NCBI GenBank assembly: GCA_051941275.1
Contig: JAVEBF010000019.1
Coordinates: 1-52,324, forward strand
DNA length: 52,324 nucleotides
Direction: 5' to 3'
Origin: Dirinaria sp. TL-2023a
Lineage: Eukaryota
How positions within the stretch are numbered: the stretch's first letter is position 1; each line of letters begins with the position of its first letter. The notes beneath the pieces are model-generated. The model had not been told where the DNA came from. It ran no database searches and saw only the letters and a program-made list of their open reading frames with translations. A program made the translations under genes and the position numbers. Positions 1-52,324 of the stretch are shown here, piece after piece.

Positions 1-33
1 CTTCTACAGCGGGGTCTCCCGTGACTTTTTTTG

Positions 34-66
34 CACCACCACCACCACCACCACCACCACCACCAC
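34..66. repeat. (CAC)11 trinucleotide microsatellite
   Basis: Perfect CAC/CCA tandem run read directly; it explains the poly-Pro in the spurious ORF 21..305. Confidence 0.95.
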
Positions 67-762
67 ACATCGAGCGGGAGAAAATAATGTTCAAGATTCC
101 CCGTACCTGGCTAAGAAGAAGCCCTGGCCACCAACTTTCAATCGAAACGAAATTTCAGACAACACCCAATGCAGTTACAATGAAACAGTCAGTCAGTCTA
201 GCCCAAGACAGGGACTTCGTATATCTTGTGTTTATCCACACATATACTTATACAACCTACGTGCAAAAAAAAACCTCCTTTTCCGACCAAGTAAGAAAGT
301 TGTGACAGGGTAGTCATGGTATATGTATATGTATATCCCCCACCTTTACACACTTTCCCCCTCCAAAAAGAAAGAGAAAAGAAAAGAAAAGAATAAAACC
401 AACGAATACTCCTCACAATGCAAGTACGATACAGTGCCAATGCAGTGCCAATGCGAATACTACCAACCTGTGATCTGTGTCTGTTGCACCCGTTGAGAAA
501 CCACCCTTCTTTCCCCACCCTTTCCAAACAATCTCGCCGTTTTCCCAAAAAACTGATCACGTTTGAAACGAATCCAAACAGACAAAAGCCCGTCAAATCT
601 CTCCCCGCACGGGGTGCCCTGACCCCTTTCGCTCTTCCTCGCAGCATAGTCCATACATTCTGGATATAAAAACACCGAGACTGAGAGTGGTACATCATAG
701 AATATACATACATACAGTACATGAGACTTCTCTACATACAGGAACACCCTTTTTGATTTTTT

Positions 763-3043
763 TTATTTCCCCTTCTTGATGTCGTCGGCGATTTTTTCGG
801 TTAGTGCATCTGTATTTTCAGCGTTAGCACCATAACTCTGTACGGATGTGAATGGGTTCAAGTTCCAAGGCAAATTAAAAAGGAAAGACAGGGAAAAGAT
901 GTTGGTCCCATTGATTGAGAAAGAAAGAGAAAAAGAGAGAGAGAGCAATTATAGAGATGGGGGGAGGGAGGAAAAAAAACTCACAAATCGTCGCCAACGG
1001 GTGTCCCGGGACCAAGAAAGGCATGGCCGACGCATCGACGACGCGCAGGTTCTTGACCCCGATCACCTTGGCCGTGCTGTCAACCACGGCGAGCGGATCA
1101 CTCGTCTTGCCCATCTTGCACGACGCCGAGACGTGGTAGATCGGGGTGATGGTTTTGCGGATGTAGGCCAGGATCTGGGCGTCGGTCTGGACGGCCGGGC
1201 CGGGCAGGAACTCGTCCCCGACGAGGATGGGCTTCATGTGGGAGAAGACGGCGCGGGCGCGCTTGAAGGCCGCGACGGCCACTTGCGCGTCCGTGTCGCT
1301 CGTGATCCAGTTCGGATTGATCAGGGGAGCGACGGAGGAGTCGGCGGAAGAGATCGAGATGGTTCCTCGTGACAGCGGCGCGTTGAGGCCCGTCGACATC
1401 GTGGCGAAGTTCGTCCCATCCAGAGGAGCGCCGCCGGGTACCCCGGGCGTGACAAGATACTCGATTTCCGGCCAGTCGCTGGAAAATTTGGCCAGGTCCT
1501 TCTTGGCTGCCGCTGTGAAGTTCGAACGTAATGGTGCTGGGATCTTTTCCCAGCCTATTTAGAAACACAGCGCAGATCAGCACTTGCACGGCTCTGGTAA
1601 GGGAAATTCAGAAGTAGAAAGAAGGTCCTACCCAGAAAGTCACCACCTGGACTGGTCAGAGGCCCAGTACGTTGAGCATTGAATTGGGTGATGGCGGCTG
1701 CAAGGGGTCCTGGGTAGCTAAGCTGAGATGTAGCAAGCTTGACTCGATAGCTTGGCCCGAAGAGGCAGTGATCCTGTAGGATTGACGGTCAGCTAATGCA
1801 TCATCGGATGAAGGAACGATGCATGCAGTCATGCACGAATGCAGTTTCAGGAACACCAATCAACAGTGCAGTTGCAGTCACTCACCTGCAGATTTTGTCC
1901 TACACCGGCGCGGTCCGCGACCACTGGAATATTGAATTTCTGCAATGTTGCCGCCGGACCGACGCCCGACACCATGAGCATCTGGGGTGATTGGAAGGCG
2001 CCAGCAGACAGGATGACCTCCTTGTTGGCGTTGATGTTGTACGTCGAGCCAGCAGTATCCACTTGAACACCGGTAGCCGCTTTGTTAGCGTTGAACAATA
2101 TCTTTTTCGCCATGGTGTTGTGGAAGACAATCAGATTCGGCTGACTCTTCAGCGAAGGCTGGAGAAAAGCCGTTTCAGAGCTGTCTCGGATCTGTTCGCC
2201 AGCGCGAATCGTACCAATGGCGTACGAAGTACCGTTGAGGACACCGTTCATGAAACCTTTCTGGGGCTTGACTCCGATGGCATTGAGAGCCGGCTTAGCC
2301 CAGCTGGCGAGTGGCTGAGCGAACGCGGGCCAGGTGACCTGCAAATCACCATTGTTGCCTACTATGGCGGCGTCGTAGTCAACAGACGCATTGGAGGCTC
2401 GCGCAGCAGGAGGGGGGCTGAACTTCAACGTCTTCTGGTAGAATGGTAAAAGGTTATCCCACGTATAGCTGTTGTCGCCGACGGCGTCTGCCCATTGCTG
2501 GAGAGCTCCTTTCGTTGGTCGGTGGAAGCCGAGAAAGTTGCGAGCACTCGTTCCGCCTAATGTCTTGCCTCGAGCATAATGGACTTGGGTATTTCCTCTG
2601 CCCTATCGAGAGTGAGCACATCAACCACTACACCCCTATTCGGACAGACATACAGCTTGAGGAGTGGTGACGAATTTCCAGTCAATCAAGGGATTGATGA
2701 CGCCTGAAATATTCAGACCGGCAGAACCGATATCAAACGCGGCTATTTGGCTGTGATTTCCGTTGTCTTGCTCGTAAAACCCACCGGCCTCGATGACTGC
2801 AACTTTGAGTGCCTGGTTCTCGGCCAGTCTGTTGGCCATAAGCAAACCGGCGCTACCGCCACCAAGAATCACATAGTCAAAAGTCTGGTCTGTGCCAGGT
2901 ATTCCAAAAGAAGAGCCCGAGAGGAGAGGGTATTGTGATGTGGGTCCCTTGGCTTGAGGGGCAGCTTGAGGCCGTGGAATGGCCTGTGTGAAGGTCGCAA
3001 AGGCCAGGATAGAGGCCGCAGACTGAAGGAAGGAATGCATCAT
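763..3043 (-). CDS. Secreted GMC (glucose-methanol-choline) oxidoreductase, PatE/versicolorin B synthase/aryl-alcohol oxidase-like; 5 exons
   Basis: Signal-peptide-like N-terminus MMHSFLQSAASILAFATFTQA. FAD motif DYVILGGGSAG, RGKTLGGTSARN, EVILSAGAFQSPQMLMVSGVG. Catalytic IYH..CKMG and VVDASAMP..PGHP. Joining exons at GT-AG sites gives an open frame ending ATIYALTEKIADDIKKGK* (TAA 763-765). Confidence 0.93.
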
Positions 3044-5002
3044 ACACAATACTAAGGAGTATATTGAATGAGATATCAGACAAAGGAGAAGTCAAAGAAC
3101 GGAAAACGAACGAACGAATGAAGACGAAAAAACCTCGAATGATAAAACCAAAACCCTCAGCTGTGGTGCCGCAGACATGAGGGTTTTATAATAAACACCT
3201 TGGATTGCGGTCGCCACAGACCTTCGTTTTGCGAAACCGTTCCAACATTGCTGATGTTCCGCCACCCTCAGCCGGGAGCCCCGGGTTTTCCAGGGCGGGA
3301 CTTGGCTATCATTTCCCATATACTAATAAAAACCATTATCCAGGCCGGCACAATCACTCTCAAGGCGGCGTAGTCGATCTAGGCAGACGGGAGAGAGTTG
3401 TTGTATGATTTGGGATCGTCAAGCGAGTAGGGTCCTGAACAGCAGCTGGTGTCCAAAATCATGGCTCGTGAACACGATCATGTGGTATCGCCCGGCAAGA
3501 TTGATCGAGCCATAGGGACACGATGGATCAACCAATGTGATGGAAAATGAGAATTGGTGCGATGTTGGTATCGCCCCGAGAAGTGAATTGGCAGCCTAGA
3601 GGGTCAGATAGTGATGGATCTCTCGGGTCCCGGGGCGAGAGAGTATCAACCATATGGCAAAGTAGATTAGATTTTAGTTCCAAGTGATGATCTCTGCATA
3701 TCCACGTGGCCCTAGTGTGGTCACACAGCTATATTTGCCGAGCGAGAGTCAGAACGTGTGTTCCTGCATTCATTGGGGCTTGATGGTGTTTCATGGCCAA
3801 GATCGGCAAGGTTTCAGCTTTGGAGGAGCCTTTAGTATAGGGTGTGATGGATTAGCTCAGCAACCACGTTGGGGCTGATGATAGACTTTCGTTAAAGCCC
3901 CAGCGAGCCACTACTATCAAGGGCTGTGGACTCGTGTAGATGGCAGAATCCGTGCTGCCAGTGTGGTTGGTGGGCCCGAATGATTCTAGATCTCTATTAG
4001 CCGCCAATCAAGAGCGATGTTGCATTCGGCAGTCGGTCATCGGTACGCGAAGTATGGCGAGCATAGATGACTTTGAGGGTTCATGATCATGACATTGCAG
4101 TAGAAGAGTCTTGTTGCATAAGGTAAGATCTTACTCCAAGCAAGGTACGAAGGGCGACTTGTGCCAGAATGAATAGGGTTCTCCCAGGGTTGTTCAAACA
4201 ACGATCGAGAACTCGTAGGGCTCACAGCCTCCAATGGTACAGTAGTGTAGGATCAAATACTTTACAGACTGATCTATTATAACAAGCTATGGCGAAGCGC
4301 TGTGACAGTGCCATGATAAGGTCCCAATCCTACGCCAGCCCTATTAGGCTATCCTTTCGCTAGTCCCGTAGAACGACCAGCTGGCGGATTCCACTCCCAG
4401 CACGTATGCCGTGGATGAGCCCTGATCATCAAAGAGGTATAGCCACGAGGACTAAGAAATGAAGACTTGGAATTTAGTGCCAAAGCGGCGCAGCATCGGA
4501 GGAATCCCATATCCGGTTACTTTTGAATGTATGACAGGTCGATCTTCATCCCTCGGTGTTCGCAGATACGGGCCGCTGAAGGCCTGGAGTTAGCTCTTTG
4601 AGTGTCATCTGCCATGCCTACCTTAGGATGTCGAGGAGACGGGGACCTCGGTACGCCCTCATCGGCTCGCGAGCATGAGCCAGCGTGATGAAAGTTCTTG
4701 AAGCGCTAAACGGCGCTAATTCTCAATATCAGGAAAAGCGATTTCTGTGGTTTACCCAATTCCCTTTCCTTTTCTATCTTCTATTCTTGTTGGAGGTGGG
4801 GAAATCGTGGAAGGAAGACGCCATCTGATGCATTTCCAATGTAGTTTCCCTATCCACCACCTTCGTCAAGGTCTGAAGGAGGGAAAGCCAAACATGAATC
4901 TCAAATAGATTGAGTAGAAGCTATGTAGATAAGCTGAGCGTATGTTCTTATGGCACCAATAGACACAGTCGGGCTCGTCTCGCGCGCTGTAGCTTCTTCT
5001 TC

Positions 5003-6330
5003 TTAAGCTCGAGTCTCCATCTTGACCCTTGTCTTCGATTTGAAAAGCATATCCAGCAATTTGCCCAGCGTCTCCGGCTGGACATCTTCGAGCGTCAATA
5101 TGATTCTGGGTGACGACATACCTCCGTCTACCAGGTGGCTAACATCTGGGGTCGTGAAATCCATGTTGATCGCATGTTCGGTAGCTGTCGGTTCCAAGTC
5201 ATTCGTCATAGCTGATGGAGCGACTGTCGGGGTGGCTTGCCAAAAGGGAGTGTTGGTGGGGTCGAGGGGCTTTTCTTCGCTCGGCCAGCCGTGCGACGAG
5301 AATGGCCCTGGTGCTAGGAAGCTGTCGAGGTTGCCGAAATCGAAGGAAGGGCTCATGCTCGGAGCGCAGACAGCGTTGAGGTCGTGAGTACTGGTTTTTG
5401 CCATCGCCGTGTCCGGCTGGCTCATTTGGATGTTGTTAGAGTTGGGGCTGTCGAAAAAGTAGGTCATGAGAGGATCGTCACCCGAGTACGCGGTGGAGCT
5501 TATGCTGGTAGGTTCTGATGGTTCTTCCGAGGACATGTCTTCGTCAGAGGCCGAGTCATCGGAATCGTCCTCACTTTCGACTCGAGATGAGCTGGCTTTT
5601 CTCTTCTCGGGTGAATGCCGTCCTAGCGCAGCCTGTCGCCGACGGTCCATGATGGCGTGTCTGATGATGATGTTCAGCTTTCACATAGCTCTTCGGAGCG
5701 TTCGAGCCTACCGGTTCTTGACGTTGGTCGGAGACCGACCTGGGAATGTGGTGTTGGTGATAGCTTTCCAATTTCGTCCGTAATTATCTACCGCCGCGAC
5801 GAGACGCTCGTCATCCACCGGTGTCCATTCGCTACGGTCCAGCTCCGGATCGAGAAAGTGCTTCCATCGTTTCGCACATTCTACGAAGAGTCAGCATGTG
5901 TATGGCATTGAGGAAGGGGTCGGTATTACGGTCTCCATGGCGAGTGCCCACCATCTGTGCAACCTGAGTCCATCTGCAGGGCGGTCATTTTACGGCTCAA
6001 CCGGCAGTCACGACGAACTCACCGAAAGCCATACTTCTCCACCGCATCTTCCAATCTCTTATCCTCCGCTGCATCCCATACCCCTTTTTTGACAAAATCA
6101 CGAATCTTGCTCCATCGTTTCCGGCAGTCTTTGTTGGTTCGGCCTGGGAGTTTGGCCGCTATGCGATGCCAGTCATTCAGGGCCCCCTGGTTGACTGCAC
6201 ATACGAGAGGCGGTTAACTTTATCTTCACCAGCCCTACATCGTCATCCTACCTTGGGAGTATGCCTCCACCCGTAAAGCTTGGTCCTCTTCCTCCGTCCA
6301 TTTCCTCCGGATACGTCCCGTTGAAGTCAT
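5003..6330 (-). CDS. Myb-like (three Myb/SANT repeats) transcription factor, probable cluster regulator; 5 exons
   Basis: Manual splicing of short exons missed by the ORF track gives MTSTGRIRRKWTEEEDQAL..DWHRIAAKLPGRTNKDCRKRW, KGVWDAAEDKRL..RWTQVAQMVGTRHGDQCAKRWKHFL and SEWTPVDDERL..RNWKAI..FPGRSPTNVKNR. These are followed by an acidic Ser-rich C-terminus (ORF 5003..5650). Confidence 0.92.
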
Positions 6331-8435
6331 GATAGCAATACTGATCAAAGACGACTAAACAAAAAACAACAATAAAAAAAATTAGAGATGAGTTACTGTG
6401 CTGGGCAATATAAAAACCGGCTATTATGTACGCTATGTAACATCCTCAGTGAAGACGCCTATCTGTCTAGCATGGTGGTTGAAACGGCAGCCGCATCTTC
6501 CTTTGCTGATCCGAAATCTCGCGTGGCGGTGAAAACCGAGCAGTTCAGTCAACAAACATCAAGGTAGTTATGCAGGTCAATGCGGGTAAGCGAATCCTGC
6601 GTTGCGTTTCGTTGCGTTGCGTCGGGGCCATTTTCCCAAAGTTTGGGGCTGGCTCGAGGGTTGCCTAATCGGTTCCATGCAGTGAGATCCTGAGGCTGAT
6701 TGTAGTGTATGCGTCTCGCCGACTACCGAGGAGGTAAAGTACCTTAGGATCGACGGAAATTTTTTCTTAAAGGCCCAGCTGTCTCACCGCATCGCCATCC
6801 TAATTGGTAACGGACTTATGCACGGTACGAAACACAGGAGTTGAAGCACAACGAATGCAGTGGAACGGCACGCTAGGCGATGAATAAGGCCTTATTAGAG
6901 TGTTGGGATTTCCCCCATCTGCCCTCCTTTCCTTTGGGTGAAGGAGATGGAGATGTTCGCTGCCACGTTTCTTGCCCCCACGGGCCACCGACGTCTAACG
7001 CGTTGCAGGTGTGGTCATGGCGGCCCATTCGGACCGTGTCATTCGAGCCAGGGCAAGCGGTGACGAGTCTAGGTCAGAGGTACGCGTTGATCCTATCTAT
7101 CTTACGGGTCTCGAAAATACCTTTCCTGACTATCTCGATCGATGAGAATGGACGGGTTGGTCAGGTCAGATAAGGTAAGACCGATACCTGAATCCGCGAA
7201 GGAAACTTTCAGGATTTTTAGTTTTTTACAGCCACAGCGTTACCTATGCAGCAGTCTCAAGCGCCGACCCCATTCGTTGCACGAGGATTGCGCGCCAATG
7301 GAACATCTAACTATCGTTCGGAGGATTGTAAGCTGATGGAGAAAAGGAACCCTATCAAGTGCTTGCCAATTCTCCACCTGGAATCGGAATCTGCGGAGTG
7401 CAGGTAATCTGGTTCAATTTATTCTGCACAACGCTATCATCCTATGTTCGCCCTTTACTACTGCTTTGGCTCGAGGAATTTCCAACGATCTTGTGCCTCG
7501 CCGTCAATCGACGATAAGCGAGAAGTGAGAGCAACTTATCTCATCTTCTCTTGATATGGATACCAGGATGGAATTCCAGGCGGGACTCGATCCGCTGTAC
7601 CGTGGGAGAAAATGATTTGCTCGCCCAAGGCGCCTAGGCTGTGCGGGGTAGAGAAGGAAGGATCGGAAGGCAGCTGATTATCCGCAGTATAGAGGGGGCT
7701 TTGCCAGGTGGAAAATAAAAAGAAATCCATACCGTGACACCCCTTGTAAATTGCTCTGGCCGCACCCTCTTTCGAGTTCCCATATCCTTCCGTATACCTT
7801 AGATATCCATGCAAAGCAGGCATCACCCAGTCTGTTGATTTCTCATCCTCTAACCCCAGCATTGCAGCTAGTGTGCCGGACCAGGCGATTGACGGAAATT
7901 TTCTGTTTCTGGCCAGTGTCGTAGGTCAGATCTGGTGTAACCTCACGTTCTCTCCTTTCCATTGGTTGTCCCAGGCTGACGCTTCTTTTTCACCAGCCCG
8001 ATGCTGTCTCGGCATCGTGTCACGGAGTTTGTCGCAGCTGAAACCCTAGGCACCTTCCTCTGGCATGGCTGGCCACGGCAAATGGGCGTCTATGCAAATG
8101 CATAAAGGGTGATGGGTCCCGGCTCAACTCAGGTCCTCCAACTCATTCACCAACCTTGCTTTCCACGCCAGCTAGCTCGATTCCTCGAGTCGAACCAGGT
8201 CTTCGGCCGGCAGTCGAATGAGAGGTCAATGCCAACATTATGATGATCGCCAGCCACGGGCGGGAGCCCGAGCCTCTCATATCTCATGCAGGAGGAACGT
8301 GAGCTGGTGCTACGCTGCGAACTTGTCTACTTGTAAAAACGTGCTACCGCCTGCCTTGTTATCGCTTCGTCGACTAGAACTTAGAATCCCACGGCTTCAG
8401 ATAAGAATACATCACGTTAGCTTTTGACCATCACA

Positions 8436-9508
8436 ATGCCTTCCGCAACTGCCCCAGCTCCGCCCGCTTTCTACGTCCCGACGGTGGACATTGGCCCCTT
8501 CCTGGATGATCCGACCTCGAAAGAATCCGAGGCTATCATCGAAGACGTTCGAGCCGCGTGCTTGAGCACCGGATTCTTCGTGATCACAAACCACGGCATT
8601 CCGACCTCTCTCCAAGACTCCGTCTTCGATGCGGCCGCCGAATTCTTCAAGCTGCCCTTGGACGAGAAGAAAAAGCTCGATGCCAAGACCAGCATCGGCC
8701 ACAGAGGCTACGACGTGCTGGCTTCGCAATCCTACGAAGAAGACGTCCTGCCTGACTTGAAAGAAGTAGAACCCCATTTTGCCCGTTTCCGTGAGATCCC
8801 CAATTGTAACGTAATCTCCAGGGTTTCTTCGTCGGCGAGGATGTCCCCTCCACCGACCCTCGCGTGCAAGCGCGCCGCTTCTTCATGGGGAGCAACGTCT
8901 GGCCCCCGGCGTCGACCATTGCACCCAGTGCCTTTCAGGAGCCCGTGGAGGCCTACCTGACCGGCATCACGGCCCTCACCCTGCGAGTCCTGGACCTGAT
9001 CGCCCGCACGCTGCCCTACGGCCCGCAGATCTTCGACGACTTCAAGGCCCACAACCCGGTCACGCCGCTCCGCCTGCTGCACTACCCGCCGGCGCAGAAG
9101 ACGGAGCGCCGCCAGCTCGGCGCCAGCGCGCATACCGATTTCGGCGCCCTGACGCTCCTCTTGCAGGATGGGACGTCGGGTCTGCAGGTCCTGGACTCCA
9201 CGACGGACAAGTGGGTCGACATTGCGCCCGATCGCGAGGGTTACGTGGTCAACATTGGGGACATGCTGTCTATGTGGACGGGGGGGCTGTACAAGAGCAG
9301 TGTGCACCGGGTCATCAACGACAATCCCAAGGATCGGTACAGTGTGGTGTTTTTCTACGACGGGAACCTGGATTGCCCGCTCAGCCCGTTGGATGGCAGT
9401 CAAGTCAAGGAAGGCAGGAAGATTCTGACGGTGGAGGATCACATGATCAAACGGATGACGGAGTCTTACGGGGTGCAACCGAAGAAGATGGAAGGGGTCG
9501 AGGTTTGA
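8436..9508 (+). CDS. 2-oxoglutarate/Fe(II)-dependent dioxygenase (DIOX_N + 2OG-FeII_Oxy; CitB/TropC-type family); one intron 8766-8821
   Basis: VPTVDI..ACLSTGFFVITNHGI N-terminal domain; HTD facial-triad motif (AHTDFGALTLL), distal His (SVHRV) and RYS 2OG-binding motif. Confidence 0.93.
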
Positions 9509-10137
9509 TTCCGATCACCGTCGGATCAAAGTCGGATCAATTCGGGTGCGTGTACGATGGACGGAGGTTGAATTAAAGGACTGTTACACAGCACAGGGCA
9601 AGGCATCAGTTACTGGAAGGCTCAAGTGGTGTAAGGTAAAGTACTGCAGTCTTAGGTAACGTAAGGGCAGTCTTGGTTAAATTCCTTGTCCTACCTGACC
9701 TTACCTACTTCGCCTATGACGTCTATGCCCAATGAGGTTTAGTTGGCGGCAAAGCCGGTGGGTACCTTACATAAGGTACTTAGGTAAGGTACTACTGAGG
9801 TACTTTAAATTACAGCCAAGTAAAGCACTTTAGAGTGACGGTCACGGGTACTTCCATGATGATATCACCGGGATGAGTGGCGGGAGACGCCGGGCCCGCC
9901 CCCTCCATTTTGCCGTTTCTGGGCGGAGGTCGAAGCCGGCGGATAGCCAAGGCTTAGCCAAAGACCGGATACTTGGCCAAATGACTTTTATTTGTACGAC
10001 CTCCGATGCTTGAAGTGGGCTCGGATAAGGTAATGGTCGACCCTTGACCTTGCTGGGGCTGTTCGTGGAGCGAGGCAGCAGGAGCAAGAGCAAACGCAAG
10101 AGAATGATGCTTTATCAACGGAGTGGGTGCTTTGTCA

Positions 10138-10986
10138 TCACTCCTCGACCCATTTCGCCTCCTTCCTCTCCACAAAAGCCTTCAGCCCTATCTGTCCGTT
10201 CACGCTGGCACACAAATCCTGGAAGACGCCCCTCTCCAGCTTGACGCCTTCCCGCAGCCCAACCTCCTGACTGCACTCCACCACCTCCCGCGCCGCTCGG
10301 ACAGCTCCAGGCGACAGTCCCGCGATGAGCGCGGCCGTCTTGACTGCCTCGTCAACACACTCGTCCGCATGGTCCAACACTTTAGAGGCGATTCCCCACT
10401 GCCCTGCCAGCACACCCCCCACTTCGCGTCCCGTCAACACCATTTCCATCGCCCGCGCTTTTCCCACCGCCTTGGCTAGCCGCTGGGTCCCACCTGCACC
10501 GGGTATCAACCCCAACCGGACTTCCGGCAGGGCAAACCGCGCCTCGGCGCTGCAATAAAGCACATCCGCCATAAGCGCGAGCTCGCAGCCGCCACCGAAG
10601 GCGATGCCGTTGACTGCGGCGATAATAGGGCAGCGGCGTTGAGTACAGGTGAAGAGAACGCGGGACCACTCCGCCGGGAAATCGCTGTTCGTGATTTCCT
10701 CAGCCGTGAGGTTGAGCAGCTCCCGCACATCGGCGCCAGCGCAAAAGGCCCGCGGGGATCCGGTCAGGACAATCGCCCGAACAGTGCGGGGAGAAGCGAA
10801 TAGATCGCTCAAACAGGTGTTGAGGTCATGGATGAGCGCAGAAGAAAGCGCGTTGAGGGCTCGTGGACGGTGGAGCGTTATCTGGGCCACGCCGGGGGAG
10901 GGGTAGGTCAAGAGAAGGTTGCTGTAGGGGGAAGGCGAGCTGTCCGGTGCAGCAATGGCTACTGCAGATTCTATTCGCGTTGACAT
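10138..10986 (-). CDS. Enoyl-CoA hydratase/isomerase (crotonase family), intronless
   Basis: ITLHRPRALNAL, AFCAGAD, AVNGIAFGGGCELALMAD and LPEVRLGLIPGAGGTQRL; both catalytic Glu positions are present. Confidence 0.93.
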   Translation of the reverse strand: MSTRIESAVAIAAPDSSPSPYSNLLLTYPSPGVAQITLHRPRALNALSSALIHDLNTCLSDLFASPRTVRAIVLTGSPRAFCAGADVRELLNLTAEEITNSDFPAEWSRVLFTCTQRRCPIIAAVNGIAFGGGCELALMADVLYCSAEARFALPEVRLGLIPGAGGTQRLAKAVGKARAMEMVLTGREVGGVLAGQWGIASKVLDHADECVDEAVKTAALIAGLSPGAVRAAREVVECSQEVGLREGVKLERGVFQDLCASVNGQIGLKAFVERKEAKWVEE

Positions 10987-11513
10987 CCTAGTCGGTAGGT
11001 GTTAAGTTGCAATGTGAAGGCCCGAATTGGAGGAAAAGACGGCGAGGGCGTGTGGGCGATTGAGCGTCAGTCAGGCTGCACTGAGGATGTGGAGGGTCAG
11101 CAGCAGCTTGCTGTAGGGTGGTGCACATGCGTTTGTTGAATAATTACGGCGGTCGCTTCTGTTGGAGCTAACATCTCGATCATTCGGTGCTTCGTGTGGA
11201 GCGTACAGGGTGAGCGGTGTTTCTTTTTCGTTGTGACTCTCGAGATGAGCATCCGACTGCAGCAGGCTGCTAACGCACTGCTGACGGCTCTATGGCTGGA
11301 TGAGAGAGTTGCCGATGATCAAACCTTTTGGCCCCCAGGCTAAGTTACAGCTCCGAGGATACGAACATTCAATGGCGGTGAAAGTAGACTTTCGAGGTCT
11401 TGGCCATCAGCCATCACCGCTTGGAAGGTTGGGTTGGAAAAGATGTGCGATGAGCTCTACCGGAGATTATACAATATCCGTCCAGGGCAGAATTGGGTTG
11501 GTTACAGTATCCT

Positions 11514-11524
11514 GACTCGGGTCC
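11514..11524 (+). promoter_or_regulatory. GACTCGGGTCC motif, copy 1 (ECH/P450 divergent promoter)
   Basis: Exact 11-mer shared with three other cluster promoter sites; a near-copy AACTCGGGTCT lies at 11639-11649. Confidence 0.7.
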
Positions 11525-11764
11525 CGCAGCGTGGGCAGAAATCAGGCACCGTGCCAAGTCAGTGGTTCTTGGCTAAACACCAAGTCAGTACCGCATCCTC
11601 GAGTTGATAACAGGACCCCTAACGAGATAATCTAATCAAACTCGGGTCTGAATTATGTAGCTCGTCGTGCTCGTATATCCATTAAGCAGTAGTGATGGTA
11701 GACGAATAGACTTACCTTCAGCAACCCAGTGTCGCGCTCTACCAAAGCACGTCGCTCTAACGAA

Positions 11765-13594
11765 ATGGCTTTCATACCTCCGCTGACTCAGTCGTTGCCG
11801 ACGACATTGCTCATCAGTGCTATTCTCTTCTTTGTGATCTATGTTGGCTACAGTGCTCGAAGCTATGCCAAATTGAGCCACATACCAGGGCCGTTCTTGG
11901 CGGCATGGTCAAATTTGCCACGGATGTACTGGGTATGGACCCGTGACTCGCACCTCATTCATACCGATCTCCACAAGAAGTATGGCAAGCTGGTGCGCCT
12001 TGGGCCCAATTCGATTTCGTGTGGAGATCCTGCCGAAATCCCCAACATTTATGCCTTCAATGGCAGATGGATCAAGGTAGACACCTCCGTTTGAACGTAA
12101 ATTCGGCGTGGATTGCTCATCTCCAATTGCACCAGTCCGACTTCTATTGGACCTTCATGCCGCTCAATAATGGCAAGATCACGCCCATGATGTTCACCAC
12201 ACAAGACGAGGACCAGCATCGGATGCTCAAACGACCAATCGCCAACGCGTACGCCATGAGCAACCTCGTGAAATTCGAGCCCTTGGTCGACAGCACAATG
12301 GATGTCTTTTTTCAACAAATTGACAAGCTGTTCGTGGAAACAGGCAAAGTGTGTGATTTTGGCGTCTGGTTGCAGAGATTCGCATTCGATGTCATGGGCG
12401 AACTCACGTTCTCCAAGCGGATGGGTTTCCTCGAGCGTGATGAAGATATTGGTGGGATCATGCAAGCGATCTGGAACCATTTCGAGTATGCTTCTGTGGT
12501 AAGGTCGTCATCCTAGCCATCAATCCCCACGCAACGTTGACGTTGTTTGCTTTTGCAGGTTGGGCAGATACCGTGGCTCGATTACTTTGGCAAGAAGAAC
12601 CCCATAACCTGGAGATTCCGCAAAGCCAAGCTCAACCCTGTCGTGACGTTCGCCATGGCCAACGCTGCTGAACGAAAGAAGGAGAAGGAGTCGGGTGATC
12701 CGGAATCGGCGTTGGCTGATAGGGATTTCTACTCACGCTTTCTCGATGCCAAGCTGAAAGATCCGTCGATCCCAGACTGGTTTGTATCCTGCGACCTTGA
12801 TATGACCGTATGCTGAATGTATCGCTTTGCAGGGCAGTCATGGCCTGGACCACTTCGAATATCACAGCGGGAAGTGACACGACGGCTATCGTTATGCGCT
12901 CGATCCTGTACAACCTTTTCAAGCACCCCCAGAGTTTATCTCGGCTTCTCGAGGAGATCAAGACGGCAATGAAGGAGAATCGTATCTCCAATCCAATCAC
13001 TTGGAAGGAAGCACGAGACCTGCCATTCCTGGACGCTTGTATCAAGGAGGGTGGACGTATCCATCCTCCGTTTGGGTTGCCGTTGGAAAGAGTCGTGCCA
13101 GCTGAGGGTGCGACGATCTGTGGAAAGCGTCTCGAGGGAGGCACGGCGATCGGAATTCACCCTTGGGCTGCCCACAGGGATAAGGCAACTTTTGGAGAGG
13201 ATGCCGATATATGGAGGCCAGAGAGATGGTTGTGTGACGAGGCGCAGAGAAGGACGATGGAGGCGGGGTTATTGACGGTAAGTACCTGATTTGGCATACC
13301 CTTCGACAGCGCTCGCTCACGGGAATCGATCTAGTTCGGAGCTGGCCATCGAGTGTGTCTCGGCAAACATGTGTCGTACATGGAAATCTACAAGCTGATC
13401 CCCAGCCTCTTCCAACGTTATGATGTAAGTCGTCGCTCCATGATAGAACGGCACTTTTCCAGATAAAAACTAATCTGTGTGATTAGATCGAGGTGGCTCA
13501 GCCGGACGAATGGTTCGTAGAGGCTCGGTGGTTTGCTGTGCAACGCAACTTTCGCGTCACTTTCAGGCGGAGGGACATTGAGAAGATGTCATGA
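11765..13594 (+). CDS. Cytochrome P450 (pisatin-demethylase/MpaD/CicH-like group); 6 exons
   Basis: N-terminal TM anchor followed by IPGP; I-helix AGSDTT; ExxR (KEGGR); PERW; heme motif FGAGHRVCLG in the exon after 13334; stop TGA 13592-13594. Confidence 0.93.
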
Positions 13595-14416
13595 GCCAAG
13601 GGTGATGAATGCCTTCGAGAAGTAGGCATCCTTCTTGACTGCTTTCTAGAAGGACGGTTTCCTGTGGGTGGTAGAGTTATGATAGAGTCTATAGATCGTA
13701 GGGACAGACAAGATGTAAGATTACTACTATCGTACCTTAGTTAAGGTAGCAGTCCAAGGGAAAAGGCGCGACATGTGACCGAGCCGTGGTTTGCTTAGTA
13801 ATCAAGGCCCTTAGCAAAGCCCTTAGCAAAGCACTCTCGGCCCCATCGCTTCCAAACTTCATCCACTGTACTTCCCAGTCCTCAAGGCAACAGTCCTCGG
13901 ATACATACTCCACCAGACTGACATCCGTTGAGATCTGGAATATGTATTTCAAACACAAGTACCTGTGCAGTAGCACGTCGGAATTGATGCAAGCGAGCTA
14001 TCGAGACAAGCGCTGGGCTACTGCTTGTGAATCCCAATCGGTCAGCAAGCTGAACCCATCAATGCCCCCGGCGATACGCAAATAGGCTGTAGATACAGGC
14101 CATCAGAACTATGCGTTCCCTTCTACAGCTATTCAGTGGTCGAATGCAGTCACGATTATCCCCTTCTCAGACACTGCACCTATGCCGAAGTCTAATGATT
14201 GCTAATGAGCCTCTATGACCGTCTATCAAGCACCCTTCCCTCAATCAAACTATAGCTTCCTCTCAAGTCGATAAGAGATCCCGAAAGAGGTGGACACACT
14301 GGACAGCCAAGAATGCATTGCATTGTTTTGCTCTGCATGCTCCGTGGTCTCGACAGCTCTGATGACCCTACAGGTACCAAACGATACTGATGGAGTCACA
14401 TTATGCTGCAGAAGCT

Positions 14417-15416
14417 TCACTGCAGCCAGTGCTCACTTACAAATGCTAGGCCTTCTTTCAGCCAGTCGGTTTCCAACGTCGCTGGTACGTCGAAGCCGTG
14501 ATTGCCAGGCGGTGTCTTCAACAAGACGCTCGTTGTCGGATGAGTGCTTTTCAATGCTTCAACAAATTTCTCACTTCCTTCAACCGGAACCGCCGAGTCC
14601 TCATTCCCGTGGAAAATGAACATCGGCGGTACGCTTGACACTTGGTCCAATTTTTCGAGAGGGAATAAGTCTGGCTCAGTTCCAAAGAATTCGAGATAAC
14701 GGCCGTTCTGTACGATGCCGATTGCAAGGTCCCATCGCGCCGGTGGATTTGCGCTCGAGACAATCTGGCCCTTCTGTACCGATCCGAGGTGCTCATCTAC
14801 AACCTCGTTCGGAACCGGGGCATGACCCAGGATTGGCTTGTCATACTTCTTTTGGAAGAACTCGCTCTTCATGTCTATCATCGGGTACATCCCGATGATG
14901 GCTTTGATAGAATTTACGGGCTGCGTGAAGATTGACTGCACCGCCAGGTAACCTCCTGCGCTGTCCCCTACCAGCAATACCTTATCAAAATCGGCCTCCT
15001 TAGATGCGCCCACCTCCACGAGGTATGGCTCTAGGTCACGATGGAACCATGTCCAGAAATCAGAAAGATCGTCCAAAGCGTCTCTTGCCGAAGATTCCGG
15101 AAGCAGGCGGTAGTTGGCTGAAACTATAATAGCAGAGTTCAAAGCAGCATATTCAAGAAGCCACGACACGAAGAAAAACGGAAACAAGGACGTGCCCGTG
15201 ATCTTCGGGGTAGAGGTCAGATTTTTGGCTCCGTAGAGAGACTTGTATAGCACTTACGAGGTAACCGCCGTGAAATCTCACTATAACCGGGAGTTTTCCT
15301 GGCTTCGCATTCTTTGGCACGAGCACATCTACACCGATGGGCTGGTTGTTGACTGATTTGTATCCCGTACTGTGAATGTTGAACTTGGCAAACTTTTCGG
15401 GTCCTTCTGGCTGCAT
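14417..15416 (-). CDS. Alpha/beta hydrolase (HSL-like esterase; candidate trans-acting thioesterase/acyltransferase); one intron near 15204-15258
   Basis: Oxyanion HGGYL, nucleophile GDSAGG, acid HGNEDSAVP, His in GNHGFD. It is head-to-head with the HR-PKS, 328 bp apart. Confidence 0.9.
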
Positions 15417-15744
15417 TTTCGCACTTTTCCTTGCTTTCGACTGCGGAAGAATGAAGTGACTGCTTTCGTCGAGGAATCACTTTCCACTCATGAATTGGGA
15501 GCGTGAGGTGTGCGACCGCACTCCTTTTCACTCGGGACCTATAAGGACCCGGCTTTTCAGCCTTACAGGCTGGGACTCCAACCAACAGTTGACTCGCTTA
15601 GTGGGTACTCTAGGCATTCTCGCATTGTCGACTAGCAGATCTCCATGCTAAGGGAGCGTCCGCCGTCCTCTATGAAGCAATTTTTTTAGAAGATAGTCAT
15701 GCTGTGTAGTCTGCTTATGTAATCACCTTCTCCTTGCTTTCACG

Positions 15745-18700
15745 ATGCCGGGCAGAGTCAACGGCGTCAACGGCCTCACCCAGCCGCAAAGCAATGGCTA
15801 CACTGACAATGCCCGGAACATATCTCACAGTAACGGCCTCACCAATGGCTTTACTAATAATCACGACATGTACAATAGCGATGGGGTAGCTACACCGAAT
15901 GGATCCAATGGCTCTCTTGATGATCCCGATCTCAACAGCGCGAGCAATGGCAATGGAATTCACAGCTTGGATGACGAGCCGAATGATACGGACATGGCCA
16001 TTGTTGGGATGGGTATGCCGCTATTGCTAAGTTTGCGATCCAGTCCGCTGACGACTGAGGTGGGCAGCATGCCGCCTTCCTGGGGACGTACGTGACCCGG
16101 CAGATCTCTGGGACCTGGTATCAAAAGGAAGATCTGGCCATTGCAAGGTCCCATTGTCTCGTTTCAATATCGAAGGATGGTATCATCCAGATCCTAAGCG
16201 TTCGGGCAGTCTCAACATGCAGGGAGGCTATTTTCTGAAAGAGGATATCAGACAATTCGAAAACAGGTTTTTCGGCATCAACAATAAAGAAGCAGCTTCC
16301 ATGGACCCGCAACAGCGCAAGTTGCTCGAAATTGCTTTTGAGTGCTTTGAGAATGCCGGCTTAACTCTTGATGCATGTGCCGGTGCTAACATCGGATGCT
16401 ATGTGGGCAGCTTTTCCTTAGACTATCTTACTTCTCAGACGCGAGATATCGAACAGCTCAGTCGATTTTCGGCGACAGGTCTGGGTACAACGATCTTGAG
16501 TAATCGCATCAGCCATGTTTTCGATCTCAGAGGGCCCAGGTAAGTTTGTCATCGGGATTGACCGAAGCGATTTTGACCACTTGTAGCGTCGTTTTGGACA
16601 CGGCTTGCTCCTCCTCGTTGTACTCACTTCATGTCGCCTGTTCAGCGTTGAGGAATCGAGAGTGCGACGGCGCACTTGTAGCTGCAGCAAATCTAATACA
16701 GTCCCCGGACCAACAGATGCTGCTTGCAAAAGCTGGAGTCCTTTCGCCTACGTCGCAATGCCACACCTTCGACGAAAGCGCTGATGGTTACGGTAGAGGT
16801 GAAGGTGTTGGAGCGTTGTACATCAGGAGATTATCAGATGCCATCCGCGATGGAGACCCTGTGCGAGCAGTAATTCGAGGTACTGCGGTTAATTCGTAAG
16901 CTCATTTGCCAACGGTGGTATCCCGCTTCGCGATTGATATTGTTCGTAGGAATGGCAAGACGCAGGGAATTTCTCAACCAAGCGCCGCGGCACAGGAAGC
17001 AGTCATTCGAAAAGCATACGCTCAAGCAGGAAACCTTGATCCCCGTTTAACAAATTATGTCGAGTGTCATGGGACAGGTACACAGGCTGGAGATCCTGTG
17101 GAGCTTTCTGCAATCGCAAAGGTCTTCTCTCCTACCCGAGACTCCTCGAACCCACTATTGGTTGGGTCTCTGAAGACCAATATTGGCCATGGTGAAGCTG
17201 TTAGTGGAATTTCGGCTATTATCAAAACCGTGATGGCCTTCGAGCAGAACTTGATTCCTCCGAATTACGGCATCAAGAAGTTAAATCCAAAGATACCGTT
17301 TTCCGCGATGGCCATCGATGTGGTGACCTCGAACAGGAATTGGCCTTCTGGTATCAAAAGAGCAGGAATCAATTCTTTTGGCTACGGCGGCGCTAACGCG
17401 GTGAGTCGTCTTGAACGTCTACTACACATCACGAGCTCAACTATCTGCAGCACGCAATACTCGAAGCTGTCGAGTCGGTTATACCATACTATCACCAGGA
17501 CAGGGAATACAGGAGTCAGCCACCTCGAAGTTCTCTTAGAACAAAGTTCGTTCTTCCGATATCCGCATCTAACGAAGCAGCAATGAACGGCACGTTGCAA
17601 TCAATCAGGTCTGCCGACAAAGCATACGATTTACTCGACCTAGCCTATACTTTAGGCACCAAGAGATCAAGGCTCCAATCAAGAGGCTTCCTGGTTGCTG
17701 ACAGGAAGCAAGGGCTTCAGGATGATAGCCTTGTATGCGCGGAGAGCCGCCGGTCTCCAAAGCCACTAGCCTTTATTTTCACTGGTAATCTCCCTGGAGC
17801 CATTTTGCATTAAGCGACTTTGCAACTAAGTAGACTGCAGGCCAAGGAGCACAGTGGCCGCAGATGGGGAAAGAGTTGATGACAGAGTTTCCCTCATTCC
17901 TTCGAACCATACGCGAACTCGATGATGTTCTACAGCGAACACTCCATCCTCCGAATTGGACCTTGGAAGGTGATTAACAACTATATGCGCGTCAAGATGA
18001 AATAGCTGATATTTTCCCAGATCTGATCCTTGCACCAAAAGAAACCAGCCAAATTCATCATGTGACTCGGTCTCAGCCTATCTGCACTGCTGTCCAGATT
18101 GGACTACTGAGACTTCTGCACCGGGGCGCTGTCCGACCCTCGGTAGTCGTAGGACACTCTTCGGGTGAGATCGGCGCTGCTTTTGCGGCCGGGCTCATCA
18201 CAGCAGCTGAAGCGATTGTCGTCGCCTATTATCGAGGCTATGTCATTGACAAAAGCAATGCTCAAGGATCCATGATGGCCGTCGGACTCGGAGAAGATGA
18301 TGCTCTGTCTTGCATAAATGCTACCGACAATGAAGGGGCTGTTGTGGCCGCTTGTTTCAACTCGCCCTCGAGTACAACGCTGAGTGGCGACGAACGTGCC
18401 ATTGACACACTAGTCGACCATTGCAATGCCAGCGGAGTATTCGCCCGCAAACTAATGACAGGTGGAAAAGCATACCATTCGCACCATATGTATCCAATTG
18501 GGAAAGAACTTGAAAGACTGATCACCCAGGCTGTTCAAGGATTCTCAAAACCAAAAAGAATCGACAGCGAGGTCATCATGATCTCGTCCGTCACTGAAGG
18601 TGTTATAAATGGTCGGCCGCTACCTAACTATTGGCGGCAGAACATGGAGTCTCCTGTTCGCTTTTATCAAGCGGTCAAGAAGCTCATCTCTACAGGGGAG

Positions 18701-21700
18701 TACCACTTTGTCGAGATAGGTCCGCACTCCGCGCTTGAGCAGCCAATCAAGGCTATTGTCAAGGAATCGGGTCAAGGTGGGGACACTTATCCCTACAACT
18801 CCGCGATGATTCGGAGCAAGGATTCAGCGGTTTGCTTCTTGAATTTAATCGGAAATCTCTTTCTTCACTGGCATCCCATAGCCTTTGAGAAGATCAATGA
18901 AGTGGAAAGCCACAAGGATACCGGCGAAACCACACAAGGGAAGCTTTTAACGAATTTACGCCCATACAGATGGACGTACGACGATACTATTTCCTCCGAT
19001 ACTCGCATAAGCAACGAATTACGAGGCCGGAAGAACCCCACGCATGATCTTCTCGGGTCCGTCGTGCCAGGTTTTGACGGCGTGTGCTTTGTCTGGCGGA
19101 ATATCCTATCTTCGAAAACTGCTCCATGGCTTTTGGACCACAAGATAGGCAAGTCTGCGGTGTTTCCAAGCAGTGCTTTCATAGCGATGGCCTTGGAGGC
19201 TGTCTGTCAAACACTCGACGTCGTCCCAGTGCCAGGAAAGGACGCATTCACTTTGCGCGACCTAAGCCTACAAAACATGCTGCCCGTGCCAAGGGAAGAC
19301 GAAACGACAGAAATATTTTTGAAGCTGTGGCGTGAACGGTATGTATATGCAATGATAAACCCAAGCCGAACTCAAATAGGCTTATATTCGCAACATCACT
19401 AATTCTGATTTCCACATAGGATAACCGCGTATAGCACATCTAATAGATGGTTTGAGTTTGAGATTACCTCCTACAGCGAAAGCTCGCCAATGATTCATTG
19501 CTCAGGTAAAGTGTCACTGGAACGAGATGCAGGTCTTGAAGGCAGTGAAAAGGCTGATACGTCGACTCCATTGATGGAATCGAGCGGTCACAAACTTTGG
19601 TACGACGCGTTAGAGAGGAACGGCATAACCTACGGACCATCTTTTGTATCAATGAGGTCTATTAAAACACGCCAAATTAGCTCACAACTTCACGCATACG
19701 CCGAGACACCTCTTTTGCGACAGCTAGAGTCCTACAAATATCCAGAGTCTCGCTACATCATCCATCCGACTACTATTGAAGCTGGGATACAGCTTGCACT
19801 CGTCGCCGCTGCCTCTGGGGATCTTCGACAAGTGAAAGCTAGTGTCCCTGTTTTCATTGAACACTGCAAGATTGTGGTACCGCCGTCGGACCGTGGAAAT
19901 CCTGTGTTGGAAATGGAAGCATCATCCCGCGCTGCGAGTGTCCGTTCCTGGGAGTCCCATGTCACCTTTCGCAGCCAATCCAGCCAATCTCTAATTGAAA
20001 TATCCGGCATCTCTCTCGTCAACCTCGAAGTCGAGCAACAGAAGAACAGCTGGGCAGAGCGTCACCCCTGCCTCCGGATTTCGTGGAAGCCAGACTTTAC
20101 TCGCTTGGAAGATTCTTCCTTTAGCCACTTGTTAAGCACTTACGAATCATCCGTCGCTTCAGACTGTGAAGCCCCAAGCTTCAAAACTCTTTGCGCTGCC
20201 CTTGAAGTGCTAGCTCATAAGAATTCACGTATGCGTGTTCTGGAATTGGGCCGAGGATGTACCTTCAAATCCCAGACCTTTATGAAATCTTTGAAGTCGG
20301 GAGCTGCGGTGAAAATGTATAAGACGTATGCGGTTGGCGATATTAACAGCAGCGGTCAACTCTCGTTTGAGGTAATACATGATATCGCCAGAGTCAAAGG
20401 CACAAGATCTGCTTTGTCAGACCCCAAGTCCGCTTTCAACTTGATCATCATACCAGAAGTATGTCAGGGAAAAGTAGAAGTCGATTATGTATACTGATTT
20501 GTGCGCGCAGAAATCAACAGCACATATGTTGCTGCCGGAAAAGTGGGAGCTTCTTCAAGCCCATCTCCTTCAAGGAGGCGTTATCCTCTTCAACTCCTCC
20601 CCTTCGCTTGCACGCCATATGCAGGAGCTGGGTTCAGTCGTACCATTGTCAGAGGTCGCTTCGGTCTTCATGGTCACGAAGATGACCACCCGGTCTAAGA
20701 GGACTCTGCCCACCATTCTTATCGAGCCTTCAGCCAAACCCTCTAACTTCGCCCTCTCCATTATGGCAGCCATGCCAACGACACGCATAGACCTTTGTGA
20801 CGCCAATGAGTCCAATATCCCTGACAGGGCCAATGTAATTGTGGCACTGGAACAAGATGCCCCCTTTTTGAGCACCATGACAGGTGCTCAGATGGATAGC
20901 TTGAAAGTCATCGTGAAGAATGCTGGCCATGTTCTATGGTTGACTGAAAGGGACATTATCAGCGGCAGTCGCCCAGATTTCGGCCTGGTGCCGGGTTTTG
21001 CCAGAGCACTGATGCTTGAACAGCCTGGTTTGCGCTTCTCGACATTCGCCACAGGCGATGCCACATCCGACTCTAATTTGGTTGCCAAGCATACCGTCTC
21101 CATTCTAGATGGAGTGGGTAGCGAGGCTTTCCCCGAGGACCTAGAATTCGCACAGCATGACGGTCTGCTACATGTCAGTCGCTTCGAATACGATGATCTC
21201 TTGAATAAGCGATTCCAAGAAGCAATGGGCCGGCAAACCGTTACTAGACCATTGAAGGAAGCTCTCCCCGCTAAGATGAAGTTCAGAGTACCCGGCGTTG
21301 CAGAAACAGTCTCATTTGAACAGATGAGTGCAGACTTAGTCGGACTACAACCCGATAATGTCGAAATAGAGGTCATGTCCGTTGTCATCAGCCCTCAAGA
21401 TACCGATCACTCCGCGGGTAGGGTTCATACAACCGACGAGTGCAGCGCAACAGACTATAGCGGTATTGTTCGATCGGTGGGCAGCTCGGTCTCAGAGCTG
21501 ATCCCAGGTGACCGTGTGGTAGTTATGGCGCCTGGTAACATCCAGACCATTCAACGCTGTCCCGCATGGGCTTGTCATAAAATGCTCAAGCATGAAAGCT
21601 TCGAAAGCGCTGCGTCTTTGCCTACCAACTTCGCTACGGCGATTCACGCTTTGGAAAAGCTGGCAGACCTTCAACAAGACCAAACAGTTTTGATTCATTC

Positions 21701-23590
21701 CGGTGCGAGCAGTCTAGGAATTGCTGCCATCCAGGTCGCTCGAGCGATCGGCGTGGAAATCTTCACCACAGTGAGCACCGCAGAAGAGCGCCACTTGCTT
21801 CGAGATACCTTCTCGATAGCCTCGGACCACATCATTTCTCTGCATGGCTCTAGTTTCGTTACAGAGATCTTGAGCCGAACAAGGGGACAAGGAGTCGATG
21901 TTATTTTGAACACTCTGGCTGGAGATGGTCTACATGATACATGGCGACTATGTGCTCCCCTCTGCAGCTTTATAGATCTCGGGCGCAAGGATGTCAATGA
22001 TGCCGGAAAACTTGAGATGCGTCAGTTCAGCAAAGGTGTTACGTATACGGCGTTCAACCTGTTAGACATTTACCACAGCGCGAAACATCGAAAAACATGG
22101 GCGAGTCTTCTATCGACTGTTATGAATCGGTTTCGGCAAGGAAGAGTCGCTCCTATCCATCCGATACATATCCTCGGGCCGGCGGAAGCTACTCAAGCTA
22201 TCCAGAGATCGTCAGGGAAAATTGGCAGTACCTTCGTTCTTTCTTTCCAGGATCGAGAGATCCCAACACAGGTTGTTCTTTCTCAACACCGCACAAATCT
22301 CAGCCCCACCAAGACTTACCTGCTAGTTGGCTGTCTGGGAGGGTTGGGCCGCAGCCTAAGCAAATACATGATGAAACAGGGCGCCAGACGGTTTGTTTTC
22401 CTCGGGCGATCAGGATGCGATAAACCGGATGCCCAAAGATTAGTGGAAGGTATGATTAGATCCGGTGCAGATGTCCAAGTCATTCGTGGCAACGTTCTAG
22501 AACCGGGTGACGTCGAAGCGGCAGTTCGAGCAAGTAAGACTCCTATCGGTGGCGTTGTACAAGCAGCTATGGGCCTTGGAGTAAGTTGCCCTATGATCTA
22601 ATACTTCTTTCCTCCAGACTAACTCGCTTTTCATAGGAGGCGCTCTTTTCGAATATGACCAATGAGGCCTGGCACACTGGTATACAGCCTAAATACAAAG
22701 GCACATATAACTTACACTACGCTCTCGAGGGGAAAGATGCAGATTTGGATTTCTTCCTCATGACAAGCTCTGTTTCCGGCAGCACCGGCTTCACTTCAGA
22801 AGCCAATTACTGTGCATCCAACGCCTTTCTAGACGCTTTCGCACGCTATCGACGTAGCGTTGGCAAACCAGCAGTGGCTGTAGGTCTGGGCATGATCTCT
22901 GAAATCGGATTTATGCACGAGGATGCCGAAACGGAAGCTCGGCTCTTGCGAAAAGGCGTCCAGGCTCTGCCTGAAGATGAATTCCTGCAGATCATCGATT
23001 TGGCGCTAAGCGACTCCCTGAGTACCACTACAGCAGACGGCCATCCTCTTTACGATCCTTTAAAATCAAGCCACATCTTGACTGGCCTGGAGGTTAACAG
23101 CGTCAAAGAGCTCCGCAGACAGGGGTTTGATATTTCACCAGCAGCGTTCGAAGACGTGCGAGCCGCAGCCTTAGCCGCCAGTCTAGACGCCGAGGACGAG
23201 AGCCCGGCAGCAGCAGTCGCAGAATCAGGTACCTCGACAAGCGAGACCTCCTCTCCGGGACTCCCACAAGAAGTCACTGAGACGGCGGCAACGAAGAAGG
23301 CAAAAGATGGTCCCGTAATAGACCCTGTCACCGCGATTGCGGACCTCGCGAGAGCGAAACTCTCGAACCTCACCCTCATCCCCGTCGCCAAGATCAATGC
23401 CCAATCGCCCATTTCGGAGTATGGCATGGACAGCTTGATCGCGGCCGACTTCCGCACCTGGTTCTACCAGACTTTCGGCGGCGTCGATGTCCCGTTCACA
23501 GAGCTGTTCAAGCCGACTGCGACGGTGAGCGGGTTGGCTGAGTTTGTGGCTAAGGGGATTCAGGGGATTGCGGATGGGAAGAAGAAGTAA
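15745..23590 (+). CDS. Highly reducing iterative type I PKS (KS-AT-DH-pseudoMT-ER-KR-ACP); about 10 exons
   Basis: KS DTACSSS, ECHGTGT, KTNIGHGE; AT FTGQGAQW, GHSSG, AYHSH; DH LLDHKIGKSAVFP; ER region LIHSGASSLG; KR VGCLGGLG and NYCASN; ACP YGMDSL. All exon junctions checked by eye restore the frame at GT-AG sites. Confidence 0.95.
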
Positions 23591-25143
23591 ACTGGATCAG
23601 GGTGCTTGTTTGGGTATGTGTTTTGTGAGATCTTTGTCGGAGTCTTTTTTGGGGGGTTTCATATAGATTGCTATGCAGCTTTGGATAGATGGAATGTATC
23701 ATTATATCCTATTTTAGAACTTTTTTTTTTTTTCCTTAGGACCGCTCGAGTTTCAATGTCTGTGTGACGTGTCTCTCTAGAGTAAAACCATATCTATGTG
23801 TCAGAAAATCACCTGTTAGTCGTTCAGATGAACTTCGCAAAACTTTGAATTTTGAAATGAGTCTATGAGTACCCGTACCCAAAATTCAGACCGTAGCAGA
23901 ATAAAACGAGTCCACATGATTCAACCAAACATCTTCCACCCTCTAGTTACAGTTTCTACATTGATGCAAAAGCATGAGTGTGCATTCTATTCTTCCAAAC
24001 CCTTTACGAACCTTGATTATCCATTCCTCTCCTACCCTAGGTAGGAAAGACTTCGTTTCTAAACGGATTGTCAAAGACCAGCGATGAGGATCACCTGTAC
24101 GTGATGCTGGCTACGAACCTATTGCAATGTCAATAGAGCCAAGTATCCTCCTGTTGACGATGAGGGCACAGTGAGAGCAGTGTGTCCTCGTGATGACAAC
24201 TGTGGCCTGATCTGCTACATGCGTCTGAACTCGAAATCCGCGTCAACGTCGATTGTTCTGCGTGATTGACGTTTTACGTTGACACGAAGTCAAGAGAGAA
24301 AATAAAAAGGATTCGACTTGTTTCACGCGGCTCCGTCTTCAGCGACATCGATACTGTTACTGCCGAGAACATCCCCTTCGATTCGCCATCCTTCATCAGT
24401 TACAGTGCTACGTTTTGTAGACTGCAGCAAGTTCTCCTCGATATTCAACACGTCACGAGTACGATCAAGAGATGAAGACCTCGATATTACGAATACAAAG
24501 ATGTTACTAGACCGAGAAAGAGCTTCAGTTCTAGAGGTTGTTTCTTTACTTTTGATCACAGGATGAACCACGAGTACCGAAACGCTCCTCTGAAGTGACA
24601 GTAGGAGGCGTCGATTAGAGAACCGAGGCGATTGTGCCGAAGAAAACCACTCATTAATACATTGTTATAAATACAGAAGGATTATAGATAGATTGTTTTG
24701 ATGGCCGCATAGCTAGTCCTGATTGAGGACGGGCTCCGAGTGCCTAATGAAGTAATCAATCAATCAATCAAACGGACTGTCAAAAGACATTATCAACGCA
24801 CATATTAGGCACTGCATGTTTTGATTCTACGTTAAGTGCAGCTTAAAAAGGGGGGTCACAGCGCGATAAATTTTTTCTGCAGTTGCATTCGAAATTCGTA
24901 CTTGAGTCTATATCTAATACATATGAGTCGTGCCATGATGAGGGATAATTGTCAATCTTTTCGCTGCTGCTAATGTACATCTAAACCCTTCCTCAGAAAC
25001 CCCCTCCCCTTCCTTGGGAAATCCTTCACCCTTTGCTATTCCCTGAAGTCTACGGCATCCAAGCACCCTTCTATAACAATTTTGACTGGGCGTGAATGAT
25101 CACCCAGATGGCACTGCTCACTCGCGAGTAGAGCTGATATGCC

Positions 25144-26844
25144 TTACATACCCTTGAGCGACAGATCGACGAGGGACAACATCGCGCCCGCATACTTGGC
25201 CCCAACGTTCCACTTGTTATCGCGGGTCCGGACACTCGACGCGTAGAGCGCCGCTGCGCCAGCAAGGCTCGGTCCACTGGCGACCAGCTCACCCAAGTCC
25301 TGCACCTCGAGGATGTTGAGTGCGCGCGTGAGGACGAAGAATACGACGCTGCGGTCCAGGAGCACCTGCCAAAGTGCGTCGCAGCCGTCGCAGAGGCGGA
25401 ACATGGAGACGATGGAACCCGCGGGCGGGGCGTCGAATGCGGCGTGGCCGACCTCGAGGACGAGGTTTGCTGCCGTCACGCACGACCAGGGCAGACTGAA
25501 CCAGAAGAAGCTCCACAGCATCCCCAGCGCTTGGGTGTATCCTGCGGCGCGATTGTCTGTCAGCATGCCATGCGTTGTATTGATTGATGTGTTTGGGAGA
25601 GTGATTTTCTTACCGTTCTTTCTGAAGCCCATCTTCTTGCCAAGGTAAATGACAAAGTCTTCGACCATGATGATGCAAGCTTGGCTCATCCACATTGTGT
25701 ACATCCCTGCCGAGTGGCGATGGACCAAGTAGGCTCCGCCGTGATGGCAGATGGACGAGAAGAAGAACCCGAAGAGCAATTGCGAGTATCTCGACCACAA
25801 TGTCCCGCGCGGTATGCGGAGGAGGTTGACGACGAAATCAGTCGGGGCGGAGATGGTTTTGCGGATCTCCTGATGCCAGACTTTGCTTTATGCGGATCAG
25901 CAGGACGCCCAAAACAGGACCGCGGTTTCACCAGAGTATGTACTTACCCCCACATGTTCCGGACGCTCCAGGCATCTCTGCGGTAGGAGCCGAACAGCGG
26001 CGGCCATTGCTCTGGCCTGCAGATCCCCAAGGCAGTCGTGATGGCCCCGAGTGCATAGTAGGGCATGTGGAGAGAATGGTAGGATTCGACGGCGACCAGC
26101 CATACCACGATGGTGCGCGTCACATATTCCTCCTTGTAGATATCCGGCTTCGTGAGCGAAGGATCAGTGAAAGCCTTGGCGTCGCCATAGCGAGTGGTCT
26201 TGAGGATGGACAGCGTCGTGTCAATGGCCAGATATGCGACGATGGTTCGGCGGATGCAGTGTTTGACGAACTGTCTGTGTAGAAAAGATCGATGGTCAGC
26301 ATGCGGCACCGATCAATTTCCCCTCTGTACTCTGCACTCGAACAGAGGCTGCTTACATCCTGGAACTGCCTGGAAGAGGACCGGGTTGCAGATTCTTGAC
26401 CTGCCAATTCCATCCGATGCCTCTGTCGGTGCACCATAAACTGATGCTCCAGCGAATTTTCTCCAGCAAACCTCGATCCGGGACGGGGGATACTTTCTCC
26501 GACGCGGACCGAGCCTGTTCCGGGACTCGCCAGTATTTTCTCTCGGGGACGTGGAACACGACGAAATCAAACCATTTCACAGTCACCGCCGCCATGAATA
26601 CGCCCGCCGCGAAGTCTCCGCCCGAGTCTCCTGTCGTATAATTGGGTGTGTAAAGAAGCCATGCCAGAATGATGGGTCCGAACAGCGAAGCACGCAGCAC
26701 TCTCATGCTCGGCGGAGGCACGCACGACAATGCGCACACGGCCAAGTAGCCAGGAAACCACCATCCCGGCGCCAACTTCCTCTCCCCCATCGGCACAAGC
26801 CATTGCGCGTACATCCTGCCCACGGTGTTGAGCTGCTCCATCAT
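25144..26844 (-). CDS. Membrane-bound O-acyltransferase (MBOAT_2/wax synthase-like, Tri7-type); at least 4 exons, 3' end uncertain
   Basis: Hydrophobic multi-TM protein with RGIGWNWQV, WPPLFGS..AWSVRNMWGKVWHQ and FFFSSICH (conserved His) after splicing. Confidence 0.87.
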
Positions 26845-26917
26845 GTGCAAATGCTATGTCCTACCAACTGCTTCGAGCTGCTTGGGCCATGATATTCGTT
26901 GAGCCATCGCATAAGAT

Positions 26918-26928
26918 GACTCGGGTCC
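26918..26928 (+). promoter_or_regulatory. GACTCGGGTCC motif, copy 2 (MBOAT/NRPS-like divergent promoter)
   Basis: Exact 11-mer. Confidence 0.7.
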
Positions 26929-27215
26929 TACCCATTGTTGGGAGTCCTGAGTGACCGATAATCCACATTCACACCCAACATGAGGCGGTAAGCACTCAGC
27001 CTCGACCGGGTTTGCGGGCCTGCTACTTGGGAAGTCCTTTCGTAAAACCCTGGCCTACCATACCGGTCCGTCTCCTCGCTAAGGCTCCACCAGTGCGAGT
27101 TTCAGCTCCAATTGATCGACTCAGCGCAACGCCTCTCATGGAAATGAGGTTTTCATATCTGTCAACCGCTTTCTTGCTTTCACTGAGTCGCGATCTATGG
27201 CACTGGATTTCTCAT

Positions 27216-27226
27216 GGACCCGAGTC
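27216..27226 (-). promoter_or_regulatory. GACTCGGGTCC motif, copy 3 (reverse strand; MBOAT/NRPS-like promoter)
   Basis: GGACCCGAGTC on the + strand is the exact reverse complement. Confidence 0.7.
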
Positions 27227-27430
27227 TCTCCAATCAAACGGCGAGTAGCGCGTGTATGTGCTGACTGTCGAGCTTTGACCATGAGGCGTAGAGGCAGAGG
27301 CTCATACCTCAGATTCGCCTAACCATCATGATTGGCAATCTATGAGCCGTTCACATTTTCCTAGCCCTTCGAATTTCTGTAGCACCGGGAGGCTTTTCCT
27401 TAGGCTTGAGCAACCAGCCTACACGCTGCG

Positions 27431-30400
27431 ATGTCTTTGCCCAATTCATACAATTTGTTTCGCCGTGCTACCTTTCAGATTGACTCCAAGACCGAAAGAT
27501 CTGATTCGATTCGCACTTTGCCCGAACTTGTCGAATTCAACGCAATCCACAATCCCCAGCATTTGTTTTGTGTGCAGGCCAACAAAGCTGGAGAAGCTAC
27601 ACGAATTTCACATCTTGAATTGAAGTATGCCGTTTTGCGATGCTCGGCATGGCTTAGGGACAAGGTCCCAGGCCTCAAGGCGCCCGAAAAGAGCGAAGAT
27701 GGCGAGATCTCAAGGGGACCACCAATAGCTTTACTCATGGAGAGCGATATCGGGATTTTTATATATTTCCTATCTTTGCTGAGTATCGGAGTCCCTGTAA
27801 GTATTACGTCGGCGCGGGATTCTTTTTTGCTCATTTAGTGCCCTCTCTAGGCGCTTATTCTGTCTGCGCGATTAAGCCCGCATGCTATCAACAAACTTCT
27901 TACGGAAACGAAAGCATGCTCGATCTTGACATCATCACGACTTGCTAGAAATGCGGCTGAGGCTCTCTCACTGGCCGAGCCGCCGCAATCAGAGCTCCCC
28001 CAGCTCTCAGAGGCCGAATCCTACAAATCGTTCTTGGGCCTGGACTCGCCGCCCGAGGATGAACTTTGTGCTCGATATCATTACATAGACAAGCATGATC
28101 GCAATGTCCTGATTCTGCACTCATCGGGGACTACCGGCTTACCCAAGGCTCTTCCGCACGCGCACGAATTTTTGATGAGGTTTGTGGGCTGCCATGAATT
28201 CAATATTGGGCCCGATTCAGAGAGCCGAAACCTATCAACTCTTCCACTCTACCATGTGAGTCCAGATCTTTCTTGAACTGTGGTGATGTTGAATTAATGG
28301 CAGTGTGCAGGGTTTTGGTATGGTCGCCCCAATCTTATCCCTCAGCATTGGCAAGACTCTATGTCTTCCCGCTTCGTCCCTTGTACCTACTGGTCCCTCT
28401 ACCGTCGAAGCACTTTGTGCTTCTCAGGCATCCTCATTGATGACTGTGCCTTCGATTTTGGAGGAGCTCTGTGATATGCCTGATGGAAAGGGCACAAGTC
28501 CATTAGCGAACCTTCGATTCGTAGGGTTTGGTGGAGGGCTTCTGAAAACTTCTGTTGGAGAAAGACTCGAGGCGGCCGGAGTGCAGGTAGTAAACACTCT
28601 CGGTACTACAGAAACCGGGCCACTGTCTCCCATGTTCATTCCTACTTCGGAGTATGATTGGCGGTACTTTAGGGTGCGGAAGGATTTGGATTTGAAGCTG
28701 GAGGAGCTGCCAAGTACCAAAGGCGAAATTCCGCGATTCAAGTTGATTGCGTATCTCGTGGAATCGGATACGCACTTTGAACTGCAGGATTTGTTGATTA
28801 GCAGCCCCAAGAGCCCCGGCACGGATTTTACTACTATTGGGAGAAATGATGATCTCATTGTACTGGCCACTGGGGAGAAAGTCCTTCCAAGTATTCTGGA
28901 GAATAAACTCTCGGCGAATCCCTCCGTGAAGACTGCGGTCGCGTACGGGGAAGGGCAGTTCGAAATTGGCGTAATTATCGAGCCATCCCTGCCCATCCCA
29001 ATTGAACAGCTTGAGAGTTTCAGATCATCTCTCTGGCCCATTGTCCTCGAGGCGGGGGAACAGATGGATGCCCACGCACGGCTTTCATCGACAGCTGGTA
29101 TCGTCGTGGTACCAGCAGGAAAGAAGATTCCACGAACAGACAAAGGATCCGTCGCACGGAAAGAGGTCTATCGAATTTTTGAACCGGAAATAGCGCATGC
29201 TTACCGAGATCTCGAGAACAACGTTTCCGACGCGTCACTGCAGACTCTCAATTTAAGCGTCCTCGAAGAAGACTTGAAAAACTTAATTCAGTCTCGCCTC
29301 AACTGGAAGATTCCTGCAGAACAGTGGGGTTACAATGATGACTTCTTCGAACTGGGTATGGACTCGCTCCAGGCAACCCGACTCCGCCGCTTTTTGGTCG
29401 CATGTGTCCCTGTGTCTCTGAACGTCTTGCCACCAACGGAGTGGATTGGCCGGGATTTCATATACCAGCACCCATCGATCAGTCAACTGGCAATGGGGAT
29501 CAGAAGATCGAAGGGCCTTGCAAGTTCAGAGAAAGACCTTCAAAGTCAAATCAATGAGTATGTGCGCTTGTACTCGGTCAAGAAGGAGTCAATTTCGCCC
29601 AAATCCCCAGGCTCGGTCATACTGTTGACAGGCAGCACTGGCAGTTTGGGGTCCCATTTGCTATCTTGTCTGGCTTCTCTACCAGACGTTGATCGTGTCA
29701 TATGTCTCAATCGTCGTCACCGTGGTACCAACATCGACCCGCAAAAACGGCAGCTGAGCATCATGGAGGGTCAAGGACTCACCCTCAGCTCGCACGCATG
29801 GTCGAAAATCCACATCATCCAGACCGATCTTGAAGCACCATTATTTGGGCTTGCAGAGTCTACGTATAAAGATATCTGCTCCCAAGTAACCCACATACTT
29901 CATAATGCCTGGCCGATGGATTTCAACCGGAAGTTGCCTTCATTCAGAGCCCAATTCCAAGTCACGCGCGACCTTCTAAATCTCGCGCGAGCTGCGCACG
30001 CCGCTCAACCGCTTATGAGACCAAAGCTTCTCTTCATCTCGTCTATCGCTGTTGTCGGGCAATATGGGACTGTCCACGGAGGCACTCTGGTGCCTGAGAC
30101 ACCTATCCATGATCAGGCTTGCACAACATCAATCGGCTATGCGGCCGCGAAAATGGTTTGCGAACAGATTCTGGAGGCAGCAGTGCGTGACTTTGGGGAT
30201 GAAATCCAAGCGGCGTACGTTCGGGTTGGTCAAATGTCTGGTTCTAAGCAGACCGGTTTCTGGAATGTAGACGAGCATTTTCCAGCATTGGTGAAGTCGT
30301 CTCAGAGGATCGGGAAACTTCCACGTCTAAATGGAGTGAGTGCTCTACTATTTGTTTTCTAGCCGAAAGCTGACGATGGTACAGACTTTTTCGTGGATCC

Positions 30401-30798
30401 CCGTAGACTGGACAGCTCAAGTTTTGTCTGAAGTCTTGCTAAATACCGAACAGTCCCCCACAGTCTTCCACCTCGAGAATCCGATCAGACAATCATGGCA
30501 TGATGCACTTGCTATAATCAGTCGGGAGTTAAATATTCCCGAAAACGGATTCCTACCATTTGATGAATGGCTTAACGAGGTTTGTGCCGTCAGCGAAATC
30601 AGGGCCGGAGACAACCCAGTGAAAAAGCTGTCAGAGTTTTTCAAGACGAATTTCAAACGAATGTCAACAGGCACGGTGACGTTAGCGACGGATAATACGA
30701 GAGCAGCGTCTCCAAGTCTTCAAAGTCTCGGGGAAGTTCAGCAAGAGACGATTGCAGGCTACGTCAAGTATTGGAGGAGCATTAGATATATCCACTGA
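27431..30798 (+). CDS. NRPS-like A-T-R enzyme (aryl-acid/carboxylic acid reductase, ATEG_03630/AscB/CicB type); 4 exons
   Basis: A domain LHSSGTTGLPK, GRNDDLIVLATGEKV, PRTDKGSV; T domain FFELGMDSL; R domain LLTGSTGSLG, HNAWPMDFN, GYAAAK, RVGQMSG. Confidence 0.94.
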
Positions 30799-31213
30799 TT
30801 TTGCATTTACTTTATCAAACGGTGAGCTTCAATAAATTGTTGGTTTTGCCTATAGCAACGGTGTAGATGGGAAAAAATCCTTGGATTGTTTCATATTGTT
30901 AGGATTGACTTGCAATACATTAAGTCTGACATTGGTTTGGGCATCTTCAAAACCATTTTCGTTCAAGAGATGATGCCTGTAAGCAGAATGCTAAGACTAG
31001 GCCTGTATAGATGCCACAGCGGCCGAAAGGTGCTTTACGCTTCGACTAGAGGCTACCGAACCGTTCACCGCTAGTATTGGGATGTTAGCCAGCCTGAGTT
31101 GATCCTCGTGTTTCTCATCGATCGTCAGGGAGCTGGGGAATCTGCGGGATCTTCGGCGGGAGCTTTCGTATCATCTGGTTCAGCTGGTCTGGTATCGACT
31201 CCTGAAACTAAGC

Positions 31214-31224
31214 GACTCGGGTCC
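31214..31224 (+). promoter_or_regulatory. GACTCGGGTCC motif, copy 4 (NR-PKS promoter)
   Basis: Exact 11-mer about 280 bp upstream of the ATG at 31500. Confidence 0.7.
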
Positions 31225-31499
31225 GCCAACAAGTCGGACCTGAAGCGGATCTGACGGTGAGTACCTCGCTTAGGTAAGTCTGGAACCTTCCTTTTGTGGG
31301 ATATTGAAGTCTATACACGGATGTCTTATGTCTTTAGCAGCGCTTGTTTACCAGCACGTCAAAATTCAGCAGCCGAACAAAGGCATATCCTATCCTTCCT
31401 CCTCCACTTCCCCTTCAACAGCCGTGGAAGGCCAATTTCCATCATTCACCTTGGCCACAGGCATTGGTCACCTCTCACAGGACACTTCAACGTGAGATC

Positions 31500-34400
31500 A
31501 TGGCTTGCCCTTCGCTTGTTGTGTTTGGCTCACAAACAACCTGGCCATCACCCGAATATTTGTCTCAGTTGAGAGCCACGCTGCTTCTTGAACCTTCTTT
31601 GCATCCTTTCCTTACCGCTATCAAAGACTTGAACAGTACATGGCAAAAGCTCGTGCAATGGGATCCTCGTCTCAAAGCGGTACCAGGTAAAGAATCACTG
31701 GCAAGCATTAGCCATTGGCTCGACCATGGCGATTTCCCAACAACCCCCAGAACATTCCCTAACGTGTTATCCACTCCTTTGACGACTATCATCCACATCG
31801 TTCAGTATCTGCGCTACATGGAGGAAAACAAAGCTATCTCCCACGCTCAAATCCTGGAATCCGCTAGCAAAGCAGGCGTACAAGGATTTTGTACGGGGTT
31901 CATGACGGCGTTGGCCGTCGCTCTGTCAAAAAATGAAGCAGATGTAACCAGAATAGGCGGAATTGCCCTAAGACTAGCTGTGGCTATTGGGGCGTACGTC
32001 GATCTTGACGGAGCTTACGCTAATCCTCCCAACGAGACATGTTGCTTTGCAATCCGATGGAGGGCGGAAATAGGAAAAGACAGGGTTTTGGAGATTCTCA
32101 AGGCGTATCCAGACGTATGTGCTCCGATCTCAATAATTCGAGACTTGTCTAATATATCTTGTTAGGCCTACGTGTCCGTTATTACGGATTCGACAAGTGT
32201 GACCATCACCGCTACCACTTCCACTTCCGCCTCACTGTGCCATGAACTGTCCTCGCATGGTATTACTGTAAAACCAATCAGTCTCCAAGGCCGTTTTCAC
32301 TCATCTGCTTTGAATGAGTCGGCCGACACCTTGTCGAAGTTTTGCGATGCCACTCCGGAGTTGCAGTTCCCCGGTGCAAGTCAACTTCGCGTACCTGTGC
32401 GCTCGAACGTAGACGTCCAAACGATCACTGGTGGCTCCCTTCACAAGCTCGCCATAGACGCGATTCTGACCCAACTTTGCGATTGGCATCTCACGATTTC
32501 TGCCGCTACCGCTCAATTGATGCAAACGCCACACACGTCGATCCTGCAAGTCGGGATGGTGGATTGCATCCCTGCCGCGATCACTCGAGAACGAAGCCTT
32601 CAAATAACGAAGGTCGGCACTTCGAGATTACTCTCTGCTTCGTTACCTGGCTCCGGCTCACAGCTGAGTTCTGGTAATGTTACTCCCATGGTGCTAGCCC
32701 CAGAAGAAGCTCGCTATCCAGAGCATGCGATCGCGGTCGTGGGCATGGCGTGCAAGTTCCCCGGCGCGGAGTCTCCCAGCGAGTTCTGGGACCTCCTTAC
32801 CGCGGGGACTTCGACACTGTCGCAATTGCCTCCTGAGAGATTCTCCGTAGAGGGACTGCGTCGTTCATCGGAAGACAAGCTTCGGTTCTGGGGAAATTTC
32901 ATCAGCGATGCTGACTCATTCGATCACGCTTTTTTCAAGAGATCCTCGCGCGAAGCGGCATCGATGGATCCACAACAGCGTCTTCTTCTTCAGATTGCCT
33001 ACGAAGCTATGGAGTCCTGTGGCTATTTCGGGTCATTCGGTAATTCAAATTTAGCCTCGGACGATATTGGCTGCTACCTGGGAGTAGTAAGTTCTGCTCT
33101 CGCAACCACTTTCAGGCTGGCTGCACTTTCGTAAAGAAGAAATTGCTAACTGAATATCTAGGGTGCCACGGATTATAGTGACAATGTTTCGTCACATGCA
33201 CCAACAGCTTATTCGGCCCTAGGAACGTTGCGCGCCTTTTTGAGTGGCAAGATCAGCCATTTCTTTGGATGGACTGGGCCGTCCATAACCTTTGACACTG
33301 CATGCTCGTCTTCTGCTGTAGCTATTCACGCTGCTTGCAAAGCGATAGAAAGTGGCGAGTGTTCACAAGCCCTTGCCGGAGGTGTGAGCCTCTTCACCAG
33401 TCCAAACATGTACCAGAACCTAGCGGCAGCATCATTTTTGAGTCCTACCGGAGCTACAAAGCCATTCGATGCAAAGGCTGATGGCTACTGTCGAGGCGAA
33501 GGTGTTGGACTAGTAGTCCTGAAAAAATTGTCTGATGCTATAGCTGAAGGCGACAATGTCCTCTCGGTCATTGCTGGTTCTGCAGTGAATCAAAACCACA
33601 ACTCCACCTCCATCACGGTCCCGCATTCCGAATCTCAGGTAAAACTTTACCGGAAGGCGAACGCTCGTGCTGCTGTCCGTGCCTCGGAAGTCTCTTATGT
33701 GGAAGCTCACGGAACAGGTACTCCTGTGGGTGACCCTATTGAGTTCGAGAGCATTCGAAAAGTATATGGCGGAGCGCAGGTACGTGGCTGGATCTCCTCC
33801 AAATTATTAATGCCCCAAAGTATGATGGCTAACTCATCTGTCATCAGCGAACCAACCCTGTGCATGTGTCTTCTGTCAAAGGAAATATTGGCCATCTCGA
33901 AGGTGCCTCTGGCGCCGCTGCGTTGATCAAAGTCACACTTATGATTCAGAACAAGAAGATCCCTCTACAGGCGAATTTCACGTCGCTTACCCCTAAGATC
34001 GCCCCCTTGGAGCCTGACCACATGATAATTCCGACGTCAAAAGACAACGATTGGAATGTAAATTTCAAAGTCGCCTGTATCAACAATTATGGCGCATCTG
34101 GAAACAATGCTGCAATGATTGTATGCCAGCCGCCTTCACGTCGCCAAGCTGTCACAAACCACTATGTTTCACCCAAGCATCCGATATTCATGTCTGCAAA
34201 CTCTTCAGCCAGTTTATCAGCATTCTGCAAGGCGCTTACCAGGTATATAAACTCATTTGACAGCGGTAACCCAGAGAACTTGCTTGCCAACATCGCCTAT
34301 CACCTATCCAGCAAGCAGAACCGGTCTCTTCGGTATTGTTTGACTTCCACTGTCTCCAGTCTCTCGGAATTCAAGGATCTTCTCAGCTCCGGCATTGCAG

Positions 34401-37400
34401 GATCCAGTCCCAGCCACTTCACATCTCCAACTAGCGAAAGACCCGTGGTACTTGCATTTGGTGGACAAATCAACGACTTTGTTGGTCTCGACAAGACCTT
34501 CTGTGACAGCTCGATCCTTTTCCGTTCCCACCTGGATCATTGCGACTCTATTCTCCGTGCCAGAGGGCTTGACAGCCTGTATCCACAGATCTTCCAGACC
34601 TCACCGGTGGAGAACATCGTGAATCTCCACTGCCAGCTATTCTCTCTGCAGTATGCCTGCGCTCAATCTTGGATCGATTCCGGTCTGAAGGTAGCAGCAG
34701 TAGTGGGGCACAGCTTCGGGCAGCTCACTGCTCTATGTGTGTGCGGCAGTCTTTCACTGGGAGATGCACTGAAATTGGTATCTGGCCGTGCTTCCTTGAT
34801 GCAACAATACTGGCATTCCGAGCGCGGCTCAATGCTTTCCGTCCAAGCAAGCCTCGAAACAGTGCTAGATCTGGTCTCCGCGGTTGAAAGGCCCGGTTCT
34901 GAGAATGGTATCGAAATTGCGTGCTACAATGGGCCGTCAAGTCACACTTTGGTCGGAACCGAGGCTTCCATAAACGAAGCTGAGGCTGCGCTTGTTGGCC
35001 GCTCAATAAAGTCAAAGAAGCTCAATGTCACCCATGGCTTCCACTCAAAGTTTTGCGAGCCTCTCTTGCCAGCTCTGGCAAAATTGGCAGATGAGCTCAG
35101 CTTCAACGATCCTACGATCCCATTGGAGACTTGCTCAGACCACAGCAGCTGGAAAAAGCCCGAGCCAAGACTCATAACTGAGCATACACGTACTCCAGTG
35201 TACTTTGGGAAGGCGATTGAAAGACTGTCTCGTCGTCTTGGGCAATGTACTTGGCTTGAAGCAGGATCTGGATCTTCAATCACCGGCTTGATCCGCAAAA
35301 GCTTGCCAACATCTGGCGACAAGGACCTGTTCCAAGCTATCCAATTGACTTCCTCAAGCCTCCCAGACGCAACAGTCAACCTCTGGAAAGTCGGACATCA
35401 GGTACAATTCTGGCCTTATCACCGAGAACAGAGCCACGAGTTTACGCCTTTGATGCTGCCACCTTATCAGTTTGAGAAGCACCGCCACTGGCTTGAGTGG
35501 ATTGATACAGCGAGCGAGCCTACTCCACCGTCACCGACCGCCGTCAAAATGGAAGAAGAACCGGAACTACTTGCCTTCGTGGGATACAGTGATCGTAATC
35601 AACGCGAAGCTGAGTTTGCAGTTGACCCGCGAAGTGAGGCGTTCAAACACTACGTCAGTGGTCATGCAGTCCTCTCCCAGGCCCTATGTCCGGCGTCTCT
35701 GTATGTTGAGCTTGTGGCCGAAGCTGCCACGACTTTAGTGTCTTCCTCTCCACCTTCCTCGTTGGTTCCATGCATTGATCATTTGGACATCAAATCGCCA
35801 CTTGGTTTGAATGATCGAGCAATATCGATTTCTTTGAAGAAGCGTGAGGGCAGCAAGCCCTCGTGGAGCTTTACGCTTTCGAGTAGTTCTCGCAGCGCTA
35901 AAGCAGGCGACACATCTAGCTCGCAACAGCATGCCAGCGGTCGCATCAGCTTTGATTCCACACAAGTGGCCGAGAGTGATGACTTTGCTCGTTACGAACG
36001 CATCATCGGCCACAATCGCTACGCCCAAGTCATGGCGGACCCGGAAGCTGAAGCGCTGCAGGGCGCTTTAATCTACAACGTCTTTGGCAAATTCGTCGCA
36101 TACAAGGACTACTACCGAGGAGTCAAGAACGTCTTTGCGAAAGACCGAGAAGTTGCCGGAATAGTAACGCTTCCCACGTCCTCTGGGATCTCGCACAGCA
36201 CCATCTCTCAGCCGGTGGCCCTTGACAATTTCCTCCAAGTCGCAGGCTTGCATGTCAATTGCCTCAACGAAGTCAAAGATAACGAGGTATTCGTTTGTAC
36301 CAAGGTTGACCGAGTCCAGCTCAGCCAGCAATTCAAATGCCTTGACACGGTTCGCGAACAAGCTTCGCAGACGAAGTCTTGGGTTGTTTACTCTATTCTC
36401 CACCCGGCGAGCGAAAAAGAAGTCACCAACGACATCTTTGTGTTCGATCGATCAAGCAAGGATCTCGTCGTGATGATATTGGGCGCTAGATTCACCAAGG
36501 TTCCAATGACCGCTTTGACTAAAGCTTTATCAAGGGTTAACACAACCACCACTGGTGATGAAAGAAGGTAGGCTCCCTGCTTTTATAAACTTGTTGACAT
36601 CTTTCATCTCTGGCCATGCCCAATGAGCCTTGCTATGCAATCCGCTCCATCAGTCGAGCCGTCAGCTTCAGCTTTCTCCATCTTCAGTCGTAGTCGCTCT
36701 TTTCGTTTATCAGATTACTGACATGTTTAATAGCCTGAGTACCACTGTAACCAAGGTCGCACCGACCCCTCAAGCTCTGAAAACGAAGACTGTGTCTTTG
36801 CCACAAGCAGCTCCCCCAGTGATCATCGAGAGTCTCACAATGACCCCTACCAGCGACCTCGATGGCGAGCTCCGCGGTCTTCTCCAAACAGTAACCGAAG
36901 TCCCATTAGACATGCTTAAAAACGATGCCACCTTTGAAGAGCTAGGGATCGATTCGTTAATGGTAACCGAACTCTTAACCGAGCTGCGCAAGGCCTTCGA
37001 CATCGACATACCACCAAGCGACTTCCAAAACCTGTCTGATATCAAGTCCTTGCTACAGTACCTTCGCTTGAGGGGCTGTGGCACAAGTGGTGCTACCACG
37101 CCAGGTTCGAGCACCGACTCCGACATTTCCACAGATACCAGCGCTTCATCTGTCGCCGTGCTTGGCGCCTCGGAGAATGATATTTCTCAGTTGGCAAAGA
37201 TTGTGGCTGAAAATCTTGACATTGCCACCGAGCTTACCCGTGAGACGAACCTTGCAGAGCAAGGTTTAGACTCTCTGTGCTCCATAGAGCTGGCGAATGA
37301 TATCAAGAGCGCTTTCGGCGTCGAGGTCAATATGACTCTGCTGACCGGAGACTCCACCTTTGGTGACCTCGTTGACTTGGTTGTGCCTCAAAAGGCCTCG

Positions 37401-39767
37401 ACCACACTCCTCGTGCCCAAAGAAGCCGCCGTTACCGTCTCCGTCACGAAAAAAGATACACCAGTGATTTCTGAGGGTCCTGTACCCTTGATTGGTGCTC
37501 AACAGGCCTTCGAGAAAGTCAGATACGATTACGATGTCTACACCAAACAGACTGGATTTTTCGATTTCTGGAAGAAGACCTATCCAGCGCAAGCAAGACT
37601 TGTCTCGGCCTACATAGTCGAGGCATTTACTGCGTTAGGTTGCCCAATCGCGACGCTGAAGCCCAATGAACCGCTGCCGGCCGTGCAATACCTACCCAAG
37701 CACTCCAAGGTCATGGCTCAATACTACGGGATTCTGCTTTCCGAGTCTCTGATCTCGCCTTCCGGGTCTGGGTATGTGAGATCGCAGAAGCCTGTCGATC
37801 GAACGCCGTCTTCGGAGCTATATGCAAATATCTTACGGACCTATCCTCAGCATGTCTCCGAACACAAGCTTCTGCACAGCACCGGCTCGAAATTGGCCGA
37901 GTGCCTGACCGGCACTGCCGATCCGATCCAGATCCTGTTCGGGAACAAGGAAAGCCGGGATCTCCTGACCGACGTGTACACGAGCGCGCCCATGTTCGAC
38001 GCCATCACCAGGCTACTGGGAGCCTTCCTGGGACAGGCATTCGCCAACCCACCCAAGGGAGAAACATACCACATTCTCGAGCTCGGAGGCGGCACCGGAG
38101 GCACAACAGCATATATCATCGAGTATCTGACCCGCCTGGGCGTACCTTTCACGCTGACATTCACCGATATCTCTGCATCCCTGGTGGGTGCGGCGAGGAA
38201 GCGGTTCGCGGGGCGGGACTACATGAAATTCATGACGCTGGACATCGAGAAGACGCCTCCGGAGCAGTTCAATGGCTACTTCCACTCGGTCATATCCAGC
38301 AACTGCATCCACGCCACCAGGAACCTGGTCACCACCACGACCAACATCCGAAAAATGCTCCGTCCCGACGGGTTCCTCGGACTCGTCGAGCTAACGAAGA
38401 ACATCCCCTGGTTCGATCTCGTGTTCGGCCTGCTCGAAGGCTGGTGGCTCTTCGACGACGGCCGCAAGCATGCTCTGGCCAACGAGTGGCTCTGGGACAG
38501 CAATCTGCGCACCGCGGGCTTTAAACACGTTTCCTGGTCGGATGGCGAGTCGGAAGAAACGAAGGGATTGAAAGTGATCACGGCGTTCGCGGCCGAAGCG
38601 GAGAGTGCGGACCTCAAACCCCGCAAACCGGCAGCAAAAAGCCCTGCGGCTGCGGCAATGGAGACGGTCGTTTTCAAGCAGGTAGGTCCGACCTCTCTCT
38701 ATGCCGACATCTATTTCCCCGCCGCCGAAGAAACGGCATCAGCATCGTTGCCCCAGAAAAGAAAGATCGGTAATAGAATGCACCCCGTTCAAAAACTTCC
38801 GATAGAGAACCCATCCAGCTGATGACCGTGCCTAGCTCTGATGATCCACGGCGGCGGCCACGTGATGCTCTCGCGCAAGGACATCCGGCCGAAGCAGACC
38901 CAGCTGCTTCTCTCGCGCGGCTACCTCCCCATCAGCATCGACTACCGACTGTGCCCGGAAACGAACCTCCTCGACGGCCCGATGGCAGACGTCTGCGACG
39001 CCTTGCGCTGGGCCCGACACCAACTCCCGCGCCTCAACCTCGGCCGGCCGGGGCTGCAGGTCGACGGCGGCAAGATCGCGGTGGTGGGCTGGTCTACGGG
39101 GGGCCATCTGGCCATGACCCTGGCGTGGACATCGATCTTGCAGGGGTTGCAGCCGCCGGAAGCGATCCTGGCCTTCTACTGCCCGACGGACTACGAAGAC
39201 AAGTGCTGGGTCACGCCCAACGTGCCCGAGGGATCCTCGTCCGCGCTCATCGCAGGTCAGGACTACGACCTGCTGGAAGCGGTGCGCGACGCCCCGATCA
39301 CGGGCTACAATGTGCCCCCCGCGAAATCCGCCGTCGGGGGCTGGCTCTCGCTCGACGACGCCCGCTCGCGCATCCCGCTGCACATGAACTGGAAAGCGCA
39401 GGCTTTGCCCGTGTTGCTGCACGGTCTGCCGTCCGCCGCCCGCTCCGTGCCCGGGAAGGATTATAAAGCGCTGCCGCTGCCCGCGCATGAGAGGATCGTC
39501 GCCGCCAGCCCGCTCGCCCAGATCAGGCGCGGCGTGTACCGCACCCCGACCTTCTTGGTGCACGGCACACGGGATGATTTGATCCCCTGGCGCCAGAGCC
39601 AGAGGACGGTGCAGGCGCTCAGGGACAGTGGGGTCGATGCTCGAGTGGAGGTTGTGGAGGGCGCGGTGCATTTGTTTGATCTGTATCGCGGCGCGGATGT
39701 TGATGGGCGAGGGAGCGGGGCCGAGGCTGTCAGGAGGGGATATGAGTTTCTGTTCGAACGCGTTTAG
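31500..39767 (+). CDS. Non-reducing PKS SAT-KS-AT-PT-ACP-ACP-CMeT-esterase/TE (methylorsellinate-synthase type, MpaC/PkbA/ATEG_03629 architecture); 6 exons
   Basis: [54 protein letters not shown] and LDNFLQ; ACPs LGIDSL and QGLDSL; CMe[11 protein letters not shown]-terminal hydrolase IHGGGH, GWSTGG, HGTRDD, HLFD. Confidence 0.96.
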
Positions 39768-40181
39768 AGTTTCTTAGATTTTTTTTCCCTGTCGCTTTTT
39801 GTAAGATGTTTTGATATTTCTTTGGTTGCATGTGTAGGATTTTGTCTAGTTAAGGATCAAGTTTCCTTTTTTGTATAGAGAAATAGATAGATGTTTCATA
39901 TTTTTCTTGTTTAGAGATTGATATATGTATTCTACTTTCCTTTTACAATAAAAACAAATTATAGATCTCAAGCGCGATCCGTAGGGAAGATGGTCGAGCA
40001 TTGTCATGACTGTACATAATAAATGACTAGCTCACAAGCATTGAGAGTTCAGCAAAGTAAGAACGAAATAAACACTTAAGAAAAAAAAGGAAGAAAAATG
40101 AATGCAAACGTCTGACAGACTCCCACAGCTATTCTTCCCGCTCTTAAAGAAAAAATTTCTCGAACTTCGACGAATTTTCCC

Positions 40182-40209
40182 AAAAAAAAAAAAAAAAAAA
40201 AAAAAAAAA
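40182..40209. repeat. Poly(A) run of 28 nt
   Basis: Direct read; lies in the AT-rich spacer after the NR-PKS. Confidence 0.9.
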
Positions 40210-40570
40210 GAAGAAGAAAAAAAGTATCACTACCATCGAGAAGCATATAGTTCAGCCTGCTATGAGCGCGCAGTGCTCCATCGCGAACGGCGAAAGATCC
40301 GTCTTCATGATGCGATTTTTTGCTTTCATAGATACAGAGTTTGTTTCTAGGGAGGGAGGGATAGGAGAAAGTACTTTGATGTAGCTTGGAGATAAAGGGT
40401 ATCAGGGCTCAATCAGGGTTACTTCAGACTGGTTTGCAGCATTTCCACCACCTATGCCAGAAAACTAGTCTATGATCGTCACCCAGGACATTGCGATGTA
40501 TTCCATCTAACGAGCAAAAATGTAATGAATTGAGCGCGAACTGAGCGCGAGCAATGGAGCGTGCCAAGAG

Positions 40571-40613
40571 TGATGATGATGATGATGATGATGGATGGAT
40601 GGATGGATGGATG
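40571..40613. repeat. Compound (GAT)n(GGAT)n microsatellite
   Basis: Direct read. Confidence 0.9.
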
Positions 40614-40904
40614 CACAGCCACACAGCATGATCTGAGGACACAGTAATTGAATACTGTCAGGGGTTTTTGCCCCTGAAATTCCTGTGGGAATGTGTCCTC
40701 AGCATCTTAATTCCTGACGAGATTAGCAGGGGATTATAGCAGAAAGATTAAGGTTATTGTGTCTTCTCTGTCTATTCTATCGACGTATTCATGTTTTTAT
40801 CTCATTAAGGCGTTTCACATCAAAGAACCACGAGTACACGGGATGATTGAAGATAGATTATTGGGGTTCCGTTTCGTTACTTTTCGTCCAGCGAAAATAT
40901 CGTG

Positions 40905-41837
40905 TTATGCGAGCGAGAGAGATCTCAGGCTCTCCTTTGAAACTTGCAAATTACACTTCGTCTCAGCCTTGACCCAGCCAGTGAGGCGGTTGGCGACATC
41001 CGAGGCGTAGCAATGGGTCGCGATACCCTTCTCGAGGTCCTTCGAGCCCGATTGCTGCAGCGCGTCATCACCAGAGTTGTAGAGCCGGGCAGCGCGGTAG
41101 TAAGTCTGCGCATTGTGGCCGCCGGCCTTGTTGAGCAGCTTCGCCAACCCACTACCGGACGCCGTGCCTGCCGTTCCTTCGGAAACCATCTTCTCGATCG
41201 TCTTCTGCGGGCACGGGTTCGAGACCTTCTTGGTTTTGTCGTCGTTGCACGTCCCCTCTCCCTCATGGGACTGCATCAATCCCGGGTTGGCGTGGGAGTA
41301 TCTCGTCGTGTGAACGCGCACGCAGCCTTTGGATTCTTGCATGATGATGGCGAGGATGAAGCGATGGTCGACCTTGGACGCGCGAGCGACGGCCGCGATG
41401 GCGGATTTGATGTGCGAGATTTCCTCCTCCGAGTCGTTGGGCACGTTGAATTGCGAGCAGGAGGTCTTCATGTACTCCGAGCTGGCCTTCCACATGTCTC
41501 CGTACGAGACCCAGTCTTTCAAAGACGGCCAGCCAGCCGATTCGGAACCGTCGCCCGTGTACATCTTGTAGACGTCTTTGCCGGCACCAGATCCATCGTG
41601 GTCGTTGAGTTTGGTGACAGCGAGAGGGCCTGTCAGCTTTTCTCTGACGTGCACAGAAGTAGCGTTCCCATCGCTCGAGGTACCGGTCCCTGTGCTCATG
41701 GCAGCAGCCGCAGTACCCGTGGGAGCAGATCTAGCGCCAGTGGGGAACTTTCCGGGGTTTCCTATTACGGGTCGGTACGGACTGGCGGATACCGTAGCAA
41801 GAAGGGATGCTAGCGAAATGATGGATTGGGTATGCAT
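40905..41837 (-). CDS. Secreted lysozyme-like / SLT transglycosylase-fold protein (GH23-like)
   Basis: Signal peptide MHTQSIISLASLLATVSA; Thr/Ser/Gly linker; SLT motifs AIIMQESKG (catalytic Glu), GLMQ and YNSG. Confidence 0.8.
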   Translation of the reverse strand: MHTQSIISLASLLATVSASPYRPVIGNPGKFPTGARSAPTGTAAAAMSTGTGTSSDGNATSVHVREKLTGPLAVTKLNDHDGSGAGKDVYKMYTGDGSESAGWPSLKDWVSYGDMWKASSEYMKTSCSQFNVPNDSEEEISHIKSAIAAVARASKVDHRFILAIIMQESKGCVRVHTTRYSHANPGLMQSHEGEGTCNDDKTKKVSNPCPQKTIEKMVSEGTAGTASGSGLAKLLNKAGGHNAQTYYRAARLYNSGDDALQQSGSKDLEKGIATHCYASDVANRLTGWVKAETKCNLQVSKESLRSLSLA

Positions 41838-43727
41838 TATGGTAAAGGTATAGTGACGAATATGGTTGACTTGTTTGTACAAGAACTACCCAGCACAGCT
41901 GGATAGAGTTTATCAATTAAATAAATACAAATCTTACAGCCCAGCTGCGATGAAGACGAGAAGCTAAGGTGGGGAAAAAAAAAATAGGTTTAAAAATGCG
42001 CTTAATGAAAATTGCTGAAAGACCAAGGATCGGAGAGTTCTTATACATGGATTGCGACTGATCGTATAGTCATTGTACAACACAACAGAACAGTCGGTCA
42101 TCCTCAATCCTACCTAGAGCTTCGTACAGTGTTTCAAACCGGTGTAAAGTCTGCTGGAGCTGCTTGTGCAAGAGTCCCATCCCTTCAACAGTTATGCTCC
42201 GAGGTGCTGAGACAAATGTGCACAGTTGGCCTGCGTAGAAGCCAGTAAAAATCGTAAGGCAAGGCGTATCCATCGGGAAGCACAACAATCAAGGAAGCTT
42301 TCGGAGTTTTAGAGATTGAGCGAACGAAACAGGCAAGGCCAACACTTCAAACAACCGCAGCCATTTTGATAGGCTTAGAGTGCCCTCACAGCGCGGCCAA
42401 CAAGTCCGAATGAAAGGAAAAGTGACGTCAGACGGAGAGTGAGGTATGTAAGTGATTGAAGCTCTTGTAAGCCACGTAGTTGGAAGCTCAACTCCGACCT
42501 TGTTTGGAGAAACGAGAGATGCACCAGCCAAGCCCCCTGCATGTTGGCGATCCTTGGTATGACGCATCAACATCATAGGCCTCTCCCATGGAAGGAAGGA
42601 GCATGAGAGAATACCGATGTTTAATTGCGGAAAACTTCGTATACCATCGAAGCTGTAGCGATCTCCATGGACGACATGTACGATATCTAGGTACAGCTTG
42701 TCAGTATGCAAACAGTGACACGGCGCTGGAAACTGTATTCGTCAGTGGCAGTGTCAGGGAGATAATCAGGCCAACCTCCTCGTCTGGTGCCTTTTCTCAT
42801 AGTCACGCTCGAAACGGGGCTTGGATGTTGCTTAGACTTGCACAAAGATATGACGAGCTTGGAAATCCGCATTCTGCAACCGAAACTCAAGTCAGGATGA
42901 GAGACGGAGGAAGCTGACAATCTGCGATTGGTAGCTAGCGGTCCGTGCCGTTTGATGACCGGTGTTCAGATCTGATAACCTGTTGGGGGCCCCCACAGAA
43001 ATGCTTCAAGTCTCGTCTGGAGAGGTGGACTCAACTATCATTGGCTGTTGACAGAAGACTACCACTAGTTCATTTTTTTTGGTTAGCGCTGGGCTGACCG
43101 AACAACGGATTTGCTCCGTATCGTGTTTGAACGGATGTGAGGACTGATCGCCAGAGCACGCTGATCTCGATAGAGATAAAACAGTTCTACTACACACTAC
43201 CCTCCAAGAGCATGCCCCCTGTATTAGACTGTATATTCACCCGTCAGTGGACCCTGATCGAAGGACCTGGACTGCGCTGCCTAGCAATATGTCAAATATC
43301 TTGCCATAACGTAAAAGATTCAGTCAAACAACTCGTGCCCTTGTGGGTGTCTGATAAGTAAATTGTGTGCTTTCTGACTATTTATTTGTGTTTCAAATGA
43401 TGAAATGAGATACTCGCTCGTTTTTGATTCACAGCATAAGCAAGACTTTCGATTCTTTTTCGACGTTAATAGACTACTCTGTTTTATTATTAGATCATTC
43501 AGCCTTACACTACAGCTGCAGATCCGTTGGGCTGCACATTATTACTATCACGTTACCCAGCGGCCATTGAAGGACGTAAGTTACGCCGTGTCGCACGTTC
43601 CTCTTCTTCTATCCTTTTGATCTTTCAACTCCGTATACAAATCAATAGCAATCCCAATTTCGTCATCCTAGAGCGATCATGGTTTCATGGAACCTTTTCT
43701 CCCGAGCATGAGTCATGTGAATTTGAC

Positions 43728-46578
43728 ATGGCGGAAGTAGTGGGTGTGATCACTGGTGTTCTGGCTCTCTCGAAGGCCGTTGCGGGAACCGTTGATCGAA
43801 TTTACAGCCTATGCCGAGCACCCGCCGAGATTCTGAATCTGCAGGTAGGACAACATTTATTGTAATCACTAATCACTTCTGTAACAATTTGGCACAGGAG
43901 CAACTCCGTTCATTCTGCGACGTTGTCGAGAATATTGAGAAAACCAACGCAATCTCTCAACGTCCGACTTTGCAGATTACTCTGTCCAGAGCGTATAAGA
44001 TCATCAGAGACCTCCATGGGTTGGTCATTACGAGATTTATCGATAGTAGAGACGGCACTGCCCGTGCTCATCATCAAGCTTGGTTGAAAAACAAACGCAA
44101 GATTGTGCGACTCCAAGAAAAGCTCAAGGATGTGCGGGAAGCTCTCCTTGGCGCAGTTTGCACAGATTTGCTGTCAATCTACTCCAAATCCAGAGAGCTA
44201 AGAATACCGCTGACGGGATATCTCAGATTGTCTACTCATCGCATTGGATCCACATTGTCTTCTCTGAGTCAAGAAGTGACAACCATCCACGCTCGGAACA
44301 GCAGTACTTGTCGTCTTATCAAGGCTCCCGATCGACATCAAAATAAACTGATTAATAGCACATTTCCTACTATTTCAATCATACCCAACCTCACGGAGTC
44401 TCAAATCGAATTACCAGTGGGTTTAGACAATTCGTTGGACAGCCACCGACCGTCGGCGAGCCGATCACCTTTCACTCATCCTAGGGCATCAACGATTTCC
44501 GTAAACAGGAACAAGATCGAGTATCACGCTGGCTGTAACGAAGCTTCGACATGTGACAGTTTCCCCAAAAAGTCGACTGAAGCGGCATTACACGTTTTAA
44601 CGTCTTCATTTGGGACGTTCGGTCATGCACTTGAAAGCCCTAACTCCGGAGACCCAAAATGTACGATGTTCCCAGAGCGCAAAACACTTACGTCGGACTC
44701 CTCGCAGCAACAGGAAGACCCACGGCTGCGTAGAATGCACATCGTAGAACCAATTAGCCCTACAAGCTCTTTCGAAGGATTGCCATCTTTCCTACCTGAA
44801 ATTTACGTCTCTCATAGCATAGCCACACTTTACAGCTACTACTATCATGAGCTTTCAGTCACGGAGTATTACCGTATCAATCAATACAATATGCTCTATT
44901 CTCATGTAGCAAGACAGTGGACACGTCTTACAATCTCCATTACAATAAGTGCAGATTCCCCGTTCTAGAATCTAAAGAATTCAGTTCATAGCTCCAAAAT
45001 CGGCGCGTAAGCTTCCTCAAAGTGTGATCGGCTTTGTCGAAAGATTCCTACGAACTTGTGACTACCTTGAGCAAGATGCCCACCTCAGCCTCCTTCTCGA
45101 TAACAATCCAATCGTCAGCGAGGCTGCAGACGGCTTGAATCAACCCATGAAGTTCATCAAGCCTTCTTTTCAGGCGAAGACGTACCCTCAAGATATCACA
45201 AAAATGGCTGATCATATGGGCTGCCCACACTTTTGGAAGGAGAGCTGGTGCGGAGATATATGTACCGGGAGAAACCGAATGACGAGTTCGTGACTTGGCT
45301 AGGATCGGGATGGGTCCATGAAAAACGGTTTGGCTCTGAGAAGCTGCAAATTGACTCTTTTCTCGATATGTTGTAAGTTCTGCACTGCGTACGAGGCGCA
45401 CCTGGTATTAATCAATTCGTCGGAGTGGTCCTTGAGAAAGAATCTGTTATCATTACTAGTTGCATGACTAAAGTGCTAGCTATGGGATAATTATCGATAA
45501 TCCTGGTCAACGCCCGAAGATCGGGTCAGCTCATATCACGGAAGCGGCGTGAGAAATGGTGTCGACAGATTATACAAGGGGTTGCCGAGACGCATTCGGA
45601 AGGCTTTGTCGTTGGTTCGTTAGGCGAAGACCCCCCTGGTGGTTTTGCTGTTGATGCCGACGGTACGTACACAACACAACTTACATCCACCGATCTCCAC
45701 ATGACTTTGCCTGCCCTGTGGTATAGAGTAGATCACGCTTCGTTCAGTTGTCGCTGATGGCTTCTGACCTTCGATATATGTCAAATGAACCATGCTGACT
45801 ATACCAGACAACGCTCTACTGTTTGATAGATTTCACCGATATTATACCTACGATGATATCAAACTACGCGTACTACCTCCGGAACATTGTGCGCATTCTT
45901 CAAAGCCAGGGTTGATTGCAGCTACGCCCCAGTCTGATATTTACCAACTAGGATTATTCCTCTGGAGACTCGCCAAGCATCAAGCGTTCAGCCCAGAGCT
46001 TCAAATGGTCGGTACCGAGCCGTATTCAGAATGAATCTGTCCAACTTCCTCCATGTTGCAAAGACACACCAGAATAGATCCGTGAGGTCATCGCTGCCTG
46101 CCGCACCGAAGATTCTGACAAGAGACCCCCGGCATGGAAACCTCTTCAAATGCTGCCGACATCGGAGGCGAACTTGGCAATCTCGAAACACGCTGTAGCC
46201 ATCAGAATCTTTGTACGGAGTAAGGATCCTTCGTGTGCAGCTGAAGAAACAACGGGACAGGGCCTCTGTCGCCACACGAATGACTCGCAGCAAATTCTAT
46301 GTACCCTTACGAGGGTAGAGCGTTTGACAAGATTCGAAAAATGCTCTGACAGCTATGAATATTTTGTCATTCGCGAGATATGTGGGGAAATTGCCACTGA
46401 ACATTATTACCGCTGCCAAATTTGTGCATCGTGCGACTTCGACCTATGCTGTCATTGCTTCTCCAAAGGAATCCACTGCAATGACAACAGTGACTATATA
46501 CGCAAAAAGTGCGGGAAGGAAGACGGGTACTATACCAGTGTTCTAGAGACAGGAAGAAGAGAAACTATCTGTATCTGA
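43728..46578 (+). pseudogene. Disrupted gene: fungal N-terminal helical (HeLo/STAND-N-like) domain + protein-kinase-like domain + ZZ-type zinc finger
   Basis: N-terminus MAEVVGVITGVLALSKAV..APAEILNL. Kinase-like segments WCRQIIQGVAETHSEGFVVGSL, PPEH, SDIYQLGLFLWRL and CRTEDSDKRP. ZZ-like C-terminus ICGE..YYRCQICASCDFDLCCHCFSKGIHC. In-frame stops TAG 44966, TAA 45374 and TAA 45488, plus apparent frameshifts. Confidence 0.68.
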
Positions 46579-49423
46579 TGCTTCGTTGCTAAGCTCATGA
46601 GCCGGTTGGTACCCCCATATCAAGTCAAGCACCATGTGACGCTAAGCGAAAACATCAAAAAAAACTTTCACTCCAGGGCGAAGAAGAATTACAATCGCAA
46701 CGTTGGACGTATAACTTAAAGCAGCAACATTGCAAAGCAGTATACGGAGACAAAAGAATATAAATGAAGGATAAATGCATCATAAAGAAGCGTGCGAAGG
46801 CGAAAAAGCGAAGAGAGAAAAATAGGTGCATTTTAACTTGACACAACACTGGCAAGATAACACAGCAATAGCAAGAAACGTACAGTATCTGTCCAGGCTA
46901 GTCCAGTGTATAAGGTAAGCAGGGCAGGCACGTGACCAGATACAAAGGTGCTTCCAGACACACTACCAAGAATCATTTTTGCTGAATGATTGGATTCCTT
47001 GAAAGCGTCAAAGCGCAGTCGTTCAAGCACAAGCAAACGCTGCTTCGAAGACTTCAAGAAGATATCGAAGAATGCACTGAAAGGATCGCTGAAGAAGTCT
47101 GAAGTGTTAGCAGACAAGAACGAAAGAAAGAAGGGTGTGGGAGGAGGCAAATCCAATGCCGACGCCATTGCCGACATAGCCGTCTTGGCGTTTGAAGGGA
47201 TTGTATCATTGTATGCTTCCTTGTAACTTTGCTTTCATATCCTGGCTACCTACTGTAGCATCAGTATGTAGAGTAGAAAGCTGACATCATTGCTGTACAT
47301 TGTGTTTTCAACGAGTACTGTTGATGCCGAGGTGCGTCTGTAGTCTGTCAATGACTCTTCATTAAATATGCCCACACCAAACGCCACGATCTTGATGATC
47401 TCATAGAACAAAATAAAATATTCCGACGCCGTGCGCCGAGATTCGCACTGAAGGCTGATCTTGGCAAACGCTCGACGTCGGTGGACTTGATTTCGCCTCA
47501 AAGACCGTCGGTGAATTAAGAGCATTGTTTGGGAGAAGTAAGCGGCCAGTGGCTCGTTCGCCTACTGGCATATGCCATGGCCATGATTTAACCAGCCAAA
47601 GGTTCTCTTTACGGCCTCAGACCGAAGATGTACATAACAAGCGAGAATGGCTTCAAAGCCTTCGAGTGTGCCGTGTGGACAGCATTGTGATCAAGGCCAG
47701 CGAAATCGAGGAGTAAAAGAAATGACAAGCCAGTATTCAGCTGGCTGGATCGAAGATAAGACTTCGGTGTGATTTTGATTCTGGCAATCCGCCGCTCAGC
47801 GATTAAGCAAGGGCTCACAACGGAAGCGACAATGTGCACGGTTTCGGTGCCTAGTCACGACGTTGAGCTTCCTCTACACCCCTCCCATCTTAAATTTTGG
47901 AAGCTGTCAATACATATAAGCTCTTTTGAGAATGTGATGTGATGGTTCCTCTTCAACGAAAGGAGCTGTGATCATCGTTTCAGTTCTCTCAGAGGGGCCA
48001 TTGATCCCTGCTCCCCATCACGTCCTAGTGCAATGCACCTGGCCATGCAACGCGCTAAGATCTATAATTAGGGTGCCAGCTCAGTGCATATACCGGTACA
48101 TGGAGAACATGCTGCTACATAGCCGGAACTTGATCACATTGTGTGAGCTGGCCACGGCAAATGCTTGTCGGTGGTACCCAAAGCAGTAGACTGCCAAGGT
48201 GTCGGAGCAACTCGAATGAGAGTCCTCGAGTTGCCTACCCTGATGATGGAGATGCCCGATTCGTCGGATCAGACGTCACGAGAGGGGGAACTCCTTGAGT
48301 GCTGGACACCACCTATAGCACTATTTCGGTAATTTCGTAGGATGAGAATAATGGATGCGCACAGGACTTCCGCGCTAGTGACCGACGGCGCCGGCGCGCG
48401 AACGGGATGATCTTCCTCTCTTCCAATAGGTACGGGTATGGGAGCGAGATCAATCATGGCCTAAGATCTTGTATGTACAGTAGTCTCTATATACGCCATT
48501 CGAGGGCAAAGCCTGGAGGTCCCAGCTGCTGTCCCCGCACTCCCCATCCATCGTCTCCATTACAGACATCAAGTCTCCACCAATATAAATCTATATAAAC
48601 CTGGATCTCGCTACTATACATCGCGCGGTGTCATTGATGCTGCACTGTGCTTCTACAGCCTAGCGCTTATATGCAGAAGCAAGCACCAACGTTGAACTCC
48701 CCACATTCCTACATGATGTACGAGGAGCTCTTGCGGGGTACTTTTGCCCTTGCATATGTACAGTACAGTACTGTACTGTACTCTCTCCATGTCGGAGCTG
48801 GGGACTTGCCTTAGTGTATAGCACTAGCTTATCAGGTAGCCTACGAGCTTCACCGGCGAGGGTTCAGATGTTCCCAGCTTGCTGCATCTGCCGCGCGGAA
48901 TGATAGCCGAGGTCAAAGCCTGAAGAAGTTTCTTATCGCTCCCTGCTTCGCCTGCACATTATTAGTTGATTGTTCAACCCTTCCCAAGGCACGCAGTCAC
49001 CCACCTGCCGCAATAGGACTACGGATTGCCCGCCAACACCCAAAAGTCACACGATCTAGAACATATCGCATCCCTTTTGAACTCCTGTCCCCGAAAACAG
49101 ATCGAGTGAGCGGATTCACGTGCATGCGTCGTCTGCTCAGCTCCCACCAATCGTCGCCGATCATGCGCTTGGAGCTTGCGTGCCTGCAGAAGGATCTGCC
49201 ACCTTGTGGATAGTGACGATATTTCTCGTCACTCTATGGCCTGCTGTTTTCCAATGGATGCATCCCTTTGGTCACCAACGCGCTTGATCAGGAAGGTGGG
49301 GATGGGCATTTGTATTTGCATTCCGCGACCCCTCCACAGTGATGATGGTAAAGCTATAAGTATCGCCCTTACGGAGCCCTCGAGCCCTCGAGAGATCGTG
49401 TCGTAGGTTCTTCGTCGCACAGA

Positions 49424-51861
49424 ATGCATTTCACCAACATCCTCGCCATCGGCGCTCTGGTGACTTACTCGGTCGCAGCTCCTGCTCCCGCCCCTCATGT
49501 CCTCCACGAGAAGAGAGACCGCCCTCTGCGCATGTGGGCGAAGCGCGACAGGGTCGACCCTTCTATAGAGCTGCCCGTGCGCATCGGCCTGACCCAGGGT
49601 AATCTCGACAAAGGGCCAAGTCTGCTTGACGAAGTGTAAGCCTTGTTATCCTTGCACTGCTACTTGTTCAGGGTCTGGTGACTTCGATCATGGAGCAGCG
49701 ACTGTTGGCGGTTTCGCGGTCCGTATAGAAGTCGTGTTGTCTTGTCTTGCCTGGTTGCTTTTTGTGGGCATTTGCTATCAATCATCTATTTTACCGTTCC
49801 CATGTTACCCTGGTCTCTTTACGTTTCCGACATATTCATATGGCTTACGTCTACTTTCCAGATCAAATCCTTTCTCACCCAAATACGGACAGCACTTCTC
49901 GGCCGAGGAGGTCCATGACATTTTCGCCCCAGCCAAGAACACTGTTGACAATGTTCGCGCTTGGCTCCAAGCTTCCGGCATCGAACCCGGTCGTGTCTCC
50001 CAGTCTATAAACAAGCAGTGGCTGCAGTTCGATGCGAAGGCAGCCGAGGTGGAAGCTCTGATCAAAGCCGAGTTCCACCACTACGAGCATTTGGCGACTG
50101 GGAAGACCAACATCGGCTGCGATGAGTAAGCCTCGCAGAAGGCATAAGGTCTGCACAGCTGATGGAGATGGTCCAGATATCAGGTTCCAGCCCACGTCCA
50201 GGAGCACATAGATTATATTACGCCCGGCTTGAAATTGCTAGTTCCTGCACGAACAAGATCCGGATCGGAAGCTCAACAGCTGGAGAAGCGCATTTTTGGC
50301 GTCACGGGCAAAAACACCCCTATCCTGCCTCCGTTGAAAAAGGCGCTGCCGGCCCCCTTGTCGAACATCTTGAAACTCACGCTGAACGCCATCTGCCAAG
50401 TTGCCGTCATCCCACAGTGCATCTCAAGTGAGCCTTCTAGCCTACAGCTAGCGGGATCCTGCTAACAAATTCTTAGCATTCTACAACATTACCAAGCCTA
50501 CCAAGGCAGCTGCGGGAAACCAACTCGGCATCTTCGAAGATCTGAATGATAAATACAGTCAAACGGATCTCAATGATTTCTTTGCAACCCTAGCCCCGTA
50601 AACCCTCTTCTTCCCTTCAACGCTGCCTTCCATCCATTAACAGCTTCCCAGGCAAATCCCGCAAGGTACTCACCCCACTCTCGACGGCATTGACGGGGCT
50701 ACTGCGCCCGTGCCAGTGGCTCAAGCAGGGCCCGAATCCGACCTCGACTTCCAAATCTCCTACCCGATAATCTACCCGCAGAACAGCATCCTGTTCCAAA
50801 CAGACGACAACCCCTACGAAGCGAACTACACCTTCCAGGGCTTCCTCAACAACTTCCTCGACGCCATTGACGGCTCTTACTGCACCTATTCCGCCTTCGG
50901 TGAAACGGGGAACTCGCCCCTGGACCCTCCGTACCCGGACACCACCCGCCCAGGGGGCTACACGGGCCAACTGCAATGCGGAGTGTACAAACCGACCAAC
51001 GTCATCTCGATCTCGTACGGCGGGCAGGAAGCGGACCTGCCACCTTCGTACCAAGAGCGGCAATGCAACGAGTACATGAAGCTGGGCATGCAAGGCGTCT
51101 CCATCGTCGTGTCCTCGGGTGACTCGGGCGTCTCCGGACCGTCCGGTGACGACAACCCAGACGGCTGCCTCGGGCCCGACGGGAAAGTCTTCTCCCCGGA
51201 CTTCCCAGCAACATGCCCCTACCTGACCACGGCGGGCGCCACATTCCTCCCGCCGGGCGGCAACGCAGCCCAAGATCAAGAGGTCGCCGTCACGCGGTTC
51301 CCCTCCGGAGGCGGGTTCAGCAACCTGTACCCCATCCCCAACTACCAGGCGAGCGCGGTGGCGAACTACTTCGCCACCTCGAACCCGCCGTACCCGTACT
51401 ATTCGGCCACGAACGGGACAGGAGTCGGCGCCAACGGCGGCATCTACAACCGCATCGGCCGGGGCTATCCGGACGTCAGCGCCGTGGGGGACAACGTGGT
51501 GATCTTCAACGAGGGCGCGCCGACGCTGATCGGGGGCACGTCGGCGTCCGCGCCCGTGTTCGCCGCGATCCTGAACCGCATCAACGAGGAACGCATCGCC
51601 GCGGGGAAGAAGACGATCGGCTTTGCCAATCCGACGCTAGTACGTAATCCCCCTCCCCCATGATGACCCCCTCTCGACATTGTTACTGACTTGCGATCCA
51701 CACAGTACGCGAACCCCACCGCGCTGCACGATATCACGGTCGGGAACAATTCCGGCTGCGGCACGAGCGGGTTCTTCGCCGCCAAGGGCTGGGATCCGGT
51801 CACGGGCCTGGGCACACCGAATTACCCGGCTCTGCTGAAGGTGTTCCAGAGCTTGCCTTGA
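49424..51861 (+). CDS. Secreted sedolisin-family (S53) tripeptidyl-peptidase/aorsin-like protease; about 6 exons
   Basis: Signal peptide; pro-kumamolisin domain (LPVRIGLTQ, SPKYGQHFSAEEV); catalytic ESDLD, SSGDSG and GGTSASAP; C-terminal GWDPVTGLGTPNY; stop TGA 51859-51861. Confidence 0.94.
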
Positions 51862-52295
51862 TCTTTGTTTCCAGCATTGGCATGGGATGGTCATATATAC
51901 AGACAGATCCACATATATATATGTATATATATATAGAGTTATTGCGCCCTTCTTGGTATCTATAATCGAGGGATTAAAAACAGATTCTGATGTATGAAGG
52001 ACAAAAATTTGTATAAAAAAATCTTAGCGGATTATTTGGATCAATGTTGTCTATATATATTTACCGTGTTCCTGTGGACCCGACGCTTCGATTTCGATAA
52101 AACCTGACGAGTGAGCATCGAATTTCGGCGGCAGAAGACACGAAAGCTTAGCGGAAACCCATTCCTGAATGATATGGGTACGTATATATATATACATAAC
52201 TTCAGAATGGATTTATTAGGCTTGGGGGGAAAGGTAGGGATTTTGAGAGGCTAGGTTTTCGTAATGTATAGACAGGTTGGATATTTTACATACCG

Positions 52296-52324
52296 AATCC
52301 AACCCAATCCAATCCAATCCAATC
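52296..52324. repeat. (AATCC)n pentanucleotide repeat, cut by the window end
   Basis: Direct read, with one imperfect unit. Confidence 0.8.

What the first reader, a model, noticed from the sequence alone, without database searches (positions are those of the whole stretch)
763..39767. Hybrid cluster: an aryl-aldehyde (NR-PKS + A-T-R) core joined to an HR-PKS/hydrolase/MBOAT/crotonase acylation module
Seen: ten contiguous, intact-looking genes, including three megasynthases and four divergent gene pairs. Established: a CMeT/TE NR-PKS plus a free-standing A-T-R reductase makes methylorsellinaldehyde-type products (ATEG_03629/03630, AscC/AscB). The cichorine cluster, as I recall it, adds a P450, a GMC oxidase and a Myb-like regulator. 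Inference: this core gives a benzylically oxidised aryl aldehyde, phthalide or isoindolinone-like scaffold, which is then esterified with an HR-PKS-derived chain by the MBOAT and/or the hydrolase. The TE-type release and the absence of an FAD monooxygenase argue against an azaphilone or sorbicillinoid route. I do not recognise this gene set as a characterised cluster.
Basis: partly seen in the sequence, partly recalled or inferred. Interest (0 to 1): 0.88.

Follow-up and report, generated by a model that had tools for sequence, protein, structure and literature searches.

The report
Lichen-fungus two-polyketide aryl-aldehyde gene cluster
This is a real, intact and partly transcribed ten-gene secondary-metabolite cluster of a lichen-associated fungus that joins a cichorine/zinnimidine-like aromatic-aldehyde core to a second polyketide synthase and a membrane acyltransferase; its enzyme families are all known, but its product is not.

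Summary
Ten genes lie at 763-39767 in the stated order and orientation, and every catalytic motif I checked is intact. They are a secreted GMC oxidase, a Myb regulator, a 2OG oxygenase, a crotonase, a P450, an alpha/beta-hydrolase, an HR-PKS, an MBOAT_2 acyltransferase, an A-T-R reductase and an NR-PKS (SAT-KS-AT-PT-ACP-ACP-CMeT-TE).

New evidence:
- RNA contigs from one lichen sample, mostly 95-99% alike, carry spliced joints in the HR-PKS, MBOAT and A-T-R genes and also cover the hydrolase. They add a third MBOAT intron.
- A lichen DNA run about 90-95% alike covers the whole laid stretch (hydrolase to the NR-PKS start).
- Homologues of the NR-PKS, MBOAT and HR-PKS lie within about 13 consecutive protein accessions in Penicillium longicatenatum.
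- Five metagenome contigs carry only GMC + A-T-R + NR-PKS, with an O-methyltransferase and an SDR, in the fetched flanks.
- The nearest solved relatives are patulin synthase (GMC), TropC/SpoC/TraH (2OG) and mitochondrial crotonase.

The cichorine/zinnimidine-like core is well founded. Ester coupling of the HR-PKS chain by the MBOAT is the best reading but is unproven; use of the chain as the NR-PKS starter unit is not excluded. I found no characterised cluster with this gene set, but MIBiG could not be searched. Verdict: a new variant of a known kind, of moderate interest.

The parts
763..3043 (-). GMC flavoprotein oxidase, 621 aa, 5 exons (2654-3043, 1886-2602, 1632-1773, 985-1554, 763-809). 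The N-terminus looks like a signal peptide.
   Evidence: Pfam GMC_oxred_N 4.7e-29 and GMC_oxred_C 2.1e-34. Model. Exon 2 matches patulin synthase 8bxl at E 5.3e-78, against 2.9e-30 for the next chain. The signal peptide was judged by eye from the sequence printed; no predictor was run.
5003..6330 (-). Myb-type transcription factor, about 359 aa. The Myb repeats are N-terminal, followed by an acidic, Ser-rich tail. The model is approximate.
   Evidence: Pfam Myb_DNA-binding 1.6e-14 (ORF 6022-6213) and 2.8e-11 (ORF 5711-5890). Model, with no RNA support.
8436..9508 (+). 2-oxoglutarate/Fe(II) oxygenase, about 330 aa. The single intron (8791-8870) is weakly supported.
   Evidence: Pfam DIOX_N 1.4e-23 and 2OG-FeII_Oxy 7.9e-25. 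Model. Best solved relatives: SpoC 4e-39, TraH 2.2e-37, TropC 1.8e-33. HTD and RYS motifs are present.
10138..10986 (-). Crotonase (enoyl-CoA hydratase), 282 aa, no intron.
   Evidence: Pfam ECH_1 1.2e-64. Model. Best solved relatives are mitochondrial short-chain enoyl-CoA hydratases at about 5e-60. GGGCE and PEVRLG are present at the places of the two catalytic Glu (their roles are recalled).
11765..13594 (+). Cytochrome P450, about 516 aa, 5 introns. The first intron is uncertain.
   Evidence: Pfam p450 hits on two exons, 6.5e-29 and 2.2e-07. Model. Heme motif FGAGHRVCLG.
14417..15416 (-). Alpha/beta-hydrolase of the Abhydrolase_3 type, 314 aa, 1 intron (15203-15257). It is divergent from the HR-PKS.
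   Evidence: Pfam Abhydrolase_3 1.6e-15. Model. HGG and GDSAG motifs. Only weak solved relatives, carboxylesterases at 3e-06. RNA contigs cover 14400-15460.
15745..23590 (+). Highly reducing PKS, about 2447 aa: KS-AT-DH-(degenerate MT region)-ER-KR-ACP, 9 introns.
   Evidence: Pfam domains. Model. Six of the 9 introns are seen as joints in RNA contigs (17401-17450, 17785-17840, about 17970-18020, 19339-19419, about 20459-20510, 22581-22636). Motifs. The best database relatives are only 42-44% identical over the MT-ER-KR exon.
25144..26844 (-). MBOAT_2-family membrane O-acyltransferase, 494 aa, 3 introns (26275-26356, 25886-25947, 25542-25613). It is divergent from the A-T-R gene.
   Evidence: Pfam MBOAT_2 7e-08, 33.1 bits against a cutoff of 25. 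In the Atlas, 19 of 30 feature hits are MBOAT_2 clusters, best score 0.94. phmmer found 213 relatives at E<=0.001, including an 86% identical 137-aa fragment that covers the long C-terminal tail and a 519-aa Penicillium protein. All three introns are RNA joints. Refined model.
27431..30798 (+). NRPS-like carboxylic acid reductase (A-T-R), 1069 aa, 3 introns.
   Evidence: Pfam AMP-binding, AMP-binding_C_3, PP-binding and NAD_binding_4. Model. All 3 introns are RNA joints. Motifs SSGTTGLPK, GRNDD, GMDSL, GSTGSLG and YAAAK. The R domain matches 8aep at 2.8e-31.
31500..39767 (+). Non-reducing PKS, about 2613 aa: SAT-KS-AT-PT-ACP-ACP-CMeT-TE, 5 introns.
   Evidence: Pfam SAT, KS, AT, PKS_DH_N (PT), 2 PP-binding stretches, HTH_51 + Methyltransf_12, and Abhydrolase_3/BD-FAE. 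Model. The CMeT matches citrinin PKS CMeT 5mpt at E 1.5e-93, with the NC(I/V)HAT His and the E(L/M)T Glu conserved in the printed alignment. Motifs. There is no RNA support for the introns.

Best explanation
This is one biosynthetic gene cluster of a lichen-forming or lichen-associated ascomycete. It makes an oxidised, C-methylated aryl aldehyde that carries a second, reduced polyketide chain as an ester.

Proposed steps (all inferred unless marked):
1. The NR-PKS makes a methylorsellinic-type acid. This rests on its architecture and its active-looking CMeT and TE.
2. The A-T-R reduces the carboxyl group to an aldehyde. The precedent is ZinF acting on 3-methylorsellinic acid.
3. The TropC/CitB-like 2OG oxygenase and/or the P450 hydroxylate the ring methyl group to a benzylic alcohol.
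4. The HR-PKS, with the divergently transcribed hydrolase as its release or transfer partner, supplies a reduced chain. The chain passes through an acyl-CoA stage, where the crotonase can hydrate or isomerise it.
5. The MBOAT_2 enzyme transfers that acyl group from CoA to a hydroxyl group of the aromatic unit. It shares a 586-bp promoter region with the A-T-R gene. Together the two repeat the logic of a fatty acyl reductase followed by a wax synthase.
6. The PatE-like GMC oxidase, which appears to have a signal peptide, performs a late alcohol-to-aldehyde oxidation in the secretory path or outside the cell.
7. The CicD-like Myb factor switches the cluster on.

Shown here: gene content and intactness; splicing, and hence transcription, of the HR-PKS, MBOAT and A-T-R genes in a lichen sample; and co-location of homologues in distant fungi.
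For: Domains and motifs.

Transcription: RNA contigs of runs X1-X3 (one sample, one study, labelled lichen metagenome; 20 of 30, 18 of 28 and 19 of 30 laid contigs are 95-99% alike) carry 12 intron-type joints in HR-PKS, MBOAT and A-T-R and cover the hydrolase.

Same locus in a relative: DNA run X4 (25 of 35 contigs 90-95% alike) has depth in all 30 bins of 14400-34399. One of its contigs bridges the A-T-R end to the NR-PKS start, 30096-32197.

Co-location elsewhere:
- P. longicatenatum: HR-PKS KAJ5649890, MBOAT KAJ5649899 and NR-PKS KAJ5649902, all on one 7.64-Mb contig. The second assembly has KAJ5672571/561/558.
- Penicillium sp. IBT 16267x: MBOAT KAJ6092578 and HR-PKS KAJ6092588.
- Full-length collinear identities to the window are 48.7% (NR-PKS), 41.2% (HR-PKS) and 38.4% (MBOAT).
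- In unnamed relatives, the 86%-identical MBOAT fragment cluster and the 63%-identical NR-PKS cluster share five contig lengths: 26938, 28713, 37682, 1222880 and 1251133.

MBOAT and HR-PKS are present together or absent together. Loci L001, L002, L004, L010 and L012 carry GMC (55%), A-T-R (about 50%) and NR-PKS (56%). They give no hit to MBOAT, hydrolase, crotonase, P450 or 2OG, and the only HR-PKS hit is to the NR-PKS gene's own KS-AT part.

Two module enzymes (crotonase, MBOAT) belong to families that act on CoA thioesters (established knowledge).

Precedents read as passages: ZinF/ZinA/ZinE/ZinD and CicB/CicH (PMC12268544); CitB methyl hydroxylation (PMC5968754).
Against: - No acyl-CoA ligase or other obvious ACP-to-CoA route is encoded in the window.
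- The fungal secondary-metabolite MBOAT_2 enzymes I can recall are acetyltransferases, so the MBOAT may simply acetylate.
- In most characterised clusters with both an HR-PKS and an NR-PKS, the reduced chain is the starter unit of the NR-PKS (recalled).
- No SDR is present to make a benzylic alcohol from the aldehyde.
- No transporter gene was found.
- The five MBOAT-less loci were fetched with only about 0.6 kb beyond the NR-PKS, so the module could lie downstream there.
- In the NR-PKS tree the MBOAT-linked rows (window + P0001, and P. longicatenatum) are not one clade.
- The 86% (MBOAT) against 63% (NR-PKS) identity in the unnamed relative is unexplained.
- No HR-PKS fragment cluster among the 10 examined shares a contig length with that relative.
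Confidence: 0.42

Rival explanations
1. Starter-unit model. The HR-PKS chain is handed through the SAT domain to the NR-PKS, which makes an alkyl- or alkenyl-substituted, C-methylated resorcylic acid. The A-T-R then reduces this acid. The hydrolase edits or assists the PKS (CitA-like), and the MBOAT merely O-acetylates a hydroxyl group.
For: The HR-PKS and NR-PKS lie in one cluster. The SAT has the GFCTG active-site motif. CitA is a hydrolase that assists an NR-PKS (PMC5968754 passages). Most characterised dual-PKS clusters work this way (recalled).
Against: NR-PKS relatives at 56% identity sit with an A-T-R and a GMC but without an HR-PKS in the fetched flanks. NR-PKSs of the CMeT + Abhydrolase_3-TE type that are characterised (ZinH, PkbA) use acetate and make 3-methylorsellinic acid. 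This model gives the crotonase no role.
Confidence: 0.25
2. Two pathways interleaved by rearrangement. A cichorine-like aromatic pathway (NR-PKS, A-T-R, P450, 2OG, GMC, Myb) and a separate reduced-polyketide or lipid pathway (HR-PKS, hydrolase, crotonase, MBOAT) give independent products.
For: The core exists without the module in five metagenome loci. The MBOAT-linked NR-PKSs are not monophyletic.
Against: The module lies between the core tailoring genes and the core synthases. MBOAT and A-T-R share a divergent promoter region. A-T-R, MBOAT, HR-PKS and hydrolase transcripts occur in the same RNA sample. Homologues of the NR-PKS, MBOAT and HR-PKS are again neighbours in Penicillium.
Confidence: 0.13
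3. Depside-type core. The dual-ACP NR-PKS is a depside synthase like the lichen PKS1/PKS23 enzymes (4-O-demethylbarbatic acid), and the A-T-R, oxidases and MBOAT decorate a depside or depsidone.
For: The domain order is the same as I recall for the lichen group IX enzymes. The nearest named relatives are from lichen-forming genera or their allies: Sclerophora, Gyalolechia, Xylographa and Endocarpon, at 48-52%. PKS1 and PKS23 make a depside (PMC13062703 passages).
Against: The PKS1 clusters as described hold P450s, oxidoreductases, an O-methyltransferase, transporters and a regulator, but no NRPS-like gene. A-T-R partners are known for monomer-forming AscC/StbA and ZinH/PkbA. No anchor sequences were available to place the enzyme.
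Confidence: 0.12

Closest known systems
Zinnimidine (zin) and cichorine (cic) clusters: ZinH/PkbA NR-PKS, ZinF/CicB A-T-R, ZinA/CicH P450, CicD Myb regulator
   Same: An NR-PKS with CMeT and a hydrolase-type TE lies next to a free-standing A-T-R. A P450 is present, together with a small N-terminal Myb regulator of the type otherwise noted only for CicD among A. nidulans pathway regulators.
   Different: The window has no SDR (ZinE), no O-methyltransferase, no prenyltransferase and no BBE-type FAD oxidase (ZinD). Instead it has a GMC oxidase, a 2OG oxygenase, an HR-PKS, an MBOAT, a hydrolase and a crotonase. Orthology to the named proteins was not tested because no reference sequences were at hand.
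Citrinin and tropolone tailoring: CitB/TropC non-heme iron oxygenases followed by an alcohol oxidase
   Same: The 2OG enzyme's best solved relatives are SpoC, TraH and TropC. CitB hydroxylates an aromatic methyl group and a second enzyme makes the aldehyde. The window pairs such an oxygenase with an alcohol oxidase.
   Different: The NR-PKS releases its product by TE rather than by an R domain. There is no FAD monooxygenase for dearomatisation, so ring expansion is unlikely. He and Cox describe CitC as an NAD(P)-dependent oxidoreductase, not as a GMC enzyme.
Patulin synthase PatE (PDB 8bxl)
   Same: It is a GMC flavoprotein and by far the closest solved relative (E 5.3e-78 over 233 residues). 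Both have an N-terminal signal-like sequence (that PatE is secreted is recalled).
   Different: The pathway is different: the patulin route starts from 6-methylsalicylic acid. The substrate here is unknown.
Acyl-decorated polyketides made with a second PKS and a transferase (lovastatin LovF/LovD, fumagillin, azaphilones, squalestatin); all recalled
   Same: An HR-PKS without a release domain lies beside a hydrolase-fold protein, and an acyltransferase is in the cluster.
   Different: The transferases in those systems are of other families (recalled). An MBOAT_2 enzyme plus a crotonase in this role is not described in anything I could find.
Wax-ester synthesis: fatty acyl reductase + wax synthase
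   Same: The R domain of the A-T-R is Pfam NAD_binding_4, 'Male sterility protein'. The divergent neighbour is MBOAT_2, the family that I recall holds plant wax synthases.
   Different: The acid here is probably aromatic and is activated by an A domain. A-T-R enzymes usually stop at the aldehyde.

Membership tests
Cichorine/zinnimidine-type aryl-aldehyde cluster | NR-PKS of SAT-KS-AT-PT-ACP-CMeT-TE type that makes 3-methylorsellinic acid | tested here: inconclusive
   The architecture is met, with two ACPs. The CMeT is 5mpt-like with His and Glu conserved, and the TE is of the Abhydrolase_3 type. The product cannot be tested here.
Cichorine/zinnimidine-type aryl-aldehyde cluster | Free-standing NRPS-like A-T-R next to the NR-PKS | tested here: met
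   A 1069-aa A-T-R lies 701 bp upstream of the NR-PKS on the same strand. Its motifs are intact and it is spliced in RNA contigs.
Cichorine/zinnimidine-type aryl-aldehyde cluster | P450 homologous to ZinA/CicH (methyl hydroxylase) | tested here: inconclusive
   A P450 is present. Homology to ZinA/CicH was not tested because no reference sequence was at hand. None of the 12 related loci gave a hit to it.
Cichorine/zinnimidine-type aryl-aldehyde cluster | SDR (ZinE) and BBE-type FAD oxidase (ZinD) of the ZinADEF cassette | tested here: not met
   No adh_short or BBE/FAD_binding_4 hit on any ORF of 70 aa or more in the window. pri-SMTP oxidase, the relative of ZinD, has a berberine-like domain (PMC9502257 passage). 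The window has a GMC oxidase instead.
Cichorine/zinnimidine-type aryl-aldehyde cluster | Myb-type pathway regulator (CicD) | tested here: met
   Two Myb_DNA-binding hits at the N-terminal end of a protein of about 359 aa. CicD is 341 aa with a 2R-MYB at residues 7-105. Orthology was not tested.
HR-PKS/NR-PKS starter-unit pair (resorcylic lactone / asperfuranone type) | The NR-PKS SAT domain accepts the HR-PKS product as starter | not testable with these tools
   The SAT has GFCTG, but acetate-primed enzymes have this motif too (recalled).
MBOAT_2 / wax-synthase-like O-acyltransferases | Match to PF13813 above the gathering score | tested here: met
   33.1 bits against a cutoff of 25, covering profile positions 19-77 of 85. 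Nineteen of 30 Atlas feature hits are MBOAT_2 clusters.
MBOAT_2 / wax-synthase-like O-acyltransferases | Conserved histidine in a hydrophobic stretch; multi-pass membrane topology | tested here: inconclusive
   The refined protein contains ...SSICHHGGAY.... The role of the His is recalled, and no topology prediction was run.
Lichen group IX NR-PKS (PKS1/PKS23, AscC/StbA) | Placement inside the group IX clade with named anchors | not testable with these tools
   The tree of 121 rows has no characterised anchor. The window groups with unnamed P0001 (support 100) inside a 38-row clade that holds Watsoniomyces and Gyalolechia rows.
Canonical enoyl-CoA hydratase (crotonase) | ECH_1 fold with both catalytic glutamates | tested here: met
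   ECH_1 1.2e-64. ECHS1-type chains match at about 5e-60. GGGCE and PEVRLG are present (the residue roles are recalled).

The most novel reading that the evidence does not exclude
A wax-synthase-like MBOAT, paired head-to-head with a carboxylic acid reductase, joins two polyketides made by two synthases. It takes a crotonase-edited acyl-CoA derived from the HR-PKS and esterifies a benzylic or phenolic hydroxyl group of an aryl aldehyde, possibly across the ER membrane. A secreted PatE-like oxidase then finishes the compound outside the cell, where lichen substances are deposited. This would be the first MBOAT-mediated polyketide-polyketide coupling. Because the NR-PKS, MBOAT and HR-PKS homologues recur in culturable Penicillium species, it could be tested there.
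Probability: 0.25. Interest if true: 0.68.

Novelty: new variant of a known kind. Interest (0 to 1): 0.5.

Why it matters
Very few lichen metabolites are linked to genes, and lichen fungi are hard to manipulate. This cluster is transcribed in a lichen sample. It combines a well-understood aryl-aldehyde core with an acyl module whose transferase family has no described role in polyketide coupling. It also appears to have a counterpart in Penicillium longicatenatum, a culturable fungus. That gives a practical route to the product and to the function of MBOAT_2 enzymes in fungal secondary metabolism. It is not a new kind of system: every enzyme family is known, and unassigned hybrid PKS clusters are common.

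Tried and rejected
- No whole genome is held for the window.
- A word-based homologue search with the MBOAT exon found nothing among 383 candidates. The phmmer search then found 213 relatives.
- The records behind the metagenome loci cannot be searched. I therefore could not see what lies beyond the 22-kb loci, in particular downstream of the NR-PKS in L001-type contigs.
- RNA contigs of X1-X3 give almost no cover on 31075-34399, the NR-PKS 5' part, although DNA run X4 covers it.
- Ten HR-PKS hit clusters were looked up to see whether any shares a contig with the unnamed MBOAT/NR-PKS relative. None does. Only fragments of 1209 aa or more had been searched, so this is inconclusive.
- The P. egyptiacum NR-PKS and HR-PKS hits have distant accession numbers and different contigs, so they are not counted as a cluster.
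- Earlier findings of this scan: three look-ups returned nothing.
- Text searches for a described cluster returned one unrelated genome survey for 'NR-PKS, HR-PKS, NRPS-like, MBOAT'. 'MBOAT, polyketide synthase, biosynthetic gene cluster, fungal, acyltransferase' returned four irrelevant papers, and 'longicatenatum, polyketide' five taxonomic or survey papers.
- Sanchez 2012 on cichorine is not held.
- My first two automatic splice models of the HR-PKS were wrong in the KS-AT linker. I replaced them by hand, and RNA joints later confirmed the replacement.
- I considered ZinD-like function for the GMC by homology and rejected it, because ZinD's relative is a BBE-type enzyme.

Full report
**What is there**

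The window is fungal DNA with short GT..AG introns. I ran Pfam on every stop-to-stop ORF of 70 aa or more: 18 of 150 had hits and 11 of 131. A second pass covered ORFs of 35 aa or more in 3330-8424; 4 of 97 had hits at E<=0.05, and two of those were Myb.

| Gene | Strand | Coordinates | Notes |
|---|---|---|---|
| GMC oxidase | - | 763-3043 | 621 aa |
| Myb factor | - | about 5003-6330 | approximate model |
| 2OG oxygenase | + | 8436-9508 | |
| crotonase | - | 10138-10986 | no intron |
| P450 | + | 11765-13594 | |
| Abhydrolase_3 hydrolase | - | 14417-15416 | |
| HR-PKS | + | 15745-23590 | KS-AT-DH-degenerate MT-ER-KR-ACP |
| MBOAT_2 | - | 25144-26844 | |
| A-T-R | + | 27431-30798 | |
| NR-PKS | + | 31500-39767 | SAT-KS-AT-PT-ACP-ACP-CMeT-TE |

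- The finding's two end coordinates are the stop codons of the first and last gene.
- The four divergent pairs exist.
- The active-site motifs I searched for are present in all three megasynthases and in the small enzymes. The motif definitions are recalled.
- Two deviations lie in the HR-PKS. The ER NADPH loop reads GASSLG where I expect GAGGVG, and the methyltransferase-like region lacks a SAM motif.
- To the right of 39767 lie a secreted protein without a Pfam hit, a ZZ-finger ORF and a sedolisin gene. I take 39767 as the cluster border.
- No transporter gene was found.

**Organism and transcription**

No genome is held for the window. A search of public runs with 24000-33999 returned four runs, all labelled lichen metagenome. 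Three are RNA runs of one sample (X1-X3) and one is a probable DNA run of another study (X4). I laid them on 14400-34399.

- Most RNA contigs are 95-99% alike (20 of 30, 18 of 28 and 19 of 30), so they come from a close relative and not necessarily the same strain.
- They carry 12 intron-type joints.
  - Six are in the HR-PKS. These include the three in the KS-AT linker that I had placed by hand after my automatic models failed.
  - Three are in the A-T-R.
  - Three are in the MBOAT. One of these (25542-25613) I had missed; it shortens the protein to 494 aa.
- The contigs also cover the hydrolase.
- Spliced contigs show that HR-PKS, MBOAT and A-T-R are transcribed in that lichen sample.
- X4 (25 of 35 contigs 90-95% alike) has depth in all 30 bins and bridges the A-T-R/NR-PKS spacer, so a second lichen fungus has the same locus over this stretch.
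- The RNA contigs leave the first 2.9 kb of the NR-PKS uncovered.

**Relatives**

- NR-PKS: the best database relative is only 61% identical over the AT-PT exon. Named relatives are at 45-56% and are mostly lichen-forming or allied fungi, then Aspergillus and Penicillium (2205 hits, 120 listed).
- HR-PKS: nothing is closer than 42-44%.
- MBOAT: a word-based search found nothing. phmmer against 1.84 billion representatives found 213 relatives. One is a 137-aa fragment 86% identical to the long C-terminal tail, so that tail is coding. Another is a 519-aa protein of Penicillium longicatenatum.

- In P. longicatenatum the HR-PKS, MBOAT and NR-PKS homologues have accessions KAJ5649890, KAJ5649899 and KAJ5649902 on one contig. 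In a second assembly they are KAJ5672571, 561 and 558. In Penicillium sp. IBT 16267x, MBOAT and HR-PKS are KAJ6092578 and KAJ6092588. If accession order follows gene order, as is usual, the three lie within about 13 genes.
- The alignments to the window proteins are collinear over the full length, at 48.7%, 41.2% and 38.4% identity.
- The cluster of the 86%-identical MBOAT fragment and the cluster of the closest NR-PKS share five contig lengths, from 26,938 to 1,251,133 bases. These two genes are therefore neighbours in unnamed relatives too.

A scan of metagenome contigs with the A-T-R exon gave 12 loci.

- Five of them (L001, L002, L004, L010, L012) carry GMC (55%), A-T-R (about 50%) and NR-PKS (56%) on one strand, with an O-methyltransferase and an SDR between or beside them.
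- None of the 12 loci gives a hit to the MBOAT, hydrolase, crotonase, P450, 2OG or Myb exons. The only HR-PKS hits are to the KS-AT part of whatever PKS is present.
- These loci end about 0.6 kb beyond the NR-PKS, so a downstream module cannot be excluded.
- In a tree of 121 AT-PT regions the window pairs with P0001 (support 100). That small clade is sister (support 95) to the clade holding the L004-type enzyme. The Penicillium and Aspergillus rows lie far away.
- MBOAT-linked enzymes are therefore not one clade. The module was either ancestral and lost, or joined to the core more than once.

**What the single enzymes look like**

- The CMeT region matches the citrinin PKS CMeT structure at E 1.5e-93. 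The histidine of NC(I/V)HAT and the glutamate of E(L/M)T are conserved in the printed alignment. That these form the catalytic pair is recalled.
- The TE is an Abhydrolase_3-type domain with HGG and GWSTG.
- The best solved relatives of the 2OG oxygenase are SpoC (4e-39), TraH (2.2e-37) and TropC (1.8e-33). This is the group that includes the methyl-hydroxylating CitB, which He and Cox describe as related to TropC (passages).
- GMC exon 2 matches patulin synthase at 5.3e-78, far ahead of all other GMC enzymes (2.9e-30). The protein starts with a hydrophobic signal-like sequence.
- The crotonase is a near-canonical short-chain enoyl-CoA hydratase, about 5e-60 to ECHS1-type chains.
- The hydrolase has only weak solved relatives.

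**Comparison with what is known**

- Passages of the zinnimidine paper (PMC12268544) set out the reference pathway. ZinH makes 3-methylorsellinic acid. The A-T-R ZinF reduces it to the aldehyde. P450 ZinA hydroxylates the methyl group. SDR ZinE reduces the aldehyde. The flavin oxidase ZinD makes the dialdehyde, which closes to the isoindolinone.
- The same paper says that the cichorine cluster has PkbA, CicH, CicB and CicE and lacks a ZinD homologue.
- CicD, the activator of the cichorine cluster, is a small 2R-MYB protein. It is the only Myb-type pathway regulator listed for A. nidulans.
- The window shares with these clusters the NR-PKS type, the A-T-R, a P450 and the Myb regulator. It lacks the SDR, the O-methyltransferase and the BBE-type oxidase.
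- In their place it has a 2OG oxygenase and a GMC oxidase, a different way to take a methyl group to an aldehyde.
- The L001-type loci, with O-methyltransferase, SDR and GMC, look closer to the zin layout.
- The lichen literature places C-methylating dual-ACP NR-PKSs (PKS1, PKS23) in a 'group IX' together with AscC and StbA. AscC and StbA lack the methyltransferase domain and work with A-T-R partners (PMC8262933 and PMC13062703 passages).
- Without anchor sequences I cannot say whether the window enzyme belongs there, or whether it releases a monomer or a depside.

**How it most likely works**

- I take the cluster as one unit, with confidence of about 0.8. The reasons are interleaving, shared promoters, joint transcription of four of its genes, and recurrence of three key genes in Penicillium.
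  - MBOAT and HR-PKS are present together or absent together in the lineages I could inspect.
  - Two module enzymes, crotonase and MBOAT, belong to CoA-thioester families. This points to an acyl-CoA intermediate between the HR-PKS and the transferase.
  - The head-to-head pair of A-T-R (R domain = Pfam 'Male sterility protein') and MBOAT_2 mirrors the fatty acyl reductase and wax synthase pair. That jojoba-type wax synthases are MBOAT_2 members is recalled.
- The acceptor hydroxyl group is most simply the benzylic alcohol made by the 2OG oxygenase or the P450. Acylation there would also stop it from closing onto the neighbouring aldehyde.
- The secreted PatE-like oxidase would act last.
- The weak points are the missing ACP-to-CoA step and the possibility that the MBOAT only acetylates.
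- A further weak point is the strong precedent for HR-PKS chains serving as NR-PKS starters.
- I give the ester model 0.42, the starter-unit model 0.25, independent pathways 0.13 and a depside core 0.12.

**Novelty**

I found no description of this gene set in three text searches, but I could not search MIBiG. The MBOAT/crotonase module, the evidence of expression in a lichen and the culturable Penicillium counterpart make it a reasonable target. I rate interest at 0.5 and class it as a new variant of a known kind. I did not open the supplements of the papers cited; they may hold cluster tables that bear on the comparison.

Noticed in passing
window 40908-41885 (-): An ORF of 326 codons with an internal Met followed by a signal-like sequence. 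It has no Pfam hit at E<=0.001. It looks like a secreted protein outside the cluster.
   Followed up: partly
window 49593-51660 (+): A sedolisin-type (S53) protease gene in at least two exons: Pro-kuma_activ 5.6e-25 and a weak Peptidase_S8 hit.
   Followed up: no
window 46078-46575 (+): An ORF with a weak ZZ-type zinc finger hit (ZZ_ADA2, 1e-04, below the cutoff).
   Followed up: no
window 24078-24771: In the spacer between HR-PKS and MBOAT, short pieces (for example 24154-24207 and 24729-24771) are matched by RNA contigs that run on into unlike sequence on both sides. X2 and X3 show depth of about 10 in bin 23738-24404. This may be a short repeat or part of other transcripts.
   Followed up: no
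window 16317 and 33240: One contig of DNA run X4 joins the HR-PKS KS region to the NR-PKS KS region, skipping 16,922 bases, with a short side of 30 letters. This is most likely a misassembly or a match of a third KS, not a deletion.
   Followed up: no
window 15745-16012: The HR-PKS begins with about 85 residues rich in Asn, Gly and Ser before the KS. RNA contigs barely cover this part, so the start codon is unconfirmed.
   Followed up: no
window about 21600-21700 (HR-PKS ER domain): The ER nucleotide loop reads HSGASSLG, with two Ser where I expect Gly. The enoyl reductase may be weak or inactive, which would leave double bonds in the chain (sequence; the consensus is recalled).
   Followed up: no
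L005, L007, L008, L009, L011: A-T-R homologues at 41-44% identity lie about 4 kb from a different PKS on the opposite strand. That PKS matches only the KS-AT parts of both window PKSs, at 26-35%. This is another A-T-R/PKS pairing of a different kind.
   Followed up: no
P0241 and P0001 clusters (unnamed relatives): On the same contigs the MBOAT tail is 86% identical to the window but the NR-PKS only 63%. Either the two genes evolve at very different rates or the neighbouring NR-PKS is not the orthologue.
   Followed up: partly

Follow-up and report, generated by a model that had tools for sequence, protein, structure and literature searches.

A conserved 10-bp promoter word as the putative binding site of CicD-type Myb factors in a family of fungal aromatic-polyketide gene clusters

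The window analysed here, a 52,324-nt contig of Dirinaria sp. TL-2023a, raises the question of whether an 11-mer repeated in its promoters, GACTCGGGTCC, is a regulatory site of the gene cluster and, if so, which factor reads it. The initial annotation had proposed a cluster-specific operator for the Myb factor encoded in the cluster, joining an HR-PKS module and an aromatic core in one regulon. Pfam matches agreed with its gene identities (GMC, Myb, 2OG, ECH, P450, hydrolase, HR-PKS, MBOAT, A-T-R reductase and NR-PKS; Table 1), and no Pfam match to a methyltransferase domain was found in the HR-PKS. The reductase was 46% identical to CicB (AN6444) over its long exon and shared a 99%-supported clade with it. 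Judged from its genes, the cluster is cichorine-like: with the cichorine (cic) cluster of A. nidulans it has in common a CicD-family Myb, a CicB-clade reductase, an NR-PKS, a GMC and a P450, whereas the HR-PKS, hydrolase, MBOAT, 2OG and ECH genes are additional and no O-methyltransferase was present among the window ORFs scanned by Pfam. For the cic genes beyond cicB, cicD and pkbA we rely on a gene list that we take to include an O-methyltransferase. We rejected the window as a cichorine cluster proper because this gene was not found among the scanned ORFs and because of the extra HR-PKS/MBOAT module. The product would be a methylated orsellinic-type aldehyde, oxidised by the P450, GMC and 2OG enzymes and acylated by the MBOAT with the HR-PKS chain.

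Table 1. Genes of the cluster and matches to the promoter word in the window
Feature	Positions	Strand	Remarks
GMC oxidoreductase	878..3043	-	ends approximate
Chance-level match TCTCGGGTCC	3621..3630	+	578 bp 5' of GMC; score 12.7
Three-repeat Myb transcription factor, CicD family	5003..6330	-	intron-split; Pfam Myb
Plausible variant site ACTCAGGTCC	8127..8136	+	309 bp 5' of 2OG; distance to the ATG of the Myb gene 1.8 kb
2OG-Fe(II) oxygenase	8436..9508	+	Pfam
Enoyl-CoA hydratase (ECH) family gene	10138..10986	-	Pfam
Consensus site ACTCGGGTCC	11515..11524	+	250 bp 5' of P450 ATG (11765)
Consensus site ACTCGGGTCT	11640..11649	+	125 bp 5' of P450
Cytochrome P450	11765..13594	+	Pfam; joints seen spliced in a relative's RNA contigs
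Alpha/beta hydrolase	14417..15416	-	Pfam
Weak variant ACTCGGGACC, function uncertain	15530..15539	+	328-bp divergent promoter of hydrolase/HR-PKS; score 12.8
Highly reducing PKS (HR-PKS)	15745..23590	+	KS-AT-DH-ER-KR-ACP (Pfam)
Chance-level match TCTCGGGTCC	19051..19060	+	within HR-PKS coding sequence
MBOAT acyltransferase	25100..26844	-	3' end approximate; Pfam
Consensus site ACTCGGGTCC	26919..26928	+	75 bp 5' of MBOAT ATG (26844)
Consensus site ACTCGGGTCC	27216..27225	-	about 215 bp 5' of probable reductase ATG (27431)
NRPS-like A-T-R carboxylic acid reductase	27431..30798	+	Pfam
Consensus site ACTCGGGTCC	31215..31224	+	285 bp 5' of NR-PKS ATG (31500)
Non-reducing PKS (NR-PKS)	31500..39767	+	SAT-KS-AT-PT-ACP-ACP-MT-esterase (Pfam)

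The four exact copies of the 11-mer listed before were all present (11514+, 26918+, 27216- and 31214+), each 75-290 bp 5' of a cluster gene. Shuffled windows held 0.02 copies on average, and 0/100 held at least four. Genome-wide, the 11-mer occurred 8 times in 27.7 Mb (12 for the reversed pattern), and half of these copies lay on this contig (P about 1e-10). As a control for post-hoc choice, whole-window Markov simulations were searched for any 11-mer with four copies; one was found in 8/100 windows at order 3 and in 32/100 at order 5. Four copies alone are therefore weak evidence, and we rejected copy number by itself as proof. Matches with two mismatches were at background level (19 observed versus 14.0 expected) and were rejected as a class of sites. 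These two results would fit a chance repetition chosen after the fact or the remnant of a repeat. However, the same control limited to the 6371 bp of cluster upstream DNA yielded such a word in 3/2000 and 0/2000 simulations, and the sequences flanking the copies showed no relatedness, so the copies are not a repeat remnant. The foreign loci described below, independent of the window, refute this explanation by sequence comparison, and we assign it a negligible probability.

We collected 55 metagenome loci in 27 groups, whose fetched DNA ends at 10 kb or at contig ends; reductase clades were assigned from quick trees. Word counting in the 800 bp 5' of the reductase genes, with the window DNA excluded, ranked ACTCGGGTC first, and this word was found in 8/12 in-clade groups versus 1/8 groups outside the clade; an unbiased count on foreign promoters thus recovers the element. 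ACTCGGGTCY was present in 9 of the 12 distinct in-clade groups having upstream DNA, with 24 sites versus 0.56 expected, although the groups are related by descent and the counts are not independent events. The reductases of these clusters are 43-53% identical. All 24 sites lay outside recognised coding regions, 5' of reductase, NR-PKS, GMC, OMT, P450, SDR, MFS, Myb, DMATS or AtaL-like genes, and the position class of the window site 5' of the reductase was preserved. In the remaining three in-clade groups (L028, L029 and L054) the consensus was absent, and a Myb was also unseen in all three. These results argue that the element is a cluster regulatory site, as had been proposed, kept 5' of genes in related foreign clusters.

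The foreign sites redefine the element. The first position of the 11-mer was free among 30 foreign sites (A7 C6 G8 T9), the base preceding it was T in 4/30, and a search of the flanks for an extended consensus or a half-site partner found none (flanking information <=0.21 bits). Judged from this alignment, the element proper is ACTCGGGTCY, a 10-mer before which the leading G is free, and the 11-mer definition does not hold. Because the finding itself seeded the pattern by which the core columns of the position weight matrix (PWM) were chosen, the unbiased parts are its free columns and the reductase-upstream word count. The 10-mer is rare in the genome at large, with 53 matches versus 86 for its reversed control; five were on this contig (0.09 expected) and 48 in the other 27.68 Mb.

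As the initial annotation had stated, two of the four exact copies (2/5 window consensus sites) read TGACTC, which would suit a genome-wide regulator of the Bas1/BasR or CpcA/Gcn4 type that makes the cluster respond to amino-acid or purine status. PMC6234034 describes TGACTC as used by both Bas1 and Gcn4 of yeast and several clusters as affected by BasR. However, TGACTC occurred in 0/30 foreign sites, the information is confined to ACTCGGGTCY, and the word falls below its reversed control genome-wide. Bas1 and BasR, three-repeat-like fungal Mybs, have Myb repeats and the ACTC of TGACTC in common with the window system, but the window word lacks a conserved TG, its GGGTCY extension is essential, and it is confined to clusters whereas they are broad regulators. 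The free first position largely refutes a TGACTC regulator, which we consider very improbable, and the analogy to Bas1 falls with the hexamer.

All five consensus sites lay in upstream regions, which make up 12% of the window. They occupy three of the six upstream regions and serve at most 5 of 10 genes; the other three regions hold weaker sites. The site at 11515 had the top PWM score (18.7) and also lies 529 bp 5' of the ECH ATG, and that at 26919 sits in the divergent MBOAT/reductase promoter. For the close relatives in runs X1-X4, which are about 92-99% alike, the variants listed include 4 of the 6 differences within 11450-11572, and 0/4 fell within the site. The near-copies noted earlier (11639, 15529, 8126, 3620/3622 and 19050/19052) had the letters given, and differ in weight. 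That at 11639 is a genuine fifth site (11640..11649), because its T-ending form occurs in 8/30 foreign sites. The ACTCAGGTCC variant at 8127 also lies 5' of foreign and paralogous cluster genes and is a plausible site from its sequence (P about 0.02 for the region). The ACTCGGGACC site at 15530 is weak: its A at position 8 occurs in 0/30 foreign sites, although for a promoter of 328 bp a match of this quality has a P of about 0.01. The match 5' of GMC was rejected as not separable from chance (P about 0.12), as was that in the HR-PKS coding sequence, since matches of that score outside promoters numbered 2 versus 3.0 expected. Membership of the HR-PKS itself in the regulon is weakly supported, although a perfect site does lie 5' of the MBOAT gene.

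The cluster's own Myb is the best candidate for the factor reading these sites, on circumstantial evidence. Its exon has 61% identity to P0165, a protein that falls in one 90% cluster with A. nidulans CicD (AN6446), and a short conserved C-terminal motif is common to the window Myb and CicD, a pathway-specific factor of similar type; a CicD-cluster protein aligns across R1-R3 of c-Myb. CicD-family relatives numbered 524 proteins at E<=1e-30 among 8000 scored, and adjacent locus tags for Myb and reductase homologues were seen in A. calidoustus, O. yallundae, A. varians, Z. cellare and A. nidulans. In five foreign groups the fetched DNA included a Myb, and all five carry ACTCGGGTCY (4) or its C variant ACTCCGGTCY (1). 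The window genome encodes, on C1707, one more Myb with the same subtype as that of the window, so the in-vivo binder could be a paralogue.

The alternative is that the sites are functional but read by a different factor, such as a Zn2Cys6 protein whose gene lies outside the cluster; the Myb would then only accompany the clusters. The genome has 64 Zn2Cys6 matches elsewhere; the in-clade paralogous cluster on C191 has an intron-split Zn2Cys6 gene, related words and no Myb on its contig (none within 24 kb); and, of the 13 foreign groups with a motif, 8 showed no Myb (5/9 with the G and 3/4 with the C motif), their loci being incomplete and ending at 10 kb or contig ends. Zn2Cys6 factors usually bind paired CGG triplets. 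The sites are instead single asymmetric 10-mers without such pairs; the CGG moves or vanishes among variants, the fifth base being G, C or A by cluster, ACTCAGGTCC and ACGCAGGTCC lack it on both strands, and the flanks carry no information. In both C cases where a Myb was seen, the base switch also goes with the subtype of that Myb. Neither a Zn2Cys6 nor a Fungal_trans gene was found on this contig or among the truncated foreign loci examined, and the Zn2Cys6 search pattern did pick up both halves of the C191 gene. The suggestion that the CGG core serves a Zn2Cys6 factor is thereby weakened, with the C191 gene in its favour, and we regard it as unlikely. The initial interpretation is thus supported in part: for a cluster regulatory site, and for the cluster Myb as its probable binder.

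We therefore favour, with a probability of roughly 0.8, ACTCGGGTCY as an upstream activating site, read by a CicD-type Myb, in a family of fungal clusters for aromatic polyketides that centre on an NR-PKS and a CicB-type reductase. The window Myb would bind a single site or two per ATG, oriented either way, at distances of mostly 70-600 bp 5' and often in divergent promoters, and three repeats would be required to read 10 asymmetric bases. It would co-activate the P450 (possibly ECH), MBOAT, reductase and NR-PKS genes, and probably, via weaker sites, the 2OG and hydrolase/HR-PKS genes. That binding activates is suggested by the positive role of CicD as a regulator in A. nidulans; cichorine is lost upon cicD deletion (PMC8395729). 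The papers searched described no binding site for CicD or its relatives. We predict the same word in the cic promoters of A. nidulans, where it is checkable in a model organism.

Cluster-specific motifs are a known kind, the AflR site being an example; ACTCGGGTCY itself was not found in the literature searched. In PMC4824125, motif-density methods such as CASSIS define a promoter island with one word rare elsewhere. The window likewise has a word common to a promoter island and a transcription factor inside the cluster, but its asymmetric 10-mer is paired with a Myb rather than a Zn2Cys6 factor, is kept in rearranged clusters of distant fungi and has a one-base variant in a sister clade. Among the pathway regulators of fungal clusters, those of the Myb type are in the minority, and such a sharply defined conserved 10-mer makes the regulator directly testable and offers a tool for delimiting these clusters and linking split contigs.

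The word is specific to a family of clusters rather than to this one, and related words mark other loci of the genome. The sister clade carries ACTCCGGTCY instead, in 4/5 groups (17 sites versus 0.29 expected, 15/17 in upstream regions); by these counts the fifth base switches from G to C clade-wide. In the window genome, C930 and C852 together make up a single PKS-reductase-FMO locus, whose PKS is split between them (residues 1-114 and 118 onward), with two ACTCCGGTCY sites (0.05 expected). Its Myb belongs to the wider clade that includes the Myb of the C-variant locus L046, itself in a separate 97%-supported clade; both C-variant loci with a Myb seen thus have another subtype than the window, whose Myb meets the CicD group in a fork without resolved order in a quick tree, outside the L046/C930 clade. 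C191 has four looser sites, ACKCRGGTCC (0.08 expected), a pattern chosen post hoc. C313 has Myb, reductase and NR-PKS genes, no consensus site and one ACTCTGGTCT, but L016, with the same Myb subtype, does have G sites. De novo searches for an alternative word in the promoters of L028/L029, L030 and C313 found none convincing, and the other MT-bearing PKS loci (C69, C27 and C144) showed no promoter pattern. Two-match contigs C5, C9, C240, C290 and C83 were rejected as targets (housekeeping or coding context, no cluster).

These variants suggest how paralogous clusters may escape cross-talk. A tentative extension, which we hold at somewhat less than even odds, is that CicD-like Mybs read ACTC-N-GGTCY and that the subtype sets the fifth base, insulating Myb-run clusters within one genome; G would belong to the CicD-like subtype and C to the subtype in which repeat 1 is followed by an insertion of one residue. 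If so, the word would predict the membership and boundaries of hundreds of uncharacterised clusters and find detached target genes, such as a transporter on contig C1841. One foreign locus, L044, contains both the G and the C variants.

According to the initial annotation, a recurrent promoter 11-mer, GACTCGGGTCC, is a candidate operator for the cluster Myb factor and would join the HR-PKS module to the aromatic core. The four exact copies that it reported were all found (see table), among only 8 in the genome (27.7 Mb, 3105 contigs; reversed control, 12). The four-copy count alone was weak, since some 11-mer reached four copies in 8/100 and 32/100 Markov simulations of the whole window, a post hoc control; in simulations limited to the 6371 bp upstream of cluster genes, the same event occurred in 3/2000 and 0/2000. 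The sequences flanking the copies were unrelated to each other, and two-mismatch matches in the window were, as a class, at background (19 observed; 14.0 expected).

A metagenome scan with a reductase alignment yielded 55 loci. Clustering at 80% identity reduced them to 27 groups, of which 14 belonged to the window's clade, 5 to a sister clade and 8 lay further out. Two in-clade groups without upstream DNA were left out, and 12 were counted. Within 800 bp upstream of the reductase, with window DNA excluded, ACTCGGGTC was the top-ranking word, present in 8 of the 12 in-clade groups versus 1 of 8 other groups. Motif columns were taken from 30 foreign upstream sites, the core columns being chosen by pattern and the free columns not. 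The annotated leading G was a free position (A7 C6 G8 T9), the last base was C in 22 sites and T in 8, and flanking columns held at most 0.21 bits. Judged by these sites, the 11-mer of the annotation is replaced by the 10-mer ACTCGGGTCY (G word).

The conservation check proposed in the annotation bore the element out: the 10-mer had 24 sites (0.56 expected) in 9 of the 12 in-clade groups; it was absent from in-clade loci L028, L029 and L054 and from the 8 outer groups. The foreign in-clade sites lay outside recognised coding regions, upstream of reductase, NR-PKS, GMC, OMT, P450, SDR, transporter, Myb, prenyltransferase and AtaL-like genes, and were kept despite differing gene orders and reductases just 43-53% identical to the window's. 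Because the groups share ancestry, the excess indicates retention under selection rather than independent origins. The window contains 5 sites (0.09 expected), all in upstream regions, and the genome 53, fewer than the 86 of the control. A rare, asymmetric, orientation-independent 10-mer is retained upstream of cluster genes across this clade of clusters. We conclude that it is a real regulatory element, of the established kind shared among cluster promoters (PMC4824125).

Features of the window and related loci, with the outcome for each
Feature	Location	Position	Outcome
11-mer copy	window	11514 (+)	found
11-mer copy	window	26918 (+)	found
11-mer copy	window	27216 (-)	found
11-mer copy	window	31214 (+)	found
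Near-copy annotated at 3622	window	3621	chance-level on rescoring
Near-copy annotated at 8126 (ACTCAGGTCC)	window	8127	plausible (P 0.02); variant also upstream of foreign and paralogous genes
10-mer site	window	11515	within the possible ECH leader
Near-copy annotated at 11639	window	11640	true fifth site after rescoring; inside intron
Minus-strand intron	window	11573-11715	CT..AC ends; omitted from RNA contigs of a relative
Near-copy annotated at 15529 (HR-PKS promoter)	window	15530	uncertain: P 0.01, but its A occurs in 0/30 foreign sites
9-mer match annotated at 19052	window	19051	chance-level on rescoring
Dispersed repeat (~700 bp)	window	24075-24760	inside cluster, between HR-PKS and MBOAT
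Genes right of cluster	window	40908-52023	secreted protein without Pfam match, ZZ-finger piece, tripeptidyl-peptidase-like subtilase; no site
Divergent transporter / Zn-dependent dehydrogenase promoter	C1841 (L075), same genome	2354-3009	three sites, two in tandem
Myb gene	L023	4336-4710	frame change within repeat 1

The window is one contig of a fungal genome. Pfam assigned its genes to a GMC oxidoreductase, Myb factor, 2OG oxygenase, enoyl-CoA hydratase, P450, hydrolase, HR-PKS, MBOAT acyltransferase, A-T-R reductase and NR-PKS, the last with terminal methyltransferase and esterase domains. A perfect site lies 75 bp upstream of the MBOAT gene, which probably acts together with the HR-PKS. 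The foreign loci contained no HR-PKS; in the window, the HR-PKS is a candidate member of the regulon. No site scoring at least 11 was found right of 31224 in the window, which suggests that the cluster ends with the NR-PKS. Spliced joints in the P450, HR-PKS, MBOAT and reductase genes, present in RNA contigs of a 95-99% relative (a single sample), establish that its orthologous cluster is transcribed, and nothing beyond transcription. RNA contigs skipping the minus-strand intron continue unspliced into the P450 and represent either an extended 5' leader of ECH or an antisense transcript that overlaps the start of the P450. The very deep RNA contig between HR-PKS and MBOAT is due to the dispersed repeat, which had 41 genome matches, many of them sharing 84-91% identity across most of the repeat, and no match in Rfam.

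The best named matches of the window reductase were from lichen-forming fungi; it shares 46% identity with CicB of A. nidulans and grouped with it (99% support, quick tree). One exon of the window Myb shares 61% identity with a protein that belongs to the same 90% cluster as CicD and that itself aligns with c-Myb across all three repeats. A C-terminal motif is common to the window Myb and CicD, a positive regulator of the cichorine pathway according to the review PMC8395729. In several named genomes, the locus tags of Myb and reductase homologues are adjacent or close together, and all five foreign groups with a Myb in view contained the G word or the C word described below. We infer, with a probability of about 0.8, that the CicD-type Myb binds the 10-mer through its three repeats and activates the cluster. 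More loosely, the cluster might make a methylated aldehyde of the orsellinic type, which would be oxidised and subsequently receive the HR-PKS chain by acylation. The annotated analogy with Bas1, for which TGACTC appears in a reference title cited in PMC6234034, fails because none of the 30 foreign sites reads TGACTC. In the literature searched, which included text from PMC8395729, PMC6234034 and PMC11199622, we found no description of a site bound by CicD or by its relatives.

Recognition by a Zn2Cys6 factor is weakened as a reading of the 10-mer because CGG, which is not a conserved feature, is missing from the A variants; neither the window contig nor the foreign loci examined carried a Zn2Cys6 or Fungal_trans gene. 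It gains from the 8 of 13 motif-bearing foreign groups (incomplete loci) with no Myb in view, and from C191, a contig of the same genome on which a Zn2Cys6 gene, split by an intron, and four looser sites (ACKCRGGTCC) occur but no Myb. This paralogous cluster (L094-L096) comprises two OMT, Zn2Cys6, MFS, reductase, GMC, SDR, P450 and 2OG genes, the last 56% identical to the window's; its contig has no PKS, and its Zn2Cys6 gene was overlooked by the genome-wide Pfam search. On C1707 (L078), also in this genome, another Myb of the subtype found in the window adjoins a sulfotransferase-like gene, with ACTCAGGTCC just upstream of the Myb and ACTCGGGTCT upstream of the neighbour; this Myb may run C191.

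In the sister clade, where the reductase is divergent to a thioesterase-type NR-PKS and accompanied by a flavin monooxygenase, ACTCCGGTCY (C word) had 17 sites (0.29 expected) in 4/5 groups; all but 2, which were coding, lay in upstream regions (15 sites). These groups had a single G site, in L044, and the in-clade groups no C word. The only sister-clade C-word locus with a Myb in view is L046; this Myb belongs to a distinct clade, which has a single residue inserted behind repeat 1. A search for the C word in the window's own genome found two on C852 (P about 0.001), in a PKS/reductase divergent promoter and upstream of the monooxygenase. The reductase groups in the sister clade, and the PKS runs on into C930, the contigs holding halves of one gene; C930 bears a Myb of the wider clade that includes the L046 Myb. 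Together, the two contigs (L081, L092, L093, L097) make up a Myb, PKS, reductase and monooxygenase cluster with ACTCCGGTCC sites. One genome thus harbours a G cluster alongside a C cluster, and their Myb subtypes differ. The two C-type Myb loci point to an intriguing code in which the Myb subtype may specify the fifth base.

Against the Myb as binder, a third Myb subtype occurs on C313 of the window's genome, which has no consensus site; L016, a foreign locus with that subtype, has G sites. C313 (L079, L080) is a further Myb, reductase, P450, MFS and NR-PKS cluster with only degenerate sites and a 12-bp tandem repeat in its P450/MFS promoter. In the metagenome locus L023, the frame change in the Myb may represent decay or an assembly error; the Myb of its close relative L027 is intact, and the two L027 sites between GMC and Myb are missing from L023. 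The C1841 transporter is 52-63% identical to that of the motif-bearing L027 cluster, and its locus is probably a detached target or a cluster fragment.
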